A stretch of 64,000 nucleotides of DNA, taken from the NCBI GenBank assembly GCA_026707815.1, contig JAPOWB010000003.1:131380-195379 (forward strand), written 5' to 3'. The position numbers and the translations under genes are program-made. Positions 1-64,000 of this stretch are shown here, piece by piece; position 1 is the stretch's first letter; every line of letters begins with the position of its first letter. The notes below the pieces were generated by a model. The model made no database searches, had not been told where the DNA came from, and saw only the letters and a list, made by a program, of their open reading frames with translations. Source of the stretch: Candidatus Saccharimonadota bacterium (GTDB lineage Bacteria > Patescibacteriota > Saccharimonadia > Saccharimonadales > VXPC01).

Positions 1-733
1 CAAGTAGATGTTTGGGAATTATACTTAAAGTTAAATTGGTAGCAAATGGCGAAAAACTAGCTTCCAAAGTAAAGTTCACTGTATAATCATCAATTTTATC
101 CACTCCGACTCCCTGCCAATTATCTCTTAAGGGTGACTGAGCTTCAGGATTTTGGATAGTCTCAATGGTGAAGATTAAATCATCGGCTGTAATCGGTTGA
201 CCATCATGCCATTTTAAATCTTTTTTCAAAGTTAAAGTGTATTGCTGAGTTTTATTATCGGCAGTAATTGATTGGGCTAAAATGGGGACTAACTTATTTT
301 GAAAATCATATTCAAACAAGCTGGCAAAGACCAATTCTGAAACAGCTTGATCAGGCTGAGTTGTCGCATAAATGGGATTAAAATTAGACGGACGACCAAC
401 CAGACCCTCAGTATAAGTTCCTCCTTCCGTATAATGAATCTGAGTATAAAGAGGAGTTAAAGCTCTGATTTGAAATAATGTACCAGAAATTAAAAAAGTA
501 ATAAAAACCATCCAAATAATTAAAAACAGCAACATATTGCCTGAATTAGGCAAACGACTGACCAAATAACGGTCTAGTTGTTGGCTGGTACTTAATTTTA
601 AATTTGGTTTGGTATCTAATTGATGCCAACCCCACCATCGAGACGATTTAGTCACATCTAGATGCGGAGTTTTATCATCTTCAAATTCAAATCGAGTCTC
701 CGAATTCTCGGACTGAGAATTAGCTTTAGGCAT
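1..733 (-). CDS. ABC-transporter solute-binding protein, family 5 (peptide/nickel type), N-terminal part; gene runs off the left edge
   Basis: Own translation of minus strand from ATG at 733: MPKANSQSE... An N-terminal TM/signal segment (MLLFLIIWMVFITFLISG) is followed by LVFASLFEYDFQNKLVPILAQS...TLTLKKDLKWHDGQPITADDLIFT, typical of the start of SBP family 5. Absent from the ORF track because there is no stop in the window. Confidence 0.6.
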   Translation of the reverse strand, partial: MPKANSQSENSETRFEFEDDKTPHLDVTKSSRWWGWHQLDTKPNLKLSTSQQLDRYLVSRLPNSGNMLLFLIIWMVFITFLISGTLFQIRALTPLYTQIHYTEGGTYTEGLVGRPSNFNPIYATTQPDQAVSELVFASLFEYDFQNKLVPILAQSITADNKTQQYTLTLKKDLKWHDGQPITADDLIFTIETIQNPEAQSPLRDNWQGVGVDKIDDYTVNFTLEASFSPFATNLTLSIIPKHLL

Positions 734-766
734 TTTGAAACTTTCCCCCTTTTTTCGGGTGGAGAT

Positions 767-991
767 TTAGCTAATCAATAAACCAGCCATTAAAGAAACA
801 GAGAAAATTACGACCAGTAAGATGGTAATTTGATGAATGGTTTTTTCACTGCCTCGACGGACACTACTGCCACCAGATTCACCACCACCACCTAGTCCAG
901 CTCCCAAAGTTGCCCCCCTAGTCTGCATTAAAATTAAGCTAATTAATAAGATGCCAGAAATTAAAACAATGTAATCTAAGATACTATCCAT
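767..991 (-). CDS. secG: Preprotein translocase subunit SecG
   Basis: 74 aa with two TM helices separated by a Gly-rich loop (LMQTRGATLGAGLGGGGESGGS), the characteristic SecG layout. Confidence 0.8.
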   Translation of the reverse strand: MDSILDYIVLISGILLISLILMQTRGATLGAGLGGGGESGGSSVRRGSEKTIHQITILLVVIFSVSLMAGLLIS

Positions 992-1130
992 AAAAATTAT
1001 TTATCACTATTATAGCAAAGTTTTACTCTGTGAATATAGTAGATTAATATTAAAAGACTGGCCAGATATTTTAGCGAAATTTGTGCAACAACATTGTCGA
1101 AGTTTACACAATTAACCCTTAGTCAATCAC

Positions 1131-1421
1131 CTATAAATACTTCTGCTCTATGTCTTGAGCAATTATTTTGCCATTATCCTTAGTAATGCAAATACGGGCT
1201 ACAGTAGATTCTTTGAAGGACTCACATTGAATTACTATTCTATTGTTTTCATTGTTATCTGATTTATTAGTCGTACAAGCGAAAGAACTTATGCCTAAAG
1301 CTAAAGCCCCCATAGAAAGTAAAGCTCTTTCCTTTAGCTTCTTAGATCTATCTTGTTGAAGAGTAGTGTATTCGCTATTGTGAGTAAATTTCCAAATTCC
1401 AATATAGTCTATATTATACAA
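1131..1421 (-). CDS. Small hypothetical secreted/lipoprotein-like protein
   Basis: ORF only. Internal hydrophobic signal-like stretch LLSMGALALGISSFAC. No recognisable family. Confidence 0.3.
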   Translation of the reverse strand: MYNIDYIGIWKFTHNSEYTTLQQDRSKKLKERALLSMGALALGISSFACTTNKSDNNENNRIVIQCESFKESTVARICITKDNGKIIAQDIEQKYL

Positions 1422-1542
1422 GTTTTATAAGTAATATCAAGGTTGTATAATCTGTTAAACATCTAGATTGCTAAATCCCAAAACTGTTAATTAAACAATA
1501 GTATATTGAAATTAGACTTAGTCACTTAATTAAAGTAATTTG

Positions 1543-1581
1543 AGGTATTACAAGTATGAATATGACGCTGATGGTAATGAG
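1543..1581 (+). repeat. Orphan fragment of a YD-like repeat cassette
   Basis: aggtattacaagtatgaatatgacgctgatggtaatgag matches 23205-23243 inside CDS 22557-23531 with 3 mismatches in 39 nt. It has no promoter or leader, and tracked ORF 1540-1785 continues into unrelated sequence. Confidence 0.7.
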
Positions 1582-1824
1582 AGTATAATTCACACTACGC
1601 CACTCATAAATAAAGTTTTATTATTATCTTGGATAGCATTAGCTATACAAATAATGCCAATAATCCAACCAAACAGAGATACACTAAATAGATTGACTAT
1701 GCTAACCCCTAAAAATCCAAATACAAAGCTCTTTATCGCCTCTTTTAGGATTTATCTTTATTTAAAAAATGCCAAAACTCAATAAAATCATCGTCTTTGT
1801 TCGCCATAACATTTTATAAATCAA

Positions 1825-2319
1825 TTAGTGGTAATACTTGGTATCTATTAACCTGCCATCACCATCAAACCATTCTCTTTTAATCAACTCACCATCAGCA
1901 TCCCATTCATACTGGTAATACCGACTTAAATCACCATCAGCATCATACCATTCTGACTTTATCAGATTACTATCACCATCATATTCATATTGGTGATAAC
2001 TTGCTAAACTACCATCTGCATTATAGTCCTCTCTTTTAATCTGATTACCATCAGCATCATATTCATACTTATTGGATTGCCATAACTTGCCATCAGCACC
2101 ATAGTATTCAACACTAATCAAATTACCATCAGCATCACACAAAATATATTTTATTGTATCTGTATCTTTAGGACATTCTGTTTTATCTTTGGGGGTATCA
2201 ACTGGAGCTTTATTGAGTGGTTTTACTTCATCACCACTAGTTAAAGCATAGATGGTTATGCCAATGCCAACCAGTAAGACAATGATACTGGTAAGAATAA
2301 TGATTAGCTTTTTATTCAT
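1825..2319 (-). CDS. Membrane-anchored YD-like repeat protein (13-aa Y-D-x-D-G-N/K-L-I-K-x-E periodicity)
   Basis: Likely start is MNKKLIIILTSIIVLLVGIGITIYALTS (ATG at 2319; the track starts 11 codons earlier). Leader and KDKTECPKDTD module are near-identical to CDS 22557-23531. Body is YEYDADGNQIKRE / YDADGDLSRYYQ repeats, and the C-terminus DGDGRLIDTKYYH is shared with the paralog. Confidence 0.75.
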   Translation of the reverse strand: MNKKLIIILTSIIVLLVGIGITIYALTSGDEVKPLNKAPVDTPKDKTECPKDTDTIKYILCDADGNLISVEYYGADGKLWQSNKYEYDADGNQIKREDYNADGSLASYHQYEYDGDSNLIKSEWYDADGDLSRYYQYEWDADGELIKREWFDGDGRLIDTKYYH

Positions 2320-2398
2320 TAAATATAAGTATATCTCATAATCAATTACCAAAAAACAAACCCCCTAGTTAACATAATAATAATTACATTAAGTAGGA

Positions 2399-2427
2399 TT
2401 GATTTTTATCTGTAAAAATGATATAAT
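2399..2427 (+). promoter_or_regulatory. Sigma70-type promoter with extended -10, near-leaderless, for CDS 2436-2873
   Basis: TTGATT (2399-2404), 17 nt spacer, TGaTATAAT (-10 at 2422-2427), then 8 nt to ATG 2436. The same 29-nt element recurs at 21858-21886. Confidence 0.7.
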
Positions 2428-2435
2428 GGTTTCTT

Positions 2436-2873
2436 ATGATGACAAAAAATAAAAACACTATTCAATCTCCTAAAACTAATAGAGAAAGACAATATAGTGC
2501 TGAAGGTAGTTTGAATGGTATTGAACTCTATGATACCAATGGTAATAAGAGTAAACAAAACATCTACGATACTAATGGTAATCGGATTAAATCAGAATAC
2601 TATGATGCATATGGTAAGCTGATTAAAACAGAACACTATGATGCAAATGGTAATTTAAGGGAGTATTTCAGGTCTAAATATGATACCAATGGTAATAAGG
2701 TTAAAAAAGAAAAGTATTGGGGTAGTGGTAAGAGGTATGCAACAGAACACTATGATGCAGATGGTAATTTAATGTTTTATAACAGGTATGAATATGGTGA
2801 TGATGGTGATTTGATTACACTATACAGCCATAATGGTAATCATCAGTTAGTGGATAGGATGCATTTTAATTGA
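2436..2873 (+). CDS. YD-like repeat protein without signal peptide
   Basis: Repeats YDTNGNRIKSEYYDAYGKLIKTEHYDANGNL... The N-terminus MMTKNKNTIQSPKTNRERQYSAEGSL parallels MINKNTIKFPTDNIERQYNADDNL of CDS 21898-22455. Confidence 0.75.
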   Translation: MMTKNKNTIQSPKTNRERQYSAEGSLNGIELYDTNGNKSKQNIYDTNGNRIKSEYYDAYGKLIKTEHYDANGNLREYFRSKYDTNGNKVKKEKYWGSGKRYATEHYDADGNLMFYNRYEYGDDGDLITLYSHNGNHQLVDRMHFN

Positions 2874-2876
2874 TTT

Positions 2877-3113
2877 TTATAAGGCTTTCAGCCATTCGGC
2901 TTTATAGACATCTAAAATCTTTTTAATGGCAGTTAACTCACTTGGCAACTTGCTTATAAAAAGCTCTAAATCCTCAACCTCATATAAAGTAGTATCGTCA
3001 GTTTGAGGGGCTTTTAAGATAGCTATATTGTTTTCTAAATCAATCTCAATACTTATAAAAGGCTTACCATCAACTTGGCTGACTAGTTTTAAAGGCTCTT
3101 TCTTTTTAGTCAT
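2877..3113 (-). CDS. Hypothetical protein (78 aa)
   Basis: ORF only; no motif recognised. Confidence 0.35.
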   Translation of the reverse strand: MTKKKEPLKLVSQVDGKPFISIEIDLENNIAILKAPQTDDTTLYEVEDLELFISKLPSELTAIKKILDVYKAEWLKAL

Positions 3114-3208
3114 ATTTTATCCTTAAAATCCAATGTAATGTAATTGTAGCTATTTTTAGTTTTGGAGATTAATAAGATAATATGGTAAGTAAATAGTAGG
3201 ATATTTGG

Positions 3209-4033
3209 ATGGCTAAAATTTTAACTAAAAAACGATTATTGGAACACTCGGAAACAGAAAGCTATTTTAATCATGAGAATTTAAAAATTTACCAGCAAGA
3301 TTTTCTTAAATTAAAGACTCTGAAACCTAATACGATTGATTTAATCATTACCTCACCCCCTTATAATGTCAACATTGATTATAATTCCAATCCAGATGAT
3401 TTAAGTTATGAAGATTATTTGATTTTCAGCCATGCTTGGTTAAGTAAGTGTTATGAATTAGCTAAAAATGATGGACGACTGTGTTTGAATATACCCTTGG
3501 ATAAAAACAAAAATGGTCAGAGACCTGTTTATGCCGATTTGATGAACATTATTAAGCAGATTGGTTGGTCGTATCATTCAACAATTATTTGGCATGAAAG
3601 CAATATTTCTCGTCGAACTGCTTGGGGTTCATGGTTATCAGCTTGAGCTCCTTATGTTATTGCTCCAGTAGAAGTCATCGTGGTACTTTATAAAAAGTGT
3701 TGGAAAAAACACCTGAAAGGTCAATCTGACATCAACAAATCAGAATTTATGGCTTGGACTAATGGGGTTTGGCAATTTAATGGTCAATCTAAAGCTGGAG
3801 CCGGTGGACATCCAGCTGCTTTTCCGATTGAATTACCAAAAAGATGCCTTAAGTTATTTAGCTATGTTGGAGACACTATTTTAGATCCCTTTTTAGGTAG
3901 CGGTAGCACCTTGATTGCTACTCATCTGAATAACAGACAAGGTATTGGAGCTGAAATAGATAAGCATTATTGTGATATTGCTATCCAGAGATTGCAAAAA
4001 GAAGCTAAAATTAATCAGATTGATTTATTGTAA
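3209..4033 (+). pseudogene. Beta-class N4/N6 DNA methyltransferase interrupted by one in-frame TGA (3644-3646)
   Basis: Motif IV IITSPPYNV lies in the first ORF and motif I DPFLGSGST in the second, and both ORFs share one frame (3680-3209=471). Sequence across the stop, WGSWLSA*APYVIAPVEVIVVLYKK, still looks like the conserved family core. No restriction endonuclease partner is evident. Confidence 0.75.
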
Positions 4034-4073
4034 TTGATGAGTGAAAACAGTTTATCTTGGATTCCTGTAATCT

Positions 4074-5567
4074 CTATCTTTGATTATTTAAATAATCTGT
4101 AACAATCTTAGTTTGCTGAGCATTCAAAGCCTCACTTAATTGAATTTGGTCAGCTTTTTTCAGATTGGCAACTGAACCAAACTTTCTCAATAATCTCTGG
4201 TATGTTACCTGCCCAATGCCTGGTAAATCCAATAAAGAACTCTTAAGTTGAGATTGTTTTTGAAGCTGATTATGATACCTCAGAGCCAAGCGATGAGAAG
4301 CATCTCGCAGTCTTTGGAGCAGCTTCATCAGATGAGTTGTCAAAGGAATATCTAAAGTTGTAAAGTGAGCAGAAGTTGAAATTTTAGCCTGCAGTTGATC
4401 AACATAATCCTGATTCAGAGTTAAGGTTTTGGTTTTAAATATGATTTGTTCCCTCTTTTTAGCCAAGCCAATCACTGGAATTATTAGCTGAACTTCCCCC
4501 AAAGCTTCCAAGACAGCACTAACCTGACCTTTACCACCATCAATTAAAATTAAATCTGGCTTGGCAAGTGCTAAAGTTTTTGATTCTAAACGACGTTTGA
4601 TAACATCTTTGATTTGACCAACATCATTATTGCCTTGAACTTTAGCCTTAAATCGTCGATTTAAATGAGGCTGGATAACTCCATTTATAGCAACAATCAT
4701 TGAAGCCGCCGTATCTTGACCGCTAATATGACTAATATCATAGGTTTCAATTCGATTTAAGGTTGATGTCAGATTAAAAAGTTTTTGCAAATCAGAAATT
4801 GCCTGATCAGAACCTAAATTTAATTTAGCCATATCTGAAAAAACTAAGGAGGGACGAAAATTAGCCAAAGCCATAATTTGATTCCTTAGATTTGTAGCTT
4901 TTTCATATTCCAAATTATCAGAGGCTTGATGCATTAATTTAGTTAATTTTCTCACTAAACTGGCTTGTTGCCCTTTTAAACAATCTCTCAGATTGCCTAA
5001 ATTAAGCAGAGCTTGTTTGGAGTCGAAATCATCAGTTTCAGGACCCGGGCATAAACCCAAATGATAATCCAAGCAAGCTTTTGAGGGTAATTGTTGATGT
5101 GTAGAGAATGGAAAATATTTTCTTAAATATTTTAAGACTCGCTTTAAAGTTCGTCCTTCGATAAATGGACCTAGACAATCATCAACTTCAAAATTGGGAT
5201 TGGCTCGAGTAACTAGTAAACGGGGATGATTGGTTTGAAAGCTGAAATAAGCATAAAACCAATGATTATAAGAAGGATTCCGCTGAGTGACATTATATTT
5301 AGGTTGATAACGTTTGATCATTTCAGCTTCCAAATACAAAGCTTGAAGAGGATTGTCTGTTAATGTCCAACGAATATCAGTAATCTGCTGTCGCAGATAT
5401 CTGTCTTTTAAAGTTAGAGTATTCTGATGACCAAAATATGACTTAACTCTCTGACGTAAATTCGAAGCTTTTCCGACATAGATAATCTGGTCTTTGGCAT
5501 TTAAATGATAATAAATCCCTGCTTGGGTTGGTAGTTGTTCTAATTTGGTTTTTAAATCTTGACTCAT
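4074..5567 (-). CDS. uvrC: Excinuclease ABC subunit C
   Basis: N-terminal GIY-YIG (GIYYHLNAKDQIIYVGKASNLRQRVKSYF), a UvrC central/endonuclease region and a C-terminal HhH-like tail. At 497 aa it is shorter than the typical UvrC. Confidence 0.85.
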   Translation of the reverse strand: MSQDLKTKLEQLPTQAGIYYHLNAKDQIIYVGKASNLRQRVKSYFGHQNTLTLKDRYLRQQITDIRWTLTDNPLQALYLEAEMIKRYQPKYNVTQRNPSYNHWFYAYFSFQTNHPRLLVTRANPNFEVDDCLGPFIEGRTLKRVLKYLRKYFPFSTHQQLPSKACLDYHLGLCPGPETDDFDSKQALLNLGNLRDCLKGQQASLVRKLTKLMHQASDNLEYEKATNLRNQIMALANFRPSLVFSDMAKLNLGSDQAISDLQKLFNLTSTLNRIETYDISHISGQDTAASMIVAINGVIQPHLNRRFKAKVQGNNDVGQIKDVIKRRLESKTLALAKPDLILIDGGKGQVSAVLEALGEVQLIIPVIGLAKKREQIIFKTKTLTLNQDYVDQLQAKISTSAHFTTLDIPLTTHLMKLLQRLRDASHRLALRYHNQLQKQSQLKSSLLDLPGIGQVTYQRLLRKFGSVANLKKADQIQLSEALNAQQTKIVTDYLNNQR

Positions 5568-6427
5568 TTGCGAGTGCGACTACTAACAGTCGGATTTTGA
5601 CAATGATAATATGGTTGTTTCTGGCAATTAAGGCAAACCACTAATTGACGATTGCAATCATCACAGTTAACCTGATCTGAAGTTTTATTCTGACAAACTA
5701 GGCATTGGGCAATATCTTGGGCTTTTTTTGAAAAACCCAGCTGCATTCTCCGATCAAAGACATAGCACTTACCCTGCCATAAACCCCCATCACCATAAGT
5801 TTGACCGTACTTAATAATGCCTCCCCGAAGATGATGAACTGTCTCAAACCCCTCAGATTGCATATAGGCACTCAAATATTCACATCGAACATCTCCAGTG
5901 CAATAGGTTAAAATAGGTTGATCTTTGGGTAATTTCGCCACTATTGGCTTAATATCCTTGAAAGTCTTAATCTTGGGTTTAATTAGATTATCGACTTTGA
6001 AAGATCCGATTTCAGATTCATAATAGTTACGCGCATCTAAGACTAAAGTTTGAGGATGCTCCGTTAGATATTCATGCCACTGCTTTGGACTTAAACCCTT
6101 AGATGAATTGAAAGCATTAAATTCCTTGATAGCCTCTAAAGTTACTGGCTCAGGGCGAACTTTAACGGATAGTTTGGGAAAATCAAACTCTGAGCCATCG
6201 GTTAACTTATATTCAATATCTGAAAAAATGTCTAAAGCTTTCATGGCTTTTTTATAAGCTTTTAAATTAGATAAATTTCCACCCAAAGTTCCATTGATGC
6301 CAATGCTAGAGACAATAATCCGACCCTTCAGATTCAATCTCTGGCAAAGTTCATTCTGCCAGAGTTGAATTACTTTAGGTTGATCAATGGAGCAAAATTT
6401 ATAATATAAAATAATTTTTTTCATCAT
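5564..6427 (-). CDS. trhO: Rhodanese-domain protein of the UPF0176/YceA (TrhO, tRNA U34 hydroxylase) family
   Basis: N-terminal YYKF...LKGRIIVSSIGINGTLGG, a rhodanese active-site region (LTYCTGDVRCE) and a Cys-rich C-terminal tail. Ends in TGA overlapping the uvrC start. Confidence 0.7.
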   Translation of the reverse strand: MMKKIILYYKFCSIDQPKVIQLWQNELCQRLNLKGRIIVSSIGINGTLGGNLSNLKAYKKAMKALDIFSDIEYKLTDGSEFDFPKLSVKVRPEPVTLEAIKEFNAFNSSKGLSPKQWHEYLTEHPQTLVLDARNYYESEIGSFKVDNLIKPKIKTFKDIKPIVAKLPKDQPILTYCTGDVRCEYLSAYMQSEGFETVHHLRGGIIKYGQTYGDGGLWQGKCYVFDRRMQLGFSKKAQDIAQCLVCQNKTSDQVNCDDCNRQLVVCLNCQKQPYYHCQNPTVSSRTRK

Positions 6428-6458
6428 GAAAGATTTTATCCAAGGTATTCAAAGATAG

Positions 6459-7127
6459 TTAAACAATTAAACTGCTGTAAAGCAAACCAGTCGCTAAAGG
6501 AATAGTTAAATTATCCAAGCCCTTAAAGCTGACAAATTCTAGACCAGAAACAACAGCCGCCGTGGAGACAATATGCATGCAGACAAAAACTAGGCTAGGC
6601 TTATAATCAACTGCCAAAATCCAAAATAATAAACCAGAAATAATGACAATGACAAAACTAGTGAACATCCCAGCTAAAGACTTGGTCGAACCAAAAACAT
6701 TATATTTGATTCGACCATACTTTGTGCCAATAATAGCGGCAAAACCATCAGCCAAACCTAAATTAATAACCGCCAAGGCATAGACAGTTGGATCAGGAAA
6801 CAGTAACGAAGTTAAGATGATACCGATGACGTAAGAGACTTCACCATAAGTGACTCGATTAATGCCAAAAATTGAATTGAAAATCTTGAGTTGCTGAGCG
6901 ACTAAAATAGCTAAAATTAAAAACAGACCCAAATAAGTTACTTCTAGCTGAGTTAAATTGAATCGCCAGGTCGCCATCCAAAAAGCAATCAAGATATGGG
7001 TTAATTTTCTAGAATATTCGCCAACGATTAATCGCCAATGAAATAACACCTGAACGCTTATGACAATTAAGCCAATCACTCCCAAGTACAGACAGGCAAT
7101 AGCAACATTTTCTAAACTAAAAGGCAT
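6459..7127 (-). CDS. Polytopic membrane protein, CdsA/dolichol-kinase-like (CTP-dependent) family
   Basis: About 7 TM segments and the motif GLADGFAAIIGTKYGR, resembling cytidylyltransferase family 1 / polyprenol kinases. Confidence 0.45.
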   Translation of the reverse strand: MPFSLENVAIACLYLGVIGLIVISVQVLFHWRLIVGEYSRKLTHILIAFWMATWRFNLTQLEVTYLGLFLILAILVAQQLKIFNSIFGINRVTYGEVSYVIGIILTSLLFPDPTVYALAVINLGLADGFAAIIGTKYGRIKYNVFGSTKSLAGMFTSFVIVIISGLLFWILAVDYKPSLVFVCMHIVSTAAVVSGLEFVSFKGLDNLTIPLATGLLYSSLIV

Positions 7128-7206
7128 TATCTAAGTTCTAATCAAACTGATTTATCATTTTTATTTTATAACATTCTGTTTGAGCTTCCATATTAAGACA
7201 TATTTA

Positions 7207-7215
7207 TGCTATAAT
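7207..7215 (+). promoter_or_regulatory. Extended -10 element (TGcTATAAT) 8 nt upstream of ATG 7224
   Basis: The sequence tgctataat gtctagtc ATG implies a leaderless or near-leaderless transcript. Confidence 0.5.
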
Positions 7216-7223
7216 GTCTAGTC

Positions 7224-7472
7224 ATGAGTGAGCTCTATAAAAACTTTAACGCCGAACATCAGCCATCTGATAGCTTCATGGATAAATTTCCCAATCTTGC
7301 TGATGAGGAAATTTTAGATATGGCTAATTGGTATGGCATGTTGAGTGAACATGTTAAAGCTTTGATTTGCCAATCCGAAGTCATTAATCGTCGGCAGAAC
7401 CAAGCCACTGTCAGCCTTCAGCAAGCATTTGAAATGCGCAACCAACAAGCTTTGAGTTATTTTGAAGATTAA
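7224..7472 (+). CDS. Hypothetical protein (82 aa)
   Basis: ORF with its own extended -10 promoter; no family recognised. Confidence 0.4.
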   Translation: MSELYKNFNAEHQPSDSFMDKFPNLADEEILDMANWYGMLSEHVKALICQSEVINRRQNQATVSLQQAFEMRNQQALSYFED

Positions 7473-7482
7473 CCCCCCCCCC
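7473..7482 (+). repeat. C10 homopolymer tract
   Basis: Ten consecutive C directly after the TAA stop of CDS 7224-7472, in an AT-rich genome. Confidence 0.95.
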
Positions 7483-7575
7483 TCATTTTCAGCTGAAAAA
7501 GATTTGTTGCTGGGGAGAAAACTTCAAGCAAAATTATATTGAAGGACTCTGATATACTTTAACTAAGAAGAATTT

Positions 7576-7731
7576 ATGAAGTATTTATCTATTTTATTCA
7601 CTATTTTATTAATTTGGATTTCTATCTTAATTATTGTCGCCGTCAGACCAGAAGAAACTGGTTTTGAATTATTCCTAACTGTTATTGTTTGCACTTTGGC
7701 TTTATTCTTAATCGGCTTCGTTAAAAAATAA
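7576..7731 (+). CDS. Small two-TM membrane protein (51 aa, below ORF-track cutoff)
   Basis: Own translation: MKYLSILFTILLIWISILIIVAVRPEETGFELFLTVIVCTLALFLIGFVKK*. Same hairpin-TM design as CDS 11878-12066. Confidence 0.4.
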   Translation: MKYLSILFTILLIWISILIIVAVRPEETGFELFLTVIVCTLALFLIGFVKK

Positions 7732-7757
7732 TTTTTGAAAAAACTTCTAAAAGGCTA

Positions 7758-9305
7758 ATGAGTCGAGCAGTTATCTTAAAGAAACAAAGACTAGTTGCCA
7801 TTTTTAAGCTCTTGGTTCAATCTTATTATTTAAATCGTCGAGGCAAAAAAGATGCTATGTATAATTTGCTGGGCGATGAATTGCTGAAACTCGGTGGTGT
7901 CTACATTAAGTTTCTCCAAGGGGTTATTTTGCAAAGCTGGTCAATGCAACGTTGGCGAAGCGATAATAAGTTGGATATTTTTGAAGATGTCAGAAGTCCG
8001 AAATTAAATGCTCCCAAAATTTTAAAAAATAATTTAGGAGATAAGTTTGAACGATTGACTGATTTAAGTTCTAAGCCAATAGCTATTGGCTCATTCGGTC
8101 ATGTCTACTTAGCTAAATTAAATAAGAAAGATACCGTCATAGTTAAACTGCTATCTTCAGAGATTCGGAAAACTCTGAAGTTTGATTTGAGACTTTTGAA
8201 ATTCTTCTATCATTGGCATCTCAAAGCCATTAAATTCAACAAAGGCTTAAATGTTCGAGCAATCTTCAATGACTTTAAAAAACAAACTCTCCATGAAATT
8301 GATTACATTGCTGAAGCTGAATTTGCTGATGAGCAATATCACATTTATAAAGATCATCCCAAATTAGTTATCCCAAAGACTTATTTGGAATTATGTACTG
8401 ATGAAGTCATCATTCAAGATTATGTGAAAGGTCTGTCTGTGACTAAATTGTTGAAACTCAAGGAAAAAAAATCTGATTTAGATTTGAAAGATTATGTTAA
8501 AAAAGAGTTTCAAAGCGACTTAGTTAAACAACTTCAGATTTTAGCTTTCGAAATTCTTTGGGCAACATTTCATCAACCATCTGTGATGGGTGATCCCCAT
8601 CCTGGTAATGTTATTATCATGGATAACAATCAGATCGGCTTGATTGATTTCGGTATCAAAGCTCAAAGTTCTAAATACCCAGTTGCTTACTTAAAATTTA
8701 TTAAGGCATATAATCAATTGGATGAGAAAAATTTTAATTTAGAGGAATTCTTTGTTGCTAGTTTACAGTTTTTCGGACGAGATTTATATCTTGCCTTAGA
8801 TAAGCTTGGCAAACTGGTTCCCTCCAATGAAAAAACAGCTACTAATTTTAATCAAGAATTAGCTCGGATTATGCAAAGAGCTTTTGAGGCTGAATTTTCC
8901 AAAAAAGATATTAGCCATTTAATTAGTAGCCCCAAAGCTTTGGTAATTTTTGATCGTCTAGCTAATAAGAATAATCGTTTTGGTTTCAAGCTGACTGTCA
9001 GCGACAGTGAGATGCTCAGAACTTTGGTGACTTTAACTGGACTGATTGATCTGCTGAATTTATATTCAGAAGTCATGACACCAACTTATTTGAAGGTCAT
9101 CCGAAAAGTTGAAACAGAATATCCTGATTTAAAATCCTTAAACGAAACTGAGATTAGTTATAGCCAAGCTTTTAATATTGCCTTTGTCTGGCTAGAAAGA
9201 GTGGCTTCCCATGACCCAAGCTTATTCCAGGGCATGATGCAAAAACTCAGACAGCGTTCAAAAATTTTACAAAAAGAAATTAAGCAAGAAATTGCTGATA
9301 GTTAA
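7758..9305 (+). CDS. ABC1/UbiB-family atypical protein kinase
   Basis: GGVYIKFLQ..., IAIGSFGHVYLAKL, EVIIQDYVKG, GDPHPGNVII and IGLIDFG follow the ABC1/AarF kinase-like motif order. Confidence 0.75.
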   Translation: MSRAVILKKQRLVAIFKLLVQSYYLNRRGKKDAMYNLLGDELLKLGGVYIKFLQGVILQSWSMQRWRSDNKLDIFEDVRSPKLNAPKILKNNLGDKFERLTDLSSKPIAIGSFGHVYLAKLNKKDTVIVKLLSSEIRKTLKFDLRLLKFFYHWHLKAIKFNKGLNVRAIFNDFKKQTLHEIDYIAEAEFADEQYHIYKDHPKLVIPKTYLELCTDEVIIQDYVKGLSVTKLLKLKEKKSDLDLKDYVKKEFQSDLVKQLQILAFEILWATFHQPSVMGDPHPGNVIIMDNNQIGLIDFGIKAQSSKYPVAYLKFIKAYNQLDEKNFNLEEFFVASLQFFGRDLYLALDKLGKLVPSNEKTATNFNQELARIMQRAFEAEFSKKDISHLISSPKALVIFDRLANKNNRFGFKLTVSDSEMLRTLVTLTGLIDLLNLYSEVMTPTYLKVIRKVETEYPDLKSLNETEISYSQAFNIAFVWLERVASHDPSLFQGMMQKLRQRSKILQKEIKQEIADS

Positions 9306-9404
9306 ACTGCTACAAATCAAAAGATACAAAAAAACTCTCTCTGCTCTCTTACGAGATTTTACAAATGCTGCCTGCGAAATGGATGAAAAGTTAACCCTCT
9401 ATCC

Positions 9405-11705
9405 TTAGATCTTATTCTTCTTTCTGCGATTAGAAGAAACTGCAATAATTCCGATAATCACGGCAATAATAATGACCGTCATAATCACCCCAGTCATATC
9501 ATTATCATCATCTGTGGGCTTGGCTTCCTTATCCTCATTATTAGTAGATGAAGCGACTGCATCAGTTTCATCGATAATAATATTAGTGCCTTGATAGGAA
9601 ATTTTACCAGTAGCAGGATCAGTCACTCGAACACAAATACCATTCACAATCTCGCTAGCATTAATTACTCCTGAAGAATCTGCTTGGATTGGAGTAGCAT
9701 TTTCAAAAACTCCCTGATTACAGGGGATATCAGCATTGTTATGGGGGATGTATTCAAAATTTGACAGATCACTGCCATCAGATGAATTACCAAAAACTAA
9801 AAATTGATTTTCTTCAGCGTCGTAACTAACAGTTACCGTTGTTCCTAAATCAGAAGCTTGAGAATTAGTTGGCTGAATTGCAGTCTCACTTGGATTTGAA
9901 TCAACGCTCTCAACTTGAGAATTAGGGACGACTACTTCAGTAGTTGTTTCTTCTTCCTCATTGCTGGGAGCATCATCAATGTCGGCTGGTTGAGTTACCT
10001 CTCTATCATCACCATCAGTTGGGGTAGTCACTGGTGGAGTAGTTGGGGTCACATAGTTTAATTGAGCAATCTGAGATCTTTCATTGCCTCTATTGTCAGT
10101 GGCTTTGATGCAAATCCATCGACCATGTTCGGCTGATGTAGCAGTAATACTCACTTCAGCATCATTGTTTTTGTTATTGTAATTCTCTTTAAGAGAACAC
10201 TGATCATTTTGACTTGAAGCAAACTTCCAATCAACTGATTTAACTCCAGCAGTATCTTCAGCAGTAATCATCAGAGTGCTGCCTGAGACTTTCAAAGTCA
10301 TAGTTGGACTGGCACTATCTTCTACATATTCAATCCAAGCAGATGAAATCATGTTTTCACTATCACCTTCGTTACCTGATCCTTGCCAGCTAGTTATTGC
10401 TTCGCCCCTGTGATTGATACGCTCTACCAGTGTACCCACAAAACAGTATCTACTTCCGATATTTGCTTTGGATAAATCTATTTTCTGATTGTCAATAACT
10501 TTGACGCTTGTAATATCATTGGGATTTTTCTCCATGAACTCATAACAAGTATCATTGCCGGGATCCATTTCTGTCATATAAGCTCTCCATACTACTGGTG
10601 GTGATTCGAAAGCATCAAAGATGTCCAGTTTGCCGGGAATAGTTTTAACTATTAAAGTTTTATCATCTTCATAGGAAATACTTGTCTCGGGAGTTGGGTT
10701 TAAGATTACAGCATCATTAATCTCTATCGCTTCTGTCAAGATATTTTGTACACCTGCAGAAGAGTCATCCAAATCATTACTTAAATCTATTGAATTACCA
10801 AATTTATCTCTAATCATAAAATTGCTACCACCAATATAGTTCATACTAGCTGACCTCTCTAGCGAGTGGAAAAAGTTCGATATATCAAAGCGATATGTTG
10901 AAAAAGTAAGAGTTTGACCACGAGCTAATACTTGGTTGGCTGACAGCGTTGTTGGAAAACTTAAGTCCACATCAAGTTCAAGCACATAAGCCAAATTCTT
11001 TCTTAGAGTCCCTGGTTCAACCTTATTTTCTATATGAATACTAGGCATAAAACTGCGATCACTGTATCTCGCCGTTGTGCGGACTACAATTTCAACTTCT
11101 TCATCAAATTCAATTGAAAAACTAAATCTATCCCCAATATCGGTATAATCATATTTACCACTGATATCAACTTTCTGTTTGTTTTTCAATTTGGGTGGAG
11201 TTAAATCTATTCTAGTATCACTAACTAAGTAAACTGGATCGTAAAGAAGAGCAATCTCGGAAGTATCTCTATTATCCCTATAGACTGCTTCAAAACAAGC
11301 ATATTTATCACTAAAATCTAGAGTTGACTGATTGTCTGTTGTATCAGCATCAATAGTCATCGGTTGAGTAGTTCTTCTGCTAACATTGACTCCAGAGGCA
11401 ATATCAGTAGCATCTGATGCTATGGCATCTTCATCACAATCATCCCTCTCATCAACGGCAGCCACTTTAACGGTGGCTACCCTATGTTCGAGAGGAGATC
11501 TAATTTTAGCCACCAAGATGTTGCCAGTGCCTCTCGAAATATCTTGGATGGAACCACTAGGATGAGCATCGTCGTCGTGAGCTTTGACTAAATTGAGGGG
11601 GGGGGTAATCCCAGAAACGATTAATAGACCAACCAACCCTAGCAGAATAGATGACAAGACCGCCCGCTTTTTATTTACTAAATTTAATATATTTTTTTCA
11701 CGCAT
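9405..11705 (-). CDS. Surface protein with N-terminal signal/anchor, two-cysteine W...C...C modules, acidic Thr/Pro stalk and C-terminal TM anchor
   Basis: N-terminal hydrophobic LSSILLGLVGLLIVSG and C-terminal VIMTVIIIAVIIGIIAVSSNRRKKNKI. Modules such as VDWKFASSQNDQCSL...HGRWICIKATDNRGNE and FEYIPHNNADIPCNQ...NGICVRVTDPATG resemble the repeats of CDS 27709-31815. Confidence 0.8.
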   Translation of the reverse strand: MREKNILNLVNKKRAVLSSILLGLVGLLIVSGITPPLNLVKAHDDDAHPSGSIQDISRGTGNILVAKIRSPLEHRVATVKVAAVDERDDCDEDAIASDATDIASGVNVSRRTTQPMTIDADTTDNQSTLDFSDKYACFEAVYRDNRDTSEIALLYDPVYLVSDTRIDLTPPKLKNKQKVDISGKYDYTDIGDRFSFSIEFDEEVEIVVRTTARYSDRSFMPSIHIENKVEPGTLRKNLAYVLELDVDLSFPTTLSANQVLARGQTLTFSTYRFDISNFFHSLERSASMNYIGGSNFMIRDKFGNSIDLSNDLDDSSAGVQNILTEAIEINDAVILNPTPETSISYEDDKTLIVKTIPGKLDIFDAFESPPVVWRAYMTEMDPGNDTCYEFMEKNPNDITSVKVIDNQKIDLSKANIGSRYCFVGTLVERINHRGEAITSWQGSGNEGDSENMISSAWIEYVEDSASPTMTLKVSGSTLMITAEDTAGVKSVDWKFASSQNDQCSLKENYNNKNNDAEVSITATSAEHGRWICIKATDNRGNERSQIAQLNYVTPTTPPVTTPTDGDDREVTQPADIDDAPSNEEEETTTEVVVPNSQVESVDSNPSETAIQPTNSQASDLGTTVTVSYDAEENQFLVFGNSSDGSDLSNFEYIPHNNADIPCNQGVFENATPIQADSSGVINASEIVNGICVRVTDPATGKISYQGTNIIIDETDAVASSTNNEDKEAKPTDDDNDMTGVIMTVIIIAVIIGIIAVSSNRRKKNKI
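11597..11605 (-). repeat. C9 (coding-strand) homopolymer inside the 5' end of CDS 9405-11705
   Basis: att acc ccc ccc ctc encodes ITPPL, just after the signal/anchor segment. Confidence 0.95.
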
Positions 11706-11743
11706 ACTGAAAACATATTAGCACAATCTTGCAAGATTCTAAT

Positions 11744-11753
11744 CCCCCCCCCC
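11744..11753 (-). repeat. G10 (gene-strand) homopolymer 39 nt upstream of the start of CDS 9405-11705
   Basis: Ten consecutive C on the plus strand. On the gene strand the tract abuts a weak -35 (ATTAGA), then 17 nt, TAATAT, 9 nt and ATG. Confidence 0.9.
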
Positions 11754-11877
11754 TTCTCTCTTAATAGACTATACATTTTGTATTAATTTTATTAATTAAT
11801 TTGCTTACAAAGGATTGTTTAATTTGGCTGGGATTGTTATATAATTGGATTATATAAATTGAGAATGTAAGCATTCT

Positions 11878-12066
11878 ATGTTGAGAGATTTTTTACTATT
11901 TATAAAATATCCATACACTGCTGGGATTATTGCCATTATTTGGTTGGGGTCAGCTTGTTTTTTGGCTTTATCCGATAATATTGATTTAATTCAAGTTGTC
12001 ATCGTTGATCTTTTAACAACTGTTATTATTGCTATTTTTGGCTTCAAAGATAAAAAAGAAATCTAA
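11878..12066 (+). CDS. Small two-TM membrane protein (62 aa)
   Basis: Two hydrophobic helices (AGIIAIIWLGSACFLAL and LLTTVIIAIFGF); no known family. Confidence 0.4.
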   Translation: MLRDFLLFIKYPYTAGIIAIIWLGSACFLALSDNIDLIQVVIVDLLTTVIIAIFGFKDKKEI

Positions 12067-12115
12067 GTTTAAGTCAATTAGCACTTTAAAGAATATTCCA
12101 AAGCTTACAAGCCTA

Positions 12116-12280
12116 GGACTGCCCTCTTTACCATCAAGAGATAAACCAACCTCTGAGAGAACACTACAAGCACTAGTTAATGGATTCCTTGAGAATCTAG
12201 GTATCTTAGGTAAATCTGCCCACACATTCCGTCATTTGGCCATCATGAAGCTGGCTAAGACTAAAGATGCAGCCTTAGAT
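12116..12280 (+). pseudogene. Tyrosine-recombinase (phage integrase) catalytic-domain remnant
   Basis: The central part of tracked ORF 12029-12427 reads SERTLQALVNGFLENLGILGKSAHTFRHLAIMKLAKTKDA. The HxFRH box parallels LYRLVKSLLKELNIDKDIHSFRHFFVTQLIDNG at 21392-21625. No N-terminal domain and no catalytic Tyr region. Confidence 0.5.
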
Positions 12281-12363
12281 AATTGTAGTTATGTGCAACC
12301 TTCTTGGTCGGCTTTTTGCTGCAAGCTGACAGAAAAAATAGCATTAAAATTTATGAATAAAAA

Positions 12364-13869
12364 CTACTTAGCATATTCAATAGCTCGGGTCTCCCGAATA
12401 ACTGTCACCTTAATTGTCCCCGGATAATTCATCATTGACTCAATTTTCAAAGCAATATCTCGAGCTACTTGAAGACTTTGCAGATCATCTAGGTCGCTGG
12501 GTTTAACAAATACCCTCATTTCGCGTCCAGCTGAAATAGCATAAGATTTTTCAATACCCTTGAAACTGTTGGCAATATTTTCTAAAGTTTTCATCCTTTC
12601 AACAAAGTTTTCAGCTGAAATATTGCGAGCTCCCGGTCGGGCAGCTGAAACAGCATCAACAACTCGAATAACTAGAGCTTCAATAGTTGTCGCTTCAATG
12701 TCGTCATGGTGAGCTTCAGCAGCATGAGCCACCTTTTCATCAACGCCATATTTACGCAGCATTTCACCACTTAGATGATGGTGCTTGCCTTCCATTTTGT
12801 GAGTCAGAGCTTTGCCTAAATCATGAACTAAAGCGGCATATTTACAAATGGCTGTATCGGCTCCAATTTGTTCAGATAAAACCCCAGCTAAATGAGCCAT
12901 TTCAACCGAATGTTTTAAAACATTCTGACCATAGCTAGTTCGAAACTTCAGCTCACCCAAAAGCTGCAAAATAGTCGGTGGAATACCAATAACTCCAATC
13001 TCTCGAGCCGCAGTTTCAGCTGCTTGAACAACTTCTTTTTGGACTTGCTTTTGAGCTTTTTCTAAAAGCTCTTCAATTCGAGCCGGATGAATCCGACCGT
13101 CCTTAATTAACATCTCCAATGTCTGACGAGCAACTTCTCGTCTTACAGGATCAAAGCAACTCAAGACAATAACTCCGGGAGAATCATCAACCAATATGTC
13201 AACCCCCGTTATTTTCTGCAAAGTTTGAATATTACGCCCCTCTTTACCAATAATTCGACCTTTGATATCTTCTGAATCAATCTTGACAGTTGTAATAGTT
13301 CTTTCAGCCGTTGTCTCAGAAGCTAATCTCTCCATGGCGGAAATTAAAATAGCCCGAGCATTGTCTTCAGCTTCAGCCTTAGCCTCAGTTTGAAGTTTAG
13401 CAATCAAGTCTTTTAAATCAGCTTGGGTGTTTTTTTCGACCATCTGATAAAGCTTATCAGCTGCTTCTTTTTTAGTCAGTTTGGCAATCTTTGCCAACTT
13501 TTCCTCTTGTTGCTGACGAATCTCATAGATTTTATCTTTGGCTTGATTTAAATCCTCAACTTCCTGTCGATGACTTTCTTGACTTTGATCAAATTTTTCT
13601 TGTTTGTCATCAAGTTTTTTTTCTCGGGCTTCTAAACGATCTGAAAATTGATTGAGTTCTTGACGACGCTTATCAATATCTGATTGAGCTTTGTCTAGAT
13701 TTGATTGAGCTTCGCTACGAGCTTCTTTGAGAATTTTGTCAGCTTGCTGACGGGTTTTTTCTAGTTGTTTTTGGTGATCTGCTTGACGAGTTTTATTTTT
13801 AAATTGAGTTAAACCGAAGCCTGTACCGGCTCCAATAATAATGGCTACGATTATCCAAAGTATTGGCAT
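12364..13869 (-). CDS. rny: Ribonuclease Y
   Basis: N-terminal TM helix, long coiled-coil, KH domain (IKGRIIGKEGRNIQ) and HD domain (HSVEMAHLAG...VHDLGK). Confidence 0.9.
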   Translation of the reverse strand: MPILWIIVAIIIGAGTGFGLTQFKNKTRQADHQKQLEKTRQQADKILKEARSEAQSNLDKAQSDIDKRRQELNQFSDRLEAREKKLDDKQEKFDQSQESHRQEVEDLNQAKDKIYEIRQQQEEKLAKIAKLTKKEAADKLYQMVEKNTQADLKDLIAKLQTEAKAEAEDNARAILISAMERLASETTAERTITTVKIDSEDIKGRIIGKEGRNIQTLQKITGVDILVDDSPGVIVLSCFDPVRREVARQTLEMLIKDGRIHPARIEELLEKAQKQVQKEVVQAAETAAREIGVIGIPPTILQLLGELKFRTSYGQNVLKHSVEMAHLAGVLSEQIGADTAICKYAALVHDLGKALTHKMEGKHHHLSGEMLRKYGVDEKVAHAAEAHHDDIEATTIEALVIRVVDAVSAARPGARNISAENFVERMKTLENIANSFKGIEKSYAISAGREMRVFVKPSDLDDLQSLQVARDIALKIESMMNYPGTIKVTVIRETRAIEYAK

Positions 13870-14195
13870 ATCTTAAACCTCCTTTAAAGGTGTCTCCTAT
13901 GATTAAAATTTATAAATTTTTAAATCTTTTAAAAAGATTAAGGCTTTTAACTTTAAGCTTAATTATGCAAGACTAGAGACAGTATTGAAACTGATATCTT
14001 GTAATAAATTAACAATTCATATTTATTATTAAACTAATAACTTGAAAAGGATAAACTCAGCTTTTTACCAGTCAAAGTTTTAACGGTCACTTAAAGTATG
14101 TCTCAGACTAATCAGGTATATACAGTCTAATCGCCTAGTTTTCATTGTAACATAGTTTTAGTACTGAATAAATATATTGTTTTTGGGTAGAGAGA

Positions 14196-14606
14196 TTACT
14201 TCTTGGGCTTAGTAATTGTTGGCAAGCGACCATAAAAAGGTTTAATAATTTTAAAATTTTGACCTTGTCTTAAGGCTTTAAAACATTGTTCTTGCCAAGT
14301 CTTGGTTTGAGCGTTAGTAATCGGAATCTGTAAGCTATATGCCAAAGTATTGGCGATAACATGAGTAACTCTCAAATCAGTAAAGCCAGCTGGACCAGCA
14401 AAAACCCCCAAACCCCTCAAATCAGATAAAGCCAGGTTATTAGATTTCAAAAAGATAACAATTTGTTTTAGGAGAGTTTCAGCTAAATCTTGATTAGTCG
14501 TCCAGATTAATTGATCAACTATCTTAAAGTTGGCTGAAGTAGAAATAAGATAAAGACCGGCTTGATACTGGGGATTGCTTTCAATAAATAAATACATAAT
14601 CTTCAA
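14196..14606 (-). CDS. tsaB: tRNA t6A biosynthesis protein TsaB-like (short form)
   Basis: GVFAGPAGFTDLRVTHVIANTLAYSLQIPI matches the TsaB/YeaZ GPGSFTGLR core. Sits downstream of tsaE. Start may be ATG at 14597. Confidence 0.6.
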   Translation of the reverse strand: MKIMYLFIESNPQYQAGLYLISTSANFKIVDQLIWTTNQDLAETLLKQIVIFLKSNNLALSDLRGLGVFAGPAGFTDLRVTHVIANTLAYSLQIPITNAQTKTWQEQCFKALRQGQNFKIIKPFYGRLPTITKPKK

Positions 14607-15076
14607 GCAACAGCTAGGTATTTTAAAGATGGGGGGATAGTCATATGCAGATCTCTTTGATTGGGGTCATTGCCTTGCCACCGAGGTTTAATGTTAATAA
14701 CCAGTCTTTTATTGGGCAATACATTTTTAACAATCCTAGACCATTCAACGATAACTAAAGCTTTGGGATTGGCTAAAGCTTCAGCTAATTCATATTGGCA
14801 GACTCCTGGCTCTTCTAATCGATAAAAATCAAAATGATGAATATTAAAATCAGGGCAACGATAAATATTTTCAATTGTAAAAGATGGACTGCAGACTGGA
14901 TCTTGACTTTTGAGAAATTTAGCTAAGAAACGAACGAAAGTCGTTTTGCCTCCACCTAAGTCACTGATTAATTCAAGGGTTTCCGAACCTTGTAACTGAT
15001 TAGCTAGATTTTTAGTAAAATCCTCTAAATCTTGGAGATTGCTAATGTGATGATTAACTTGGATGTGAGACGCCAT
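14603..15076 (-). CDS. tsaE: tRNA t6A biosynthesis ATPase TsaE
   Basis: Walker A-like LISDLGGGKTTFVRFL, SPSFTI and HFDFYRL motifs. TGA stop. Confidence 0.8.
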   Translation of the reverse strand: MASHIQVNHHISNLQDLEDFTKNLANQLQGSETLELISDLGGGKTTFVRFLAKFLKSQDPVCSPSFTIENIYRCPDFNIHHFDFYRLEEPGVCQYELAEALANPKALVIVEWSRIVKNVLPNKRLVINIKPRWQGNDPNQRDLHMTIPPSLKYLAVA

Positions 15077-15156
15077 ACTTTTATTGCCTAACTTTGCAAA
15101 CTAAGATTTATCATATAAATTATATTATCAATGACCACTTAAATTAAAAATAAGGA

Positions 15157-15687
15157 ATGCTCTACCTAGCTAATCAATTTTTGCAATGCCAAGTCATCAG
15201 TTTGGAAACTCTCAAAATAATTGGACATATTAATGGTATTTTAGTTGATCCTTATCGGTTTGAAGTGGCTGGTTTTTGGATTCAGCCTTATACTAAAAAT
15301 TATAAGCATTGGCCTGTTTTACTCAGACAAAGCATGCGTCAATTTGACGATCAAAAAGTCTATGTTAATAGCATTCACGAATTAAATTCACCTCTTGATT
15401 TACCAAAATTAAAGCAAATCTTGGAAGAAGATTATCAAATTCCGGATAAAAAAATTATTTCCACCGATCAAAAAACTTTAGGAATTGCCGAAAATTTCAG
15501 TTTTCATTCCGAAAGCTTTAAAATCATGCACGTTATTATGAAGCCCCCAATTCATCGCAGATTATCCAAATCTCGGCAACAATTTGAACGTCGTCAAATT
15601 GAAAAAATTACTCCGAAAATCATCGAAGTCAATATTAATCCCAAAAAACAAAGACTTCAATCTATTCCAACTAAATTAATCTCTTAA
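15157..15687 (+). CDS. Hypothetical protein, possibly PRC-barrel-like N-terminus
   Basis: ORF only, with weak resemblance (VISLETLKIIGHINGILVDP). Confidence 0.3.
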   Translation: MLYLANQFLQCQVISLETLKIIGHINGILVDPYRFEVAGFWIQPYTKNYKHWPVLLRQSMRQFDDQKVYVNSIHELNSPLDLPKLKQILEEDYQIPDKKIISTDQKTLGIAENFSFHSESFKIMHVIMKPPIHRRLSKSRQQFERRQIEKITPKIIEVNINPKKQRLQSIPTKLIS

Positions 15688-15700
15688 ACTAAATAAATTT

Positions 15701-16753
15701 TTATTGCTGCTGATCCTTAGTCCTTAAGGTCTCTTCCAAGGCATCTAAGACTTTGGTTTGTTCTTGCAAAAATTCTTTGGCAGCTTCTCGACCTTGGGCA
15801 ATTTTATCACCCTGATAGGTGTACCAAGAGCCAGATTTCTCAACTAAGTGATTTTCAACAGCTAAATCTAAGATATCTCCAGCTCGACTAATGCCTTCGT
15901 TATACATAATATCGAATTCTGCCCATCGGAATGGGGGGGCGACCTTGTTTTTAACGACTTTAACCTTAACTCGATTGCCAATGATATTATCACTTAATTT
16001 AATTTGTCCAATCCGACGAATATCCATCCGAATACTCGAATAAAATTTCAAAGCATTACCTCCAGTCGTCGTTTCAGGACTGCCAAAGAAAACCCCTATT
16101 TTCATCCTCAGCTGATTAATGAAGATAACTGTTGCTCGAGATTTGGAAACAATACCAGTTAATTTTCTCAGAGCCTTAGACATCAAGCGAGCCTGAAGAC
16201 CAACCTGCATATCCTCCATATTGCCCTCAATTTCTTCTTTGGGAGTTAAAGCAGCTACTGAGTCAACAATAACTAAATCAACGGCTCCGGAGCCGACTAA
16301 AGTTTCAACAATGCCTAGGGCTTGTTGACCATGATCAGGTTGACTGAGAATTAAATCAGAAGTTTTGACTCCAATACGTTCGGCATAAGCTGGATCTAGG
16401 GCATGTTCGGCATCAACAAAAGCGGTTGTTTTACCAAGTTTCTGAGCTTCGGCAATAATATGTAAAGTCAAAGTTGTTTTACCAGAACTCTCAGGACCAT
16501 AGATCTCGACAATTCGTCCATAGGGTATGCCTCCACCTAAGGCTAAATCTAGACTTAAAGCTCCAGTCTTGATACTTTCAACTGCTCCAGCTTTAGATGC
16601 CCCCAACTGCATAATACTACCCTTACCATAAAGTTTTTCAATCTTCTCTAAGACTGCTTTCACCTCAGGCTTTGAGGTGCTAGTATCACTTTCAGAAATT
16701 TTGGCAATCTTAGTTTTGGGCTTGGGCTTTGAAGATGTAGGCTTAGTCGGCAT
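15701..16753 (-). CDS. recA: Recombinase RecA
   Basis: [15 protein letters not shown] Walker [19 protein letters not shown] and [11 protein letters not shown]. Confidence 0.95.
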
Positions 16754-16919
16754 GATAATAACGTTATATATCCAGTATACATGACTCCTAAATCTAAACC
16801 TAAGAGATTAGTTTAAACCGCAAACCTCTGATTCCCTTGTTGACAAAACTGCTTATTGTAATTATTATGAAAGATTAGATATAGTAATACAAAGATAAAA
16901 AGGAGTTAATTTTAAAAAA

Positions 16920-17651
16920 ATGATTAAGTCAATCAAATTCATCAATCAATCCACTAAGACTTTTAGGCGTGTTCTGAGCATTGCTTTAGTGGTCGCCCTC
17001 GGTTGGTTTGCCTTCAATATAATTAGCCAAACAGCTCATTCGGAGACAGCCCCAACTATAGGGATTAATGTCTCACAAGAAGATTTAAGTTTAGATGAAA
17101 CTGAAACTACAGGGACTTTAACTTTAGTAGCAAGACCTCAATCCGATCAAACTTTAAGTGCCTCTTCTTTGGAATGGAGACGAACCAGTCCAGTTGCTAG
17201 TGGGGATGACAGTACAACAACTGTTAACTGTCAAAACGCTTTTAATGAAGATAGCAATATCGATACAATAGATACTCAAGTTGAAGTAGAAAATGGTCAA
17301 TCCGTCTACAAATTTGAAATCGCAGATATTGATGTCAAGTGGGGGCATAAATTCTGTTTAAGAGTTGAAGATGCTGAGAAGAATATCTATGGGGGAGCGG
17401 AAATCACTCTTGTAAAAACTGCTGACTCCAATTCAAATCCTCCTGCTACACCACCACAACCAGCTGGTGAAACTGAAAGTGATAGCACTGGCGGAGAACC
17501 ACAGGAAGAAGAAGCTGAACCAGCATTACCTGAAACTGGTTTAACTACTACTGAATATAGTGTTCTATTATTTACAGCTATTAGCAGTTCTTTGGCTTGC
17601 TTATTGATTTGGAATGCGATTCGATCTAGTGGTCGACATCTCCAAAACTAA
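16920..17651 (+). CDS. LPXTG (sortase)-anchored surface protein carrying one two-cysteine W...C...C module
   Basis: N-terminal signal/TM. Module is LEWRRTSPVASGDDSTTTVNCQ...WGHKFCLRVEDAEKN, followed by an acidic Pro-rich stalk. C-terminal sorting signal is LPETG plus hydrophobic stretch plus RSSGRHLQN. Confidence 0.8.
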   Translation: MIKSIKFINQSTKTFRRVLSIALVVALGWFAFNIISQTAHSETAPTIGINVSQEDLSLDETETTGTLTLVARPQSDQTLSASSLEWRRTSPVASGDDSTTTVNCQNAFNEDSNIDTIDTQVEVENGQSVYKFEIADIDVKWGHKFCLRVEDAEKNIYGGAEITLVKTADSNSNPPATPPQPAGETESDSTGGEPQEEEAEPALPETGLTTTEYSVLLFTAISSSLACLLIWNAIRSSGRHLQN

Positions 17652-17921
17652 AGTAAAGCAATTGTAAGAGAATTTTAAATTCTTATCTTCTCTAAAGAGA
17701 AAGGAATTCTATTCATGCAGGATTTTAGGGAATCAATTTCTGTTTGTTTGATTTTAAAGATTAGATTTACTATACTGTAGAGGATTGTTTTACATATCAT
17801 ATTTTTATTTTTGATGATTTACCTGAAGTCTTTGAAGTCCGACTTGAAAGATTGTTGTCTCTCTTTTTGTTGTTGTGATGTTTGTTGTTTTACTAACACA
17901 CAATCTTAATCCAAAGAAATT

Positions 17922-18536
17922 ATGTTTAATAAAGTTAGAAAGATTGCTCAACAAAGCGGTTTTACCGGCATTGAGTTATTGATGGTCTTAGTAATTGTCA
18001 TTATTGTGGCAGTTTTGGTCACCAATAATATTCAACAAGCTAATGCTAAAGCCCGAGACTTGGAAAGACGGAGCGATATCAATGCTATTCATGATGCCTT
18101 GGAAGATTATTGGCATCTCAATGAAGCTTATCCCGGTGATTTGAATGGTGTTAGCATTGATGAAGCCAATACACTCGATCCTAGTGGTAATTCCATTATT
18201 GCCAACCCAGCTGAAGCTTCAACGCATAAGCCTGTCAGCAGTTACGCTGTTGATCAGCCTCAAAATGAATATACCTATGCTCCCTATAATTGTGAAATCA
18301 GCCAAATTGATCATGTAGCTGATGATCAACAAGAAACTGAAATTGAAGAAGACCCTATAGATATTATTGTCGATGGTTGTCAACAATACGTCTTATATAG
18401 TTGGCTAGAAGTTGCTGAAGAAAATGCAACTACTTATGAGAGAACTAATAGCCATAATCTCCAAATTGTTTTAGAGGAAGAATCTCCAAGTGATCAGTCT
18501 GAAGACGTAATTGAAGAAAACGAAAATAGCTTATAA
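17922..18536 (+). CDS. Type IV pilin-like protein (prepilin N-terminal cleavage/methylation domain)
   Basis: MFNKVRKIAQQSG|FTGIELLMVLVIVIIVAVLV has Gly at -1, Glu at +5 and a hydrophobic helix. The C-terminus is acidic. Confidence 0.8.
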   Translation: MFNKVRKIAQQSGFTGIELLMVLVIVIIVAVLVTNNIQQANAKARDLERRSDINAIHDALEDYWHLNEAYPGDLNGVSIDEANTLDPSGNSIIANPAEASTHKPVSSYAVDQPQNEYTYAPYNCEISQIDHVADDQQETEIEEDPIDIIVDGCQQYVLYSWLEVAEENATTYERTNSHNLQIVLEEESPSDQSEDVIEENENSL

Positions 18537-18615
18537 TCTTTTGTCGTATCTCTATCTTCAATTAAAGCCCTCTGTCTCATTAGCGGAAATTGTCGTTGCT
18601 TGCTAATTGCTAAAA

Positions 18616-19266
18616 TTAATCAACGACAATATTATAGTCTCGAGTAAATTGCATGCGAGTTTGCATTAGGATTTTAATAAAATATTCAGGATTTGGGCAG
18701 TATATAAAGACAAAATTCGCCTGTTCACCAGAAGTTTCGATAGTGAGAGTTCCATAGTTTAATAAATGAGCAAAAAATCCAGATCGGATGACTGTTACAT
18801 CCTCTATATCAACTAAATTTAAAGTGGAAATCTTGGTTGAGAATAAGGCTGTTCTTTGTCGTTGACAAACTTCTAATTGATTGATGATTAGCTGGTTATC
18901 GGTATAAATCTTGTGGATGACCACAAAGATAGCCAGCAAGATAAAGATAGCCAGCAAGATACCCAAAAAAGATAGATCGGACAAAGTGCGGTCAGTAACC
19001 GTCATTAAGGTTAAAATTACGAATAGACTGAGTCCTAAAAGACAGACAGCATAAATAACAACTAGACCAAACCAATGTCTCTTAACGACTATGATTTGTT
19101 GATTGTCTGGTTGGGGTGATTTTAATTTTGAATGAGTTGAGGGATTTAGGGGCTTAGTTTGTTTGGTTGAGGTTTTCTGGGATTGGGACAGATTAGTAGC
19201 TTTAGCTCTGGTCTTGGATTGAGTTTTAGAACTTGATTTGGGTGCTTTAGACTGGGCTTTAGCCAT
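18616..19266 (-). CDS. Membrane protein with bacterial PH domain (bPH_2/YdbT-like)
   Basis: A basic disordered N-terminus, then KRHWFGLVV with two TM helices, then IEDVTVIRSGFFAHLLNYGTLTIETSG, typical of DUF304/bPH_2. Confidence 0.6.
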   Translation of the reverse strand: MAKAQSKAPKSSSKTQSKTRAKATNLSQSQKTSTKQTKPLNPSTHSKLKSPQPDNQQIIVVKRHWFGLVVIYAVCLLGLSLFVILTLMTVTDRTLSDLSFLGILLAIFILLAIFVVIHKIYTDNQLIINQLEVCQRQRTALFSTKISTLNLVDIEDVTVIRSGFFAHLLNYGTLTIETSGEQANFVFIYCPNPEYFIKILMQTRMQFTRDYNIVVD

Positions 19267-19384
19267 TGTATTTAAATTTTAGCCTATATATTCAATTATA
19301 TGTCAAAGACATAGATTTCTTTAAAAGATTCACTTAGTGCTGGTTGTTAGACAGCATATCTTTTTGATCCAAAAAGGCCCTTGC

Positions 19385-19900
19385 CTATTTTTTAGAAACC
19401 ACAGCTTGATAAGACTTAATGCTATGAGTTAAAGCGACGGCCAAACCGTCGGCATGATTATCATTTTTGATTTTATCGGGCAAATTCAAGGCCTTTTGGA
19501 CTTCGGTTTTAATTTGAGCTTTAGTAGCTCGACCATAACCAGTCATAGTTAATTTAACTTGCAAAGGCGTATATTCAACAATCTCTAAATTCTTTTGCTG
19601 GCAAGCTAGCATTAAGACTCCCTGAGCTTGAGCAACCTGAATCCCAGAAGTAATGTTTTTAAAAAAGAATAATTTCTCCATGCTAATAATTTCTGGTTGA
19701 AATTCATCAATAATCTCCAATAGTCGCTGATGAATAATAGCCAGTCGTCGAGAAATAACATCATCCTTAGAGGTGCTGATAATACCTCCAGCCAAACATT
19801 GATGGTCTTGCCCATCACTTGAAATCATGCCCCAACCGACAGTTTCTAGTCCTGGATCGATGCCTAAAATTTTTAAAGAAACGGGTTTAGTCTTAACCAT
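19385..19900 (-). CDS. ruvC: Holliday junction resolvase RuvC
   Basis: ILGIDPGLETVGWG start, an EKLFFFKN region and C-terminal DGLAVALTH. Confidence 0.85.
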   Translation of the reverse strand: MVKTKPVSLKILGIDPGLETVGWGMISSDGQDHQCLAGGIISTSKDDVISRRLAIIHQRLLEIIDEFQPEIISMEKLFFFKNITSGIQVAQAQGVLMLACQQKNLEIVEYTPLQVKLTMTGYGRATKAQIKTEVQKALNLPDKIKNDNHADGLAVALTHSIKSYQAVVSKK

Positions 19901-20603
19901 CTGCTAAATTAGTATATATATTTAAAGAGTCAGGTAGATCTTCTAAAACTGCCAGCAGTTTATTCAATTTGAGTTTTAATAAATCATCAATCTCAAGAGT
20001 AGTTTTTGGTTTATAAGTCAGACCAGCATGTTCAATTTGAATATTTTGATCTTTGATAGCTTCAACTAGGCGATGGAAATCTTTGACTGGACAAAGAAGA
20101 CTGTAGGTTCGATTATCAATTTCAGAAATATCTTCAACTCCCAACTCCAAAAACTGAAGCATTTGATCATCATCTAAATCAGTGACTATAATTTCACCGA
20201 GATGCTGAAAATTAAAAATAACTGAGCCGACATCAGCGATACTGCCCCCATACTTGCTTAAACTAGCTTTAATTTCTGGATAAGTACGTTTGCGATTATT
20301 GGTCGCACACTGGATTAATAAAGCGACTCCGCCATGAGCATAAGCCTCATAAACAATCTCTTCTAAAGCTTCAGCTGATTTATCAGCTACTCGTTTAACA
20401 GCTCTATCAATAGTCGATTGAGGCATATTAAAAGATCTAGCCGTCTCAATGGCTAGAGCTAAACTTGTGTTGGTTGAAGGATCTGTGCCTTGCCGAGCGG
20501 CAATGGCAATTTGATTACCCAACTTAGTGAAAACTGTCCCTCTCTTAGCATCATTGCTAGCTTTATCTCGCTTAATTTTTGCCCACTTACTGTGTCCAGC
20601 CAT
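19893..20603 (-). CDS. yebC: YebC/PmpR-family DNA-binding regulator
   Basis: MAGHSKWAKIKRDKASNDAKRG is the signature N-terminus. Confidence 0.9.
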   Translation of the reverse strand: MAGHSKWAKIKRDKASNDAKRGTVFTKLGNQIAIAARQGTDPSTNTSLALAIETARSFNMPQSTIDRAVKRVADKSAEALEEIVYEAYAHGGVALLIQCATNNRKRTYPEIKASLSKYGGSIADVGSVIFNFQHLGEIIVTDLDDDQMLQFLELGVEDISEIDNRTYSLLCPVKDFHRLVEAIKDQNIQIEHAGLTYKPKTTLEIDDLLKLKLNKLLAVLEDLPDSLNIYTNLADG

Positions 20604-20678
20604 GTCTTTTAATTGTAACTTATAATCTTCATTTTAGTCTTTGATTAAAATTGATTACTCGCTCTTTTAGAGAGTAGA

Positions 20679-21275
20679 CTAGGTAATATTAAAAGCTAAA
20701 CCAGATTGATTTAAATCTAAATTGGTTAAATTAGCTAGAATAACTCCGAAAGCTAAAATATCGGCTAAATAAACTTGCTGGAATTTAGTATAGTTTTGAT
20801 GTTCTATAGCTTCTGCTAAACGACCGTTTAATTTAATAAGATGTAAGGTATGATGTCTTAATTGCTGACTGGCTGACCAATTCATAACCTGCTGGTGAAA
20901 TAAATAATCATGCAAAGCCTGAGCTTGTTGAATTTCATGCCAGTTGGTAGTCTGTTCTATATGAAAAGAAGGGCTTGATTGATGATTTGAAATTTTAGAT
21001 GTATTAGAGGATCTTGATTCCAATTCTGACAGCCTATTGGCATAAGCTTGTTTTAAATCAACTTGCCAATAATCTGCCATATCCCCAGCTAAAGATATTA
21101 AGTTCTGAGCAACAATTTGCGCTTGGTCAAACTGTAGCTCTTGGTTATTAGCATGTATATTGTCTGCAATGAAAAGATCAACTAAACTAATAGTCTCAAC
21201 CAACAAACGTCGCCCAAATACTTCAACTCGGACTAAACTTAATTCAGGGGTATGTGACTCGTACATTTGAAACAA
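20679..21275 (-). CDS. Hypothetical protein (198 aa)
   Basis: ORF only; helical, no motif confidently recognised. Confidence 0.35.
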   Translation of the reverse strand: MFQMYESHTPELSLVRVEVFGRRLLVETISLVDLFIADNIHANNQELQFDQAQIVAQNLISLAGDMADYWQVDLKQAYANRLSELESRSSNTSKISNHQSSPSFHIEQTTNWHEIQQAQALHDYLFHQQVMNWSASQQLRHHTLHLIKLNGRLAEAIEHQNYTKFQQVYLADILAFGVILANLTNLDLNQSGLAFNIT

Positions 21276-21295
21276 TTATATCATTGGCTTAATGA

Positions 21296-21625
21296 GTTGA
21301 AATTATTGCAGAGGCCATCGGAATTAAATCACATTTTTCATGTAATGATACTATCTTTACCTCAAACTCTAATAATTCAGCTAGAGAGAGATTGACAGGG
21401 CGAAGTCTGTATAGATTAGTCAAATCTCTTTTAAAAGAGCTGAATATAGATAAAGATATTCATAGTTTCAGACATTTTTTTGTTACCCAATTAATAGACA
21501 ATGGTTTTGAAATTATGCAGACAATGAAACTATCAAGGCATAAATCTTTACCGATGATGCAGGTTTATTATGATGAAAGGCAAAGCCTTGAATTTACTGA
21601 TGAAATGTTAAATAGTTTGAGATAG
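21296..21625 (+). pseudogene. C-terminal fragment of a tyrosine recombinase/integrase
   Basis: The open frame from 21296 has no plausible N-terminal domain. It reads LTGRSLYRLVKSLLKELNIDKDIHSFRHFFVTQLIDNGFEIMQTMKLSRHKSLPMMQVYYD, giving HxxR, a second His and a catalytic Tyr context. Confidence 0.7.
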
Positions 21626-21675
21626 AAATTAGTATGAGTGATATCCCTAAACAATGCTAAGAGATTTATGCTGGA

Positions 21676-21861
21676 GTGGTTAGCTTGATGTCTAATTACA
21701 AGCAATACCTTACCCAAGCCGAAGCAGATGCCTTTTTAAAATCAGTTGATGTCAATAGAGATAAACACATATCCCTTGCAGTAAAGAGTAAGCAAGGTTT
21801 AGATGCTATTACGAGTATTGCTTTAGGGGTTACTGGGTTATGTGGGGGGGGGCAGTATTGA
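21676..21861 (+). CDS. Hypothetical protein (61 aa) ending in a G9 tract
   Basis: ORF only. The last codons tgt ggg ggg ggg cag tat tga contain the homopolymer. Confidence 0.3.
   Translation: MVSLMSNYKQYLTQAEADAFLKSVDVNRDKHISLAVKSKQGLDAITSIALGVTGLCGGGQY
21844..21852 (+). repeat. G9 homopolymer tract 5 nt upstream of the -35 of the cassette promoter
   Basis: tgtGGGGGGGGGcagtaTTGATT. Confidence 0.95.
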
Positions 21862-21886
21862 TTTTTATCTGTAAAAATGATATAAT
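21858..21886 (+). promoter_or_regulatory. Sigma70-type promoter with extended -10 for CDS 21898-22455 (copy of 2399-2427)
   Basis: TTGATT, identical 17-nt spacer tttatctgtaaaaatga and TATAAT, then 11 nt to ATG 21898. Confidence 0.7.
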
Positions 21887-21897
21887 AACTTCTTATA

Positions 21898-22455
21898 ATG
21901 ATAAATAAAAATACTATTAAATTTCCTACAGATAATATAGAAAGACAATATAATGCTGATGATAATTTAGAAAGACATACCTATATTCGTATGATGGTAA
22001 AAAATAAATTAAACAACACCCTTAAATTTTCTAGAAATAATATAGAAAGACACTATGATGCTCTTGGTAATTTAAAAGGATATACCAGCTATGAATATAA
22101 TGATGATGATAGGTTAAAGTCGTATACCGAGGTTAAATGTGATGCTAATGGTAATCCGATTAAACAAGAACGATATGATGCTGATGGTCATTTAAAAGGA
22201 TATACCAACTATGAATATAATCGTGATGGTAGGTTAAAGTCGTATACCAAGTTTGAATGTGATGGTAATCTGATTACAAAAGAATACTATTATGCTAATG
22301 GTGAGAGGTTGAACAAAGAATACAAAGAATACTATGATACTGATGGTAGGTTAAAGTTCTATTTTAGGTATGAATATAATGGTGATGGTGATTTGATTGC
22401 AAAAGACAGCTATACTGGTGATGGTGATTTAGTAAATACCACGTATTACCACTAA
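21898..22455 (+). CDS. YD-like repeat protein without signal peptide
   Basis: Repeats YDALGNLKGYTSYEYNDDDRLKSY, CDANGNPIKQERYDADGHLKGY... and a C-terminus DGDLVNTTYYH. Confidence 0.75.
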   Translation: MINKNTIKFPTDNIERQYNADDNLERHTYIRMMVKNKLNNTLKFSRNNIERHYDALGNLKGYTSYEYNDDDRLKSYTEVKCDANGNPIKQERYDADGHLKGYTNYEYNRDGRLKSYTKFECDGNLITKEYYYANGERLNKEYKEYYDTDGRLKFYFRYEYNGDGDLIAKDSYTGDGDLVNTTYYH

Positions 22456-22493
22456 TTGATTTTTACCCCATAAAAAGTATATAACCCTAATAA

Positions 22494-22525
22494 CCCCCCC
22501 CCTTAATTAGGGGGTTTTGTTTTTT
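22494..22525 (+). terminator. Intrinsic terminator-like hairpin whose 5' arm is a C9 tract
   Basis: CCCCCCCCC-TTAATTA-GGGGG followed by TTTTGTTTTTT. Lies between the two cassette genes. Confidence 0.65.
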
Positions 22526-22556
22526 GGTAATTGATTATGAGATATACTTATAATCA

Positions 22557-23531
22557 ATGAATAAAAAGCTAATCATTATTCTTGCCAGCATCATTGTCTT
22601 ACTGGTTGGGATAGGTATAACCATCTATGCTTTAACTAGTGATGATGAAGTAAAAATAGTAAAATCTGATGATACTACAAACAATACGCCAGATACAGAT
22701 AAAGAAGCTCAAACTAGTAAGCCAGTTGATACTACTAAAGAAGTAAAGCCAGTTGATAAAGCTCCAGCTGATGCCCCCAAAGATAAAACAGAATGTCCTA
22801 AAGATACAGATTACAGAAAACATACTTGTGATACTGGTGGCAATGTGATTAAATCAGAAATCTATGATGATGGTAAGTTAGGGGGGTATGTTCAGTTTGA
22901 ATACAATGCTAATGGTAAGTTGATTAAACAAGATGTTTATGATACTGATGGTAATTTGGCTTGGACTGAACACTATGATGTAGATGGTAATTTGATTGAA
23001 ACTATCTCACATAAAGATAAAACAGAATGCCCTAAAGATACAGATATCAAAAAATATATTTGTGATGCTGATGGTAATGTGATTAAAAGAGAACACTATG
23101 ATGTTGATGGTAAGTTAAAGTGGTATTACAAATATGAATATGATGCTGACGGCAATGTGATTAAAAGAGAATGGCATAATTATAATGCTGATGGTAAGTT
23201 AAGGGGGTATTACAAATATGAATATGATGCTGATGGTAATGAGATTAAATATGAACACTATGATACTGATGGTAATTTAAGGGGATATAATAAGTCTGAA
23301 TATGATGCTGATGGTAATAGAGTTAAATTTGAATACTATGGTGCTGATGGTAATCTTATTCAGCAAGACCACTATGATGCTGATGGTAATGTGATTAAAA
23401 GAGAAAACTATGACGCTGATGGTAATTCAAAGGGATATGAGAAGTATGAATATGATGCTGATGGTAATCAGATTAAATCAGAATGGTTTGATGGTGATGG
23501 TAAGTTGATAAATACTAGGTATTACCACTAA
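22557..23531 (+). CDS. Membrane-anchored YD-like repeat protein with internal module duplication
   Basis: The leader MNKKLIIILASIIVLLVGIGITIYALTS matches CDS 1825-2319. The KDKTECPKDTD..C.. module occurs twice (nt ~22781 and ~23013). Long run of YEYDADGNxIKxE / YDxDGKLxGYYK repeats, ending DGDGKLINTRYYH. Confidence 0.8.
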   Translation: MNKKLIIILASIIVLLVGIGITIYALTSDDEVKIVKSDDTTNNTPDTDKEAQTSKPVDTTKEVKPVDKAPADAPKDKTECPKDTDYRKHTCDTGGNVIKSEIYDDGKLGGYVQFEYNANGKLIKQDVYDTDGNLAWTEHYDVDGNLIETISHKDKTECPKDTDIKKYICDADGNVIKREHYDVDGKLKWYYKYEYDADGNVIKREWHNYNADGKLRGYYKYEYDADGNEIKYEHYDTDGNLRGYNKSEYDADGNRVKFEYYGADGNLIQQDHYDADGNVIKRENYDADGNSKGYEKYEYDADGNQIKSEWFDGDGKLINTRYYH

Positions 23532-23559
23532 TTGATTTTTAACCTATAAAAATATATAA

Positions 23560-23590
23560 CCCCCTTTTTTTAATTAGGGGTTTTTATTCT
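23560..23590 (+). terminator. Intrinsic terminator-like hairpin
   Basis: CCCCCTTTTTTTAATTAGGGG followed by TTTTTATT, homologous to the 22494-22525 element. Confidence 0.5.
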
Positions 23591-23663
23591 GATTATTTAA
23601 AAGGATTAAAAGGCGATTTACTAATTAAATTATCTAATAAAGTGGAAGAATCTATTCTAAATT

Positions 23664-23739
23664 TGGTGGGTCGTCTGGGACTCGAACCCAGGGCACACGG
23701 GTTAAAAGCCCGTTGCTCTACCAGCTGAGCTAACGACCC
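23664..23739 (-). tRNA. tRNA-Lys (anticodon UUU), CCA encoded
   Basis: Reverse complement gggtcgttagctcagctggtagagcaacgggcttttaacccgtgtgccctgggttcgagtcccagacgacccacca folds as a cloverleaf: 7-bp acceptor, D arm gctc/gagc, anticodon stem acggg/cccgt with loop cuUUUaa, T arm ctggg/cccag. Confidence 0.95.
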
Positions 23740-23816
23740 TGATTAGACAAACTTATTATACGATAATAGTTAAAATTTTTTGGGATTAGAGATTCTTTCA
23801 TCAATGGAACTTTTTT

Positions 23817-24875
23817 TTAAACATTTTTAAAATCTTTTAAAAGTTGCTTCTGTTGAGAATTAAGCTTCTTAGGAATTTCGACAATGATTTGAACAATATG
23901 TGAGCCTCGCCCTTTGCCTCTAAGATGAGGAACTCCCCTATTTTCCAGTTTAAAATCTGTACCAGATTGAGTTCCAGCTGGAATTTTTAGCTTAATAGCT
24001 TCGTCATCTATAGTCTGAACTTCAATAGTATCTCCTAGGGCTGCTTGGATCATATCTATGACTTGTTCGCTTAAAATTAAATCTCCTTCTCTAGTAAAAT
24101 GTTTATCTGGACGAACTGTAATGACTGCATACAAATCCCCTGCCACTCCTTGGCGATTCTTTTCACCCTGACCTCTCAGCCTGATAGTTGCTCCATCTTC
24201 AATACCAGCCGGTATAAGTAAGTTAACCACTTTATTTTGCTGAGAAACTCCTTGACCTTGGCAGTCTCGACAAGGCGTTTTAATATCACTACCAATACCT
24301 TGACAATCTGAACAAGTGACTGCTTGCTGAATATTGCCCAGCATGGTCTTCATGATACGAACTCTTTGACCGCTTCCCCGACAAGTTTCACAAGTCTCAA
24401 CTTTAGTATTGGGTTCAGCTCTTTGTCCATGACAATGATGACAGATATCATTGATGGATAAAGAAATCTCCTTTTCTATACCAAAAACAGCTTCTTTAAA
24501 ATCTAGTTCAATAACCACTTCAATATCTCGGCCTGATTTTGGGGCTTGACTCCGTCCCATGCCCCCAAAAAAACTAAAAATATCACCTAAGCCACCTTCA
24601 CCGAAGTTAAAGCTAAAGCCTTGATCGGGATCAAAGCCAGCTTGATTAAAACCAGCTTGACCACCTAAACCAGCTTGACCGAATTGATCATAACGTTGAC
24701 GTTTGTCTGGATTGCTTAAAACCTCATAAGCTTCATTAATTTCCTTGAATTTAACTTCGTCGCCGCCTTGATCGGGATGATGCTTAACAGCTTGCCGTCG
24801 GAAAGCCTTTTTGATTTCATCAACTGAAGCATCTTTCTTGACTCCTAAAATATTGTAATAATTCTTCTCGGACAT
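23817..24875 (-). CDS. dnaJ: Chaperone DnaJ
   Basis: J domain (YYNILGV...HPDQ), G/F-rich linker and four CxxCxGxG zinc-finger repeats. Confidence 0.95.
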   Translation of the reverse strand: MSEKNYYNILGVKKDASVDEIKKAFRRQAVKHHPDQGGDEVKFKEINEAYEVLSNPDKRQRYDQFGQAGLGGQAGFNQAGFDPDQGFSFNFGEGGLGDIFSFFGGMGRSQAPKSGRDIEVVIELDFKEAVFGIEKEISLSINDICHHCHGQRAEPNTKVETCETCRGSGQRVRIMKTMLGNIQQAVTCSDCQGIGSDIKTPCRDCQGQGVSQQNKVVNLLIPAGIEDGATIRLRGQGEKNRQGVAGDLYAVITVRPDKHFTREGDLILSEQVIDMIQAALGDTIEVQTIDDEAIKLKIPAGTQSGTDFKLENRGVPHLRGKGRGSHIVQIIVEIPKKLNSQQKQLLKDFKNV

Positions 24876-25042
24876 CTAATCTAACATTTAAATACGCATA
24901 TTTTCTTTCAAAAAGAAAGAGGTTGGCATCTGCTCTTGCCCCTTAGGGCGATTTTAAAAAATCAAGAGTTGAGCCTCTTTATTTTATTGCATGAAAGACC
25001 ACCAAATCTCTTTTATTTTAGCAGAGTTTCCGTGAGCGATAA

Positions 25043-27010
25043 TTATTTTTTATCTTCTTCGACAATTTCACCCTCGACAGCTTCGGTCTCCCTCTTTTTA
25101 CCCTTAGATTGTTTGGCAGATGACGAAGATTTTTTATCAGTAGTCTTATCTTTGTCGGCAGTAGCTTGATCATCCTTAGTTGCTTCAGCAATTTTAGTCA
25201 ACATTGGCATGATAGCCTCAGATAAAGTCTTAGTTGCCTGCTCTAAGTCATCAGCTGATGCTTTGTCGTTGTTGGCAGTTTCTTTAGCAATTTCAATGGC
25301 TTTTTGGAAAGCTTCTTGATCAGCTTGATCAATGTTCTTCTTAAAGCCATCTTCTTTAATCATCGATTCAGCTTGGTACAAGCTGGAATCTAGCTGGTTG
25401 CGAGCTTCTGAAGTAGCTCGTTTACGTTTATCTTCGTCAGCATGAATTTCAGCATCTTTTTGAGCTTTGGTAATATCCTCTTTAGAAAGATTACCGGAAT
25501 CAGAAATAGTAATGCTTTGCTCTTTGCCGGAAGTTTTATCTTTGGCTGAGACATTCAAAATACCGTTAGCATCAATACTAAAAGTGACTTCTATTTGAGG
25601 TGTTCCACGAGGAGCTGGAGCAATACCAGTCAATTGAAAGACACCTAATTTTTTGTTATCAGCTGACATTTCTCTTTCCCCTTGTAAAACCACGATTTCA
25701 ACTGCTGGCTGATTGTCAGCCGCCGTAGAAAAAATCTCATTCTTGGTGGTTGGAATAGTGCTATTGCGATCTATTAAGTTGGTTTTAATACCTCCCATGG
25801 TTTCAATGCCTAAACTCAAAGGCGTGACATCTAAAAGTAAAACATCTCGAACATCGCCACCCAAAACTCCACCTTGAATAGCAGCTCCTAGAGCGACTAC
25901 CTCGTCGGGATTAACTCCCTTGAGAGGTTCTTTGCCAAAAATATCAGCAACTTTCTTTTGAACAGATGGCATACGAGTCATACCACCAACTAAGATGATG
26001 GCATCGATATCGGAAGCTTTAAAACCAGCATCCTTTAAGGCTTGTTGACAAGGCTGAGTGGTTCGATCGACTAAGTCGGCTACTAATTCTTCCAATTTAG
26101 CTCGAGTCAATTTGTATTCAAAGTGAACAGCCCCACTATCATCAGCTGTTAGAAATGGTAGAGTAACATCAATCGAAGAAGCAGTTGAAAGCTCAATTTT
26201 AGCCTTTTCAGCTTCGTCTCTCAATCTCTGCAAAGCCGCCTTGTCTTTAGTTAGATCAATACCCTTCTCCTTTTTGAAGACTTCTAGTAAATGATTGACA
26301 ATCTCCCGATCAAAGTCAGCTCCACCTAAATGAGTATCACCATTGGTGCTTTTAACTTCAAAAACTCCTTCACCAAGCTCAAGAATTGAAACATCAAAAG
26401 TTCCTCCACCAAGATCATAAACGGCAATTTTTTCATCCGTTTTTTTAGATTTTTCCAAGCCATAAGCTAAAGCGGCGGCAGTCGGCTCATTAATAATTCT
26501 TTTAACTTCCAGACCAGCAATTTTACCGGCATCTTTGGTAGCTTGACGTTGGGAATCATCAAAATATGCTGGAACGGTAATAACTGCTTCATTGATGGCT
26601 TCCCCCAAGAAAGCTTCAGCATCAGCCTTTAATTTAGATAAGATCATGGCGGAAATTTCTTCTGGAGAATATTTCTTCTCACCCATAGCAACTTGAATAC
26701 CTGAACCACTTTTAGAAATTTCGTAAGGCATAATATCAAGATCTTTTTGGACTTCCTTATCTTCAAACTTTCGCCCAATCAAACGCTTAACCTCATAGAT
26801 GGTATTCTTGGGATTGGTCACTGATTGCCGTCGAGCAATCGTTCCAACTAAACGCTCTTCTTTGTTGTTTTCTTTAGCTTTACGAACAGCAACTACGCTT
26901 GGAGTAGTTCTAGCTCCCTCTGTGTTAGCAATAATCTCAGCCTGACCTGATTGCATAATTGCCATAGCTGAATTGGTCGTTCCAAGATCAATGCCTAGTA
27001 TTTTACCCAT
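25043..27010 (-). CDS. dnaK: Chaperone DnaK (Hsp70)
   Basis: [25 protein letters not shown] and so on, with an acidic/lysine-rich C-terminal tail. Confidence 0.97.
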
Positions 27011-27064
27011 AATTTTCTCCTTTTTCTTAATAAACTAATATAATTACTTTGTAAAATTCTTAAA

Positions 27065-27091
27065 TTAGCACTCAATAATTATGACTGCCAA
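27065..27091 (-). promoter_or_regulatory. CIRCE-like inverted repeat (HrcA operator) just upstream of dnaK
   Basis: TTAGCACTC-aataattat-GACTGCCAA versus consensus TTAGCACTC-N9-GAGTGCTAA (9/9 and 7/9). Confidence 0.7.
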
Positions 27092-27095
27092 TTTA

Positions 27096-27124
27096 AGTAT
27101 AGCATACTATTTTGGCACTCGCAA
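27096..27124 (-). promoter_or_regulatory. Putative dnaK promoter between the two CIRCE copies
   Basis: On the gene strand: TTGCGA, 17 nt, TATACT. The -35 overlaps CIRCE copy 2 and the -10 lies 4 nt upstream of CIRCE copy 1. Confidence 0.5.
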
Positions 27125-27138
27125 TATTAAAGTGCCAT
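27112..27138 (-). promoter_or_regulatory. Second, more degenerate CIRCE-like inverted repeat abutting the grpE stop
   Basis: TTGGCACTC-gcaatatta-AAGTGCCAT. The core GGCACT/AGTGCC pairs perfectly. Confidence 0.55.
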
Positions 27139-27139
27139 T

Positions 27140-27607
27140 TTATTCAGAAACTTTAACTTGGGCAACTCGGAGAACTTGGTCTTTATATTTATACCCTTTC
27201 AGAACTTCTTCAACAACCATGCCTGATGACTTCTTGCTATCTTTGATCATAGCCACAGCTTCCATAGTTTGAGCATCAAAAACCTGTCCCAAGGCTTCTA
27301 TGGGCTGTAAATCTAGTCGCTTAAAATAAGCTTGGAGTTGTTGCTGAATCTTCAAAACTCCCTCAACCCAAGCATTGGATTGAATTTCCTCTGGGACAAA
27401 ACTGAAAGCCCTTTGAAGATTGTCAAAAACTGCCAGTAAATCATGTAAAATATTTTCTTCAGCTAATCTAATTTCTTGAAGTCTGTTTTGATTTAATCTT
27501 TGACGCAAATTAATAGCATCAGCTCTTTCCTGCTTAAGAGCGGATGTTAATTCTTCTACTCTTTTCAATAAGACCTGTTTGGTCTCTTTTTTCTGTTGCT
27601 TATCCAT
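27140..27607 (-). CDS. grpE: Nucleotide exchange factor GrpE
   Basis: Coiled-coil N-terminus and a C-terminal beta domain (FDAQTMEAVAMI...VLKGYKYKDQVLRVAQVKV). Gene order is grpE-dnaK-dnaJ. Confidence 0.9.
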   Translation of the reverse strand: MDKQQKKETKQVLLKRVEELTSALKQERADAINLRQRLNQNRLQEIRLAEENILHDLLAVFDNLQRAFSFVPEEIQSNAWVEGVLKIQQQLQAYFKRLDLQPIEALGQVFDAQTMEAVAMIKDSKKSSGMVVEEVLKGYKYKDQVLRVAQVKVSE

Positions 27608-27708
27608 TACCTAAATCTCATATATATATTATTCTTATGCACAAAAAGCCCACCCCCTTAAAACTTTACTCTATATAACAGAGTTTTTAAAGTTTTAATA
27701 CCTTTTAT

Positions 27709-30700
27709 TTACACATAGTCTAAATCAGAAGAAGAGTCATGATCATCTAATCCACCATTGGAAGAATCATTTCTATGATGCTTCTTGCTCAAAGCTAGAA
27801 AGATTAAAGTCACAATCAAAAGAGCAACTAAAGCCCCTCCAATAATCAAGATTAGATCTTGGTTATCTGTCTCTTCCTCATCAGCTGGAGTTGACTCAGT
27901 TGTTTCAGCCTCATCGGTTGGTTTTTCTTCAGATGACGGTTGAGTTGACTCAGGCTGGGCAGCCTTATCCAAACTGACCGTTAAAGATTCATAAGTGTAA
28001 TTCCCCTTGGCATCAGCGACTCTGAAACAGTAAACTGCTCCGCTTGAGGCTTGATTGAGATTCACTTCGTTGCCTGATTTGACTAGACTGCTATTTCTGA
28101 AAGCTCTATAATCGCAAGCTTGATTATCTTTCAAAACAACATATTGCCAATTTTTAACATCTTCATCAGAAGTTGCCATGATGGTTTCAGCAGTTTGCTT
28201 GACCGTCACTTGAGGAGCTTTGGTATCAATGCCAGTCACAAAAATCTTAGCATGACCAACAATACCATTGTCAGCTACAACCTTGAAACAATACCAATAA
28301 CCATTACTACTCTCGTTTAGAATCAGCTTGTGGGCTGATTTGGAAGCTTCTGAGAATTCTAGCTGATTATCTGGGCTACAATCTATGTCAGTTCTTGATC
28401 TAAGCCACTGCCAAGTGTTGTTGTCAACATTATCAGCTGAGGCGGTCAAAGTAGTATTTCTTAGAGTCAGGCTAATAACTGGAGCTTCAAGATTAATCTC
28501 ATTTAAAACTATCCCCTTATAACCATAGTTACCATGTTTATCAGCTACTCGGAAACAATAATAAATGAAATCGCTATCATGGGTGGTCACATCAAAAGAT
28601 ATTTCAGATGATTCAACTTGGTTAAGCTTATCAAAAGTTAAATCTTCTCCTTGGCAATCTAGCTGCGTCTTGCTGTAAAAGTAACCCCAAGTTGTCACAT
28701 CTAAATCATCATCTGTACTCTCAATGGTTAGTAAAATATTATTCTGAGTAATCTTAATCGTTGGAGCTTGACGATCAATTCTGATTTTACTGTAAGTAGT
28801 TAGCCCTCGCTGGTTTGAAACCTTGAAACATAGCCAGTGATAAGCTGAGCCAAGATTCTTTACTTGTAAGTTAAGCTCTAGCGAATTATTGTGGTTTTTA
28901 ACAAACTGCAGGTTGCTATTGGGGCCACAATATGGCTCAGTCAGAGATAAAGCCCAAGCCCAAGTTGAGTAATTGACATTAGCTGAAGTTGAGCGAGCAA
29001 TAATCCTGCCCGCTGGAGTTTCGAGAGTGATGACTGGTGAACTTTGATCATCAACTTTACCAACGCTATAAAGAGCATAAATATAATTACCAGCATAATC
29101 AGCAACCTTGAAACATAACCAGTGATTATTATCTACTTCTCTTAATAACAATTGCCTATTAGCCGGCAAGCGAGTAATTAAAGAATTAGAATAAGTCTGA
29201 CAATCAACGCTTTGACTAAATTTAGCATACTGCCAAGTATCGTGATCAACATCTGTGGACGAAGAATTAATGGTTAAGATATTAGCTGTATCGTTGAACT
29301 TAAAGCCAATCACAGGAGTCGATAAATCATAGCGGTATTTGGCGTACCCATAATTGCGAGCATTACCAGCTTGGCTTGAAGTATCAGCTACTCGGAAGCA
29401 ATAGTAAGCTCCGTGTTGTGCATCAGAAATATTGCTAATAACAATCTTCTGAGTTGAAGATGTCAACAAATTAGTATTTACATCTGTATAAGTGACTTTA
29501 GAACAATCACCGGGATCAGAGCTGAAGGTTGCCCAAGCCCAACTGTAGCCATCAACATCATCGGCGGTTGTACTAACCTCGATGACTCGAGCTTGAGATT
29601 TTTGGATAACTTTCAGAGCCGGTGGATTATCAATAGTAGTAATTTGGTTGCTTTTAGCATAGCCGTAGTTACCGGCTTTGTCAGCCACTCGGAAACAGTA
29701 ATATCTGTCACTATCGCTTTCACTGAGAGTTACTGTATTGTTCTGGCTATTAGCCCGATTAAAGCTTAAATCTTTATCACAGTCAAAATCATCATTGACT
29801 TGACTGCGAGCATACTGCCAAGAATTGACATTAATGTCTGTTGCCTTAGTAGTAGCTGTTAATGTTGAGCCTTTTTGCCCAACTTCAACTACAGGGGCTG
29901 TAGCATCAAAGGTTTTGATACGAATTTTACCGTAACCGAAGAAATCAAGATTGTTTAAAACTCGGAAGCAAAACCAATAATTAATATCATCTTCAACTAA
30001 ATTCAAAGTCTGATCGTCAAAGCTTCGCCAAGTCAAATTGGGAGCAACAGTTCTACAATTAGATGGCTGGTTGGTTCGAGACACTCGAGCATAACGCCAA
30101 GAATCTTTATCAATAGCCACATTATTGCTGACTTGAACTGTCAAGACAGATCCTTTTTGAGTCATACTAATAGTTGGTGTGGCAGTATTCAAAGAAGTAA
30201 CATGATAAGCATCGCTATAACCAACATTGCCGTATTGATCCTCAACTTTAAAGCAAAAGTAATCATTGACATCATTGCTATCTAGTCTAATTTGAGAGCC
30301 TCGATTAACAGTTAAATCTTCAAAAGTATCCTCATCGCATTCCAAATCATCTTCATCTTCAACCCATCGCCAAGTGCTACTTTGAGGTCGATCTTTGCTA
30401 GAGGAGGTAGCCCACAATAAATTATTGGTTTGACGCAATTTAATTGTCGGAGCAACAACGTCAATTTTGATAGATTTATAAGCATAATTACCAACTAAAC
30501 TATCAGCCACTCTCAAGCATAGCCATTGATCCTCAACGTCTTCGTCAGCTCCAGTATCAGTCAAATCAATAATAGTATAGCTTCGTTTAGTCGTGGAACG
30601 ATTTTCAAGCGTCAGACCAACAGAAGACCATCCAGTCAATTGAGAATGACAATCATCATCTGTCTCAATCACATATTGCCAAGAATTTCCATCAACTTCA

Positions 30701-31815
30701 ACCGCATCATAAGCATTGGCTTTGACAGTTAAACGGGATTGTTGAAGACCACTTAAAGTGGGCGGATTGTTGATGGTGGTAGCACTGACATGGGAATAAG
30801 CGTAATGACCAACATTATCAGCTACTCGGAAACAATAAGTCCGACCTGCAGTTGACTGAGTTAGGGTAATAACTGCTCTATCTCGACTAATAACCGCACC
30901 TTTGAAAGTATCCAAGTCTTTGAAACTAGTGTATCGACTATTACATTTAGAAGCTGAAATAGTCGCATACTGCCAAGAATCTAAATTAATATTGGCATTA
31001 CTATCAGGTTGACTATCATTATTGTCATCTTGGAAGACTGAAACTGTTAATATGGCATTATTTTGGTTAACGCTTAATTGTGGTGAGCGAGTATCAACTT
31101 GAAAACCAGCTGTATTATAGCCCACATTACCCTGATCATCAGTCAGCTTAAAGCAGTAGTATTTACCGTGATTACCATCACTGAGAGGCATAATCAGAGT
31201 TTTGGTTGTAGCGACATTTTGCTCAGTAAAAGATCCTGACTCAGCACTACAATCACTAACAGCTGTATCAGAGATAAGAACTTCCCAAGTGGCGATTTGA
31301 CTAATATCATCAGCTGTTGCCACTAAGTTATTGGCTTGTTGCTTGACGGCGACTACTGGAGCTTGTTGATCAATAGTGAACAAAGCGTAGTACTCTTTAG
31401 TGCTAGCATCGTTATTCGGGCGTTGATACAAAACCTTCAAACAATAATATGAATGTCCAACCCCAAGAGTAGCAGTGAAAGTCGCTTGATTAGCAACATT
31501 ATCCCAATCAGCTAATCTTGTCGTTCCAAAGCCTTGAGCAGAACAAGACTGATTGTTGACCACTTGGCTATAGTGGATATGTGTCTCAGCCTGGGAATTG
31601 GTAAAATATTTGACTTCGTAACCTTCAGGGGCTTCTACAGTAGCAGTCACCTCTGCATTTGTTCTAGAAAATGTAACCGTCGGAGCAACCGCTTGGACTA
31701 ATAACCACCCCAAATAAATAGATGAAATAAGCACAATAGAAGCTAGAAAAACTAAATAGCTAACCCATATAGTTTTTCGAGTTCGTGGCTGAGCAAGATT
31801 ATTCACTTGATTCAA
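27709..31815 (-). CDS. Giant surface protein: N-terminal signal/anchor, 13 tandem ~95-aa two-cysteine repeats, acidic stalk, C-terminal TM anchor and acidic cytoplasmic tail
   Basis: Repeat consensus is APxIxVxQxxNxLTATxxDxDVDxxSWQYAxxxxxxDCxxxxxF...(25-35 aa)...YYCFRVADKAGNYGY. C-terminal TM is LILIIGGALVALLIVTLIFLAL. Likely true start is GTG 31806, 9 nt after AAGGAG (31816-31821), rather than the tracked TTG 31815. Confidence 0.85.
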   Translation of the reverse strand: MNQVNNLAQPRTRKTIWVSYLVFLASIVLISSIYLGWLLVQAVAPTVTFSRTNAEVTATVEAPEGYEVKYFTNSQAETHIHYSQVVNNQSCSAQGFGTTRLADWDNVANQATFTATLGVGHSYYCLKVLYQRPNNDASTKEYYALFTIDQQAPVVAVKQQANNLVATADDISQIATWEVLISDTAVSDCSAESGSFTEQNVATTKTLIMPLSDGNHGKYYCFKLTDDQGNVGYNTAGFQVDTRSPQLSVNQNNAILTVSVFQDDNNDSQPDSNANINLDSWQYATISASKCNSRYTSFKDLDTFKGAVISRDRAVITLTQSTAGRTYCFRVADNVGHYAYSHVSATTINNPPTLSGLQQSRLTVKANAYDAVEVDGNSWQYVIETDDDCHSQLTGWSSVGLTLENRSTTKRSYTIIDLTDTGADEDVEDQWLCLRVADSLVGNYAYKSIKIDVVAPTIKLRQTNNLLWATSSSKDRPQSSTWRWVEDEDDLECDEDTFEDLTVNRGSQIRLDSNDVNDYFCFKVEDQYGNVGYSDAYHVTSLNTATPTISMTQKGSVLTVQVSNNVAIDKDSWRYARVSRTNQPSNCRTVAPNLTWRSFDDQTLNLVEDDINYWFCFRVLNNLDFFGYGKIRIKTFDATAPVVEVGQKGSTLTATTKATDINVNSWQYARSQVNDDFDCDKDLSFNRANSQNNTVTLSESDSDRYYCFRVADKAGNYGYAKSNQITTIDNPPALKVIQKSQARVIEVSTTADDVDGYSWAWATFSSDPGDCSKVTYTDVNTNLLTSSTQKIVISNISDAQHGAYYCFRVADTSSQAGNARNYGYAKYRYDLSTPVIGFKFNDTANILTINSSSTDVDHDTWQYAKFSQSVDCQTYSNSLITRLPANRQLLLREVDNNHWLCFKVADYAGNYIYALYSVGKVDDQSSPVITLETPAGRIIARSTSANVNYSTWAWALSLTEPYCGPNSNLQFVKNHNNSLELNLQVKNLGSAYHWLCFKVSNQRGLTTYSKIRIDRQAPTIKITQNNILLTIESTDDDLDVTTWGYFYSKTQLDCQGEDLTFDKLNQVESSEISFDVTTHDSDFIYYCFRVADKHGNYGYKGIVLNEINLEAPVISLTLRNTTLTASADNVDNNTWQWLRSRTDIDCSPDNQLEFSEASKSAHKLILNESSNGYWYCFKVVADNGIVGHAKIFVTGIDTKAPQVTVKQTAETIMATSDEDVKNWQYVVLKDNQACDYRAFRNSSLVKSGNEVNLNQASSGAVYCFRVADAKGNYTYESLTVSLDKAAQPESTQPSSEEKPTDEAETTESTPADEEETDNQDLILIIGGALVALLIVTLIFLALSKKHHRNDSSNGGLDDHDSSSDLDYV

Positions 31816-32041
31816 CTCCTTAAAAATTTCTCAAAAATAAAAATATAAATATAAAAGATTAAATCTCAATTCAGAAATCCCCAAAAAAATATAATTTCTT
31901 GAGGGAGTTTTTAGATTAAGACCTCAATCTAGTAGTTCAAACTTTACAATATTTTATACAATAAAGCAAGTCTTTAAGCTAGGGCTAGCCAACTGAAAAA
32001 CCTTGACTTCTTGATCAGAAATGACTTAAAAACAAACTCTA

Positions 32042-32470
32042 CTACTGGGAGGATTGCCACAAATCTTGGTAATTTTGTCGTTGATCAGCAACCCAAGCTT
32101 TCTTTAAATCATCTGAATCTTGAAATTTATCGTCGCCCTCTTGTTCCATCAGCTCTAAGGCTGAGTAATAGTCTGGTCTTTCGATTAAATGAGCATAGGC
32201 AATCCGCCCAGAAGTTACATAATCATCATTATGGACAGTCGTCGGCTGACCATATTCTGTACCATGCTCCATTTCTTCTTTGATACCTTGTATGAATTGA
32301 CCCAGATCAACAATTGACCAATCAACTCCAATCTCATCACCGATATCCTTAGCCCTCTTCAAAGTCAGGCCAGGCCATTTCTTGGTATAGTCTCGAGTGT
32401 AGAAATGCTTGGTTAACTGAGAATGCTGGGGGCTATCTGGTTTATATGTAGTTTTCTGAGAATCCGACAT
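32042..32470 (-). CDS. Conserved hypothetical protein (142 aa)
   Basis: Motifs EEMEHGTEYG...RIAYAHLIERPDYYSALELME are reminiscent of a small phage/CPR-associated DUF family. Assignment uncertain. Confidence 0.4.
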   Translation of the reverse strand: MSDSQKTTYKPDSPQHSQLTKHFYTRDYTKKWPGLTLKRAKDIGDEIGVDWSIVDLGQFIQGIKEEMEHGTEYGQPTTVHNDDYVTSGRIAYAHLIERPDYYSALELMEQEGDDKFQDSDDLKKAWVADQRQNYQDLWQSSQ

Positions 32471-32644
32471 GACAAATTATTATTTATATACTCCTTATAA
32501 TTGCAATTTTGAAATTTATTCCTAAATATAAAAAACTTAAATGTTTCACTTTTAAAAGTTTAACATAATTAAACTATCTTTTAAAAGACTGAAAAAATAC
32601 AAACAACAATAAAAAGACTCTGCCTAGAAAATGTTTTTAAAATC

Positions 32645-33562
32645 CTATTTAGCTTTTTGAAAACGAGTTAAAAGATAAATAGTTATTCCTATAGCAATAA
32701 CAATTAAACCGACTAACCACCAGTTAGCTGAATCTCCGTTATCAGTTGCTCCCCCATCATCTTGAGTAGCTTCAGTTTGAGGTACTTGATAAACTTCAGA
32801 CAATTGACCAGAATCCCCAATCGAAGCTATGAAACAAAGCCTTAATCCAGTCATGGATTCAGATAAAGGTAAATAAGCTCGCCCACTATCCAAAACTGGC
32901 ATGGTATTAAAAGTTAGTTCTTCAGATTCCAAATTGCCACAATCTTCGTTGGCAACAACAGTAGCATATTGAAAATTGGTTGCTGAAACTTCCTCGGAAT
33001 TAGCAACGACATGAACTTGAGATGGGATTAAGCTATTCACTTCAAGAGGAGTAGTAAAGTAGAATCTTAAATCAGCTTCCGAATCTATTTGAGGCTCAAA
33101 ACTATTCTGGATCTTATAAGCTTGGGGGTTATTTTGGAGTTGATCGCCTATCTGAATCGGTAAATTGATGCAATAAACATAATCATTAGTCAGCTTTTGG
33201 GTGATTGGAATATTTAAAGAAGCTTTGGTTACTTGATCCCCAGCAGATTTATCAATTGAGGCTTCAATTTCTAAAGCTCTAGCTTTTAGCCTGTTCCAGC
33301 TCAGCTCATTACACTGGAAGTCTGGAATGTTCTCAGGACCAAGATAACTAATTATTAATTTATCCTCGTCATTTTTTAGCAGATGAGCTTCATCTGAAAT
33401 GACAGTTGTATCAATCTGGATTGACAAACCATCAGACGTCTCTTCAACCATAACTGAATCTTGAGCTAAAGCAATAAGCGGCTGATAAACCCAAACAATG
33501 CCTAAAATTAAAGCAATTAAAATACCCAACAACCCACTAATTAAAAATTTAGTCTTAATCAT
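32645..33562 (-). CDS. Surface protein with N-terminal signal, two degenerate two-cysteine modules and C-terminal TM anchor
   Basis: Probable start is MIKTKFLISGLLGILIALILG (ATG 33562; the track starts 19 codons earlier). Modules are FQCNELSWNRL...YVYCINLP and NFQYATVVANEDCGN...GLRLCFIASIGDSG. C-terminal anchor is WWLVGLIVIAIGITIYLLTRFQKAK. Confidence 0.7.
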   Translation of the reverse strand: MIKTKFLISGLLGILIALILGIVWVYQPLIALAQDSVMVEETSDGLSIQIDTTVISDEAHLLKNDEDKLIISYLGPENIPDFQCNELSWNRLKARALEIEASIDKSAGDQVTKASLNIPITQKLTNDYVYCINLPIQIGDQLQNNPQAYKIQNSFEPQIDSEADLRFYFTTPLEVNSLIPSQVHVVANSEEVSATNFQYATVVANEDCGNLESEELTFNTMPVLDSGRAYLPLSESMTGLRLCFIASIGDSGQLSEVYQVPQTEATQDDGGATDNGDSANWWLVGLIVIAIGITIYLLTRFQKAK

Positions 33563-33697
33563 AAATCTAATATATCCTCTTGTTTGAAATAATATTGTTT
33601 TTATAACAAAGTATAACAAAATTTACAAACAAAGCTGTCTTTGCAGATACAATGTAACGTATTGCTTCTCTCATCGACTGACCTTAAATTCCTCTTA

Positions 33698-34180
33698 CTA
33701 TAAATCTGTAGAAGGATTAGTAAGTTCAAGTTCGCCGATACTTTTCTCATATTCTTGTCTAACTTCTTCTAAAATCTCATCCTGTTGTTGTTCGAAAATT
33801 TTATACTTCTCTTCTTCTAAGATAAAGAGTCCAAGAATTAGGAGTATCACATATAGAGTGCCTGAAACTATAGCTATAATCCAACCAGCTTTTGCCAAAT
33901 TATTTTTCCGATTTGATGATTTAGCTTGAGAATAAGCAATCAAAGACAAAATCAAACCAGCCAGCCATAAAAGACTGGTGATAAATGCCATCCAAAATAG
34001 TAGGATGCTAACTAAAACTAATATAAAGCCTGCTATACCTAAGCCCGACCCCTGATTCTGTGACTGAGGTACATTGGCTGGAAATTGATTGTTATTAGGT
34101 GACAAATTCTGCTGAGGAGGGATATTACTCGGAGATGTATTACTGGGATTCGAATTGTCAGATGTATTGCTAGGATTCAT
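33698..34180 (-). CDS. Membrane protein with Pro/Asn/Gln-rich N-terminus (DUF4190-like TM core)
   Basis: Low-complexity N-terminus, then 3-4 TM helices (GLGIAGFILVLVSILLFW...). Confidence 0.45.
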   Translation of the reverse strand: MNPSNTSDNSNPSNTSPSNIPPQQNLSPNNNQFPANVPQSQNQGSGLGIAGFILVLVSILLFWMAFITSLLWLAGLILSLIAYSQAKSSNRKNNLAKAGWIIAIVSGTLYVILLILGLFILEEEKYKIFEQQQDEILEEVRQEYEKSIGELELTNPSTDL

Positions 34181-34210
34181 AACTCTAATTCCTATTGACT
34201 ATAGTCTACA

Positions 34211-34393
34211 CTAGTTGTCTCGTTTTTCAAAGGTCTCAGTTTTCCGAGCTTTTAAGCGATCATATATAACCCAGCATAAACCAACGATACTGACAACAGC
34301 TACCAAGACATAGAAAACCAAAATTCCAATTGATATAACTACTTCCCAACCAGAAACTTCAGTGGCTTGATCAGTTTGAGCTAATAGAATCAT
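34211..34393 (-). CDS. Small membrane protein (60 aa)
   Basis: Single TM (VVISIGILVFYVLVAVVSIVGLCWVIY). Tightly packed between neighbours. Confidence 0.4.
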   Translation of the reverse strand: MILLAQTDQATEVSGWEVVISIGILVFYVLVAVVSIVGLCWVIYDRLKARKTETFEKRDN

Positions 34394-34395
34394 AA

Positions 34396-34716
34396 TTACT
34401 TGGGAGTTAATTTGACGGCTGTGCCATAAACAAAAATTTCTGAAGCTCCCTGAGTAATAGTTGAAGTTGAAAAACCAATCCCTAAGATTGCATCAGCTCC
34501 CAACCTTTTGGCATCTTGAATCATTCTCTGCAAGGCTTCTTCTCGGGCATGAGCTTGCAGCTGAGTATACTCGCCCAATTCTCCACCGACTAAATTTCTT
34601 AAATTAGCAATAAAATCTCGACCAAAATTACGAGCCCGAACTGTACTGCCTCTAACAATACCCAAATCTTGAATAATATTATATCCAGCAACTGTTAACA
34701 GAGTACTTAGTAACAT
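34396..34716 (-). CDS. ybjQ: YbjQ/UPF0145 family protein
   Basis: GIVRGSTVRARNFGRDFIANLRNLVGGE...EALQRMIQDAKRLGADAILGIGF...GTAVKL matches the family pattern. Confidence 0.8.
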   Translation of the reverse strand: MLLSTLLTVAGYNIIQDLGIVRGSTVRARNFGRDFIANLRNLVGGELGEYTQLQAHAREEALQRMIQDAKRLGADAILGIGFSTSTITQGASEIFVYGTAVKLTPK

Positions 34717-34810
34717 GTTTTAATTGTATGTAAATGCTAATCTAAATTCAATAACTATCTATAGTAGAATATGTACAATTAATAATAATTGAAAAACTTA
34801 TCGCAGAGCT

Positions 34811-35500
34811 ATGTCACAAACTGGAGTTTACAGTAATAAACAGATTTTAAAGGCTATTGAAGCTAAACAAATTGTTATACACCCTTTTAATCCCAAGCAT
34901 TTAGCGGGTAGCAGTGTTGATGTTACTTTGGGTGATTTTTACTATCGCACAGAACATAACACTGCTTCTAATTTTTATAATCCCTTCGACAAATCAGAAG
35001 TTGAAAAATATTTTTCAGGACCTCATCAAGCTCAAACCCATGATATCTGGGCTCAAGAATCCGGGCGACAATTATTTGTCAATGTTCCAGCCCAGCAACC
35101 AATTATTGTCGTAAAACCCGGCGAGAGAATTCTAGCCCATACCCACGAATTCATTGGTATTAAACCACCAGGAACTTCAACTATGCAGGCTCGTAGTACT
35201 TGGGGTAGAAATGGCATTACTGTCTGTTTGGATGCCGGCTGGGGAGATCCAGGCTACATTAATCGCTGGACAATGGAAGTTTATAATCTGAATCAACATC
35301 ACAGTGTCGTTTTGCCAGTTGGCGAGAGAATTGCCCAAATTGTGTTTTATCATACTGGGGAAGTTGATTCAGACTACGGCAGTTTATCGGGTAAATATCA
35401 AGCTTCGTCTGATATTGAAACTCTAATCAAGACTTGGCAACCCTCTCAAATGTTGCCGAAAGCCTACCATGATAAAAGAATGCCATCTTTAGAGCTTTAG
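34811..35500 (+). CDS. dcd: dCTP deaminase family protein
   Basis: ILKAIEAKQIVIHPF...AGSSVDVTLG, ARSTWGRNGI and DAGWGDPGY..WTMEVYN follow the Dcd/dUTPase-fold motifs. Confidence 0.8.
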   Translation: MSQTGVYSNKQILKAIEAKQIVIHPFNPKHLAGSSVDVTLGDFYYRTEHNTASNFYNPFDKSEVEKYFSGPHQAQTHDIWAQESGRQLFVNVPAQQPIIVVKPGERILAHTHEFIGIKPPGTSTMQARSTWGRNGITVCLDAGWGDPGYINRWTMEVYNLNQHHSVVLPVGERIAQIVFYHTGEVDSDYGSLSGKYQASSDIETLIKTWQPSQMLPKAYHDKRMPSLEL

Positions 35501-35563
35501 ATTAATTACAGATTTGAGCAAATCTCTTATGCTTGGCAAAATTAAAATAGTCTGACAAAATTA

Positions 35564-36274
35564 TTGTCAATTATGCAGGAGAAATTTCTTTCCAAATCAG
35601 AAAACAAAGGTAGCTTTTTGGTTATCGAAGGCAGTGATGGTTGTGGCAAAGCCACACAAACGGAACTTTTAGTGAAACATCTAACCGACTTAGGTTGGCA
35701 AATAGAAAAATTAGAATTTCCCAGATATGATAATTCGAGCAGTTTTTTTATTCAAAAATACTTATCGGGACAATATGGTGATTTGGAAGATATTAATCCC
35801 AAAACGGCTAGTCTATTTTTCGCTCTAGACAGATATGATGCCAAAGAGCAAATAAATCAAGCCTTAAATGACGGTAAAATCATTATTAGCGATCGCTTTG
35901 TCGCTTCAAATTTAGCTCATCAGGGAGCTAAAATTGAGGATTTAAATCAAAGAACAGAGTTCTTTCAGTGGATTTATGCTCTCGAATTCGATATTTTACA
36001 CATTCCTCGTCCTGATTTAAATTTAATTCTAAATATCCCAACAGAAATCTCTCAGAAACTCTTAAAACAACAAATCGAAAGACGAAGCTTGGACATCCAT
36101 GAAGAGAATTTAAATCAACAAATTCAATCCAGACAAATCTATCATCAGCTTTGCCAAGATTTTAGTGATCAATTCATTGAAATTAACTGCCTCAATCATA
36201 ATCAACAGCTCTTAAGTATTGAACAAATTCAAAGTCAAATTCAATCAATCGTAAATTTTCACCTCAAATCTTAA
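35564..36274 (+). CDS. tmk: Thymidylate (dTMP) kinase
   Basis: P-loop FLVIEGSDGCGKATQ and a DRF/DRY-like ISDRFVASNLAHQ. Start may be ATG 35573. Confidence 0.8.
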   Translation: MSIMQEKFLSKSENKGSFLVIEGSDGCGKATQTELLVKHLTDLGWQIEKLEFPRYDNSSSFFIQKYLSGQYGDLEDINPKTASLFFALDRYDAKEQINQALNDGKIIISDRFVASNLAHQGAKIEDLNQRTEFFQWIYALEFDILHIPRPDLNLILNIPTEISQKLLKQQIERRSLDIHEENLNQQIQSRQIYHQLCQDFSDQFIEINCLNHNQQLLSIEQIQSQIQSIVNFHLKS

Positions 36275-36369
36275 TAAAGAGCATTCAACCATACCCCTCA
36301 TGGTTGCATATTGTGCGTATATTAATTGATAATTACAGAAATTAATTAAATTTAAGGAGACTCAAACAT

Positions 36370-38271
36370 ATGGTAAAAAAAGAGACTTTAGCCAGTGATT
36401 CAAAAGTTGAAAATTGTGAAAATTTGACTGATTCAAATCAGCTTGAAAGCATTCTGTCTTTACTAGAATGGATTGTCAAAAATGATGCCAATCCTGAATC
36501 CTTGGAGATGATTCAAAAAACGATTGAAGATAAATTCTCAGAGATTGATGATATTGCTCAATATTCTGATAGATTAAATCAACTAAGAAACCAAATATCT
36601 GATTTATCCCAACCAAACTCTGTCGGTGATTTAGTAGAAACTAATCCTGAAACTAAAATTAAGTCCATCACTCCAGCTGGGATTGATTATTTAAAGCCAA
36701 TTGTCACTAATAGTGATAGTAATGTTTATGCCTTTAAAGATTCGTACAGTCCAATCACTATTGCTGCCAGTATGGCAAGATTAAGTCGACGAGGTGATGA
36801 TTTGAGGATTACTTTATTGGAGGAATTTAGTGATTCTGAATTGGCTAAAGATGAATCCTTGCTTAAAAGAGTTATATCGGCTTACGGCGATGATTCTGTC
36901 CAACAATTAGCTGGACAACATGTCGTCGTTGAGGGCGCTAGCAATTTACTGACCAAAAAATTAGAATGGGGTCGTCTAGCTAGTTATTTAGAACAATCAA
37001 CCCGTTATATTTTCTTTGACCAAAAAGATCAATCGGGAGCATATAAATATGTCACTCCACCGGAAGTCTTAAAAGACGATCGACTAGCTGATTTTTATCA
37101 AAACGTCTGTGATAGATTATTCGTTAATTATTCTGAATTAGTCCGAGCTTTGACTGATTACAGCCGAACTGTTAATCCCAGACCTCAAGACAGAGGCGAG
37201 GTTATTGCTTGGCAGAATGCGACTAGAGCAGCTGCTTGTGATGTAGCTCGCAATATTTTGCCGGTTGCTACTAAATCAACAGTTGGTATTTTTGCTTCAG
37301 GACAAGCTTTAGAATACTTAATTATGAGACTCTTGAGCGATGACCTAGCCGAAGCCCAGCAAACAGGTCAAGCTATCTTAAATGAAAGCCGTCAAACCAT
37401 GGGAGTCTTTTTGGAAAGAGCTGATTTACCTGATCGAGGTGGAGCTTATTCCATGTATCAAGCTCAAACTCGGCAATCTCTCCGCAAAATTATTAAAGAG
37501 TATCCAGAACTGCAACCAGCTTCCGATGTCTCGGAAGAAGAAAAATCTGAGATTATTCATCCATTCGCTGAATTAATGAATTACAACTACCCCAATGAAT
37601 TAGATTTAGTTGCTGATATGCTTTATGATCAGACTCATCTTTCATTAGAGGATTTAAGGACACTCATTGATCAGTGGACGGTTGGAGCAAAATTAGAAGT
37701 TTTCCAAGCCTATATTGGCGACCGACTCAATCGTCGACATAAACCAGGTCGAGCCTTGGAAAAGATTCATTATGAATGGGATATTGTCTCAGATTATGGC
37801 ATCTTCCGAGACTTACAACGACATCGTATGATCGAAGATTTAACTTGGCAAACTCTAACTCCTCAAACCGTATCCTTTGAAAACTATCCAATCCCTGATC
37901 TCGTTGACAAAACTAACTTTCAAAGCTTATGGCAGCAATCATTTCAGCTGTCTGAACGCCTATTCAATGTCCTGCTAGAAGAAACCAGCGATCAGGTGGC
38001 TCAGTATGCCACTCTCTTGGGACATTACATGCGCTGGAAAATGAGTTATAACGCTCGCCAAGCCTTTCATATTCATGAATTAAGAACTACACCTCAGGGA
38101 CATCCTAGTTATCGACGATTGGTTAATCAAATGCATGAACAAATTAGCAAAATACATCCTCTCATAGGAGAAGCTATGAAATTCGTTAATCAAGATGAAG
38201 ATCCAGCCCTAGCTCGTTTAGCTGCTGAACGTTATCAGCAATATAAACTAAATCAGTTAACCAATAACTAA
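36370..38271 (+). CDS. Tandem-domain ThyX-like (FAD-dependent thymidylate synthase family) protein, 633 aa
   Basis: First half has LEWGRLASYLEQSTRY: the S..E.S.RY part of the ThyX motif is kept but RHR is replaced by WGR. Second half has DLQRHRMIED: RHR is kept but the serine part is lost. Genomic context is dcd-tmk. Confidence 0.6.
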   Translation: MVKKETLASDSKVENCENLTDSNQLESILSLLEWIVKNDANPESLEMIQKTIEDKFSEIDDIAQYSDRLNQLRNQISDLSQPNSVGDLVETNPETKIKSITPAGIDYLKPIVTNSDSNVYAFKDSYSPITIAASMARLSRRGDDLRITLLEEFSDSELAKDESLLKRVISAYGDDSVQQLAGQHVVVEGASNLLTKKLEWGRLASYLEQSTRYIFFDQKDQSGAYKYVTPPEVLKDDRLADFYQNVCDRLFVNYSELVRALTDYSRTVNPRPQDRGEVIAWQNATRAAACDVARNILPVATKSTVGIFASGQALEYLIMRLLSDDLAEAQQTGQAILNESRQTMGVFLERADLPDRGGAYSMYQAQTRQSLRKIIKEYPELQPASDVSEEEKSEIIHPFAELMNYNYPNELDLVADMLYDQTHLSLEDLRTLIDQWTVGAKLEVFQAYIGDRLNRRHKPGRALEKIHYEWDIVSDYGIFRDLQRHRMIEDLTWQTLTPQTVSFENYPIPDLVDKTNFQSLWQQSFQLSERLFNVLLEETSDQVAQYATLLGHYMRWKMSYNARQAFHIHELRTTPQGHPSYRRLVNQMHEQISKIHPLIGEAMKFVNQDEDPALARLAAERYQQYKLNQLTNN

Positions 38272-38338
38272 TTCCCTTTCTCTCTGTATGTGAGAAATTA
38301 TTTTCTTAGCGCCTACTTCTGAATAAAGAAAGCTGAAA

Positions 38339-38587
38339 CTAGAAAAACAAAACAGCTTCGACAGATTGTTGAGGCACGAAATATATTGCCGATTGGTAAT
38401 GATCCCCCTGGAGATAGACTCCATTTGAACTGACAAAAATAATTCTCTTAATTAAAGGCAACTGCTGAAATTTGAAATAAGCAATTTGTCCGACTTGGAA
38501 TTGGTTAGTTTTTCGCAAAACAACTAATTGCTTATTCTTCAAAGTTGGATACATGCTCTGACCCCGAATTTTACGAATTAAAAACAT
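38339..38587 (-). CDS. sodX: S26-type signal-peptidase-like protease, probable Ni-SOD maturation protease
   Basis: IRGQSMYPTLKNKQLVV...LIKRII gives the Ser/Lys dyad context. Lies immediately downstream of sodN. Confidence 0.65.
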   Translation of the reverse strand: MFLIRKIRGQSMYPTLKNKQLVVLRKTNQFQVGQIAYFKFQQLPLIKRIIFVSSNGVYLQGDHYQSAIYFVPQQSVEAVLFF

Positions 38588-38684
38588 GACACAAGTTATT
38601 TTAAGGAATACCTAAAGCATTAATTCACAAGTATTAGGAATTGAAGCCTTGAGACAAATTAACATCATGCCTAAAGAGAGTTGT

Positions 38685-39056
38685 TCAGGCTGCCTCTTTA
38701 AAGATTTTATCCAAAGCTTCAATTTGATTAATAAAATCTTCAACGATTTTAATATCAGCATTTTGCTTAATTAGGCTGCATTGCTGAGCCATAATATAAA
38801 GCTGATTATGTAACTGGGGATTAGCTTGGTAATGATGAGCTTTGAAATAATCGCTCCAAAGTATATAGATTTGTTGTTTGCAAATCTGAGTATGCTCTTC
38901 TTTAAGCATAATCAGACGAATATATTGAGCTTCTGAGGGAGTTAAATCTAGTAGTTTTTTAGCTAATTTCAAGCAAGTCAGAGCTGAATTTTTTAAAGTA
39001 TCTGTTTCATAATGTCCACATGGACCATCGCAATGGGCATCAACTATTTTAAACAT
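38685..39056 (-). CDS. sodN: Nickel superoxide dismutase precursor
   Basis: MFKIVDA|HCDGPCGHY is the Ni-hook HCxxPCGxY behind a short leader. LWSDYFK and LDKIF are conserved as in Streptomyces SodN. Confidence 0.85.
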   Translation of the reverse strand: MFKIVDAHCDGPCGHYETDTLKNSALTCLKLAKKLLDLTPSEAQYIRLIMLKEEHTQICKQQIYILWSDYFKAHHYQANPQLHNQLYIMAQQCSLIKQNADIKIVEDFINQIEALDKIFKEAA

Positions 39057-39078
39057 AAACTCATTTTATATCTTAAAC

Positions 39079-39741
39079 TTAAAATTTACGAGTTTGTTGT
39101 TTTCGCCAAGCTTCAATTTGACTATGATGTCCAGTCAATAAAACTGGGGGTACACTGAGATCTCTGAAAATCTCGGGCTTGGTATACTGGGGATATTCAA
39201 TCTGATTATCAGAGGTAACAAAACTCTCATTTTCAATACTTGATGGACTAGCTAAAACTCCATCCAATAAGCGAACAACACTGTCAACAACTAACAAGCT
39301 TGGTAATTCTGAACCAGTCAAGATATATTGACCGATGGAAATCTGTTCATCAACCCAAGCCACAATTCTCTCATCATAACCTTCATATCTACCCCCAATT
39401 AAAATTAAATCTGAATCAGATTGAGCCAAGTCAAAAGCTTTGGCTTGTTTAAAAAGTTTGCCTCTGGGAGTTAATAAAATAACTTTTGTCGGATTGACGG
39501 TTTTCTGCTTAATAAATTCAAGAACTGCAACCAAGGGTTCAACTCTTAAAATCATGCCCCCACCTCCGCCATAAGGAGTATCGTCAACTTGTCGTCGTTT
39601 GCCTAAACCAAACTGCCTTAAATCGATAACATTAAATTGCACTATGCCAGCCAGCTGAGCCTTGGCTAGCATGCCAATTCTTAAATAACTTTCAATGGCT
39701 TGAGGAAAAAGACTGACAATACTAATTTGTCTCATGATCAA
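39079..39741 (-). CDS. trmD: tRNA (guanine37-N1)-methyltransferase TrmD
   Basis: VSLFPQ..., DDTPYGGGGGM, LIGGRYEGYDER and SIGQYILTGSELP. Start probably ATG 39735. Confidence 0.9.
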   Translation of the reverse strand: MIMRQISIVSLFPQAIESYLRIGMLAKAQLAGIVQFNVIDLRQFGLGKRRQVDDTPYGGGGGMILRVEPLVAVLEFIKQKTVNPTKVILLTPRGKLFKQAKAFDLAQSDSDLILIGGRYEGYDERIVAWVDEQISIGQYILTGSELPSLLVVDSVVRLLDGVLASPSSIENESFVTSDNQIEYPQYTKPEIFRDLSVPPVLLTGHHSQIEAWRKQQTRKF

Positions 39742-40202
39742 AGATCAAGATCATTTAAATCATCTAGCTCTTTTTGGGTTTGCTTCAATAAAGAATCGCT
39801 TGATGCAGGCTTGTCTGATTCTGCTGGGGTATCTTGAGCAAATTCATTGACAATCTCCTCTTCGTCGGAAGAATCAGCTTCTTGAGAAGCTGGTGAATTT
39901 TCGACTTCATCAACGGCTGGTTTCTCTGCATTTCTTGGTGAATAAGATTCTTCTCGGCTGCTATTCTCATCCGCAATCCTCAAATTATAATGAGCTTCGT
40001 TTTTGCTACCCAAAGCTCTAAGGAGAGTTCTCAAGCTCTGAGCCGTTGAACCTTTACGTCCAATCACTCGACCTAAATCCTCCGAAGCAACATGCAAAGT
40101 TAATAAAACACCCCTCTCATCTATAGTCCGCTCAACTTTGACTTCATCGGGCTTATTAACTAGGGCAGAAATAATATATTTAACAAATTCTTGATCTATC
40201 AT
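39738..40202 (-). CDS. KH-domain RNA-binding protein (KhpA/YlqC-like) with acidic C-terminal extension
   Basis: LGRVIGRKGSTAQSLRTLLRALG is the KH GxxG core. Gene order is rpsP-KH-trmD. TGA stop. Confidence 0.8.
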   Translation of the reverse strand: MIDQEFVKYIISALVNKPDEVKVERTIDERGVLLTLHVASEDLGRVIGRKGSTAQSLRTLLRALGSKNEAHYNLRIADENSSREESYSPRNAEKPAVDEVENSPASQEADSSDEEEIVNEFAQDTPAESDKPASSDSLLKQTQKELDDLNDLDL

Positions 40203-40297
40203 ACCTTATCCTTCTCTTGAGATATATTCTAAATTTTCAAACTTCTAAAAAAGAAAACTACTCTATATAGTAGCAAAAAACATAAGAATTATTAAAA

Positions 40298-40825
40298 TTA
40301 TTTTGGCTTTTTATCTGTTGTTGCAGCTGTATCATCGGTAGAATCATCTGCTTGAGCTGTTTGTAGTTGAGCTTCTGAGTCAGATTCTGAAGTTTGGCTT
40401 GCTTCAGAAGTTGATTGATTGTCATTGACAACAGTAGCAGTCTGATCATCAGCCTTAGTATCTTTAGTAATTGTCTGAGATTCATCTGAGTTAGCTTTTG
40501 ATGCAGTCTCAGATGATTGATTGCGGCGAAGTTTATCAGGATATTTGATTTTGGATTGTTTAATCGCTGGTTTCTTTACCCATTTAGGTAAATCTATCTT
40601 TTGGCTGGTTAAAAAATAAACCACTCTTTGAGAGGGTTGCGCTCCATGCTTTAAATAATGCTCAACTTTAGCTAAATCAATGCCATGCTCTTTAGTGTGA
40701 GGATTATAAAAACCTAAATTGGCAATAACTTTGCCTGAGGTTGGTGTACGACGAGAATCTTGAACTACCATCCGAAACTGGGCATGCTTTTTCCGACCTG
40801 TTCTTTGTAATCTAATGCTAACCAT
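40298..40825 (-). CDS. rpsP: 30S ribosomal protein bS16 with long low-complexity C-terminal extension
   Basis: MVSIRLQRTGRKKHAQFRMVVQDSRRTPTSGKVIANLGFYNP. Confidence 0.9.
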   Translation of the reverse strand: MVSIRLQRTGRKKHAQFRMVVQDSRRTPTSGKVIANLGFYNPHTKEHGIDLAKVEHYLKHGAQPSQRVVYFLTSQKIDLPKWVKKPAIKQSKIKYPDKLRRNQSSETASKANSDESQTITKDTKADDQTATVVNDNQSTSEASQTSESDSEAQLQTAQADDSTDDTAATTDKKPK

Positions 40826-40977
40826 AATTGCCCAATATATAAAATTGACGCTGAAAAGTCATTCTAGCTAGCTTTAATAAATTTGTCAAAAATCCAAAAA
40901 CTCCCTTCAAAACAATCTGCCATATAATTTGCTATAATCTATATAAAATGGTATAAAAGTAGGAATTTATAGAAGCA

Positions 40978-41511
40978 ATGTCTAAATTTGAATCATTTAC
41001 CCCCCCCCGCCACCGCGATCTTATAGTTGATATCACTGAAAGATTGGATCAGCCAAATAATTGTATCAATGGTAATTTTGAGATTAATAAAAATTATCAG
41101 CCAGAAACAACTAAGATTTCTGAAGCCACCAAAACTCAACCAGAAATTGTAGAGATTATCCCTTCCCCGACTATCGTTGATTGCAATCATTTGCCAAAAA
41201 TGAAAGTCAGGCTGAAAAACAGAAAAATTGCTGTTGTCAGTAAAAAACCAACCCCCATTAAAAAAGACTGGCATCAAGATGCTGCTTGTCGGGGTTTAAT
41301 TGATTTATTCTATAAGGAATATCCAACTAAAGAAGATACAACTAAAGTGAAAGACTTGTGCTGTCGTTGCCCAGTCGTTTCTTCCTGTTTAGAAACTGGG
41401 TTGACTGCTAATCGGGGAATCCCAGAAAAATTTGGAATTTGGGCTGGTTTCAACTCAAGAGAACTCTCGAAAATTCATCGAGCCCGGCAGGCAGATAGAA
41501 AATTCAGCTAA
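40978..41511 (+). CDS. WhiB-like (Wbl) Fe-S transcription factor with ~95-aa N-terminal extension
   Basis: WHQDAACRG...(x)...LCCRCPVVSSCLETGL...FGIWAGFNSRE gives four Cys in C-Xn-C-X2-C-X5-C spacing plus the G[IV]WGG-like turn. Confidence 0.75.
   Translation: MSKFESFTPPRHRDLIVDITERLDQPNNCINGNFEINKNYQPETTKISEATKTQPEIVEIIPSPTIVDCNHLPKMKVRLKNRKIAVVSKKPTPIKKDWHQDAACRGLIDLFYKEYPTKEDTTKVKDLCCRCPVVSSCLETGLTANRGIPEKFGIWAGFNSRELSKIHRARQADRKFS
41000..41008 (+). repeat. C9 homopolymer in codons 8-11 of the WhiB-like gene
   Basis: ttt acc ccc ccc cgc (FTPPR). Confidence 0.95.
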
Positions 41512-41520
41512 GTTTTTTTG

Positions 41521-42237
41521 CTATAAGGATACTGGCTTGATATTCAATTTATCTAAGGCAACTTGGGCGGCTTTTTGGGCAGCTGCTTGTTTAGAATAGC
41601 CCTGCCCTTTACCACATAATTTATCTTCAACATAAACGCCGACTAGAAAAGTCTTATTATGATCGGGTCCATCTTCATTTAAAATCCTGTAAATTGGAGT
41701 CTGATTCTGGGTCATCTGAATATGCTCCTGAAACCGAGTTTTAGCATCAATCCAAGTACCTTCTTCTAAAATAGCTGGTAGCAAACTAATGATATATTCT
41801 TGAATAAAATTGTCAGCTGCTTGATAACCTTGATCCAAATAAATTGCCCCGATAACAGCTTCAAAAACATTGGCTAAAATCTGTTCTTGAGCCCGTTGAC
41901 TGCTTTTACGCTCTCCTTTAGAAACTCTCAGATAATCTAAAAAATGGAGCTTGCGGGCAACTGCAGCTAGACTTTCAGTTCTAACTAAAGAAGCTCTCCA
42001 GTTGGTCAAAATACCCTCTGGATGCTGGTAATTACGATATAGATAATCAGTGACAATAATTTCTAAAACTGCGTCGCCAAGAAATTCTAATCTCTCATTA
42101 TTTTCCAAACTCGAACGCTTATGTTCATTAAGATAAGAACAATGAGTAAAGGCTGTCTTTAAAAGATTGACATCCTTAAAGCCGATGCCAATTATTTTTT
42201 GAGATAAATCCTGATATGTTTGAGAATCCAAATTCAT
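41521..42237 (-). CDS. rnc: Ribonuclease III
   Basis: NERLEFLGDAVLE signature plus a C-terminal dsRBD (GPDHNKTF...GYSKQAAAQKAA). Confidence 0.95.
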   Translation of the reverse strand: MNLDSQTYQDLSQKIIGIGFKDVNLLKTAFTHCSYLNEHKRSSLENNERLEFLGDAVLEIIVTDYLYRNYQHPEGILTNWRASLVRTESLAAVARKLHFLDYLRVSKGERKSSQRAQEQILANVFEAVIGAIYLDQGYQAADNFIQEYIISLLPAILEEGTWIDAKTRFQEHIQMTQNQTPIYRILNEDGPDHNKTFLVGVYVEDKLCGKGQGYSKQAAAQKAAQVALDKLNIKPVSL

Positions 42238-42243
42238 TATTAA

Positions 42244-42720
42244 CTAAATTTGAGCCCGTCGAATCATTTTATAAGCCATCGTTAAGATATCAATCTCGGC
42301 TGGGGATTTCAAAGACTGGCAAGCTTGTTCAAAGGTTAGCCAAGCTACTTGAGGAGATTGGTTGTTTAAAGTTTCATATTTTAAAATTCTAACCAAAGCA
42401 AATTGATAAGTCTGAGGTTGACTGGTTTGTTCCTTATCACTGCTGACAGTCACATGATAAGTTCCAGGTAAAATCTTAGCTTCAATATTTAAGCCAAATT
42501 TAGTTAACCGCTGGGTAAAATCTGACTGATTGGCTACCAATTCATGATAACCAGTCAATAAACTTCGACGGTTTTTCAGGCACAAAAAATATAAAACTCC
42601 TTGAGATAAATAATAAGCCACCAGCCCTTGAGTGTGATTAAGGCTAGTTAAAGTTTGAGATTTTTTAAACTTGAAAATTGACCAAAATTTATTCATCTTG
42701 TTTTTATGTCGCTCCTTCAA
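42244..42720 (-). CDS. Hypothetical protein (158 aa)
   Basis: ORF only. Overlaps the nusB 3' end by 17 nt. Confidence 0.35.
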
Positions 42721-43174
42721 CTGACTTGGGATTATCTTTTAGTATTTTATCAGCTTCTGAGCTTTGACGAAAAACGGATCCTAGCACTCCGTTGACAAAC
42801 TTAGAAGAGTTATCTCCTCCATAGTGTTTAGCTAATTCAACAGCTTCATTGATAGCAACTTTGGCTGGAACATCTGATTGTCTATAACAGAGTTCATATA
42901 TGCCAAGCTGTAAAATACTCCGATCAATGAGAGGCAAATCTTCCAAAGGCCTTTGATCAGCTAAAGGTCGAATCTTATCATCAAGCTTTGTCATATGACT
43001 AACTACACCATGAACTAAATCAACAGTAAATTGTGGATCTGTTAAATCTTTGGCTCGATGTTGAAGGTGTCTTTTCAAAATTTGGTCTAAGATGTCTTTC
43101 TTGTCTGCATGAAAAGCATATTCATAAAGTACTTGAAGGGCAACAATGCGACCTAGATGACGGCTAGAAGCCAT
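42704..43174 (-). CDS. nusB: Transcription antitermination factor NusB
   Basis: [14 protein letters not shown]..., [13 protein letters not shown] and [24 protein letters not shown]. Confidence 0.9.
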
Positions 43175-43388
43175 AATTAATTCTCTTTATATTAACTATT
43201 ATGGCAATGATACTAGTTTCAGATATAATCTTCAATTCTTTTTCATCCGTAGCTCATTTCCCGCACGGATAATTCGACTCTCTTAGTTTGCACCCTTTAC
43301 ATTTATAAATAGTCGATCCATCTGACAAAGATTATAGCAACCACCTTAATAGACTCTGCAATTCCCCTTTAAAAGTATTGACTAGTTT

Positions 43389-43622
43389 TTAACTAGAAGG
43401 TCTAACTGGCTTTTTAGGGGTCACAGCTTTAGTTTTAGGAGAACTCTTAGTCAATTTAGTTGTGGACTCAGCTTTTAAAACGGCTTTATGTTTACGAAGC
43501 TGTCTAGGTGTCCAAACTAAAACGGGGCTAATCCTATTAACCGAACGCCTTAATTTGGCATGCAAATGTGATCGACGATGACCAGTCTTGCTTCTTGTAT
43601 TACGTTTCTTGGGGACAGCCAT
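43389..43622 (-). CDS. rpmF: 50S ribosomal protein bL32 with basic C-terminal extension
   Basis: MAVPKKRNTRSKTGHRRSH. Confidence 0.9.
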   Translation of the reverse strand: MAVPKKRNTRSKTGHRRSHLHAKLRRSVNRISPVLVWTPRQLRKHKAVLKAESTTKLTKSSPKTKAVTPKKPVRPSS

Positions 43623-43731
43623 AATAATTAAACTTTCTGAAATTATATAGATTCAGAAACTTAATAGCAATAATTTGATAAAAAATATAAAAGATTATAT
43701 AATATACGACATAACATTAATTTTATAGACT

Positions 43732-44121
43732 ATGAATCAATCTCACAATCCCTCTAAACGCCCAATTCTTTATGATTGGAGCAAGGAAGAAGATTTCGTG
43801 GAAGTCAATAAACAGGACTCCCCTTCAAAAAACGACCCAAAAAAATCGATTGATGATTCCAATGTCATCCCCATCAATCGAGAGCAGGCAGAAATTATAC
43901 AATTACCGAATTCTCATCCGTCCATTAATGATGATCAACCCATGAAGATGTTAGCTAAAGCTAATCAAAATAGTGTTTTGGAATTCTTGCCTGTCGATGA
44001 AAGTTTACTTGAAATTGATAGAAAGGATAGATTGAGGCGACGTCTCAAATTCCAAACTAGATTAGCTGGGGGTACCTTAGCAGTCTGGGCTACTTATCAA
44101 ACTCTGGGAACAATAAATTAA
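43732..44121 (+). CDS. Hypothetical protein with C-terminal TM segment
   Basis: ORF only. C-terminal LAGGTLAVWATYQTLG. Confidence 0.35.
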   Translation: MNQSHNPSKRPILYDWSKEEDFVEVNKQDSPSKNDPKKSIDDSNVIPINREQAEIIQLPNSHPSINDDQPMKMLAKANQNSVLEFLPVDESLLEIDRKDRLRRRLKFQTRLAGGTLAVWATYQTLGTIN

Positions 44122-44162
44122 GCTTAGAGCTTTAAATAATTTTTTTCAGATATACCACAATA

Positions 44163-46652
44163 TTAGTCGTAATCAACGACAAAATTAATAATCTTCTGAG
44201 GAATATAAATTGCTTTAATGATTTGACCTTGATATAAATATTTAGCTAGATTATTAACCTGCTGGGCTTGGCTTAAGACTTCTGCTTCAGAAGCTTGGGG
44301 GTTAATATCTAGTTGACCTCGCAATTTACCATTGATCTGAATGGGGATCTTAATAGTTTGCACTTTTAAATATTGCTCATCTAAGCTTGGCCAATGATTG
44401 AGGTGAACCTGATCGCTATGACCCAACTTTTGCCAAAGCTCAGAAGCAAAATGGGGCGTAAAAGGAGCTAACATCATCGTTAAAGCCTCTAAGCTTAACT
44501 GCCAAGCTTGGTTTTGAAATTTATCTTCTTGGCTGAATTTGTACAAGTGATTGACTAAAGTCATTAAACTGGCAACAGCTGTATTATATTTTAAAGCTTG
44601 GATATCTTTTGTAACTTTATCTAGGACTTGGTGAGTAGCTCTCATAATCTCTAAATTCAATTGAGAATCCAGCTGAACATACTTGTGTTTTAGATAATCC
44701 GAGACTAAAACCCAGACTCGATTTAAAAATTTATAAGCTCCAGCTACACCACTATCTTGCCAAATGGTCTCCAAATCAGGTGGAGCAGCTAAACATAAAT
44801 ACAGTCTCAAAGCGTCAGCTCCATAGCCTTGATTGATAACTTCTAGAGGATCTATGCCATTACCTTTTGATTTACTAAAATTTTGTCCATCGGAGGCTAA
44901 AATTTTGCCATGGAGATACATCCTTTGAAAAGGCTCTGGAGTAGCCACCAAACCCTGATCATAAAAAAATCTGGTGAAAAATCGAGCATAAATTAAGTGA
45001 GCTGTGGCATGGTCAGCTCCATTATAAAAATCTACCGGCAACCAAGTTTTGGCTAAATCAACATCCCAAGCTTGATTGTCATCATGGGGAGATAAGTAAC
45101 GAAACTGATACCAAGATGAACAAACATAGCCATCCATAGTATCTGTTTCACGCTGAGCAATCTGATGGCATTTAGGGCAAGTTGTTTGCAGCCAATCAGT
45201 GGCTTTAGTCAATGGACTACGACCATCCCCAGAAGGCGTATAATCATCAATTTCAGGCAAAACAACCGGTAAATCTGCTTCAGGAACTGGCACTGCCCCA
45301 CAATCTTGACAAAAAACAATCGGAATCGGAGCACCCCAATAACGTTGACGACTAATCAGCCAATCTCTGAGCTTGAAATTAACTTTTTCAGTAATAACTT
45401 TTCGTTTTTTTAGCCATTTAAACAAATCTTGCCGAGCTTGTGCCATTGTTAAACCATTGAAATCATCTTGAGAAACTAATTTATGCTGATCAAGATTGGC
45501 TGACATATCTTTATAAGCAATGAATTCTTGGCTTTGAGTGACATAGATAACTGGTAGTTTGTGGAGTTGAGCAAATTCCAAATCTCGCTCATCTGCTCCT
45601 GGAACAGCCATAATGGATCCAGTCCCATAAGAACCCAAAACATAGTCAGCAATCCAAATTGGTATTTGAGTCTGAGTAACTGGATTAATAGCTTGCCAAC
45701 CCTTGATGGCAATACCCGTTTTCTCCAAGGCTTTCTGACGATCAACTTCAGTCTTGGTCTGAGCTAATTTAATATATTTTTTAATTTGGATCTTGTTAGT
45801 CGCTGTTTTGATTAAAGTTTCAATCAAGGGATGTTCAGGAGCTAAAACCATAAAAGTTGCTCCATGAATTGTTTCCAAAGCCGTCGTAAAAACTGTTAAT
45901 TTTTCTTTTTGCTTATCATTGATTAGCTGAAAATCAATCTCGAAACCTTCGGATCGACCAATATAATTTTTTTGAGCTAATTTAACCCAATCAGTCCAAT
46001 TCAAACCATCAGTCGCCTTTAAAATCTCTGAGGCATAATTTGTAATTTTCAAAAACCATTGCTTCAAAGATTTTCTGCTAATGAGGGGATCAGAAGGATT
46101 ATCGTGTCGCCAGCAGCGTCCACCGATGACTTGTTCATCAGCTAAAACTGTTTTACACTGATCACACCACCACTGGGAACTCTCTTTCTGATAAGCTAAA
46201 CCAGCTTCATATAATTGCAAAAAACACCATTGAGTCCAGCGATAATAATCTGCTTGAGAAGTATCTATAACCTTTGACCAATCAAAGCTGAAACCCAAAG
46301 CTTGGTATTGTTGACTGAAATTGGCAATAGCTTTATCAGTAGTGATGCGAGGAGCAATGCCAGTTTTCAAAGCATAATTTTCAGCTGGCAGACCAAAGGA
46401 ATCAAAGCCGACTGGAGAATAAACTGCCCAGCCCTTTTGGCGATAAAATCTCAACAAAACATCTGGAATTGTGAAATTCTTAACATGACCGACATGAATA
46501 CCCTCTCCAGAGGGATAATTGAACATACCAAAACCATAAAACTTGGGTCGCTTTTTAGAAACAGCAGTTTTCAGATCAATCTCACAAATCTTTTGATCTT
46601 GCCAAATCTTCTGCCATTTTGGTTCAACCTCTAGGGGTTTATAGTGATTCAT
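44163..46652 (-). CDS. leuS: Leucyl-tRNA synthetase
   Basis: HVGHVKNF (HIGH), a class Ia editing-domain insertion, FSKSKGN (KMSKS) and a C-terminal tRNA-binding domain. Confidence 0.95.
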   Translation of the reverse strand: MNHYKPLEVEPKWQKIWQDQKICEIDLKTAVSKKRPKFYGFGMFNYPSGEGIHVGHVKNFTIPDVLLRFYRQKGWAVYSPVGFDSFGLPAENYALKTGIAPRITTDKAIANFSQQYQALGFSFDWSKVIDTSQADYYRWTQWCFLQLYEAGLAYQKESSQWWCDQCKTVLADEQVIGGRCWRHDNPSDPLISRKSLKQWFLKITNYASEILKATDGLNWTDWVKLAQKNYIGRSEGFEIDFQLINDKQKEKLTVFTTALETIHGATFMVLAPEHPLIETLIKTATNKIQIKKYIKLAQTKTEVDRQKALEKTGIAIKGWQAINPVTQTQIPIWIADYVLGSYGTGSIMAVPGADERDLEFAQLHKLPVIYVTQSQEFIAYKDMSANLDQHKLVSQDDFNGLTMAQARQDLFKWLKKRKVITEKVNFKLRDWLISRQRYWGAPIPIVFCQDCGAVPVPEADLPVVLPEIDDYTPSGDGRSPLTKATDWLQTTCPKCHQIAQRETDTMDGYVCSSWYQFRYLSPHDDNQAWDVDLAKTWLPVDFYNGADHATAHLIYARFFTRFFYDQGLVATPEPFQRMYLHGKILASDGQNFSKSKGNGIDPLEVINQGYGADALRLYLCLAAPPDLETIWQDSGVAGAYKFLNRVWVLVSDYLKHKYVQLDSQLNLEIMRATHQVLDKVTKDIQALKYNTAVASLMTLVNHLYKFSQEDKFQNQAWQLSLEALTMMLAPFTPHFASELWQKLGHSDQVHLNHWPSLDEQYLKVQTIKIPIQINGKLRGQLDINPQASEAEVLSQAQQVNNLAKYLYQGQIIKAIYIPQKIINFVVDYD

Positions 46653-46735
46653 CTGTTTTTAAAAAGTTTTTATACATTTAAGATTATCATAAATTCTTTG
46701 AAGTCATCGTGAGTCTTCTTATCTGATGACTTATA

Positions 46736-47401
46736 ATGATTGGCATGATGCGTTATCATGAACTCAGAGATTCCCAAGGCATAGGTCTAGAAATTATTAA
46801 TAATTTTGCTAATCAGGCAGAAGTGAAGGCAGTTACCAAAGAAGCTAATGATCCGACTAAAGTTGACTGGCTTGATGCCCATGAAACTTATCAAAACCAA
46901 CGGGGTTTGACTATTATTCAAAATCATTTCACCTTTGCCTTAAAACTTAGTGCCGGCAATCAAGCTTGGCTGGACAAGCTCCCAGCTACGGCTGACTTAA
47001 AAAAGCGTGTTCAACAATACATTCAAAATCTGGCGGATGTTTTTCCTTCATTAGCCAATTGGCGAGCTGATGAATTGTCCTTTCATTTGTATGATAATCC
47101 AGACATTGGTCTGAGTTTTCATCGTGACAATCTGAGATTTATCGGGCTAATAGCCATTATAGCTATTGATGGTGAGTGTGATTTAGTTGTCAGGCATCAA
47201 AAACAAGATTATGACTTTAAAGTTGTTCCCGGTGATCTGTGTTTACTCAGAGCAACTGGTCTGATTAATACCGAAACTGAACTTCGACCTGAACACAGTG
47301 TCCAAAATTTAAAATCTCCAACTCGACTATCAATGATGCTCAGAGCCAACAATCGTCCAACTGAGACTATCCCTGGTTTTAAATTCAATAATTGGCCATA
47401 A
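46736..47401 (+). CDS. Hypothetical protein, possibly Fe(II)/2-oxoglutarate-dioxygenase-like
   Basis: A weak HxD...H pattern only (SFHRDN ... PEHSV). Confidence 0.3.
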   Translation: MIGMMRYHELRDSQGIGLEIINNFANQAEVKAVTKEANDPTKVDWLDAHETYQNQRGLTIIQNHFTFALKLSAGNQAWLDKLPATADLKKRVQQYIQNLADVFPSLANWRADELSFHLYDNPDIGLSFHRDNLRFIGLIAIIAIDGECDLVVRHQKQDYDFKVVPGDLCLLRATGLINTETELRPEHSVQNLKSPTRLSMMLRANNRPTETIPGFKFNNWP

Positions 47402-47409
47402 AGTGAAAT

Positions 47410-48156
47410 TTAAAGCAATGAAGTGTGACCGTCTATATCATGAACTCTCAAATATTTAGCCCCAGCTTTAGCAGCGATTTGTCCTGCTGAGAGATTAACA
47501 TCTAAACCAAGACGATTAGGACCTAAAAATCTTTTTCTCGAATAGCCAATCATCACATCATATTCAGTCATATGCTGAGCGAATTCTAATAATTTCCAAT
47601 TAAGTTGTTTAGTTTTGCCAAAGCCGATCCCGGGATCAACAATAATATTATTCTTTTTAATTCCAGCAGTAGCTAACTGTTTAATAGTTTGGTCGAGCTC
47701 TTTAATTACCTGATTCATGGAATCTATCAATTGACCTTGATGAGCTGCTTGAATATCTCGGCTAATCTTTGGCAAATGACTGACAATAATTTGACTGCCT
47801 GTTCGAACAGCTATTTCTAGCATTTTGGGATTGCGAAACCCAGTCACATCATTAATAGTGAATTGTTTTAAGTATCGACTAATCCAATCAATAGTTTCAG
47901 GATGATAACTATCAATGGAAAGATTCCAATTAAAGTCTGCGATCAACCTAATAAAATCAGACAATCTTTCAACTTCAGTCCGCCAATTTAGGGCTTGAGC
48001 TTGAGGTCTAGTGCTTTCTGCCCCGATATCAACCATAAAGGCTCCCTGGTTAAACATCTTAGATGCATATTCTATAGCCTTGGCGGGAGAACTGTACTTT
48101 CCACCATCACTAAAGCTATCTGGGGTTATATTTAAGATTCCAACAAGTTTAACCAT
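47410..48156 (-). CDS. folP: Dihydropteroate synthase
   Basis: GILNITPDSFSDGG, DIGAESTRP and DPGIGFGK. Confidence 0.9.
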   Translation of the reverse strand: MVKLVGILNITPDSFSDGGKYSSPAKAIEYASKMFNQGAFMVDIGAESTRPQAQALNWRTEVERLSDFIRLIADFNWNLSIDSYHPETIDWISRYLKQFTINDVTGFRNPKMLEIAVRTGSQIIVSHLPKISRDIQAAHQGQLIDSMNQVIKELDQTIKQLATAGIKKNNIIVDPGIGFGKTKQLNWKLLEFAQHMTEYDVMIGYSRKRFLGPNRLGLDVNLSAGQIAAKAGAKYLRVHDIDGHTSLL

Positions 48157-48401
48157 CAGTTTTTTTTATTTCAACAACATATGAAATTCAAAAGATATTT
48201 TAATCTAGATTTAATTATTTTACTGGATTTATTGCTTTCAGCTTGAAATGAACTTTTAACCAATCCATTGCAACGTTTTCTAGCATTGTAGTTTTTGAAA
48301 AAATCTGGCAAAAGCAATAATCAAATCTAATTTCCTCTGTTGTACTCCTTTAGTTGATCATGCTTTTACAGTATGGATATGGTAAGATTAAAATATAAAA
48401 A

Positions 48402-48902
48402 ATGGTTGGGAAAATGAATTCAAATTTAAGCAAGTATAAGTTAGCTATTTTATATTTTATCCAAAATTGCAATAATGTTTATTTGGGTGAAGTCAAGTTA
48501 AATAAGTTGCTTTATTATTTAGATTTTCTATCTTATCGTGATTATAATAAATCAGTCACTAAAGAGACATACATTAAAAATCATTTTGGACCCACTCCCC
48601 AAAATATCACCACAGAACTTCAAGAATTAATTCAGGATGAGTATATAACTAAGAAGAAAGAAGACCATAGAGACTCACATAAAACGAGTTTTAATTTACA
48701 AAACAAAGCCAACAAGATTGATTATGGTAATCTTTTTTCAAAAGATGAAGTGGTATTATTGAAAAAAATCTGCGAGACATTTAAAAATTGGAATACCTCC
48801 ATGATTGTAGACCAAACTCATCTGGAAGCTCCTTGGTTCTATTCTGATTTTGGGCAAAAGATTGATTTCGAATTATCAAAAAGCATAGATATTATTAGTT
48901 AA
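48402..48902 (+). CDS. Panacea-domain (DUF4065/SocA-like) putative antitoxin
   Basis: LGEVKLNKLLYYLDFLSYRDYNKSVTKETYIKNHFGPTPQNI matches the KLQKLLYY...Y..GPV core of the family. Confidence 0.65.
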   Translation: MVGKMNSNLSKYKLAILYFIQNCNNVYLGEVKLNKLLYYLDFLSYRDYNKSVTKETYIKNHFGPTPQNITTELQELIQDEYITKKKEDHRDSHKTSFNLQNKANKIDYGNLFSKDEVVLLKKICETFKNWNTSMIVDQTHLEAPWFYSDFGQKIDFELSKSIDIIS

Positions 48903-49025
48903 GTAAAAACATATTGAGAATGTCTGCGCCAGATGAATACGTAAAAAATGTATTGCTGTACAGTGACACTTATCTCAAGAAATTAAAAAAAAGACCAAGA
49001 CTTATTAAAGCGTACAGACGAATTA

Positions 49026-49319
49026 ATGTCTAGTTTGAATTTTACCACTGGGACTAATTCTGCAAAGATTATTCATAGATCTTCCGATCCCTTTAAGTAT
49101 GAGATTTGGTATATAAGAATACCGAGTAAACAAAAAGGTAAAAGTGGAGGATTCAGATTGGTATGTATCAGGGATATAAGCAGAAGCGAGGTTTTGTTGT
49201 GGGATATTGAAAGCAGAAAAGAATTGACCAAACCCAAAAACCAACGCTGGACTCAAGATGCAAAAGATATAATAGTGGCAGATTTGTATAATGTGAGTGC
49301 ATTAAGTGATTTAATATAG
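49026..49319 (+). CDS. RelE/ParE-superfamily toxin, HigB-2-like
   Basis: IPSKQKGKSGGFRLVCIRDISRSEVLLWDIESRKELT parallels the KGKGKRGGSRIIYYF...LLTIYGKNE core of HigB-2-type toxins. A 37-codon ORF (48920-49033) in another frame may be its displaced N-terminus. Confidence 0.5.
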   Translation: MSSLNFTTGTNSAKIIHRSSDPFKYEIWYIRIPSKQKGKSGGFRLVCIRDISRSEVLLWDIESRKELTKPKNQRWTQDAKDIIVADLYNVSALSDLI

Positions 49320-49469
49320 AGGATTTAAACTGCCTATCACATCAGATAATTTCTAAACTTGAATCCAAGATTTTAAATGTTGATAATTTTTAGAAAAACT
49401 TTTTTATTAGAATCTGCCTGATGATTCCGATAAGGCGTTTTAAAAGGATTTCAGCTCTTAATCGCGCGA

Positions 49470-50438
49470 CTAACTGTCATAGGCCTCTTTGGCATAGGCG
49501 ACAGACCGGGGCATGAGTTGGCACCTGCCGATGTTATGGTCTTCATCCTCAACTACCGTTTGCCGGCATCTCTGCCGGTGCTCCGGGGACAACGAACCGA
49601 TGAACGCCCCTATGGCGCGATAATCCGACACGCTGCTGCGTTCGGCTGTCATAACCTTGACGGAGGCTGATTTTTCTTCCATTATTCTTCTTAAGGTCTC
49701 GATTGCGACCGGTCGGGCGCCGACCGAGGCGACCAGATTGCACAGAAACAGACCGGGATTGCTTTTGATAAAACTGTCGGCCTTTTCGACACCGAGTTCC
49801 GAGAATTCCCGTTCGAAGGCTTCGAAATCCCGGCTACAAGGGTTATGCTTAATCTCCTCGAAATAACGCTTCCTGCCTATCAGGCTGTCGATGACGACGT
49901 AGCCGAGTTGCATGCCGAGAGTCCAACGTTTCTTTACGGCCGGGAGGTCTATGCTGAACACGTTGCCAACTCGATCCTCGGGATCCTGTTCGGTCATTTT
50001 CAGAGAGAGCAAGGCACCGTGCGAAATGCCGAAATAGTCGATTTGGTCTTCTGGTTGCAAGGTTTTCTGGACTGCTTCGGTCATCGGTCTGGCCTGGCTG
50101 TCTACCCGGCGACGGACGCAGAGATCGTAAGTCTGTCTGAATCCGTGGGGCGAACTCAGACCGTGTCCCGGCATGTCAAGCATCAGGATTGGGCGATGAA
50201 GCTCGGCCAGATGGATGCCCTCCCAAGCGCGCTCGACGGTTGTCAGATCGCTTAGAAAACCGCCGACTGCCACTACGGGGCATTCTTCGCCGATGAGATG
50301 CCTGTTCAGCAACGTGTAGCCGATTTGGTCCGAGGGCGAAACGTCGACCGTCCTTATTTCGCACACTTCTCTGATAAGCCGTTCATCCGGAGATTTTTCG
50401 GCATAGGGACTGCGGGGAACGGATTCGAATCTATTCAT
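49470..50438 (-). CDS. Alpha/beta-hydrolase; GC-rich foreign gene
   Basis: Nucleophile elbow FGISHGA (GxSxG), candidate acid SVSD and His in EDEDHNIG. GC is visibly well above 50% against AT-rich flanks, and multiple spurious overlapping ORFs in the track are typical of GC-rich DNA. Confidence 0.75.
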   Translation of the reverse strand: MNRFESVPRSPYAEKSPDERLIREVCEIRTVDVSPSDQIGYTLLNRHLIGEECPVVAVGGFLSDLTTVERAWEGIHLAELHRPILMLDMPGHGLSSPHGFRQTYDLCVRRRVDSQARPMTEAVQKTLQPEDQIDYFGISHGALLSLKMTEQDPEDRVGNVFSIDLPAVKKRWTLGMQLGYVVIDSLIGRKRYFEEIKHNPCSRDFEAFEREFSELGVEKADSFIKSNPGLFLCNLVASVGARPVAIETLRRIMEEKSASVKVMTAERSSVSDYRAIGAFIGSLSPEHRQRCRQTVVEDEDHNIGRCQLMPRSVAYAKEAYDS

Positions 50439-50537
50439 TTTTTTCTAGCCCTTTGTCTTTCACAAACTGAGGTATATATGACAGAAAATTTATTTTATTA
50501 TAACATAAAAGCTATACTCTAACAAGCCTCCCAAGGC

Positions 50538-50565
50538 TTGATAAATTATCAAAAAATGATATAAA
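50538..50565 (+). promoter_or_regulatory. Promoter with extended -10, leaderless, for CDS 50573-51154
   Basis: TTGATA, 16 nt, TGaTATAAA, then 7 nt to ATG. Confidence 0.55.
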
Positions 50566-50572
50566 AGCTATT

Positions 50573-51154
50573 ATGCCAAATTGTGAATACCTAAGCGAAG
50601 CACCTTTTGATTTAGATAATTATTTCAAGGATTATGCTTATTTTGATGACCATCTAAAACTGGTCAACAGCTTGAGAATAATTATTGAGGATTATGAAAA
50701 TAATAACTTATATTTAGCTGGATTGAAGGGATACCAATGGTTTTATCCCAAGCTTTATAAAAAAACTTTAGGATCACTAACAGATTATCATCAAGCTTTA
50801 ATAGAGCTTGATAGACAAAAATTACTCTCATATTCAGACCCCAAAGCGGCTTCTAGGGTATCGCTACCCGAAAAATACCAATCTCTATCAATTGGAGTTC
50901 ATTCAGCCTCAATAATGATTCACAATCTGATACTAGAATTAATTCCAGATTCTACCCTATCTAAATTACCTAAACCTAGACATGTTATAACTATTAGCCA
51001 ATTAATTAACCAAGCTTGTGTCAATAAATTGCGCTACTATAGCAAAAACAGAGAGATTAATAATCGATATCTTGACCAGCAAAATATTGATGTTGATTGC
51101 ATATATAAATTTAGTCTTGAAACTTTTGCTGAAAAACTTTTGAAGACCAGTTAA
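50573..51154 (+). CDS. Hypothetical protein, tandem paralog 1 (193 aa)
   Basis: Shares with CDS 51216-51803: LTDYHQALIELD/LQDYHRALTTLD, GVHSASIMIHN/GVLSASILIYD, LINQACVNKLRYY/LNQICSSKLQEY and IYKFSLETFAEKL/IYQFCLDNFADYL. Confidence 0.6.
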   Translation: MPNCEYLSEAPFDLDNYFKDYAYFDDHLKLVNSLRIIIEDYENNNLYLAGLKGYQWFYPKLYKKTLGSLTDYHQALIELDRQKLLSYSDPKAASRVSLPEKYQSLSIGVHSASIMIHNLILELIPDSTLSKLPKPRHVITISQLINQACVNKLRYYSKNREINNRYLDQQNIDVDCIYKFSLETFAEKLLKTS

Positions 51155-51198
51155 ATATTCATGTCCAATAGCCTAATAGTAGATAAATTTATTGAATA

Positions 51199-51207
51199 TG
51201 ATATAAA
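51199..51207 (+). promoter_or_regulatory. Extended -10 (TGaTATAAA) 8 nt upstream of ATG 51216
   Basis: atatgatataaa taatctat ATG. Confidence 0.5.
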
Positions 51208-51215
51208 TAATCTAT

Positions 51216-51803
51216 ATGAGGTTTAGCTGGGATAAAATCAATCAAGACGATTCAGACTTGGAAAAATTCAACCTGAATGAATCTATTAATGATCCAGACA
51301 ATGTAGTTTTACCTTTAATTTTACAATTACTAGGCAACAAACTCAGGCGACAAGAAACGACAAAGATTCAACAAATTCACACTAAACTAGCTTACTTCAA
51401 TTTTACCAAGCATAATCGACTTATAAGTCCTCTGTTGCAAGACTATCATAGAGCCTTAACTACTTTAGATGCCAACTGGATGCTCATCTATAGGCCTAAT
51501 AAACGACATCCTGATACGCCGAAGCAACAGTTAGTCCAAGGGGTTTTATCGGCTTCAATTCTAATTTATGATGTATTCTCTGTATTTGAGAAAAACAGCT
51601 TGATTCCCTACAATCCGATAGATTCTGAAATTTTGGCTGATATAGCCACTACTTTAAATCAAATTTGCAGTTCAAAATTACAAGAATATAATGCTCAAAA
51701 TCGCATAGACGATTCCTATTTGAATGAAGCAGTTATCAATTCTGACAACATTTATCAATTCTGCCTTGATAATTTCGCCGACTATCTCAAAGACAAATTA
51801 TAA
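51216..51803 (+). CDS. Hypothetical protein, tandem paralog 2 (195 aa)
   Basis: See paralog 1; collinear similarity over the C-terminal ~130 aa. Confidence 0.6.
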   Translation: MRFSWDKINQDDSDLEKFNLNESINDPDNVVLPLILQLLGNKLRRQETTKIQQIHTKLAYFNFTKHNRLISPLLQDYHRALTTLDANWMLIYRPNKRHPDTPKQQLVQGVLSASILIYDVFSVFEKNSLIPYNPIDSEILADIATTLNQICSSKLQEYNAQNRIDDSYLNEAVINSDNIYQFCLDNFADYLKDKL

Positions 51804-51818
51804 TAATTCCCATCTTTC

Positions 51819-52874
51819 TCATAAATGCCGTCGTCGGTGACGAAGCGTTTCAAAGAGTTTAATTAATACATAAGCTCCTTTTTTAACTGGTAGATCATGG
51901 GTGGGAACATAGACCCGCTCAATGACTCCAAAACTTCTTTTGAATTGACTCAGACCAAAATAGCGATGTTTAACTTGATCGACACCGACAATACCCCAAA
52001 AATTATATGATTGTAAATTTCGCTTTTTGGCTTCAGCAATCGCTTCTAGGTGTAATAAAGGAGCCGATGAATATTGATGACCTAATTCGGTACTCACCCC
52101 CCAATAATAACTGGCTTCTTGACCGCAGAAAAACATCATATTGGCGGCTAAAAGTTGTCCGTCTCTGAAAGCCATATAAATTAAAACTTGATTATCTTTA
52201 ACATATGTTTCAAACTGCCGAATAATTCTCGCCTTAGAAAAGGGCTTATAGTTTTTCATTAGAGCATGTTCTTGGTGAACTTGGGCAAATATATCAGCAT
52301 CTTTTTTAGAGTCAGAAATTTTAATCTCAATTTTGTCATCGCGGCGAGCCTTATTAATTTTCCGCTTCAGACTAGGACTCATGTTCTTTCTCAAGGTTTG
52401 ATCATCTAGGCTTAAGTCTAAAAATCCAGTCACTTCAACTGCTAAATGCATTGGAGCTTTAGTGAAACCAACCGCCTCTAAAGCTTGTCTAATCTTTGGA
52501 TTATCTTCAATTATTGGTCGAATACGAACGAAATGGCATTTATGTTTTTGAGCTATTTTCTTCGCATCGCTAACAAAACTTTTAATTATTCGTTGGTTTG
52601 ACCAATCCAATAATGGACCACTGGTAATAGCTAAAAAAGAATAAGCTTTAGCAATCTCTAAAACGGCAATATAGCCAGCTGTTAGCTGACCCTTAGAGTC
52701 AACATAAACTCGGACATGAACTGTCTGTCCGAGCTTCTGATGGCAAATCCCCCAATTAAAGTTATTTGTTAAATTAATTTCTAGCTGGGGGTTATCTTGA
52801 AGAAATTTTTGCCAAATTGGTTTGGATTCAATGGTTTGCCAACCAGTTTTAAGGCGTATTTTCGATTGAGGCAT
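51819..52874 (-). CDS. FemAB-family peptidoglycan interpeptide-bridge aminoacyltransferase
   Basis: About 350 aa. YYWGVSTELGHQYSSAPLLHLEAIAEAKKRNLQSYNFWGI matches the FemAB C-terminal GNAT-like core. Confidence 0.65.
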   Translation of the reverse strand: MPQSKIRLKTGWQTIESKPIWQKFLQDNPQLEINLTNNFNWGICHQKLGQTVHVRVYVDSKGQLTAGYIAVLEIAKAYSFLAITSGPLLDWSNQRIIKSFVSDAKKIAQKHKCHFVRIRPIIEDNPKIRQALEAVGFTKAPMHLAVEVTGFLDLSLDDQTLRKNMSPSLKRKINKARRDDKIEIKISDSKKDADIFAQVHQEHALMKNYKPFSKARIIRQFETYVKDNQVLIYMAFRDGQLLAANMMFFCGQEASYYWGVSTELGHQYSSAPLLHLEAIAEAKKRNLQSYNFWGIVGVDQVKHRYFGLSQFKRSFGVIERVYVPTHDLPVKKGAYVLIKLFETLRHRRRHL

Positions 52875-52987
52875 AATTTTTGTTGCTATATTAATTACTT
52901 TTTAACTTAAAAATGAAGTAATTAAAACGGTGAATTTATTACATCTGTAGTATAACACAATCAGCGATTGGCTCTTTTTGCTGAAAT

Positions 52988-53713
52988 TTAAATCTTTGAC
53001 AAAACTTTCAGCAAACTGGCAACTAGAATTTGAGGTTGATGAATATAAGGGGCATGCCCAATATCTTTAAGAATTTCTGTAGTTCGAATCTCGGGTAATT
53101 TCTGTTTAAAAACTTTCATCATCCAAATCGGGGTGACTCTATCTGTTTGCCCCCAAATTAAACTAATCGGAGTTTTGATGTCAGCCAATCGTTTAGCTAA
53201 GACTCGATCTGAAGTTAATAAATGATGGAGAGTCTTCTTCATATTTTTCGGAGCTTGGGCATAATCACTGCTCCGGATTAGTCGGTGAGCTAATTTTTGA
53301 CAAAGAGGAATATTTTTAAGAGGTTTAAATATTTTGGCTAAGATTAGAATTATAAAATTTCTCAAACGCCGAGAAATCTTTGGTTGAATACCAGCACTAT
53401 TGAGTAAAATTAAATGCTTTAAATGATTGGGGTATTGATAGCAATAATTCAAGGCAATTCGCCCACCATTAGAATGACCTAAAACAACTGGATTCATATC
53501 CCCCCTTAATTCCTTTCTCAACCAAGCCACATAATTTTGAATAGTCCAAACTCTCTGGCTAGGTTTGGTCAATCCAGGTACATAGAGAAATTGAACTTTA
53601 ATCTTATGTTCTCGCAATAAATCCAGAGTTTTTTGCCAATAATCTGCTCGATATGTCCAGCCATGAATGATATATAGAGTCGACAAATGAGGATTAGCTT
53701 TCTTTTGAGGCAT
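52988..53713 (-). CDS. Alpha/beta-hydrolase
   Basis: YIIHGW..., nucleophile elbow LGHSNGG and a C-terminal GHAPY His. Confidence 0.7.
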   Translation of the reverse strand: MPQKKANPHLSTLYIIHGWTYRADYWQKTLDLLREHKIKVQFLYVPGLTKPSQRVWTIQNYVAWLRKELRGDMNPVVLGHSNGGRIALNYCYQYPNHLKHLILLNSAGIQPKISRRLRNFIILILAKIFKPLKNIPLCQKLAHRLIRSSDYAQAPKNMKKTLHHLLTSDRVLAKRLADIKTPISLIWGQTDRVTPIWMMKVFKQKLPEIRTTEILKDIGHAPYIHQPQILVASLLKVLSKI

Positions 53714-53716
53714 GAT

Positions 53717-54988
53717 TTAAATCTTAATTTTACGATACCTGAGATCTTCTGGTAGATTCAACAAGTCTTGATCTTTGGGATTTAAAAGCAAGGCTTTGAC
53801 TAAGAGATTTAAATAGCCAGCCCCTTTAAACAAAATTAATTCACCACCCTTTATTTCAGATTTAATTTGACTGACAAATTCGTGGTTTAATTCATTCTGC
53901 CAAATAATATCTGGTCTTTGTTTAATCAGAAAATCATAAGCATATTTTTTAATCCGTCGACCAATTAAAAAGATTCGATCAGGTTTAGTATCTAAAATTT
54001 GTTGAGCTAATTTTAAATGGGCTTCCTCAGCCCATTGACCCTGTTCAATGATATCGCCAACAACCACCCATTTTGGTTGATGATTCAAGGCTGAAAACAG
54101 ATCAAAAATAGCTTCAATTCCACCAATTTGAGCATTAAAAGTACTATCTAATAAATAGCTTCCTTTAATGCCTTTGAGGAGATTGTTGCGTGATGGTGGA
54201 AAATGGCATTGAGAGAAATCTGTCTTTAATTTCAGATTATATTCAGAGACTACAGCCATCATTAAAGCTAAGCTAGATGATAGCACTTTAGGCAGTGGTT
54301 GGGCAAAGACTAAGTTAACTCCTTTAAAAATAAAAGCTGTTTTATCCAAGCTCAACTGATAATCAATCAGATCAACTCCCACCCAATCAATCGGAGTCAG
54401 GACTTTACTGAGAGCATCTCTCATATCTGAACTATCTTTTAGAGCAAAAATCTTTTGGGAAGCTTGACGGACTAATTTAGCCAACTGTCCAACATAAACT
54501 TCGTATGAAGTCTGATTAAGCTTTTTAGCTTGAGTATCAAAAAATTCTAAATGGGCTTGAGAAACATTGACCCAAATGGCTGTCTCGGGCTTTAACCAAA
54601 ATTTAAAAAATTTAGTTGAATACATATCATAAATATCGTATTCCAATAAATAAATGGATTGGGATTTAGTAGGTGTAATTAAAGATTTTAAGGGGGCATA
54701 GAAAATTAAAAGACCCCACCGCCAACGCTTACCCAGATGTGGTCGAGGTAAATTCAATAAATCGCAAGCAATACCAATTTTACTATTGGCCCGATAAGAG
54801 TGATAAGCTTGGGATTTACCGAACTGAAATTGCAGCAAATAAGTCATGGTAGTTTTGCCAACTGAACCAGTGATTAGGATTATTCTAGGCTTCCAACGAT
54901 ACAAATATAATTTTGACCATAAACAAAAATAAGGATCCAAAATATTACCAGTGAATTTAACTTTGAATTGAGATAAAAATGACTTCAT
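53717..54988 (-). CDS. Mur-ligase-family protein (MurF-like or unassigned specificity)
   Basis: P-loop IILITGSVGKTT, central and C-terminal Mur ligase layout, 423 aa. Confidence 0.6.
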   Translation of the reverse strand: MKSFLSQFKVKFTGNILDPYFCLWSKLYLYRWKPRIILITGSVGKTTMTYLLQFQFGKSQAYHSYRANSKIGIACDLLNLPRPHLGKRWRWGLLIFYAPLKSLITPTKSQSIYLLEYDIYDMYSTKFFKFWLKPETAIWVNVSQAHLEFFDTQAKKLNQTSYEVYVGQLAKLVRQASQKIFALKDSSDMRDALSKVLTPIDWVGVDLIDYQLSLDKTAFIFKGVNLVFAQPLPKVLSSSLALMMAVVSEYNLKLKTDFSQCHFPPSRNNLLKGIKGSYLLDSTFNAQIGGIEAIFDLFSALNHQPKWVVVGDIIEQGQWAEEAHLKLAQQILDTKPDRIFLIGRRIKKYAYDFLIKQRPDIIWQNELNHEFVSQIKSEIKGGELILFKGAGYLNLLVKALLLNPKDQDLLNLPEDLRYRKIKI

Positions 54989-56106
54989 GCCGGAATATTT
55001 TCTCGTTTAATAGCTTCGAAAGTTGGTTCAGAAATTGGCAATCTTTGATCATAATTATAAAGAGTAGTTTTAACAGTCAAGCCTAAATCTCCTAATCGCA
55101 ACAAGGTATTAATAACATTGGAATGTCTGGGAATCAGAATAAAATCATTGTAATCAGCTAATTGCAAATAATAGTTAACAAAAGGGATTGCATAATCATA
55201 TCTAATTTCAGTAATTCTCCGAGCATAAACATCAACAACAACTGTATAGATCGTATCTTGGTGAGTCAGTAGTTGAGCCTGTTGTTCGGGACTAAGTTGA
55301 TTATGATATTTTTGATCTTCTGCCTGAATATGTAAATCAGCATACTCAATTAAGGCTTGACCAAATTTGGCATAATCTAGCTTGAATTGATACTCATAAA
55401 ATAATTTGTTGTTTTTATGAAAAACTTTAGTTTTATCAAAATCAATTTTATAAGCAGATTTCAGTAAATCCATTAACTTTTGCCGAGCTTTAGCATCAAA
55501 GTTGCCATGCAAAAAACCATCCGTTGACAGCAAGGTCATCAGATAAAGTTGGAGATTGTCGGTCTGGGTTAGCTGTAAATCAGTTGGTTTGTACCATTTC
55601 TGACCATAAGCTCCCGGCTGATTGGAATTATTTATGAAATTCAAATAATCTTCCAAGATTGGCTGGGTTAAAATATGGTGTTTAAAGTAAATATCTTGGT
55701 CAAAATTCCGTAAATACTGCCAGAGCCATTCTTGATTGGGGGGTTGATCCAAATTTAAATTCTTATAAATATTGACCTGCTGGTAATTAATATAATAATC
55801 GACTAAATCCTGATGATAGATAAGGCTTTGTTGTTGAAAATCAGCTTCAGCGGAAGATCTAAAATTCAATTGGGTCTGAGCATTGAGCAAGGTTAAATCA
55901 GCGGAAGGCAGAATTATTTCAGTGGTTGTTGCCAAAGAATTAGTCTGTAAATTGCGTTCAACTGTTTGCCAAAAGACTGCTTCAGCTGGGGGTTTTCGCC
56001 AAGTTAACCAAGTAATATATGCGCAAACTAGGATGACTAGTAAGCTTAAGATAATTTTAGCCGTTAAAGACAGACTCCTGATTTTGTTGTTAAGAACTTT
56101 GATCAT
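54985..56106 (-). CDS. N-terminally anchored extracytoplasmic hypothetical protein (373 aa)
   Basis: TM segment AKIILSLLVILVCAYITWLTW, then a Tyr/Gln/Asp-rich domain. Weak similarity to the C-terminal domain of CDS 57761-59767. Confidence 0.5.
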   Translation of the reverse strand: MIKVLNNKIRSLSLTAKIILSLLVILVCAYITWLTWRKPPAEAVFWQTVERNLQTNSLATTTEIILPSADLTLLNAQTQLNFRSSAEADFQQQSLIYHQDLVDYYINYQQVNIYKNLNLDQPPNQEWLWQYLRNFDQDIYFKHHILTQPILEDYLNFINNSNQPGAYGQKWYKPTDLQLTQTDNLQLYLMTLLSTDGFLHGNFDAKARQKLMDLLKSAYKIDFDKTKVFHKNNKLFYEYQFKLDYAKFGQALIEYADLHIQAEDQKYHNQLSPEQQAQLLTHQDTIYTVVVDVYARRITEIRYDYAIPFVNYYLQLADYNDFILIPRHSNVINTLLRLGDLGLTVKTTLYNYDQRLPISEPTFEAIKRENIPA

Positions 56107-56169
56107 CTAGTTTTGATTATATCTTACCAGTGAATATTGGTGGAATCTGTCTAACCTGAGATAAAAGTT

Positions 56170-56218
56170 AAACAAAAAATCCTTCCACACTTTTTGATGC
56201 CATGGCATTTGTGGAAGG
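56170..56218 (-). terminator. Strong intrinsic terminator oriented on the minus strand, not attached to any tracked ORF
   Basis: CCTTCCACA (56181-89) pairs with TGTGGAAGG (56210-18), enclosing the perfect palindrome ATGCCATGGCAT. On the minus strand it is followed by ATTTTTTGTTT. Confidence 0.6.
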
Positions 56219-56369
56219 TAAACTGGTTGACTACTTTTGGTCAACAAGCGTCTTTTATAGTCGCATCTTAATAATGTTCTTAAAACAATTCTTAGATACT
56301 ACTTTCATAGTAGCATATAATAATCTTAGTAAAGATTGAAACAAGGCAAGTGACACAAAAGTAAATATT

Positions 56370-57221
56370 ATGGATTGGCTGAAAGATTTTGCAAATTTTG
56401 ACAATGAGATTTTTGTCAGCTTATTAAAGGTCTTAATTATTATTTTAGTCTTGGTAATTATTAATCATTTCGGCAGAAGATTAATTACTAAAATTGTCAG
56501 AGAGGCAATCTCACCTGATAAATTCTCTTCAGCTCAAGCTGAAAAGAAACGAGAAGACACTCTGATCTCCATCTTTGGCACAATTATCAAAACTGGGCTT
56601 TGGATCTTCGGTCCAATGTTAATTTTGGCACAGTTAGGGGTTAATATTGGTCCTCTAATCGCTGGGGCATCAATAGCTGGTATTGCCATTGGCTTTGGTG
56701 CTCAAAAAATTGTCCAAGACTTTGTTAGTGGGATTTTGATTATTTTAGAAAATCAATATCGCATTGGCGATGTAATTACTATTGCTAATACGACTGGAAC
56801 AGTCGAAAAAATCACTATCAGGCAGACTATTATTCGGGATTTAGAGGGTAAACGACACTATATTTCAAATGGACAAATAGACATTTCATCCAATCACACT
56901 ATTGATTATGCGAACTTAGTTTTGAATATGGATATTTCTTATGATGCTGACATTGATCAAGTTCAAGCGGTCATCAATCAAGTTGGTCAAGAATTGGCTA
57001 AAGCACCTCAGTTAAAAGACCGAATTTTAAAGGCTCCTGAATTTATTCGCATTCAAGAATTTGGAGCTCATTCAGTAGTTGTTAGAATTATGGGGCAAGT
57101 AAAACCTGGTCAACAATGGTCTATAGCTGGAGAACTCAGATTGAAACTTAAGAAAGCCTTTGACGAAGCTGGTATTGAAATTCCCTATCAACAATTAGTC
57201 ATTCACAACAAAAAGGCTTAA
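56370..57221 (+). CDS. mscS: Small-conductance mechanosensitive channel (MscS family)
   Basis: Three N-terminal TMs and the pore helix/beta-domain motif FGAQKIVQDFVSGILIILENQYRIGDVI. Confidence 0.85.
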   Translation: MDWLKDFANFDNEIFVSLLKVLIIILVLVIINHFGRRLITKIVREAISPDKFSSAQAEKKREDTLISIFGTIIKTGLWIFGPMLILAQLGVNIGPLIAGASIAGIAIGFGAQKIVQDFVSGILIILENQYRIGDVITIANTTGTVEKITIRQTIIRDLEGKRHYISNGQIDISSNHTIDYANLVLNMDISYDADIDQVQAVINQVGQELAKAPQLKDRILKAPEFIRIQEFGAHSVVVRIMGQVKPGQQWSIAGELRLKLKKAFDEAGIEIPYQQLVIHNKKA

Positions 57222-57587
57222 TTATCCTTTAAGCCAGAAATAAAATACCCAACCAGCGATTGCAGCAATAATTAGGCTAACAATAGCTATCAGCAAAAAA
57301 ATGCCACTAATAAATTGACCCTTACCTCCTAAATCAGCTTGGGGTTTAAGTTGGGAAATTGATTGGGGCGGTTTTTGAGTAGTGTCTGAAGTATTGACAT
57401 CAGATCTATCAATCAAAATTGGGGTAGCCCTCGGAGGCGGTGGAGGGCTTGAAAATGGTTGATTAGCTGGAGGTAAAGGGGGTGATTGAGGGGGTTGCCG
57501 AGAATCTGAAACTGGATTTGATTGAGAATTCATAAGATTTAAATATTGATATATTCTATTAGGTATTATAACTTGACTTATGGGCAA
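57222..57587 (-). CDS. Proline-rich small protein with C-terminal TM anchor
   Basis: PPQSPPLPPANQPFSSPPPPPR, then FISGIFLLIAIVSLIIAAIAGWVFYFWL. Confidence 0.4.
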   Translation of the reverse strand: MPISQVIIPNRIYQYLNLMNSQSNPVSDSRQPPQSPPLPPANQPFSSPPPPPRATPILIDRSDVNTSDTTQKPPQSISQLKPQADLGGKGQFISGIFLLIAIVSLIIAAIAGWVFYFWLKG

Positions 57588-57670
57588 TTACGCAAGTAAT
57601 CATGGCTGATAACTAATCAGTATAGGTATTACCCAAATTGCTTCCACCGAAGGATATTTATCCCATGTTT

Positions 57671-57747
57671 GGGGTTATAGCTCAGCTGGTTAGAGCGCTT
57701 GCATGGCATGCAAGAGGTCTGGGGTTCAAATCCCCATAACTCCACCA
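57671..57747 (+). tRNA. tRNA-Ala (anticodon GGC), CCA encoded
   Basis: ggggttatagctcagctggttagagcgcttgcatGGCatgcaagaggtctggggttcaaatccccataactccacca has a G3:U70 identity pair, anticodon stem cttgc/gcaag and T arm tgggg/cccca. Confidence 0.95.
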
Positions 57748-57760
57748 TTATCTTAAAAAC

Positions 57761-59767
57761 CTAATTGCGATTGAAAAATTCTGACTCGTAATCTAAAACT
57801 TGCTGATAATACTCTCGAATATCTAAGGGATCTTGAATGTGTCTTTGATCAAAGGTTTGATCATCATAATTATCATAATCCAACCGAAGGTGAAAATTCT
57901 GATTATCTTCTGAATGATGAACTAAAGTAATCGGCAAATTAGTATGTTTATCAAAAGTCACTTGAAAATTATTGGGCAGAGGAAATTCATCTGATTGCAT
58001 TTTAGATAATCGCTGATAATAATTCGGCAGAGGTTTTTGCAAAATCTCCTGATAAATCTGTGTATATAACTCATACAATTTTTGGTAATCAATAGCTAGG
58101 TTACATCTCACCTCTGAAGTAGTAATAAATTGACAAGAATCCTCATCCAGCTCATAAGCCGAAGTAGTTTGAAGCAAACTTTGGAGCTGTTTGTAATTTT
58201 GAGAAGTGGTAATATTAAAGCTTGGTAGCAATATTATGTATTGATGAGCTGAATAATGTCTTAAGAAATTAATAACATAGTTAAGAATTTGGCTATTTTG
58301 ATTAAAATCTAAATCTGATTGTTGTTGCAGCTTCAATAGAGCTTCCAAGTCACTCCAGCGCTGAGAAAAGTCAGTACTTAATTCTAGGCGTTGTTTATCT
58401 ATAACTAAAGAGTTCAATTTGAAATAAGCTTTACCATCAGGCTGATAAATTGTTGAAATATTAATGATTAGATTGCTTCTTTGACCATCATCTTGAATAC
58501 TGATAATGTCAAATTTGAATTGAGTTTCAAGATAAGGTACGTCTCCTTGAGGCGGATATTGGATCTTTAAGTTATTATCAATAGTGGCTGATGCCTTAGC
58601 TAAATTAGAAGCTGAATTGGAGTTGGGGATAATCGATTGAATATTCTCCTGCCGTAGATCAACTTGAAGATTGTGATTATCAACTTGCAAGAGATTAACT
58701 AACACATCGTTGAGTTGCTGAGAATGATTAGAGCTTTGACTTTGCAACAAGCCTTGAAAACGAGGCCAAGCTAGATAAATGACTAAACCTATCGTTCCAA
58801 TAACCAATAAAGCAGTCAGAAAACTATAAATTATAAAACTTCTTCTTAACTTAGGCTTAGGTACAGTCTGGTCAGAAACTGGGAAAGTCTTCTCAGCTAA
58901 AGCTCCTACAACATCAGAAACTGCTGGGGCTGAACTGGGCGCTAAATTAAAACTATCAACTGGAGCTAATTGTCCCGCCTGCATGACTGATGTATCGAGA
59001 GGCGGTAGACTTTCGAGATTAAAGTTAGACAAAGTAGAATTCGAAGCTTTAGGTATCGGAGGCGGAGGTATACTCCCAGATAAGAGTTTAGATTGAGGCT
59101 TTGATTGCTTGATTTGAGGATTCTTCGAAAAATTATCAGGCAATGGTGTAGCTACTGATTGGTTAGCACTATATGTGGTTTCTGTGTCGGAATTATGAGG
59201 TTTGGAATTCTTAAAATTGATTGATGGCGATAAATGATTATCGGTATTTAAACTTTGTTGACTGAGTATATTTTTTGTTCGTTGATTAGTTGAAAAATCA
59301 GGATCAATTGGAATAGATTTTTGAGTTGATGATTTAAATGGCGTGCTAAGTGGTGGATGTGACATCGTTTTAGACTGACCACTAGCATTAACTTGGACTT
59401 CATCGAGTTGGTGTTCATCTTCGGTTTGTTCTTTATTATTAGCAGTTTTACCGATAGTTATGGCATTCTCTTTTAAATCTTTTTCTGATATATGCCTAGA
59501 GCGGACTTTAGGTTTGGTGGTTGAAGCTGTTTGTTCTTCAGCAGTCTGGCTAACATCAATTTTAGGCTGAATAATTTTTTTGGTTGGTTTGAGAGGAATT
59601 TCCCAAATAGCCGAGGCATGAAAAGGTTTCTCAATTATTTGCGAAGAAGTTGAACTCTTTGGAGTTTGATCAACGCTAGTTAACTTCAACTTACTAGCTG
59701 GTGATTGAACATGAATAATTTCACCCGGCTGAAGTTCATGAATAGTCTTGTTAGTAGTTCGATTCAT
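57761..59767 (-). CDS. Bitopic hypothetical protein: Ser/Thr/Pro/Gln-rich cytoplasmic N-half, one TM, extracytoplasmic C-domain (668 aa)
   Basis: TM FIIYSFLTALLVIGTIGLVIYLAW near aa 310-335. No catalytic motif recognised. Confidence 0.5.
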   Translation of the reverse strand: MNRTTNKTIHELQPGEIIHVQSPASKLKLTSVDQTPKSSTSSQIIEKPFHASAIWEIPLKPTKKIIQPKIDVSQTAEEQTASTTKPKVRSRHISEKDLKENAITIGKTANNKEQTEDEHQLDEVQVNASGQSKTMSHPPLSTPFKSSTQKSIPIDPDFSTNQRTKNILSQQSLNTDNHLSPSINFKNSKPHNSDTETTYSANQSVATPLPDNFSKNPQIKQSKPQSKLLSGSIPPPPIPKASNSTLSNFNLESLPPLDTSVMQAGQLAPVDSFNLAPSSAPAVSDVVGALAEKTFPVSDQTVPKPKLRRSFIIYSFLTALLVIGTIGLVIYLAWPRFQGLLQSQSSNHSQQLNDVLVNLLQVDNHNLQVDLRQENIQSIIPNSNSASNLAKASATIDNNLKIQYPPQGDVPYLETQFKFDIISIQDDGQRSNLIINISTIYQPDGKAYFKLNSLVIDKQRLELSTDFSQRWSDLEALLKLQQQSDLDFNQNSQILNYVINFLRHYSAHQYIILLPSFNITTSQNYKQLQSLLQTTSAYELDEDSCQFITTSEVRCNLAIDYQKLYELYTQIYQEILQKPLPNYYQRLSKMQSDEFPLPNNFQVTFDKHTNLPITLVHHSEDNQNFHLRLDYDNYDDQTFDQRHIQDPLDIREYYQQVLDYESEFFNRN

Positions 59768-59863
59768 GACTTTGATAATCCAGCTATGAATTCCCCCTTA
59801 AATATTTTGATAATTTTTAATTTTAATTAATTACTTGCTACTAATTATAACAACAAATTAACT

Positions 59864-62763
<2,900 letters not shown>

Positions 62764-62851
62764 GGGTTTTTGCCAAACGAAAGACTTATAAGTTAACTCA
62801 GCTTTAATGCGAGATTTTAACTTGGAATTATTGGGGGTTTTGGAGGCAAAA

Positions 62852-63730
62852 TTAATAACCAGATCTCCCTAAAGCCTCAATTTGTTTGATGCGATCATCA
62901 ATCGGAGGATGAGAAGCGAATAATTTGGAGAAAAATGAAAATTTATTGGGATTAGATAAAAACAAATGTGATGACATTGTGCTGCTCTTTTTCAACGCAG
63001 ATCCCTCTGAAGCAATCTTCCGAAGTGCCGAGGCTAAACCTTCAGGATATTTAGTAATTTGAACTGAAGTGGCATCGGCTAAATACTCTCTTTGCCGAGA
63101 AATGGCAAATCGGATACAAACAGCAATAATTAGACCAACAACAGCCATGGCAAACAAGATTAAGATGAGTAGACCGTTATTGCCTCGCCTACTGCTGGAA
63201 GAACTAAAGCTCATAACTCTGACTAAATCTAGAAAAAACAAAAATGCCAACATGAAAACAAAAGCCAAAGTATTGACTTGAGTATCTTTGTTGACAATAT
63301 GTCCGAATTCATGAGCAATCACACCTTCTAGTTCCTTATCATCCAGTTTTTCTAATAAGCCTGTGGTCACACCAATGATATAATTTTTAGGCTTTGATCC
63401 AGCTGTGAAAGCATTTAAGGCTGGATCAGAAATAATATAAGCTTTGGGTGTAGCTATGCCAAGCCTTATAGCTGTGTTTTCAACCGCTAAATATAAACTG
63501 CGATGGGCATTGCGATTAGCTGGAATAGCTTTATGGAGTCTAATAAAACTTTTTAAAGCTCGGAAATAACGGAATAATATGTAAAGAATTAAAACTCCGA
63601 AAGTAATACTTGGGAAAACCCAATCATCTGTGAAGAGGAAAATGACAACTGGTATTAATAACATGTACAGACCAACGACAGCAAAAAGGGCGAATGTTTT
63701 TCTCCGATTGCTAGCTAATTGAGCTTCCAT
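62852..63730 (-). CDS. htpX: Zinc metalloprotease HtpX (M48 family)
   Basis: HEFGH (VIAHEFGHIVNKD), four TM segments and a C-terminal SHPPIDDRI. Confidence 0.9.
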   Translation of the reverse strand: MEAQLASNRRKTFALFAVVGLYMLLIPVVIFLFTDDWVFPSITFGVLILYILFRYFRALKSFIRLHKAIPANRNAHRSLYLAVENTAIRLGIATPKAYIISDPALNAFTAGSKPKNYIIGVTTGLLEKLDDKELEGVIAHEFGHIVNKDTQVNTLAFVFMLAFLFFLDLVRVMSFSSSSSRRGNNGLLILILFAMAVVGLIIAVCIRFAISRQREYLADATSVQITKYPEGLASALRKIASEGSALKKSSTMSSHLFLSNPNKFSFFSKLFASHPPIDDRIKQIEALGRSGY

Positions 63731-63776
63731 GGATCAATCTTCAAAATTAACGAGAAAAGAGACTACTCTTTAAAAA

Positions 63777-64000
63777 TTAAAATTTAACTTGAGGATTAGC
63801 CGCTTCAGCTGGGGAAATATCAAAGTAGTCTCCTTGAGCTTTGAAGCTAAACAGACCGGCCACCATATTACTGGGGAAAGTTTGTAAGGCATCAAAATAA
63901 ATCCTCAAAGTATCATTATAAAATCTCCTAGCAGCTTGAATCTTGTCTTCTGTGTCCGTTAAATCTCTTTGCAATTCAACAAAGTTGGTTGAAGCTTTCA
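63777..64000 (-). CDS. lemA: LemA-family protein, C-terminal part (gene continues beyond the right edge)
   Basis: ARRFYNDTLRIYFDALQTFPSNMVAGLFSFKAQGDYF is the conserved LemA C-terminus. lemA-htpX pairing is common. Confidence 0.8.
   Translation of the reverse strand, partial: KASTNFVELQRDLTDTEDKIQAARRFYNDTLRIYFDALQTFPSNMVAGLFSFKAQGDYFDISPAEAANPQVKF

Follow-up and report, generated by a model that had tools for sequence, protein, structure and literature searches.

A modular family of β-hairpin-repeat genes with shared non-coding modules in a sponge-associated Saccharibacteria-like bacterium

Introduction

How did two small repeat genes come to stand head-to-head at one locus of a bacterial genome while their closest relatives in the same DNA form a tandem pair? 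The window analysed here, a continuous stretch of 64,000 nucleotides, contains both arrangements: island 1, with genes B1 and A1, and locus 2, with genes A2 and B2 (21898-23531). A sequence-only reading of the window had proposed that the island 1 genes are paralogs of the locus 2 pair, that B1 has been inverted relative to its partner, and that the arrangement is the footprint of cassette shuffling and not of simple duplication. In the analysis that followed, island 1 emerges as a member of a modular multigene family with at least three or four loci, belonging to a Saccharibacteria-like (CPR) bacterium that is associated with sponges. Taken as a whole, a reading in which this modular family is shuffled by ectopic recombination, conversion, and indels, and in which the head-to-head junction is old and inherited, is considered likely.

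The metagenome-assembled genome (MAG) of the window has a sister MAG at about 99% nucleotide identity. The affiliation is supported by UvrC, which is 35-37% identical to that of Saccharimonadia MAGs, and by the NCBI name of the proteins encoded in the window, "Candidatus Saccharibacteria bacterium." GTDB genomes scanned with UvrC yielded only relatives at 33-37% identity, from which no synteny was obtained. Exact protein look-ups for B1, A2, B2, and a neighboring 198-aa protein returned no match; one database match carries the JGI name "antitoxin YwqK." Pattern scans for the 5' module of the B genes gave no matches in JGI metagenome contigs or in IMG/VR, and thus provide no evidence of a wider spread of this module or of a phage link.

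Paralogy and Shared Junctions of the Two Loci

The proposed paralogy of B1 and A1 with the tandem A2-B2 pair is confirmed both by blastn and by shared non-coding modules. In a comparison of 1400-3000 with 21600-23800 (blastn), 2221-2372 matched 22655-22503 on the opposite strand at 93.5% identity over 153 nt, a segment comprising the B 5' UTR and the signal-anchor codons, and the repeat bodies of B1 and B2 matched at 68-76%. On the same strand, 2395-2804 matched 21854-22269 at 66% identity; within this match 2395-2452 and 21854-21911, which cover the A promoter and the N-terminus, are 86% identical. Since the A genes match on the same strand and the B genes on the opposite strand, the B1/A1 pair is head-to-head and the A2/B2 pair in tandem, and the inverted orientation of B1 relative to its partner is borne out. 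Nor is the resemblance mere coding similarity, as pairwise alignment on both strands found non-coding junction modules common to the two loci. Across copies these non-coding modules are 86-95% identical, against about 75% for the repeat bodies.

The B 5' module, consisting of a non-coding part and the first 29 codons, is 94-95% conserved and was found in six contexts, with homology starting at the G-run every time. The G-run edge is a recurrent left boundary of this module, not a one-off break. Over the 87 coding nucleotides only 3-8 nt differ among B1, B2, B' (from contig L006), and B4 (from L007/L008), and the first 29 codons show 1-4 synonymous codon differences per pair (2-4 in comparisons with B1). 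At locus 2 the module is preceded by a terminator-like hairpin of C9 (22494-22502), TTAATTA, G5, and T4GT6, scored in the scan with six pairs, five of them GC, and folding in this form; folding z-scores are uninformative for this hairpin because the shuffles retain the C and G runs. On the B1 strand island 1 reads ...ATTATTATGTTAACTAGGGGGTTTGTTTTTTGG, with homology from TTAAyTAGGGGG (window 2372), and both the C-tract and the G/C hairpin are absent. It is thus within the A2-B2 hairpin loop that the B homology sets in, and island 1 lacks the C9 arm, in agreement with the earlier placement of the breakpoint within the terminator hairpin.

Other contigs carry the same modules in further combinations. 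The inter-cassette region of locus 2 is collinear with the B3-B4 tandem junction of L007/L008 (84% over 286 nt), and the B4 5' module is 95% identical to that of island 1. Contig L006 is a mosaic, with the island 1 junction, a locus-2-type linker in B', and an A1-type 3' flank after B'; it possibly derives from a co-binned strain and not from the same genome. The head-to-head junction is old and inherited, being common to L006 (a paralogous or co-binned locus, 88% identity) and to the sister strain. The arrangement of B1 and A1 would go back to an old rearrangement, by inversion or inverted insertion alike, with one break in the inter-cassette hairpin loop, where the B module has its natural left boundary, and the second immediately 5' of the A promoter, and it would since have been passed on with no active flipping.

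Organization of the Cassettes

The features of the two loci are collected in Table 1. Each of the four genes has its own start and upstream module. Each cassette gene codes for a short protein built from β-hairpin repeats of 12+14 residues, which belong to the YD/RHS-repeat and DUF2963 type. In the B-type genes there is in addition a near-invariant 5' module (G-run, T-rich tract, probable promoter, and signal/anchor peptide), a linker, and a two-cysteine loop, and because these are present the B products are predicted to be exported or surface-tethered. A-type genes rely on a near-consensus promoter of their own and lack a signal sequence. All cassette genes share a 3' end module, TAATTGATTTTTA..., after which there is usually a terminator hairpin made of a C-run and a G-run.

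Table 1. Coordinates of cassette features at island 1 and locus 2 (positions in the window).
Feature	Position	Strand	Description
Variable block	1448..2387		Holds orphan fragment, 72-aa gene, B1, B 5' module, and spacer
Orphan fragment	1544..1582	plus	YYKYEYDADGNE; slightly more than one hairpin repeat unit, in opposite orientation to B1
Small membrane-protein gene	1590..1807	minus	Downstream of B1; 72 aa in sister strain
B1 3' module remnant	1814..1827	minus	TAATTGATTT
B1	1825..2319	minus	ORF, 164-aa protein; N-terminal putative signal/anchor helix (MNKKLIIILTSIIVLLVGIGITIYALTS), linker, Cys-x11-Cys loop (CPKDTDTIKYILC), about four β-hairpin super-repeats of 26 aa (12+14)
B 5' module, non-coding part	2320..2372	minus	Loop remnant TTAACTA, G5, T-rich tract, GGTAATTGATTATGAGATATACTTATATTTA to ATG
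Island-1-specific spacer	2373..2394		CATAATAATAATTACATTAAGT; between two divergent modules; rearrangement junction
A-type promoter	2399..2427	plus	TTGATT-17-TGaTATAAT; 10/12 matches, TG present
A1	2436..2873	plus	145-aa repeat protein without signal sequence
A1 3' module	2871..2904	plus	TAATTGATTTTTA (in all cassette genes), then TAAGGCTTTCAGCCATTCGGCTTTA
G9 run directly 5' of A2 promoter	21844..21886	plus	TTGATT 21858-21863; TATAAT ends at 21886
A2	21898..22455	plus	185-aa unanchored paralog; N-terminal motif internally duplicated
Inter-cassette region	22453..22556	plus	3' module (TAATTGATTTTTACCCCATAAAAAGTATATAAC), C9-TTAATTA-G5 hairpin with T-run, B 5' module
B2	22557..23531	plus	324-aa putatively anchored paralog; two Cys-loop-plus-repeat modules

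The B1 product has been described as anchored, but a signal peptide that is cleaved off would account for its N-terminus equally well. A TTG-extended reading of 175 aa lacks conservation: in locus 2, as read from the sequence, it is broken by a stop. The promoter of B1 allows no confident choice between a weak site within the 5' module and a minus-strand TTGTCA-16-TATCAT at 2445-2418; a promoter scan of the 5' module for a sigma-70 promoter gave weak candidates and no convincing match. B2 contains an internal duplication (22779-22872/23013-23106). The A-type promoter element recurs at 21858-21886 in locus 2, where homology to island 1 begins immediately after the G9 run, and is kept in L006, L021, and L023. 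The start codon of A1 is 8-11 nt past the -10 box, and its leader is therefore probably very short or absent; the true start is likely the second ATG, at 2439. A1 combines a conserved N-terminal motif, M-x-KNKNTIxSPKxNxExQ, with an atypical C-terminal tail, and the exact protein is present on sibling contigs. Its 3' module overlaps the end of a convergent 78-aa ORF (2877-3113), and the same 38 nt of 3' flank (92%) are found again behind B' in L006 and behind the A gene that has been replaced in L021. The spacer between the divergent modules is not found in locus 2 and is common to L006 and L023.

Downstream of B1 the remainder of the 3' module (promoter-like box and terminator hairpin) is absent or decayed. 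The adjacent membrane-protein gene is frameshifted in the window by a 1-nt deletion near 1746 and is intact in L023, L026, and L029. An 81-aa plus-strand ORF (1540-1785), considered as a fusion partner or alternative C-terminus of B1, was rejected as an antisense shadow of this gene, which is intact in the sister strain. The orphan cassette fragment noted earlier is real, with no match of this kind expected in 100 shuffles; it had been given as 1543-1581 with three mismatches and proves to lie 1 nt further on, at 1544-1582, with two mismatches in 39 nt to 23206-23244. Weaker similarity extends to 1607 (83% over 65 nt, blastn), and no further cassette sequence surrounds the fragment. The sister strain retains it with 100% conservation, and it is probably the decayed remnant of another cassette.

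Variation among Strains

Two independent assemblies, L001 and L002, have an identical island 1, and L023, from a third strain, is collinear with it at 97%. Samples that gave sibling contigs include SRR10996905, SRR10996932, and ERR5005006, along with the runs behind SAMN13943205, SAMN13943206, SAMN13943208, SAMEA7723695, and SAMEA7723698. Related genomes do not hold to one fixed arrangement: between flanks that are 98-99% identical, island 1 occurs in three allelic states and locus 2 in at least two. Type I alleles have the layout of the window. Type II alleles keep this layout but differ in the B1 linker and have one repeat patch replaced, and their 72-aa gene is intact. Type III alleles, found in L021, L024, L025, and L028, lack 1448 to about 2387 (B1, the 72-aa gene, and the fragment), with 1447 joined via CCG to about 2388; position 1447 is followed by TAATCTG... 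in types I and II and by CCGATTAAGG... in type III. The A gene body of type III is replaced at the orthologous site, between identical flanks. What is observed is the presence or absence of a block of about 940 nt, by insertion or deletion alike, together with replacement of gene bodies and of repeat patches.

At locus 2 one sibling lacks A2 and carries unrelated sequence up to the G-run, and its B2 allele, of 319 aa, differs by repeat indels of +72 and -84 nt. Differences between the two B1 alleles are concentrated at about 1899-1975, where the window version is an exact match to B4 over 37 nt and the sister-strain version an exact match to the B2 of the window over 31 nt. Exact matches of 31-37 nt in a family that is 75-80% identical are suggestive of gene conversion, short of proving it. 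In independent assemblies at least eight contigs break off beside or within cassette loci, which fits either repeats or strain heterogeneity. Together, the shared non-coding modules, the allelic states in strains about 99% identical, and the six contexts of the B 5' module support shuffling by ectopic recombination, conversion, and indels, and uphold the preference for cassette shuffling over simple duplication. The evolution of the family would be driven by homologous recombination at ectopic sites, by gene conversion, and by indels among shared modules and repeats.

Alternative Explanations

The strongest rival holds that the variation is programmed, the cassettes being contingency loci that switch at high frequency by slippage of G/C runs, by inversion of the B1 segment, or by conversion from partial or silent cassettes. 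Several observations suit such a system. Six G/C runs of at least 9 nt occur in 64 kb (0.03 expected), at 7473, 11597, 11744, 21844, 22494, and 41000, two of them at module edges of locus 2; the G-run of the B module ranges from G4 to G8 among copies, and at the B2 terminator the run is G4 in the window and G10 in a sibling. A neighboring surface-type gene of 766 aa is kept in frame by the C9 of the window, and the C10 of the sister strain shifts its frame; this is the one gene for which an effect of tract length on reading frame is seen. The breaking of contigs at cassette loci in many assemblies, and the resemblance of a conserved 5' module with variable repeats to mycoplasma Vlp/Vsp genes, point the same way. 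However, island 1 is without any long homopolymer run, and the three tracts covered by L001 are equal in length to those of the window. No on/off mechanism is evident for the A or B genes, because the G-runs lie upstream of the putative promoter spacers and not inside them.

The suggestion that 1825-2400 might occur in an alternative orientation found no support: among about ten sibling contigs the segment has the same orientation or the block is absent, and the flipped state was seen in none. Inverted repeats within 1400-3000 all proved to be coding repeat units and none of them brackets 1825-2400, and precomputed Pfam assignments for all genes within 10 kb include no recombinase or invertase. 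An invertible switch of the fim, hin, or shufflon type was rejected on these three counts. A silent-cassette array (vls, pilS, or MgPa type) is represented by one fragment of 39-65 nt only, the other copies being complete genes with upstream modules. Programmed switching of these cassettes is therefore judged unlikely. A broader version, in which hypermutable G/C runs switch surface genes, runs at module edges tune expression and seed recombination, and reshuffling is fast, can be entertained as a possibility, albeit a doubtful one. Literature searches on homopolymer phase variation in Saccharibacteria and on YD repeats in Patescibacteria of sponges yielded nothing specific.

A plain duplication of ancient date, after which the copies diverged independently, would require that purifying selection kept the upstream modules and that strain differences are ordinary deletions. 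As the 5' module is functional sequence, selection alone could maintain its similarity, and the head-to-head junction has been passed on stably. Yet the synonymous sites of the first 29 codons are almost unchanged next to bodies that are about 25% diverged, an A gene body has been swapped between identical flanks, L006 joins the island 1 junction to locus-2-type coding sequence, and the allelic B1 patches match other paralogs exactly. This explanation is very improbable. An assembly artefact, in which a chimeric join of repeat-containing reads produced the inverted arrangement, might be suspected from the metagenome source, the repeat-rich sequence, and the many contig ends at cassette loci, but it is scarcely credible given that one and the same junction sequence recurs in three independent assemblies of the window-type strain as well as in the sister-strain MAG and further samples, and that the L006 junction is homologous to it (88%).

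Protein Type and Relation to Known Systems

The description of the repeats as YD-like holds for the B proteins, in which both RHS_repeat and DUF2963 exceed their gathering thresholds; A1 and A2 remain below. Scores for RHS_repeat (PF05593, cut-off 22) are 29.6 bits for B1, 48.7 for B2, 14.9 for A1, and 19.2 for A2, and those for DUF2963 (PF11178, cut-off 22.6) are 26.2 for B1, 42.3 for B2, and 19.7 for A1. Repeat spacing in B1 is 12/14 aa. The AF2 model of B1 has a helix at residues 4-27 and nine strands at pLDDT >90, forming an open sheet. Foldseek matches include segments of Rhs/teneurin shells (top), OspA, and SdgB (7vfl, E = 4.4e-5), and the best TM-score is to the small β-hairpin protein BF3112 (PDB 3msw). 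As modeled, these proteins are short single-layer β-hairpin sheets, most similar to the phytoplasma "Scorpion" DUF2963 proteins.

The "Scorpion" effectors of phytoplasmas have DUF2963 repeats of about 26 residues that form β-hairpins in a single sheet and resemble the dimerization domain of SdgB (bioRxiv 10.1101/2025.07.14.664665). The cassette proteins share with them the β-hairpin repeats of this length in one sheet, an N-terminal helix or signal, multiple paralogs per genome with differing repeat numbers, structural similarity to the SdgB dimerization domain, DUF2963 scores above the cut-off for B1 and B2, and a genome-reduced, host-dependent bacterium as source. They differ in belonging to a Saccharibacteria-like CPR bacterium of sponges and not to a mollicute, in passing the RHS_repeat cut-off as well, and in the two-cysteine loop of B-type proteins, sometimes present as two modules. 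Modular non-coding 5' and 3' units and strain polymorphism of cassettes also set them apart from the "Scorpion" description, and a plasmid or PMU context was not seen in the window. For secretion as an effector into a eukaryotic host, the putative N-terminal signal/anchor would be the sole visible feature.

The YD motif (YxYDxxGN...), the RHS_repeat match, and the top Foldseek matches relate the family to Rhs/YD toxins and teneurins. Orphan C-terminal cassettes and recombination are known from Rhs loci. However, the proteins described here have 145-350 aa and about 4-16 hairpins, far too few for a closed shell, and shuffling affects entire small genes and repeat units where in Rhs loci it affects toxin tips. 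Pfam searches and inspection of neighboring genes found no Rhs core motif, C-terminal toxin domain, immunity gene, or VgrG/PAAR/T6SS or Tc partner, and an Rhs toxin is excluded by size and by the lack of toxin and immunity domains. Weak MORN_2 similarity recalls YwqK and other MORN-variant repeat proteins; a YwqK antitoxin is excluded by MORN_2 scores of 13-18 bits against a cut-off of 29.6, and no adjacent toxin gene was found.

The variable surface-protein families of mycoplasmas, Vlp of M. hyorhinis, Vsp of M. bovis, and Vsa of M. pulmonis, consist of clustered paralogs with a conserved 5' non-coding region and signal peptide. They carry in-frame tandem repeats of changing number, recombine among paralogs, and have homopolymer tracts near their promoters. 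The cassette locus behaves in a similar way, with clustered paralogs that share a conserved 5' region and signal peptide, in-frame tandem repeats whose number varies by strain, paralog recombination, homopolymer tracts near promoters, and a reduced-genome, host-dependent lifestyle. In contrast to the mycoplasma families, the homopolymer does not lie inside the promoter spacer, a site-specific invertase and vis-type sites are absent, and the repeats are structured β-hairpins, not low-complexity units. Nor are the B products lipoproteins, because a lipobox is absent, the N-terminus MNKKLIIILTSIIVLLVGIGITIYALTSGDE being without cysteine. The sequences and the AF2 model suggest an exposed binding surface for contact with a host or partner that varies by strain.

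Significance for Contact Surfaces in Reduced Genomes

CPR/Saccharibacteria have tiny genomes and live as obligate epibionts or symbionts; variation in their contact surfaces is poorly known. The mechanism underlying the present case is ordinary, namely the recombination of paralogous repeat genes. Its products, small β-hairpin-repeat proteins that are predicted to be exported and that exchange parts among copies, make the cassette family a concrete and easily traceable CPR example, and extend the DUF2963/"Scorpion" repeat type from mollicutes to a second genome-reduced lineage. Cassette loci vary between strains about 99% identical over the flanks, and neighboring homopolymer tracts vary by strain, one of them (C9/C10) inactivating a surface-protein gene. 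The joint of 1447 with 2388 and the edge at the G-run, together with the G/C runs (six in all), are defined sites that can be scored in existing sponge metagenome reads. Should the contingency-gene reading hold after all, the family would be a CPR counterpart of antigenic and phase variation in mycoplasmas and Neisseria, generating surface diversity within a population.

Paralogous Cassettes at Two Loci

Island 1 (1540-2880) comprises two divergently transcribed cassette genes, B1 and A1, whereas locus 2 (21898-23531) carries the tandem pair A2-B2; B-type products have a signal or anchor N-terminus and A-type products do not. A sequence-only reading had proposed that the pairs are paralogous, with B1 inverted relative to its partner, and alignment bears this out. 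The B 5' region at 2221-2372 aligns with the opposite strand at 22655-22503 (93.5% identity over 153 nt), and the A promoter and N-terminus at 2395-2452 match 21854-21911 (86% identity). The B1 and B2 repeat bodies share only 68-76% identity. Similarity extends beyond coding sequence, with non-coding modules common to both loci and a TTGATT-17-TGaTATAAT promoter carried by both A1 and A2. The A2/B2 hairpin of locus 2 (C9, TTAATTA, G5, T4GT6) is terminator-like by scan and folds accordingly. Homology on the B1 strand begins in its loop (TTAACTAGGGGGTTTG...), and alignment and folding showed no C-run and no G/C hairpin beside B1 in island 1; the C-tract half is thus missing, as had been claimed. 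The orphan 39-nt cassette fragment is also present, but it lies one nucleotide from the 1543-1581 first given and has two mismatches to its locus 2 counterpart rather than three; none is expected by chance. The island 1 sequence is identical in two other assemblies, which rules out an assembly artefact as its source.

Features of the window and ends of related contigs (window coordinates)
Feature	Position	Strand	Remarks
B1	1825-2319	minus	164 aa
A1	2436-2873	plus	145 aa; second ATG, 2439, likely start
A2	21898-22455		tandem with B2
B2	22557-23531		tandem with A2
Cassette fragment	1544-1582		counterpart 23206-23244
72-aa membrane-protein gene	1590-1807	minus	downstream of B1
78-aa ORF	2877-3113		adjoins methyltransferase gene; conserved
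N6/N4 DNA methyltransferase gene	3209-4033	plus	in-frame stop 3644-3646 (WLSA*APYV)
766-aa protein gene	9405-11705	minus	signal-anchored
57-aa ORF (MSNYKQYLTQAEADAFLKSVDVN...)	21689-21862	plus	directly upstream of locus 2; ends in G9 run
1368-aa ORF	27709-31815	minus	internal repeats every ~280-590 nt
G/C run	7473-7482		after small ORF
G/C run	11597-11605		coding, 766-aa gene
G/C run	11744-11753		766-aa gene, just upstream of promoter-like site
G/C run	21844-21852		locus 2 module edge
G/C run	22494-22502		locus 2 module edge
G/C run	41000-41008		codons 8-10 of ORF 40978-41511
End of L002	3007
End of L011, L012	3066
End of L013	3091
End of L010	before locus 2
End of L017-L019	inside B2

The YD-type units of all four proteins alternate in spacing between 12 and 14 residues, giving a 26-residue (78-nt) super-repeat. 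B1 and B2 exceed the gathering scores of the two Pfam families RHS_repeat and DUF2963, and A1 and A2 fall slightly under them. The B proteins begin with MNKKLIIILTSIIVLLVGIGITIYALTS; the A proteins have a non-hydrophobic N-terminus with the common motif M-x-KNKNTIxSPKxNxExQ. In the AlphaFold model of B1 (mean pLDDT 80), a helix at the N-terminus (residues 4-27) and a disordered linker precede a nine-strand beta-hairpin sheet with pLDDT > 90, which Foldseek grouped with Rhs and teneurin YD shell segments, the OspA single-layer sheet, and the SdgB dimerisation domain. The B proteins would be exported and may have a binding role. Two copies of a KDKTECPKDTD...C module, 85% identical, lie inside B2 (22779-22872 and 23013-23106), making it in effect a single gene with two fused B bodies; B4 (contig L008) and P0002 (L009) are also two-module proteins.

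Modules Shared among Cassette Genes

Modules were defined from a comparison of the sequences flanking ten cassette genes, taken from the window and related contigs. The 3' module, TAATTGATTTTTA(A/C)CCyATAAAAA-TATATAAC plus a downstream C-run/G-run hairpin and T-run, is found after A2, B2, and the sister-strain genes B3 and B4, and in diverged form after the single B gene of L009, a different species (UvrC ~60% identical). Its first part is similar to the A promoter. In the B 5' module, a G-run is followed by a T-rich tract, GGTAATTGATTATGAGATATACTTATAnTnA, an ATG, and then the signal peptide. When B1, B2, B' (L006), and B4 are compared, 3-8 of the module's 87 coding positions differ, with only 1-4 synonymous codon differences. 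Because this divergence is far below that of the gene bodies, sequence comparison points to homogenisation of the module rather than maintenance by selection alone. Homology starts at the G-run, which varies from 4 to 8 G, in all six upstream contexts (6/6). The breakpoint that had been placed in the hairpin therefore holds as to where homology starts, in the loop, but corresponds to the recurrent left edge of the B 5' module. The two candidate B1 promoters are a weak site within this module and a minus-strand TTGTCA-16-TATCAT (2445-2418) overlapping the A promoter.

Strain Variation and Mosaic Copies

Looking up SecG, ~800 nt from island 1, recovered ten sibling contigs of three types. Type I (the window, L020, L022, L027) has the window layout. 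Type II (OXF30 L023, L026, L029) is collinear with the window at 97%, with an identical fragment and an A1 differing by 1 nt; its B1 encodes 168 aa, the linker being replaced and ~13 substitutions clustered in one repeat (1899-1975). The window version of this allele patch has an exact 37-nt match in B4 of the sister strain, and the sister-strain version an exact 31-nt match in the window's B2, which would fit short conversion tracts. In type III (L021, L024, L025, L028) window position 1447 is joined to ~2388, and the fragment, 72-aa gene, B1, and spacer are absent; the A gene has an unchanged promoter type and 3' flank around a different body, encoding 139 aa with the B-like C-terminus GKLIDTRYYH. 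The 72-aa gene, which shares with B1 the 940-nt block missing from type III, is intact in all three type II contigs and frameshifted in the window by a 1-nt deletion near 1746. The 81-aa plus-strand ORF around the fragment is simply the antisense of the 72-aa gene.

Locus 2 also varies between strains. L016, with flanks 98.9% identical to the window, has a B2 of 319 aa, with 72 nt of repeat inserted and 84 nt deleted, and is unrelated to A2 upstream of the B module as far as the G-run. The post-B2 terminator has G10 in L016 (~11310-11340) versus G4 in the window (23559-23585); the forms are CCCCC-T7AATTA-GGGG in the window, CCCCCTCATTGTAGGGG in L017, and CCCCCTTTATTTTTTTTT-G10 in L016, and the arms and loops of cassette terminators change quickly between strains. 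A sister-strain locus that shares the short sequences on either side of locus 2 contains two B genes, B3 and B4, in tandem, and their junction is collinear with that of A2-B2 (84%). The 5' part of the 57-aa ORF is 92% identical to sequence upstream of B3-B4 (L008 2527-2628), and this ORF may belong to the repeated unit or mark a conserved site of insertion. The 1.2-kb contig L006, carrying P0001, is a mosaic: it combines an island-1 head-to-head junction (88% identity, G8) with a locus-2-type linker in B', a type III A promoter variant, and an A1-type 3' flank after B'. Independent assemblies yielded at least eight contigs that terminate beside or inside island 1 or locus 2.

Shuffling among cassettes rather than plain duplication, as the sequence-only reading held, is supported, with qualifications, by the shared non-coding modules, the recurrent module-edge junctions, the mosaic copies, and the replacement of alleles at orthologous positions between near-identical strains. 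An invertible element is not supported, since no bracketing inverted repeats around B1 were found in island 1, no recombinase gene was found among neighbouring genes, the other orientation of B1, for which sibling genomes were to be searched, was not found on any sibling contig compared, and an 88% match to L006 indicates that the head-to-head junction is old. Island 1 belongs to a recombining multigene family that encodes predicted exported proteins with repeats of the DUF2963/YD type.

Other differences lie nearby. The N6/N4 DNA methyltransferase, interrupted in the window, is intact in L021 (273 aa, R at the stop position); no restriction gene that would pair with it is evident. In type III strains a gene for a 740-744-aa TraG/TrwB-like coupling protein lies ~5 kb beyond SecG (L024 5646-6821), where a window-type strain has only a 103-aa remnant (weak TraG-D_C; L020 11049-11360), a further case of decay or variation between strains close to island 1.

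Homopolymer Runs and Other Probable Surface-Protein Genes

Six G/C runs of at least 9 nt (9-10 nt long) occur in the window, versus 0.03 expected under a first-order model (200 simulations), and no A/T run of this length was found there despite 64% A+T (36% GC). Their positions, in 5' coding sequence, just upstream of promoter-like sites, and at module edges, resemble those in slipped-strand contingency loci. Two are found at the 5' end of the 766-aa gene. The coding run, C9 in the window, keeps this gene in frame; with C10 in a 99%-identical sister strain (L011 3962) the signal-anchor frame ends after ~46 codons. The alleles look like an ON/OFF pair, and the C9/C10 difference would be the signature of slipped-strand contingency genes; the cassette family may then belong to a wider system of surface variation. 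A 702-aa product is called for the sister-strain version, and the promoter regions differ by a 10-nt indel. The 1368-aa ORF (1365 aa in L016), weakly similar to a 561-aa protein in L007, probably encodes another repeat-rich surface protein.

Relatives and Comparison with Known Systems

The closest GTDB genomes are Saccharimonadia, with UvrC identities of 35-37%. The sister MAG OXF30 (GCA_026708245.1) is 99.0% identical over 12.5 kb, and P0001 (OXF49_01275) has an accession in one series with the window's UvrC and DnaJ, which NCBI lists as MAG proteins of "Candidatus Saccharibacteria bacterium". ROBB21, SHAF22, and similar sample names indicate public collections of host-associated metagenomes, and suggest sponge metagenomes as the source.

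An Rhs toxin system was rejected, the proteins being far too short for an Rhs shell and lacking a toxin domain. The Vlp, Vsp, and Vsa systems of mycoplasmas combine a conserved 5' region and signal peptide, variable in-frame repeats, exchange among paralogs, and nearby homopolymer tracts. The cassette family resembles them in all four genetic features, but has no lipobox, promoter-spacer tract, or invertase. The closest described protein group is the phytoplasma "Scorpion" DUF2963 effectors, which have 26-residue beta-hairpin repeats, a repeat number varying among paralogs, and an SdgB-like structure (bioRxiv 10.1101/2025.07.14.664665). For Saccharibacteria and Patescibacteria, neither such a family nor phase variation through homopolymers was described in the limited literature searched; within that scope, the cassettes bring a recombining repeat-protein family of known kind to a lineage in which none had been described.

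What the first reader, a model, noticed from the sequence alone, without database searches (positions are those of the whole stretch)
2868..2879. Conserved boundary motif AATTGATTT(T)TA at both ends of every YD-like cassette
The motif forms the -35 region of the promoters (2399, 21858). It also overlaps or follows the stop codon of all four genes: cac TAA TTGATTTTTA at 22453 and 23529, aat TGA TTTTTA at 2868-2879, and cac TAA TTGATTTATA on the minus strand at ~1812-1827. The 3' flanks at 22456-22490 and 23532-23560 align further with the promoter (ATTGATTTTTAcCccaTAAAAAgtATATAAc vs ATTGATTTTTAtCtgTAAAAAtgATATAAt). Each gene is therefore bracketed by promoter-like elements. TAATTGA supplies stops in two frames. 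The layout suggests modular units that can be exchanged by recombination at a shared junction. I know of no described system with this layout.
Basis: partly seen in the sequence, partly recalled or inferred. Interest (0 to 1): 0.6.

Follow-up and report, generated by a model that had tools for sequence, protein, structure and literature searches.

The report
Promoter-derived boundary repeat of YD-repeat genes
The 12-base motif is real and far from random: it is the front half of a promoter carried by a small mobile element of Saccharibacteria, and whole or truncated copies of that promoter sit directly on the stop codon of each YD-repeat gene, most likely as a footprint of head-to-tail gene duplication rather than a new recombination system.

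Summary
All six motif sites exist as described. The exact 11-mer ATTGATTTTTA occurs 5 times in the window (0.4 expected), always at the four YD-repeat genes. In 139 kb of window plus related Candidatus Saccharibacteria loci it occurs 14 times (0.8 expected). Five of these are true promoter modules (P: TTGATT, 17 nt, TGnTATAAT). Nine lie on or just after the stop codon of a YD-repeat gene.

The 3' copies in the window are either full-length paralogues of P that lack the essential last T of the -10 and run into a GC-hairpin terminator (E: after A2 and B2), or bare 12-mers (after A1 and B1).

In a more distant lineage (L197) every gene of a tandem array is followed by the next gene's real promoter, and the last gene by a truncated copy. 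This is the (promoter-gene)n-promoter' signature of tandem duplication.

The genes lie in islands built from pieces of a 9-10 kb integrase/primase/terminase element that carries P without any YD gene.

Left and right flanks of the motif are shuffled between copies, so rearrangements did occur next to it. The breakpoints differ, the layout is stable in near-identical genomes, and no intact recombinase or consistent core site is present.

This is an ordinary mechanism in an under-studied phylum, so interest is modest.

The parts
2397..2427 (+). P1: promoter module GATTGATTTTTATCTGTAAAAATGATATAAT of A1. The -35 TTGATT is at 2399-2404, the spacer is 17 nt, the -10 is TG-extended TATAAT at 2422-2427, and the ATG lies 8-11 nt downstream (leaderless geometry).
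   Evidence: 10 of 12 matches, TG present. Conserved in L189, L196, L200 and L193 with changes only at non-critical positions.
21856..21886 (+). P2: the same promoter module in front of A2. The TGA of the remnant ORF that precedes it lies inside TTGATT.
22453..22485 (+). E1: the A2 stop codon plus a full-length promoter paralogue, TAATTGATTTTTACCCCATAAAAAGTATATAAC. The -10-like hexamer TATAAC lacks the final T.
   Evidence: (not reported by the promoter scan).
22494..22525 (+). Intrinsic terminator after E1: C9, TTAATTA loop, G5, then TTTTGTTTTTT.
23529..23560 (+). E2: the B2 stop codon plus a promoter paralogue, TAATTGATTTTTAACCTATAAAAATATATAAC.
23560..23588 (+). GC hairpin plus T run after E2 (a weaker terminator).
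2868..2879 (+). Bare 12-mer at the end of A1 (the reported site). The A1 stop TGA is at 2871-2873. The last three bases, TTA (2877-2879), are the stop codon of the convergent 78-aa ORF on the minus strand. BLAST homology to the mobile element (L193/L195) ends at 2875.
1815..1827 (-). 12-mer variant TAATTGATTTATA at the end of B1. The same variant occurs in the orthologous loci L200 and L201.
1825..2352 (-). B1: YD/DUF2963-repeat protein, 175 aa by ORF call, with an N-terminal membrane anchor.
   Evidence: RHS_repeat 29.7 bits, DUF2963 25.4 bits, both above cut-off.
2436..2873 (+). A1: YD-like repeat protein, 145 aa, without a signal sequence.
21898..22455 (+). A2: YD-like repeat protein, 185 aa.
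22557..23531 (+). B2: YD/DUF2963-repeat protein, 324 aa.
22511..22556 (+). B-type 5' module. It holds the 8-mer AATTGATT at 22529-22536 and the candidate -10 TATACT at 22543-22548, 7 nt before the ATG. It is 94% identical to the inverted copy at 2221-2365 in front of B1.
   Evidence: (I3).
23589..23637 (+). Conserved 50-nt block ('R2') that follows E plus terminator in the window, L001, L190 and L198. In the window it abuts the 3' end of tRNA-Lys (23664-23739, minus strand).
21392..21861 (+). Mobile-element debris upstream of P2. It comprises a C-terminal fragment of a Xer-like tyrosine recombinase (21392-21625) and a remnant ORF, MSDIPKQC*, with an in-frame stop (21634-21861).
2877..4033 (.). 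Mobile-element debris next to A1. It comprises the 78-aa ORF (2877-3113, minus strand; 93-98% nt identity to L193/L195) and an N6/N4 DNA methylase interrupted by TGA at 3644-3646.
1544..1600 (+). Orphan fragment of a YD-repeat gene, 93% identical to 23206-23247. It is a trace of earlier rearrangement.
   Evidence: (D3).

Best explanation
AATTGATTTTTA is the upstream (-35) half of a roughly 30-nt promoter module, P = ATTGATTTTTA-TCTG-TAAAAATGrTAwAAT. P belongs to a small integrase/primase/terminase mobile element of Candidatus Saccharibacteria.

The YD/DUF2963-repeat genes are cargo of this element family. They multiplied as promoter-plus-gene units packed so tightly that each stop codon (TAA or TGA of TAATTGA) lies in or just before the next unit's promoter.

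After duplication, deletion and inversion, every gene still carries at its 3' end whatever is left of 'the next promoter'. In the window this is a full but disabled copy followed by a terminator (E, after A2 and B2), or only the first 12 nt (after A1 and B1).

Shown:
- the sequences and their non-random, family-specific distribution;
- the promoter geometry of P and the defect in E;
- the array structure in L197;
- the mobile-element context.

Inferred:
- that P fires and gives leaderless mRNAs;
- that the window's E copies do not fire;
- that unequal or homologous recombination between module copies produced the arrays.
For: 1. Distribution. The exact 11-mer occurs 14 times in 139 kb of window plus related loci against about 0.8 expected, and every hit is a P copy or sits at the 3' end of a YD-repeat gene. 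It is absent from 1.02 Mb around about 150 distant homologues, apart from L001. A profile of the element finds no further copy in the window.

2. P is a promoter by geometry. It has TTGATT, a 17-nt spacer and TGnTATAAT, with the ATG 8-11 nt after the -10 and no Shine-Dalgarno sequence. The differences among the P copies (TGA/TGG, TATAAT/TAAAAT) spare A2 and T6 of the -10.

3. P occurs in the element L193/L194 between a 120-aa ORF and the MerR-like/primase operon, with no YD gene nearby.

4. The window E copies have TATAAC and are followed within 8-10 nt by GC hairpins and T runs.

5. In L197 each gene of the array P0088 / 61-aa ORF / P0090 is followed, within 50 nt of its stop (4-6 nt after the ancestral stop), by ATTGATTTT..TGCTATAAT, which is the next gene's promoter. 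The last gene, and L192's single gene, are followed by only the first ~27 nt.

6. Both window loci are islands holding debris of the element: the 78-aa ORF at 93-98% identity, a broken methylase, an integrase fragment and an MSD remnant. Integrase genes or fragments also flank the arrays in L001, L196 and L197.

7. Locus 1 is colinear and 97.5% identical in L200, and shows the same layout in L201 and L202. The arrangement is therefore inherited, not switching.
Against: - The 11-mer is invariant in all 3' copies, even where the rest has diverged (L192, L190:2002) and where the stop codon sits 6 nt upstream. That is more conservation than a dead relic would be expected to show. However, the copies fall into only two or three independent lineages, and gene conversion could homogenise them.
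- In the L192/L197 lineage TTGATT lies 24 nt from the -10, so there it is not acting as a -35 yet is still kept.
- Left and right flanks of the motif are discordant between copies, which would also fit a preferred junction.
- L198's E copy has TATAGT, with a T at position 6, so some 3' copies might fire.
- There are no transcript data.
Confidence: 0.6

Rival explanations
1. The 3' copies are functional cis-elements kept by selection rather than relics. They could be a binding site for an element or host regulator (the inverted repeat ATTTTTA-N3-5-TAAAAAT), a boundary or insulator acting with the terminator, or weak promoters whose transcripts are controlled at the following hairpin.
For: - ATTGATTTTTA is invariant in six aligned 3' flanks from four genomes while the neighbouring bases vary.
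- The inverted repeat TTTTTA/TAAAAA is kept with a variable loop and folds as a small hairpin in 5 of 6 flanks.
- The P spacer carries a CAGATA/TATCTG motif that is enriched around P in L193 and in the non-coding part of L001, which suggests a bound regulator.
- L198's E copy has a usable -10, TATAGT.
Against: - The spacing of the inverted repeat varies (3-5 nt), which is unusual for a dimeric binding site.
- The E copies lack the CAGATA motif.
- The A/U hairpin is weak, and fold energies do not differ from shuffles (z-scores -2.0 to +0.2).
- RNAalifold supports only the terminator, and there is no Rfam match.
- A promoter that fires straight into a terminator has no obvious product.
- After A1 and B1 only 12 nt remain.
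Confidence: 0.2
2. The motif is the core of a site-specific recombination site. The element's Xer-like tyrosine recombinase would use it to capture, invert or exchange YD-gene cassettes, in an integron- or shufflon-like system.
For: - Left and right flanks of the motif are re-assorted. The flank pairings A1, L001, L189 and B2/L190g2 give all four combinations of C-terminus type and right-flank type.
- L189 has a B-type gene where the window has A1 next to the same 78-aa ORF flank, as an inversion between the two inverted 12-mers (1815-1826 and 2868-2879) would produce.
- Tyrosine recombinase genes or fragments lie next to the arrays.
- The B-type 5' modules also begin at (A)ATTGATT.
Against: - The candidate sites differ in central sequence and length (TCTG, CCCCA, ACCTA, GCT), whereas tyrosine recombinases need matching overlap regions.
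- Three copies have only one arm.
- The breakpoints of partial copies are not at one position.
- The recombinase in the window is a 77-aa fragment.
- The full-length relatives score below every curated cut-off, including integron integrase.
- The units have their own promoters, so inversion would not switch expression.
- Locus 1 is identical in layout in four assemblies.
- The left junction predicted by a simple inversion is not seen in L189.
Confidence: 0.08
3. The conserved gene ends (the last ~40 coding nt, the motif and E) are kept as homology anchors for RecA-dependent gene conversion among paralogues. This would diversify the repeat bodies of surface or effector proteins, as conserved flanks do in pilS/vls-type systems.
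For: - 5' modules (94% identity between B1 and B2, about 90% to L190) and 3' modules are much more conserved than the repeat bodies (65-80%).
- Mosaic genes exist: A2 has an A-type 5' end and a B-type 3' end, and L001 and L198 have other 5' ends.
- An orphan gene fragment lies at 1544-1600.
Against: - All copies look expressible, and no silent-cassette archive is seen.
- Twelve nucleotides alone are too short for efficient homologous recombination.
- The internal 78-nt repeats already give ample homology.
- No population data are available.
Confidence: 0.1
4. The motif is a chance AT-rich word.
For: - The window is 36% G+C.
- Similar TTGATTTTTA..TAAAAA..TATAAT strings occur as generic promoters in 39 unrelated AT-rich viral contigs.
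Against: - Five observed against 0.41 expected in the window, and 14 against 0.8 in 139 kb.
- None of 100 shuffles reaches the observed count.
- Every copy is at the same gene-relative position in several genomes.
Confidence: 0.01

Closest known systems
Tandem gene arrays made by unequal crossing-over between flanking direct repeats: (promoter-gene)n followed by a partial unit
   Same: Units lie head to tail with the same junction, and a truncated copy of the unit's first element follows the last gene (L197, L192; in the window, E after B2). Paralogues differ mainly in the number of internal repeats.
   Different: The junction is extremely tight, with the stop codon inside or next to the -35. 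In the window lineage the internal copies have become non-promoters followed by terminators. One pair is divergent rather than tandem.
Multigene surface-protein families with a shared promoter/5' cassette (Borrelia erp/UHB loci; Mycoplasma vsp, vpma and vsa loci with an adjacent Xer-like recombinase). This comparison is from my own knowledge.
   Same: A family of small repeat-rich secreted or anchored proteins has a near-identical promoter, 5' UTR and signal-peptide module and variable repeat bodies. The genes lie on or next to mobile DNA, with a tyrosine recombinase gene nearby.
   Different: There is no single expression site, no defined inverted recombination sites in the 5' region, and no intact recombinase in the window. 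Orthologous loci are colinear, so phase variation by inversion is not indicated.
Integron gene cassettes (attC at the 3' end of each cassette)
   Same: A conserved element with an internal inverted repeat lies directly after each ORF, and a tyrosine recombinase is in the neighbourhood.
   Different: The recombinase is not an integron integrase (40.6 bits against a cut-off of 265). There is no R''-L''/L'-R' attC architecture or GTTRRRY core. The units have their own promoters and are not all in one orientation.
Phytoplasma 'Scorpion' DUF2963 beta-hairpin-repeat effectors (bioRxiv 10.1101/2025.07.14.664665)
   Same: The proteins match the same Pfam family (DUF2963) and have the same ~26-residue repeat period (78-nt DNA period). 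Repeat number varies between paralogues. The genes are linked to plasmid-like or mobile elements in a genome-reduced, host-dependent bacterium.
   Different: The phylum is different (Saccharibacteria). The conserved stop/promoter boundary motif is not described there. Sequence similarity is only at the level of the repeat.
Neisseria Sma/Cla repeat downstream of pilE and pilS copies (from my own knowledge)
   Same: A conserved non-coding element lies at the 3' end of every member of a variable gene family.
   Different: The Sma/Cla repeat is about 65 bp, is not promoter-derived, and acts in a silent-donor gene-conversion system, for which there is no evidence here.

Membership tests
Sigma-70-type promoter (P copies at 2397-2427 and 21856-21886) | A -35 hexamer, a 16-18 nt spacer, and a -10 with A at position 2 and T at position 6 | tested here: met
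   TTGATT, 17 nt, TATAAT, preceded by TG.
Sigma-70-type promoter (P copies at 2397-2427 and 21856-21886) | Placed in front of an ORF and conserved there in relatives | tested here: met
   The ATG lies 8-11 nt after the -10. The same module stands in front of A-type genes in L189, L196 and L200, and in front of the regulatory operon in L193.
Sigma-70-type promoter (P copies at 2397-2427 and 21856-21886) | A mapped transcription start | not testable with these tools
   No transcript data are available.
Sigma-70-type promoter (3' copies E at 22454-22485 and 23530-23560) | A -10 with T at position 6 | tested here: not met
   The hexamer is TATAAC in both window copies and in L001 and L190 g2. The promoter scan does not report them. 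L198 is an exception, with TATAGT.
Intrinsic terminator (after E1 and E2) | A GC-rich hairpin followed by a T run | tested here: met
   The stem at 22498-22514 plus TTTTGTTTTT is reported. This hairpin is the only consensus structure across six 3' flanks, with one compensatory pair. The hairpin after B2 is weaker, with 4-5 pairs.
Integron cassette / attC | An integron integrase | tested here: not met
   The best full-length relative, P0066, scores 40.6 bits against a cut-off of 265 for TIGR02249. It is Xer-like, below all cut-offs. The window holds only a 77-aa fragment.
Integron cassette / attC | Promoterless cassettes in one orientation, each ending in an imperfect palindromic attC | tested here: not met
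   The units have their own promoters, and B1 and A1 are divergent. The only palindrome is a 6-7 bp A/T repeat with a 3-5 nt spacer.
Shufflon / invertible multigene phase-variation locus | An intact adjacent recombinase, inverted crossover sites of fixed structure, and alternative arrangements among close relatives | tested here: not met
   The recombinase is fragmentary. The sites are heterogeneous. Locus 1 is colinear in the window, L200, L201 and L202. Only the more distant L189 (82% identity) differs.
Tandem array from unit duplication | The same junction between successive units, and a partial unit after the last gene | tested here: met
   The L197 array and L192 show this. So do window A2-E-B2-E and L190 g1-E-g2-E.
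YD / RHS-repeat and DUF2963 repeat proteins (the genes) | Pfam RHS_repeat (PF05593) or DUF2963 (PF11178) above the gathering score | tested here: met
   B2 scores 48.7 and 42.3 bits, and B1 29.7 and 25.4 bits (cut-offs 22 and 22.6). A1 and A2 are below the cut-offs but align with B1 and B2. There is a weak PDB hit to an Rhs protein, E = 1.8e-4.
Rhs/YD polymorphic toxin | A large YD shell with an Rhs core motif and a C-terminal toxin domain | tested here: not met
   The proteins are 145-324 aa and consist only of an anchor and repeats. No further domain is found.

The most novel reading that the evidence does not exclude
The 11-mer ATTGATTTTTA, with its flanking A/T inverted repeat, is a recombination hotspot that the Xer-like integrase of a phage-satellite-like element of Saccharibacteria uses to capture and reshuffle promoter-equipped effector cassettes. 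This would be an integron-like cassette system in the Candidate Phyla Radiation, and it would explain why left and right flanks of the motif are re-assorted and why the motif is retained even in truncated copies.
Probability: 0.07. Interest if true: 0.75.

Novelty: new member of a known kind. Interest (0 to 1): 0.3.

Why it matters
The result explains a striking sequence pattern without requiring a new mechanism. It links a family of small YD/DUF2963 ('Scorpion'-like) repeat proteins, plausible surface or effector proteins of epibiotic Saccharibacteria, to a compact integrase/primase/terminase element.

It also gives a precise marker, ATTGATTTTTA on the stop codon, for finding such genes and islands in related genomes.

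If the minority reading were right and the motif were a recombinase-used junction, it would be a cassette-exchange system in a phylum where almost nothing is known about mobile DNA.

Tried and rejected
- **Viral-contig scan.** I scanned viral contigs for TTGATTTTTA-N3-5-TAAAAA-N1-3-TATAA. The 39 hits are all generic AT-rich phage or giant-virus promoters, and none is near a YD gene. The string type is therefore a common promoter shape and this scan did not help.
- **Protein-guided scans.** Scans of genome, viral and metagenome contigs returned about 150 distant homologues (21-53% identity; only L001 exceeds 46%) without the motif, apart from L001. They served only as a negative control.
- **Exact-protein look-ups.** Look-ups of B2 and P0083 found nothing on record.
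- **Alternative genetic code.** I considered TGA as a sense codon because of the in-frame TGA in the methylase. TGA ends 5 of 52 long ORFs, the gain in ORF length is unremarkable, and the methylase is split in the same way in L202. I rejected recoding in favour of a pseudogene.
- **RNA element in the 3' flank.** There is no Rfam hit. RNAalifold gives only the terminator. Fold energies do not differ from shuffles.
- **att duplication.** I searched for a duplicate of the tRNA-Lys 3' end or the R2 block that would delimit an integrated element, and found nothing beyond 12-13 nt chance matches.
- **MITE-like insertion.** I considered E plus terminator as a MITE-like insertion flanked by AATTGATT target duplications. 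There are no terminal inverted repeats, and the R2-type copies lack the second 8-mer, so I rejected this.
- **Simple inversion in L189.** A simple inversion between the two inverted 12-mers explains L189's right junction. The predicted left junction is absent, so the case stays open.
- **Decayed 12-mer in L193/L195.** A possible decayed 12-mer lies after the 78-aa ORF in L193/L195 (CTAATCTATTTTA). The similarity is too weak to decide.
- **Literature.** Searches found no description of this motif or element. The only relevant paper concerns DUF2963 in phytoplasmas.
Full report
**1. The observation**

The window (36% G+C) holds four genes for small YD-like repeat proteins:
- B1, 1825-2352 (minus strand)
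- A1, 2436-2873 (plus strand)
- A2, 21898-22455 (plus strand)
- B2, 22557-23531 (plus strand)

B1 and B2 pass the Pfam cut-offs for RHS_repeat and DUF2963. A1 and A2 fall below them but align with B1 and B2.

- Exact AATTGATTTTTA lies at 2868, 22454 and 23530.
- One-mismatch copies lie at 1815-1826 (minus strand), 2397 and 21856.
- With one mismatch allowed there are 10 hits against 3.7 +/- 2.2 in shuffles, and no shuffle reaches 10.
- The exact 11-mer ATTGATTTTTA occurs 5 times against 0.41 expected, every time at these genes.

The stops lie in the motif. TGA is used by A1, and TAA by A2, B2 and B1. A 4-nt indel before the motif explains why A1 uses the second stop of TAATTGA.

The statement that each gene is bracketed by promoter-like elements is too strong. 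There are four full ~30-nt copies. After A1 and B1 only the 12-mer is present. B1 has no same-strand copy upstream, only the 8-mer AATTGATT that also precedes B2.

**2. Two kinds of full copy**

The copies in front of A1 and A2 (P) are textbook promoters.
- They have TTGATT, a 17-nt spacer and TG-extended TATAAT.
- The ATG lies 8-11 nt after the -10 and there is no Shine-Dalgarno sequence. This suggests leaderless mRNAs, which is an inference.

The copies after A2 and B2 (E) align with P over its whole length but differ in three ways.
- They have a C-rich loop (CCCCA, ACCTA) in place of TCTG.
- They have TATAAC in place of TATAAT, so they lack the T at the last -10 position. The scan does not report them.
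- Each E is followed within about 10 nt by a GC hairpin and a T run. This hairpin is the only structure that RNAalifold supports across six homologous 3' flanks.

No Rfam family matches. The small A/U hairpin inside E is no more stable than in shuffled sequence.

**3. Relatives**

Scans guided by the proteins gave about 150 distant homologues from many phyla. In 1.02 Mb around them the motif is absent, with one exception: the closest hit, L001.

Protein searches then identified the close relatives as MAGs labelled Candidatus Saccharibacteria bacterium. Their contigs carry the motif at the same place.

In ten non-redundant loci, ATTGATTT position relative to the stop is as follows.
- In 11 of 14 YD-repeat ORFs it lies within -6 to +20 of the stop.
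- In two more it lies shortly downstream of a premature stop or frameshift.
- Only one truncated gene, in L189, lacks it, and a degenerate TAATTGACTT lies 14 nt beyond its stop (read by eye).

In L192 and L197 the stop is 6 nt upstream (TAACCCACATTGATTTTTA). The element therefore does not depend on the stop codon.

Over 139 kb the exact 11-mer occurs 14 times against about 0.8 expected, and every hit is a P copy or a gene 3' end. A profile built from 19 copies finds nothing else in the window.

**4. What P belongs to**

L193, L194 and L195 are 8-10 kb contigs that encode the following:
- a MerR-like protein;
- primase/helicase-like proteins;
- small and large terminase subunits;
- a Xer-like tyrosine integrase;
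- a restriction-modification pair;
- a 78-aa ORF.

This gene set resembles a phage satellite or small integrative element.

The 78-aa ORF and its surroundings are 93-98% identical to window 2875-3145. P occurs in L193 and L194 after a 120-aa ORF and ahead of the MerR/primase operon, with no YD gene nearby. CAGATA/TATCTG motifs surround it there; P carries one in its spacer and E does not.

Both window loci are islands that hold debris of such an element.
- Locus 1 holds the 78-aa ORF and a methylase interrupted by TGA.
- Locus 2 holds a 77-aa C-terminal integrase fragment and a remnant ORF with an in-frame stop.

The related loci carry comparable pieces.
- L001 and L198 carry a YD gene, E, a terminator and a conserved 50-nt block; in L001 an integrase gene follows directly.
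- L196 repeats the window's order of integrase fragment, remnant ORF, P and an A-type gene, at a different chromosomal site.
- L197 has an integrase fragment next to its array.

**5. The array signature**

In L197 the three genes P0088, a 61-aa ORF and P0090 are each preceded by CCCACATTGATTTT(T)ACCCCTTAAATTGCTGACTGCTATAATTGAGCTTA. This element has a TG-extended -10. It begins 4-6 nt after the stop after P0088 and about 20 nt after the stop of the 61-aa ORF.

The last gene of L197 and the single gene of L192 are followed by only the first ~27 nt, without the -10. This is the (promoter-gene)n-promoter' pattern expected from tandem duplication of promoter-plus-gene units.

The window's E copies are homologous to these promoters, with L190:2002 as an intermediate form. 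In L190, a genome whose locus 1 is 97.5% identical to the window, two B-type genes show the same gene-E-terminator-gene-E-terminator layout.

**6. Is the motif a recombination junction?**

Some evidence points that way. The 45 nt to the left and the 45 nt to the right of the motif give discordant relationships.
- L189's left flank is 91% identical to that of L190 g2, but its right flank matches A1's (73%).
- A1's left flank is closest to L001's (71%), but their right flanks are unrelated.
- B1 and B2 share the left flank (87%) but not the right (49%).

Rearrangements have therefore occurred immediately downstream of these genes. L189 has a B-type gene where the window has A1, beside the same 78-aa ORF.

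Other evidence points against a dedicated mechanism.
- The breakpoints are not at one position: 6 nt after the stop at A1, 10 nt at B1, and about 33 nt in L192 and L197. This fits random deletion end points constrained only to spare the stop codon.
- The candidate sites differ in central sequence and length.
- Three copies have only one arm.
- The recombinase is a fragment, and its full-length relatives are not integron integrases.
- The units have their own promoters.
- Locus 1 has the same layout in the window, L200, L201 and L202.
- No att-like duplication delimits locus 2.

**7. Conclusion**

The most likely explanation (0.6) is that the 12-mer is the -35 half of an element-borne promoter. 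The 3' copies are what remains of 'the next unit's promoter' after duplication and rearrangement of tightly packed promoter-gene units. In the window lineage they are disabled and backed by terminators.

The alternatives are:
- a selected cis-function of the 3' copies (0.2);
- homology anchors for gene conversion (0.1);
- a true site-specific cassette junction (0.08);
- chance (0.01).

The invariance of the 11-mer in diverged 3' copies is the one observation that the relic model explains least well. The few independent lineages sampled limit its weight.

**8. Comparison and novelty**

The proteins share the Pfam family and the 26-residue repeat period with the plasmid-linked 'Scorpion' DUF2963 effectors of phytoplasmas.

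The DNA layout resembles tandem arrays with a partial terminal unit, and multigene families with a shared promoter cassette. It fails the tests for integron cassettes and for shufflon-type loci.

I rate it a new member of a known kind, of modest interest.

Noticed in passing
window 3209-4033: The N6/N4 DNA methylase gene is interrupted by an in-frame TGA at 3644-3646. The same split (145 + 94 aa) is annotated in the near-identical scaffold L202. It therefore looks like a real pseudogene inside mobile-element debris and not a sign of TGA recoding.
   Followed up: partly
L193 1-9743, L194, L195: These 8-10 kb contigs encode a MerR-like protein, primase/helicase-like proteins, small and large terminase subunits, a Xer-like integrase, a restriction-modification pair and a 78-aa ORF. 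No capsid genes are seen. They look like a phage-satellite-like integrative element of Saccharibacteria.
   Followed up: partly
L193 770-1090; L001 1-1500; window 2409-2414 and 21868-21873: The CAGATA/TATCTG motif is enriched 5-10 fold in the non-coding regions around P and in L001's repeat-rich non-coding stretch. One copy sits in the spacer of every P copy but not in the E copies. It may be an operator or iteron.
   Followed up: partly
window 23589-23637 and tRNA-Lys 23664-23739 (-): A 50-nt block is conserved at about 90% after E plus terminator in the window, L001, L190 and L198. In the window it lies against the 3' end of tRNA-Lys, and in L001 just upstream of an integrase gene. It may be an attachment-site arm, but no duplicated core was found.
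   Followed up: partly
window 2221-2365 and 22511-22655: The 5' modules of B1 and B2 (promoter region plus signal anchor) are 94% identical inverted repeats 20 kb apart. This suggests recent gene conversion, and the pair is a potential substrate for a 20-kb inversion.
   Followed up: no
window 7473, 11597, 11744, 21844, 22494, 41000: Homopolymer runs of 9-10 G or C occur in a 36% G+C sequence. Two of them flank A2: G9 just upstream of P2 and C9 in the terminator stem. They may be slippage-prone tracts.
   Followed up: no
window 1544-1600 (+) and 21634-21861 (+): There is an orphan 57-nt fragment of a YD-repeat gene, and a remnant ORF (MSDIPKQC*...) whose intact start serves as the N-terminus of the YD gene in L001. 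Both are traces of past module shuffling.
   Followed up: partly
window 1-2984 vs L200: The left end of the window is 97.5% identical to contig JAPOVG010000001.1 of MAG GCA_026708245.1 (Candidatus Saccharibacteria bacterium). That contig breaks inside the 78-aa ORF. The same MAG's second YD array (L190) lies at a different chromosomal site and is only 65-80% identical to A2 and B2.
   Followed up: partly
window 27709-31815 (-): A 1368-aa ORF has internal DNA repeats spaced about 285 and 580 nt apart. It is a large repeat protein unrelated to the finding.
   Followed up: no

Follow-up and report, generated by a model that had tools for sequence, protein, structure and literature searches.

The question raised by this locus is whether long poly-G and poly-C tracts in an AT-rich stretch of a CPR genome may act as random switches of the genes beside them. 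The stretch analyzed, here called the window, covers 64 kb of a Candidatus Saccharibacteria (TM7) from a sponge metagenome, with a GC content of 36.1% (C 18.4%, G 17.7%). It contains exactly six G/C runs of at least 9 nt, which are designated T1 to T6 (Table 1). Below these six, one G7, seven 6-mers, and no 8-mers were found, a bimodal length distribution, and the longest A/T run did not exceed 8 nt although 64% of the window is AT. The initial annotation had listed the same tracts of 9 to 10 nt at these coordinates, had put G and C at less than about 20% each and the next longest runs at 6 to 7 nt, and had estimated that far less than one 9-mer G/C run should occur; all of this was confirmed, including the estimate, by the Markov null that it had proposed. 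Calculated for the 64-kb window at order 1 to 5 with the tracts masked, this null predicted 0.03 to 0.24 runs of at least 9 nt versus six observed (Poisson P for at least six runs, ≤2e-7).

Table 1. Tracts, genes, and promoter-like sites of the window
Feature	Position	Strand	Description
T1	7473..7482	+	C10, directly 3' of the TAA stop of an 82-aa ORF (7224-7472)
Surface-protein gene	9405..11705	-	766 aa, acidic, Ser/Thr-rich; "hypothetical protein" in NCBI MAGs
T2	11597..11605	-	G9 forward, C9 in gene orientation; codons 34-37 (I-T-P-P-L) of the surface-protein gene
Candidate sigma-70-type promoter	11736..11764	-	TTAAGA (11764-11759), 17-nt spacer, TAGAAT (11741-11736); contains T3
T3	11744..11753	-	C10 forward, G10 in gene orientation; within the 17-nt spacer of the promoter-like site
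T4	21844..21852	+	G9, 5 nt upstream of the -35 of an RHS/DUF2963-repeat gene (21898-22455)
T4-adjacent promoter-like site	21858..21886	+	TTGATT (21858-21863), 17-nt spacer, TATAAT (21881-21886); 11 nt 5' of the ATG at 21898
T5	22494..22502	+	C9, between two tandem repeat-protein genes
T6	41000..41008	+	C9; codons 8-11 (T-P-P-R) of the WhiB-family gene
WhiB-family regulator gene	40978..41511	+	177 aa from the ATG at C9; Pfam PF02467

Contingency loci are marked by such an SSR excess over the composition expectation, by length polymorphism above the background indel rate, and by a placement in the 5' CDS or the core promoter. The excess set the window apart from other members of the phylum: 160 loci of other Saccharibacteria, 2.08 Mb in total, contained just four runs of at least 8 nt despite their higher GC content, and the tract density of the window was about 49-fold that of these loci. 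This bears on the possibility that the tracts are hypermutable but non-adaptive, originate by point mutation and slippage when mismatch repair is missing, survive only at sites that can bear indels (intergenic DNA, dispensable N-terminal extensions, accessory genes that are not essential), and owe their placement to purifying selection elsewhere. Other Saccharibacteria, also without MutS/MutL, are almost tract-free, which indicates that indel tolerance alone does not yield tracts, and the bimodal lengths likewise speak against an explanation that we regard as rather unlikely. Of the window, 25% is either intergenic or within the first 40 codons of a gene, and five of the six tracts fell into this fraction (binomial P for at least five, 0.005); the sixth, T4, represents the last codons of a doubtful 57- to 61-aa ORF. 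That all tracts stood at regulatory or 5'-coding sites, as initially annotated, was the case for T2 and T6 in the 5' CDS and, as a sequence pattern, for T3 in a promoter-like site, but not for T1, for which no regulatory target was identified; T4 and T5 were less clear in this respect.

All sequences compared with the window were assembly consensus sequences (L001 to L007, L009, L010, L172 to L180, P0008, and NCBI MAGs). The tracts recurred in independent assemblies (at least three pipelines, two studies) and are, therefore, not artifacts of one assembly. Three of the six long tracts (T2, T3, and T6) varied in length, compared with none of the 31 G/C runs and four of the 291 A/T runs of 5 to 8 nt (3/6 versus 4/322, Fisher P = 1e-4). 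In contig pairs with 0 to 2 mismatches over 5 to 19 kb, the tract was the sole indel, and the same pairs were identical at all A/T 7- to 8-mers and at the other shared G/C tracts. Length polymorphism at T2, T3, and T6 was thus above the background indel rate. These three were retained as long tracts in all three lineages, again in disagreement with a non-adaptive origin. No length variants of T1, T4, or T5 occurred among the sampled related assemblies, which for T5 means one other assembly only. The comparison across related MAGs suggested initially as a check consequently divided the tracts into T2, T3, and T6, which vary, and T1 and T4, which showed no length variants. The same division applied to the proposed signature of slipped-strand contingency loci, which was found in the frame-shifting length alleles of T2 and T6 and the spacer lengths of T3 but not in T1 and T4, interrupted by substitutions elsewhere.

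The origin of these consensus sequences has to be considered when the differences are interpreted. Homopolymers are error-prone on every platform, and several pairs without mismatches could have been assembled from one and the same sample, with only L174 and L176 certainly from different studies. The NCBI MAGs were the odd ones out at T2 and, in lineage 3, at T6; the T2 alleles G8 and G10 and one T6 allele came from NCBI MAGs that possibly share reads with concordant ENA/Logan assemblies. Because of this discordance and the possibly shared samples, the differences at T2 and at T6 of lineage 3 could come from assembler choice at a heterogeneous or error-prone site. That sequencing or assembly errors explain the polymorphism as a whole, with tracts that are stable in the organism, is nevertheless very improbable. 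The tracts recurred across pipelines and studies, C7 and C10 of T6 were each shared by two or three assemblies, C7 is 2 nt shorter than C9, L174 and L176 belong to separate studies, and the agreement of the same pairs at their other homopolymers indicates that there was no general homopolymer error.

T2 resides in the 5' CDS, as annotated, and there in the c-region of the signal peptide of the 766-aa protein, immediately past the hydrophobic core. This protein contains hydrophobic segments at residues 12-40 and 734-761 and 15.9% D+E, and none of the Pfam families matched it. From its sequence, it is presumed to be a surface protein, with a signal-peptide-like segment at the N-terminus and a membrane anchor at the C-terminus. 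A paralog with the same architecture is 36% identical, and both have a common block of about 96 aa that is 100% identical. T2 aligns opposite a 3-residue gap in the paralog and is, by this alignment, an insertion relative to the signal peptide of the paralog. The frame is ON only at 9 nt. G9 was found in the window, L001, L003, L004, L006, L007, and L180, G8 in L002, and G10 in L179, so that the gene is in frame in seven of the nine assemblies, which also argues against a non-adaptive tract; on the other hand, the paralog could compensate for a lost surface protein, as a non-adaptive origin would allow. According to the frame computation, G8 and G10 lead to truncated products of 38 and 49 aa, respectively, and public gene calls for the off-frame alleles gave 702 aa from an internal start instead of 766 aa. 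L002 was different at T2 alone from L003 (18,740 bp, 0 mismatches) and from L004 (11,401 bp, 0 mismatches).

T3 is positioned 39 to 48 nt upstream of the ATG of the same gene, with the alleles C9, C10, and C10 plus an extra base. In lineages 1, 2 (G9), and 3 (T+G10), the resulting spacer measured 17, 16, and 18 nt, respectively; the length follows the lineage and is constant within each. The candidate promoter around T3 matched the consensus at 9 of 12 positions in a pattern scan that returned 19 consensus matches versus 18 expected in shuffled sequence. A TAATAT motif 9 nt upstream of the ATG is an alternative -10 site of the surface-protein gene. In the same species, L178 contained a G10 in the spacer of a TTGGCT-17-TATATA site that precedes a GmrSD restriction gene. 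Two tracts on one surface gene and one in a restriction-gene promoter spacer are classic contingency targets, which again does not agree with non-adaptive tracts.

The gene harboring T6 was annotated as WhiB-like, and the assignment is supported by a PF02467 match (E = 1.5e-11, 45.1 bits versus a cutoff of 23.6, residues 98-162) and by the four conserved Cys of the pattern C-x(n)-C-x2-C-x5-C (...AACRG...DLCCRCPVVSSCLE), which place the product in the WhiB family. DNA-verified alleles of T6 were C9 in the window, L009, L010, L176, and L177, C10 in L172 and L173, and C7 in L174 and L175; C7 recurred in one NCBI MAG and C10 in P0008. L172 and L177 differed solely at T6 over 14,562 bp (0 mismatches), and T6 was the sole indel between L174 and L176 over 5,186 bp (2 mismatches). 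The N-terminal variants of the WhiB protein, whose different lengths also show in public gene calls, were MSKFESFTPPRH (177 aa), MNHLPPPRH (174 aa), and MNHLPPRH (173 aa). In C7 and C10, the WhiB ORF is shifted off the ATG frame, and the ATG products are about 15 to 17 aa long, but a TTG at 40988-40990 opens the same WhiB ORF. C7 or C10 would thus reduce WhiB, switch it OFF, or give a different N-terminal isoform, and T6 might fall short of a true OFF switch because the ORF stays open from TTG. The open frame in two of three frames and the location of T6 in a non-conserved 95-aa N-terminal extension of the protein are arguments for tolerated, non-adaptive length changes.

T1, T4, and T5 might be recent, in decay, or incidental, and their function as contingency loci is unproven. 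T1, which adjoins the stop codon as annotated, is followed after 93 nt by a 51-aa membrane ORF (7576-7731); a consensus scan yielded no promoter or terminator match across it and no regulatory target was identified, which favors a non-adaptive tract, and its folding was unremarkable. It was C10 in the window, L001, and L180 but C4TC5 in L002, L003, and L179, which represent the other two lineages. T4 also forms the last codons (CGGGQY and stop) of a 57-aa ORF; it was G9 in the window, L001, L002, and L005 (lineages 1 and 2) and interrupted in lineage 3, with a protein tail of CGGQQY instead of CGGGQY. T1 and T4 were gained or lost via single substitutions between lineages with unchanged length, as would be expected of non-adaptive sites.

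Some of the tracts might instead be fixed-function DNA or RNA elements of irrelevant length, such as a terminator arm (T5), a UP-element substitute or protein-binding site (T4 and T3), junction scars of duplicated or integrase-moved modules (T4 and T5), or C-run/G-run hairpin pairs. T4 and T5 coincide exactly with the upstream boundaries of duplicated promoter-gene modules beside an integrase fragment, and T4 is G9 in four assemblies of two lineages, in agreement with this explanation. T4 adjoins, at the annotated 5 nt, a promoter-like site that is probably functional judged by the identical core of the paralogous module (2398-2428); this paralogous promoter keeps its core without the tract, which argues against a fixed function of T4. 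T5 had been annotated as the arm of a terminator. Its last five Cs indeed make up the 5' arm of a hairpin at 22498-22514, and a U-run follows at 22515-22525, but only these five of the nine Cs pair, the fold was no better than that of shuffled sequence (z = -0.18), and the paralogous copy of the region (2349-2365) has kept the G5/U-run half with the poly-C absent. The tract was likewise C9 in L001, where it was sampled. A C11 and a G9 in L174, 36 nt apart and pairing in a -28 kcal/mol fold, would fit a hairpin pair, yet this fold was also at the shuffled level (z = -0.58). Fixed functions leave the frameshift alleles of T2 and T6 unexplained, as well as their being the sole indels between near-identical contigs, and are, overall, improbable.

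We consider it probable that the G/C tracts are hypermutable SSRs in a lineage without MutS/MutL and that T2, T3, and T6 are slipped-strand contingency loci. Weak or absent mismatch repair, known also from Campylobacter and Helicobacter, is supportive of contingency loci but not strictly defining. There is no evidence of MutS/MutL families in Saccharibacteria (PMC8406219) and neither protein is encoded in the 64-kb window; the lineage is probably without them, like its phylum. Among SSRs, polyG and polyC mutate most readily and are avoided most strongly, and SSR enrichment at N-termini marks phase variation (PMC3315296). During replication, the nascent and template strands would misalign inside a run of 9 to 10 nt, and a gained or lost base would be retained without mismatch repair, in what may be a reversible process. 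The surface protein would be ON with 9 nt at T2 and OFF, truncated at 38 to 49 aa, with 8 or 10 nt; the length of T3 would set the -35/-10 distance to 16, 17, or 18 nt and act as a volume control atop this switch. At T6, C9 would be read from the ATG, while C7 and C10 would close the ATG frame at 16 to 17 codons and leave only the TTG in another frame. Since one-base changes at least at T2, T3, and T6 would alter gene output, the population may hold mixed surface and regulatory states, a form of bet-hedging of possible adaptive value.

It is possible, although doubtful, that these tracts belong to a dense genome-wide phasome with about one poly-G/C switch per 10 kb, including the WhiB regulator, the surface adhesin, and GmrSD. 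If so, a WhiB global regulator would switch randomly, with two start codons and two frames by which most lengths yield protein, as a phasevarion-like regulon switch without a methyltransferase. The surface adhesin would be doubly controlled by promoter and coding tract, in addition to gene conversion between the paralogous surface genes. In this way, an ultrasmall episymbiont that lacks mismatch repair would vary its host-contact surface and phage defense.

Poly-G/C phase variation of the Campylobacter and Neisseria type is a known kind; what is notable here is that a regulator is among the targets and that the tracts are so dense. A full-text search of a paper library found no earlier report of such tract switching in CPR bacteria, in line with the initial remark that it was undescribed there. 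C. jejuni has roughly 30 tracts per 1.6 Mb, compared with an apparent density of about one per 10 kb of sampled DNA here. Both share a small AT-rich genome, the absence of functional MutS/MutL-type repair (here literature-based at the phylum level), G/C tracts of about 8 to 11 nt in the 5' CDS and intergenic DNA of surface-structure or restriction-type genes, single-base indels that lead to ON/OFF frames, and lengths that differ between otherwise identical strains. For the C. jejuni contingency loci (Parkhill 2000 and Bayliss 2012, as cited in PMC5380846), switching rates are about 1/200 to 1/1500 per division (PMC5380846). In contrast to C. jejuni with its glycosyltransferase and flagellar targets, the sponge symbiont is a member of the CPR/Saccharibacteria known from metagenomes alone, and the putative targets of its tracts are a protein with a membrane anchor, a WhiB regulator, and genes with RHS/DUF2963 repeats.

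In Neisseria meningitidis, homopolymers occupy promoter spacers (porA poly-G, opc and fetA poly-C), and mismatch repair is present, a difference from the Saccharibacteria case. As there, a G/C run between -35 and -10 would set spacer length and promoter strength at T3 (16/17/18 nt) and at the G10 of the GmrSD gene (17 nt), here in consensus-match promoters only, and one gene has both a promoter and a coding tract. Phase-variable regulators include Bordetella pertussis bvgS with its poly-C frameshift, C. jejuni flgS/flgR with homopolymers, and the methyltransferases of "phasevarions" (PMC5909438). A hypermutable repeat inside a regulator CDS would similarly switch a whole regulon at random; unlike these examples, the product is a WhiB-family Fe-S protein and neither a two-component sensor nor a DNA methyltransferase, the tract is in the first 11 codons, and the TTG leaves two of three frames open. 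What results could be altered initiation or a changed N-terminus instead of a clean OFF. Mycoplasma surface lipoproteins vary in phase by promoter or coding homopolymers (vlp/vsa). Both are minimal-genome, host-dependent bacteria in which short repeats and paralog recombination vary surface proteins, the latter paralleled here by the identical block of the two surface paralogs; in Mycoplasma, poly-A or dinucleotide tracts or site-specific inversion predominate, whereas the runs here are G/C.

Exactly six G/C homopolymers of 9 to 10 nt (T1 to T6 in the table) were counted in the window, which has a GC content of 36.1%. The initial annotation had listed the same six, with 6 to 7 nt for the next longest runs and an expectation far below one. 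Indeed, one G7, seven 6-mers, and no 8-nt run followed in length, and the longest A/T run was ≤8 nt. The analytic Markov expectation of orders 1 to 5, with the six tracts masked, was 0.03 to 0.24 G/C runs of at least 9 nt, and the Poisson probability of six or more was ≤2e-7. The claimed non-random placement also held, since five of the six tracts were situated in intergenic DNA or the first 40 codons, together 25% of the window. An Rfam search of the window yielded two tRNAs only and no RNA family at the tracts.

Positions of the tracts and of features discussed with them, in window coordinates unless another contig is named
Feature	Position (strand)	Context	Alleles
T1	7473-7482	Directly after a stop codon	C4TC5 in lineages 2 and 3
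T2	11597-11605	C9 on the coding strand, codons 34-37 of the surface protein ORF	G9 in seven assemblies, G8 in L002, G10 in L179
T3	11744-11753	Between the hexamers of a promoter-like site (TTAAGA, 17-nt spacer, TAGAAT) located 30 nt upstream of the surface protein ORF	Spacer of 17 nt in lineage 1, 16 nt in lineage 2, 18 nt in lineage 3
T4	21844-21852	5 nt upstream of the TTGATT-17-TATAAT promoter-like site of an RHS/DUF2963-repeat gene	G9 in lineages 1 and 2
T5	22494-22502	Five of its Cs belong to a short hairpin; a U-run comes next	
T6	41000-41008	Codons 8-11 of the WhiB gene	C9, C10, and C7, N-termini MSKFESFTPPRH, MNHLPPPRH, and MNHLPPRH, respectively
Surface protein ORF	9405-11705 (-)	766 aa	
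Mismatch patch	10119-10214	In the surface protein gene, L001 versus window	SSQNDQCSLKEN versus SHKDDQCSVRED
10-bp insertion	near 11735	Directly downstream of TAGAAT, beside T3	AAAGATAAAA in lineages 2 and 3
RHS/DUF2963-repeat genes	1825-2873; 21898-23531	Two paralogous sets	
Recurring promoter core	2398-2428	As beside T4, without a tract	
Tyrosine-recombinase fragment	~21300-21625	C-terminal part, just upstream of the tandem repeat genes	
WhiB gene	40978-41511 (+)	Above-threshold Pfam WhiB match	
N6/N4 DNA methyltransferase gene	3209-4033 (+)	Codon 3644-3646	In-frame TGA in lineage 1 (window, L001, L180), CGA in lineages 2 and 3
198-aa protein	20679-21275		
ThyX-domain ORF	36370-38271 (+)	633 aa	
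Nickel superoxide dismutase region	38339-39056 (-)	Adjoins small S24/S26-type peptidase gene	
L178 G10	L178 7621-7640	In the spacer of a promoter-like TTGGCT-17-TATATA site; GmrSD gene 18 nt downstream	
L174 island	L174 17270-20522	Replaces window 48256+, divergence after 48255	
L011 pair	L011 8577-8653	G10 and G9, 68 nt apart	
L109 run	L109 17006-17014	Intergenic G9 abutting TAAAAT	

The baseline, 160 loci totalling 2.08 Mb from Saccharibacteria other than the window organism and mostly of higher GC, contained four G/C runs of at least 8 nt. Three of these are located at a contig end or close to one. The tract density of the window is therefore about 49-fold higher. The excess is specific to the lineage of the window and possibly also to its closest sponge relative, L011. 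In about 2 Mb of Saccharibacteria DNA, long G/C tracts were otherwise found only in two cases: the pair in L011, a sponge MAG of 58% GC, lies in AT-rich sequence at the end of its contig, and the lone run of L109 is in an unrelated Saccharibacteria locus.

The sequences compared were SPIRE-style ENA assemblies (ROBB21, SHAF22), Logan assemblies (ERR500xxxx, SRR10996932), and NCBI MAGs, the matching ones named Candidatus Saccharibacteria bacterium. All contigs encoding exactly identical proteins came from sponge metagenomes. Three lineages of the species, with 98 to 99% DNA identity, were present: lineage 1 (window, L001, L005, L008-L010, L180), lineage 2 (L002-L004, L006, L007, L174-L176), and lineage 3 (L172, L173, L177, L179). 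A GTDB-wide RNase Y scan matched almost only Saccharibacteria, with L011 as closest species (77% identical) and the species representative of the window organism absent from the matches returned. The best relatives in a JGI metagenome RNase Y scan were 68% identical, had no tract homologues, and were used as baseline only. An RNase III-based look-up added one fragment, which terminates before T6, and the sole contig from a DnaJ-based look-up toward T4 and T5 ends about 300 bp short, within a repeat gene.

All six tracts had been proposed to be slipped-strand contingency loci. When tract lengths were compared across the related MAGs, this proposal was supported for T2 and T6, which vary between otherwise near-identical contigs, and for T3, which varies between lineages, but not for T1 and T4, which are interrupted in some lineages and showed no length variant. 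T2 was the sole difference between L002 and L003 (18,740 bp, 0 mismatches) and between L002 and L004 (11,401 bp, 0 mismatches), as was T6 between L172 and L177 (14,562 bp, 0 mismatches). T6 was also the sole indel, besides 2 mismatches in 5,186 bp, between L174 and L176, which are contigs from different studies. A general homopolymer error is argued against because these pairs are without any other homopolymer difference; among homopolymers of at least 5 nt, length varied in 3 of the 6 long G/C tracts versus 4 of 322 shorter runs (Fisher P = 1e-4). Every compared sequence is an assembly consensus, and several of the identical contig pairs may have been assembled twice from one sample; the discordance would then indicate either a mixed population or assembler behavior. 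With variation in T2, T3, and T6, none in T1 and T4, and T5 sampled in one other assembly only, the former three appear to behave as switches, and T1, T4, and T5 may be young, decaying, or incidental.

The mechanism is most likely replication slippage: the 9- to 10-nt G/C runs would slip at replication, and the change would be left unrepaired. MutS and MutL families were not found in Saccharibacteria by Jaffe et al. (PMC8406219). In prokaryotes, polyG/polyC is the most mutable and most avoided SSR type, and an enrichment of SSRs at N-termini is regarded as a sign of phase variation (PMC3315296).

In the surface protein gene, T2 may serve as an ON/OFF switch, combined with T3 as a control of promoter spacing. 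The protein has a signal-peptide-like N-terminus, an acidic Ser/Thr-rich body, and a C-terminal membrane anchor. The computed frames of the G8 and G10 alleles truncate the product at 38 and 49 aa, respectively, and public gene calls for out-of-frame alleles give 702 aa instead of 766 aa. In an alignment with a paralog of 36% identity, T2 falls where the paralog has a gap of 3 residues. The T3 alleles alter the −35/−10 spacing of a promoter-like site; all promoters named here are consensus matches, which were no commoner in the window than in shuffled sequence. The insertion beside T3 represents one helical turn. A Pfam search assigned no family to the surface protein or to the small ORFs adjoining T1, T3, and T4, and homologues of the surface protein formed two shallow clusters only.

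L001 and the window differed over 21.5 kb solely by 14 mismatches within about 95 bp of the surface protein gene. This patch falls into a block of about 96 aa (L178 11339-11782 being the second locus concerned) that is 100% identical between the surface protein and its 807-aa paralog, which elsewhere are about 30% identical, and both alleles occurred in both paralog clusters. It has the appearance of gene conversion between the two paralogs, which would be a second diversification mechanism acting on this gene. A diversity-generating retroelement was rejected because the substitutions were not A-biased and the patch is an allele of other lineages and of the paralog. No internal repeat was found in the surface gene. 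The paralog calls P0016 and P0017 were N-terminally shortened (775/776 versus 807 aa) in the same two NCBI MAGs with out-of-frame T2; the 5' region of the paralog in L178 contained no G/C tract, its only run being six Ts.

The WhiB family is typical of Actinobacteria and their phages. The length of T6 would decide whether translation starts at the ATG, starts at a TTG, or yields no product. All nine T6 alleles sampled were in the two frames that keep a start codon, with neither C8 nor C11, which hints, in this small sample, that WhiB is not simply dispensable. The protein carries an N-terminal extension of about 95 aa, and only one cluster was found for it at 90% identity. Literature pairing WhiB with Saccharibacteria concerned the actinobacterial host.

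No recognizable target was found for T1. The T4 ORF tail in lineage 3 reads CGGQQY, so T4 is interrupted there; the neighboring promoter core recurs in the paralogous module. T5 was almost unsampled because assemblies generally break at paralogous repeat genes. These genes are arranged head-to-head at one locus and in tandem at the other, with near-identical promoter cores, and the other-lineage assemblies break there. The folds of T1, T5, and the C11/G9 of L174 were no better than those of shuffled sequence.

The tracts of the window resemble the poly-G/C loci of Campylobacter jejuni, the promoter-spacer tracts of Neisseria, phase-variable regulators such as bvgS, flgS/flgR, and phasevarions, and the surface variation of Mycoplasma. 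Novelty lies in the phylum, in WhiB as a target, and in the apparent density, the mechanism itself being known already. Host-adapted pathogens classically rely on slipped-strand phase variation. CPR/Patescibacteria presumably live in attachment to their host cells; how they vary the surface facing host or phage is, to our knowledge, little known. Full-text literature searches on Saccharibacteria, Patescibacteria, and the Candidate Phyla Radiation yielded no report of phase variation, homopolymeric-tract, or contingency loci, in agreement with the initial annotation, and a 2025 phase-variation review mentioned neither CPR bacteria nor symbionts. The sole CPR paper found on slipped-strand mispairing deals with a Gracilibacterium and its in-frame array of 9-mer repeats (PMC6851277). 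If confirmed, the surface protein, the WhiB regulator, and the GmrSD gene would be concrete candidates for host attachment and defense in an uncultured symbiont, and the phylum-wide lack of MutS/MutL would be shown to be exploitable locally. Frameshifted "pseudogenes" or N-terminally truncated calls in such MAGs may be OFF-phase alleles instead of errors, with the 702-aa and 173/174-aa variants as possible public examples.

Tracts of the same design were located in other DNA of the species. The G10 of L178, outside the window, adds one more candidate switch, in front of a type IV restriction (GmrSD) defense gene. The strain-specific island of L174 (lineage 2) contains a gene for a 663-aa Ser/Thr kinase and, between genes, a C11 and a G9 that are separated by 36 nt, inverted relative to each other, and able to pair. 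The TGA that splits the methyltransferase gene is a nonsense mutation confined to lineage 1 and has no connection with any repeat; in lineages 2 and 3, the gene is intact (273 aa). A database look-up of the 198-aa protein returned no record. The nickel superoxide dismutase and peptidase genes were assigned by Pfam, and the ORF with a precomputed Pfam match to Thy1 (ThyX) is far longer than usual for ThyX.
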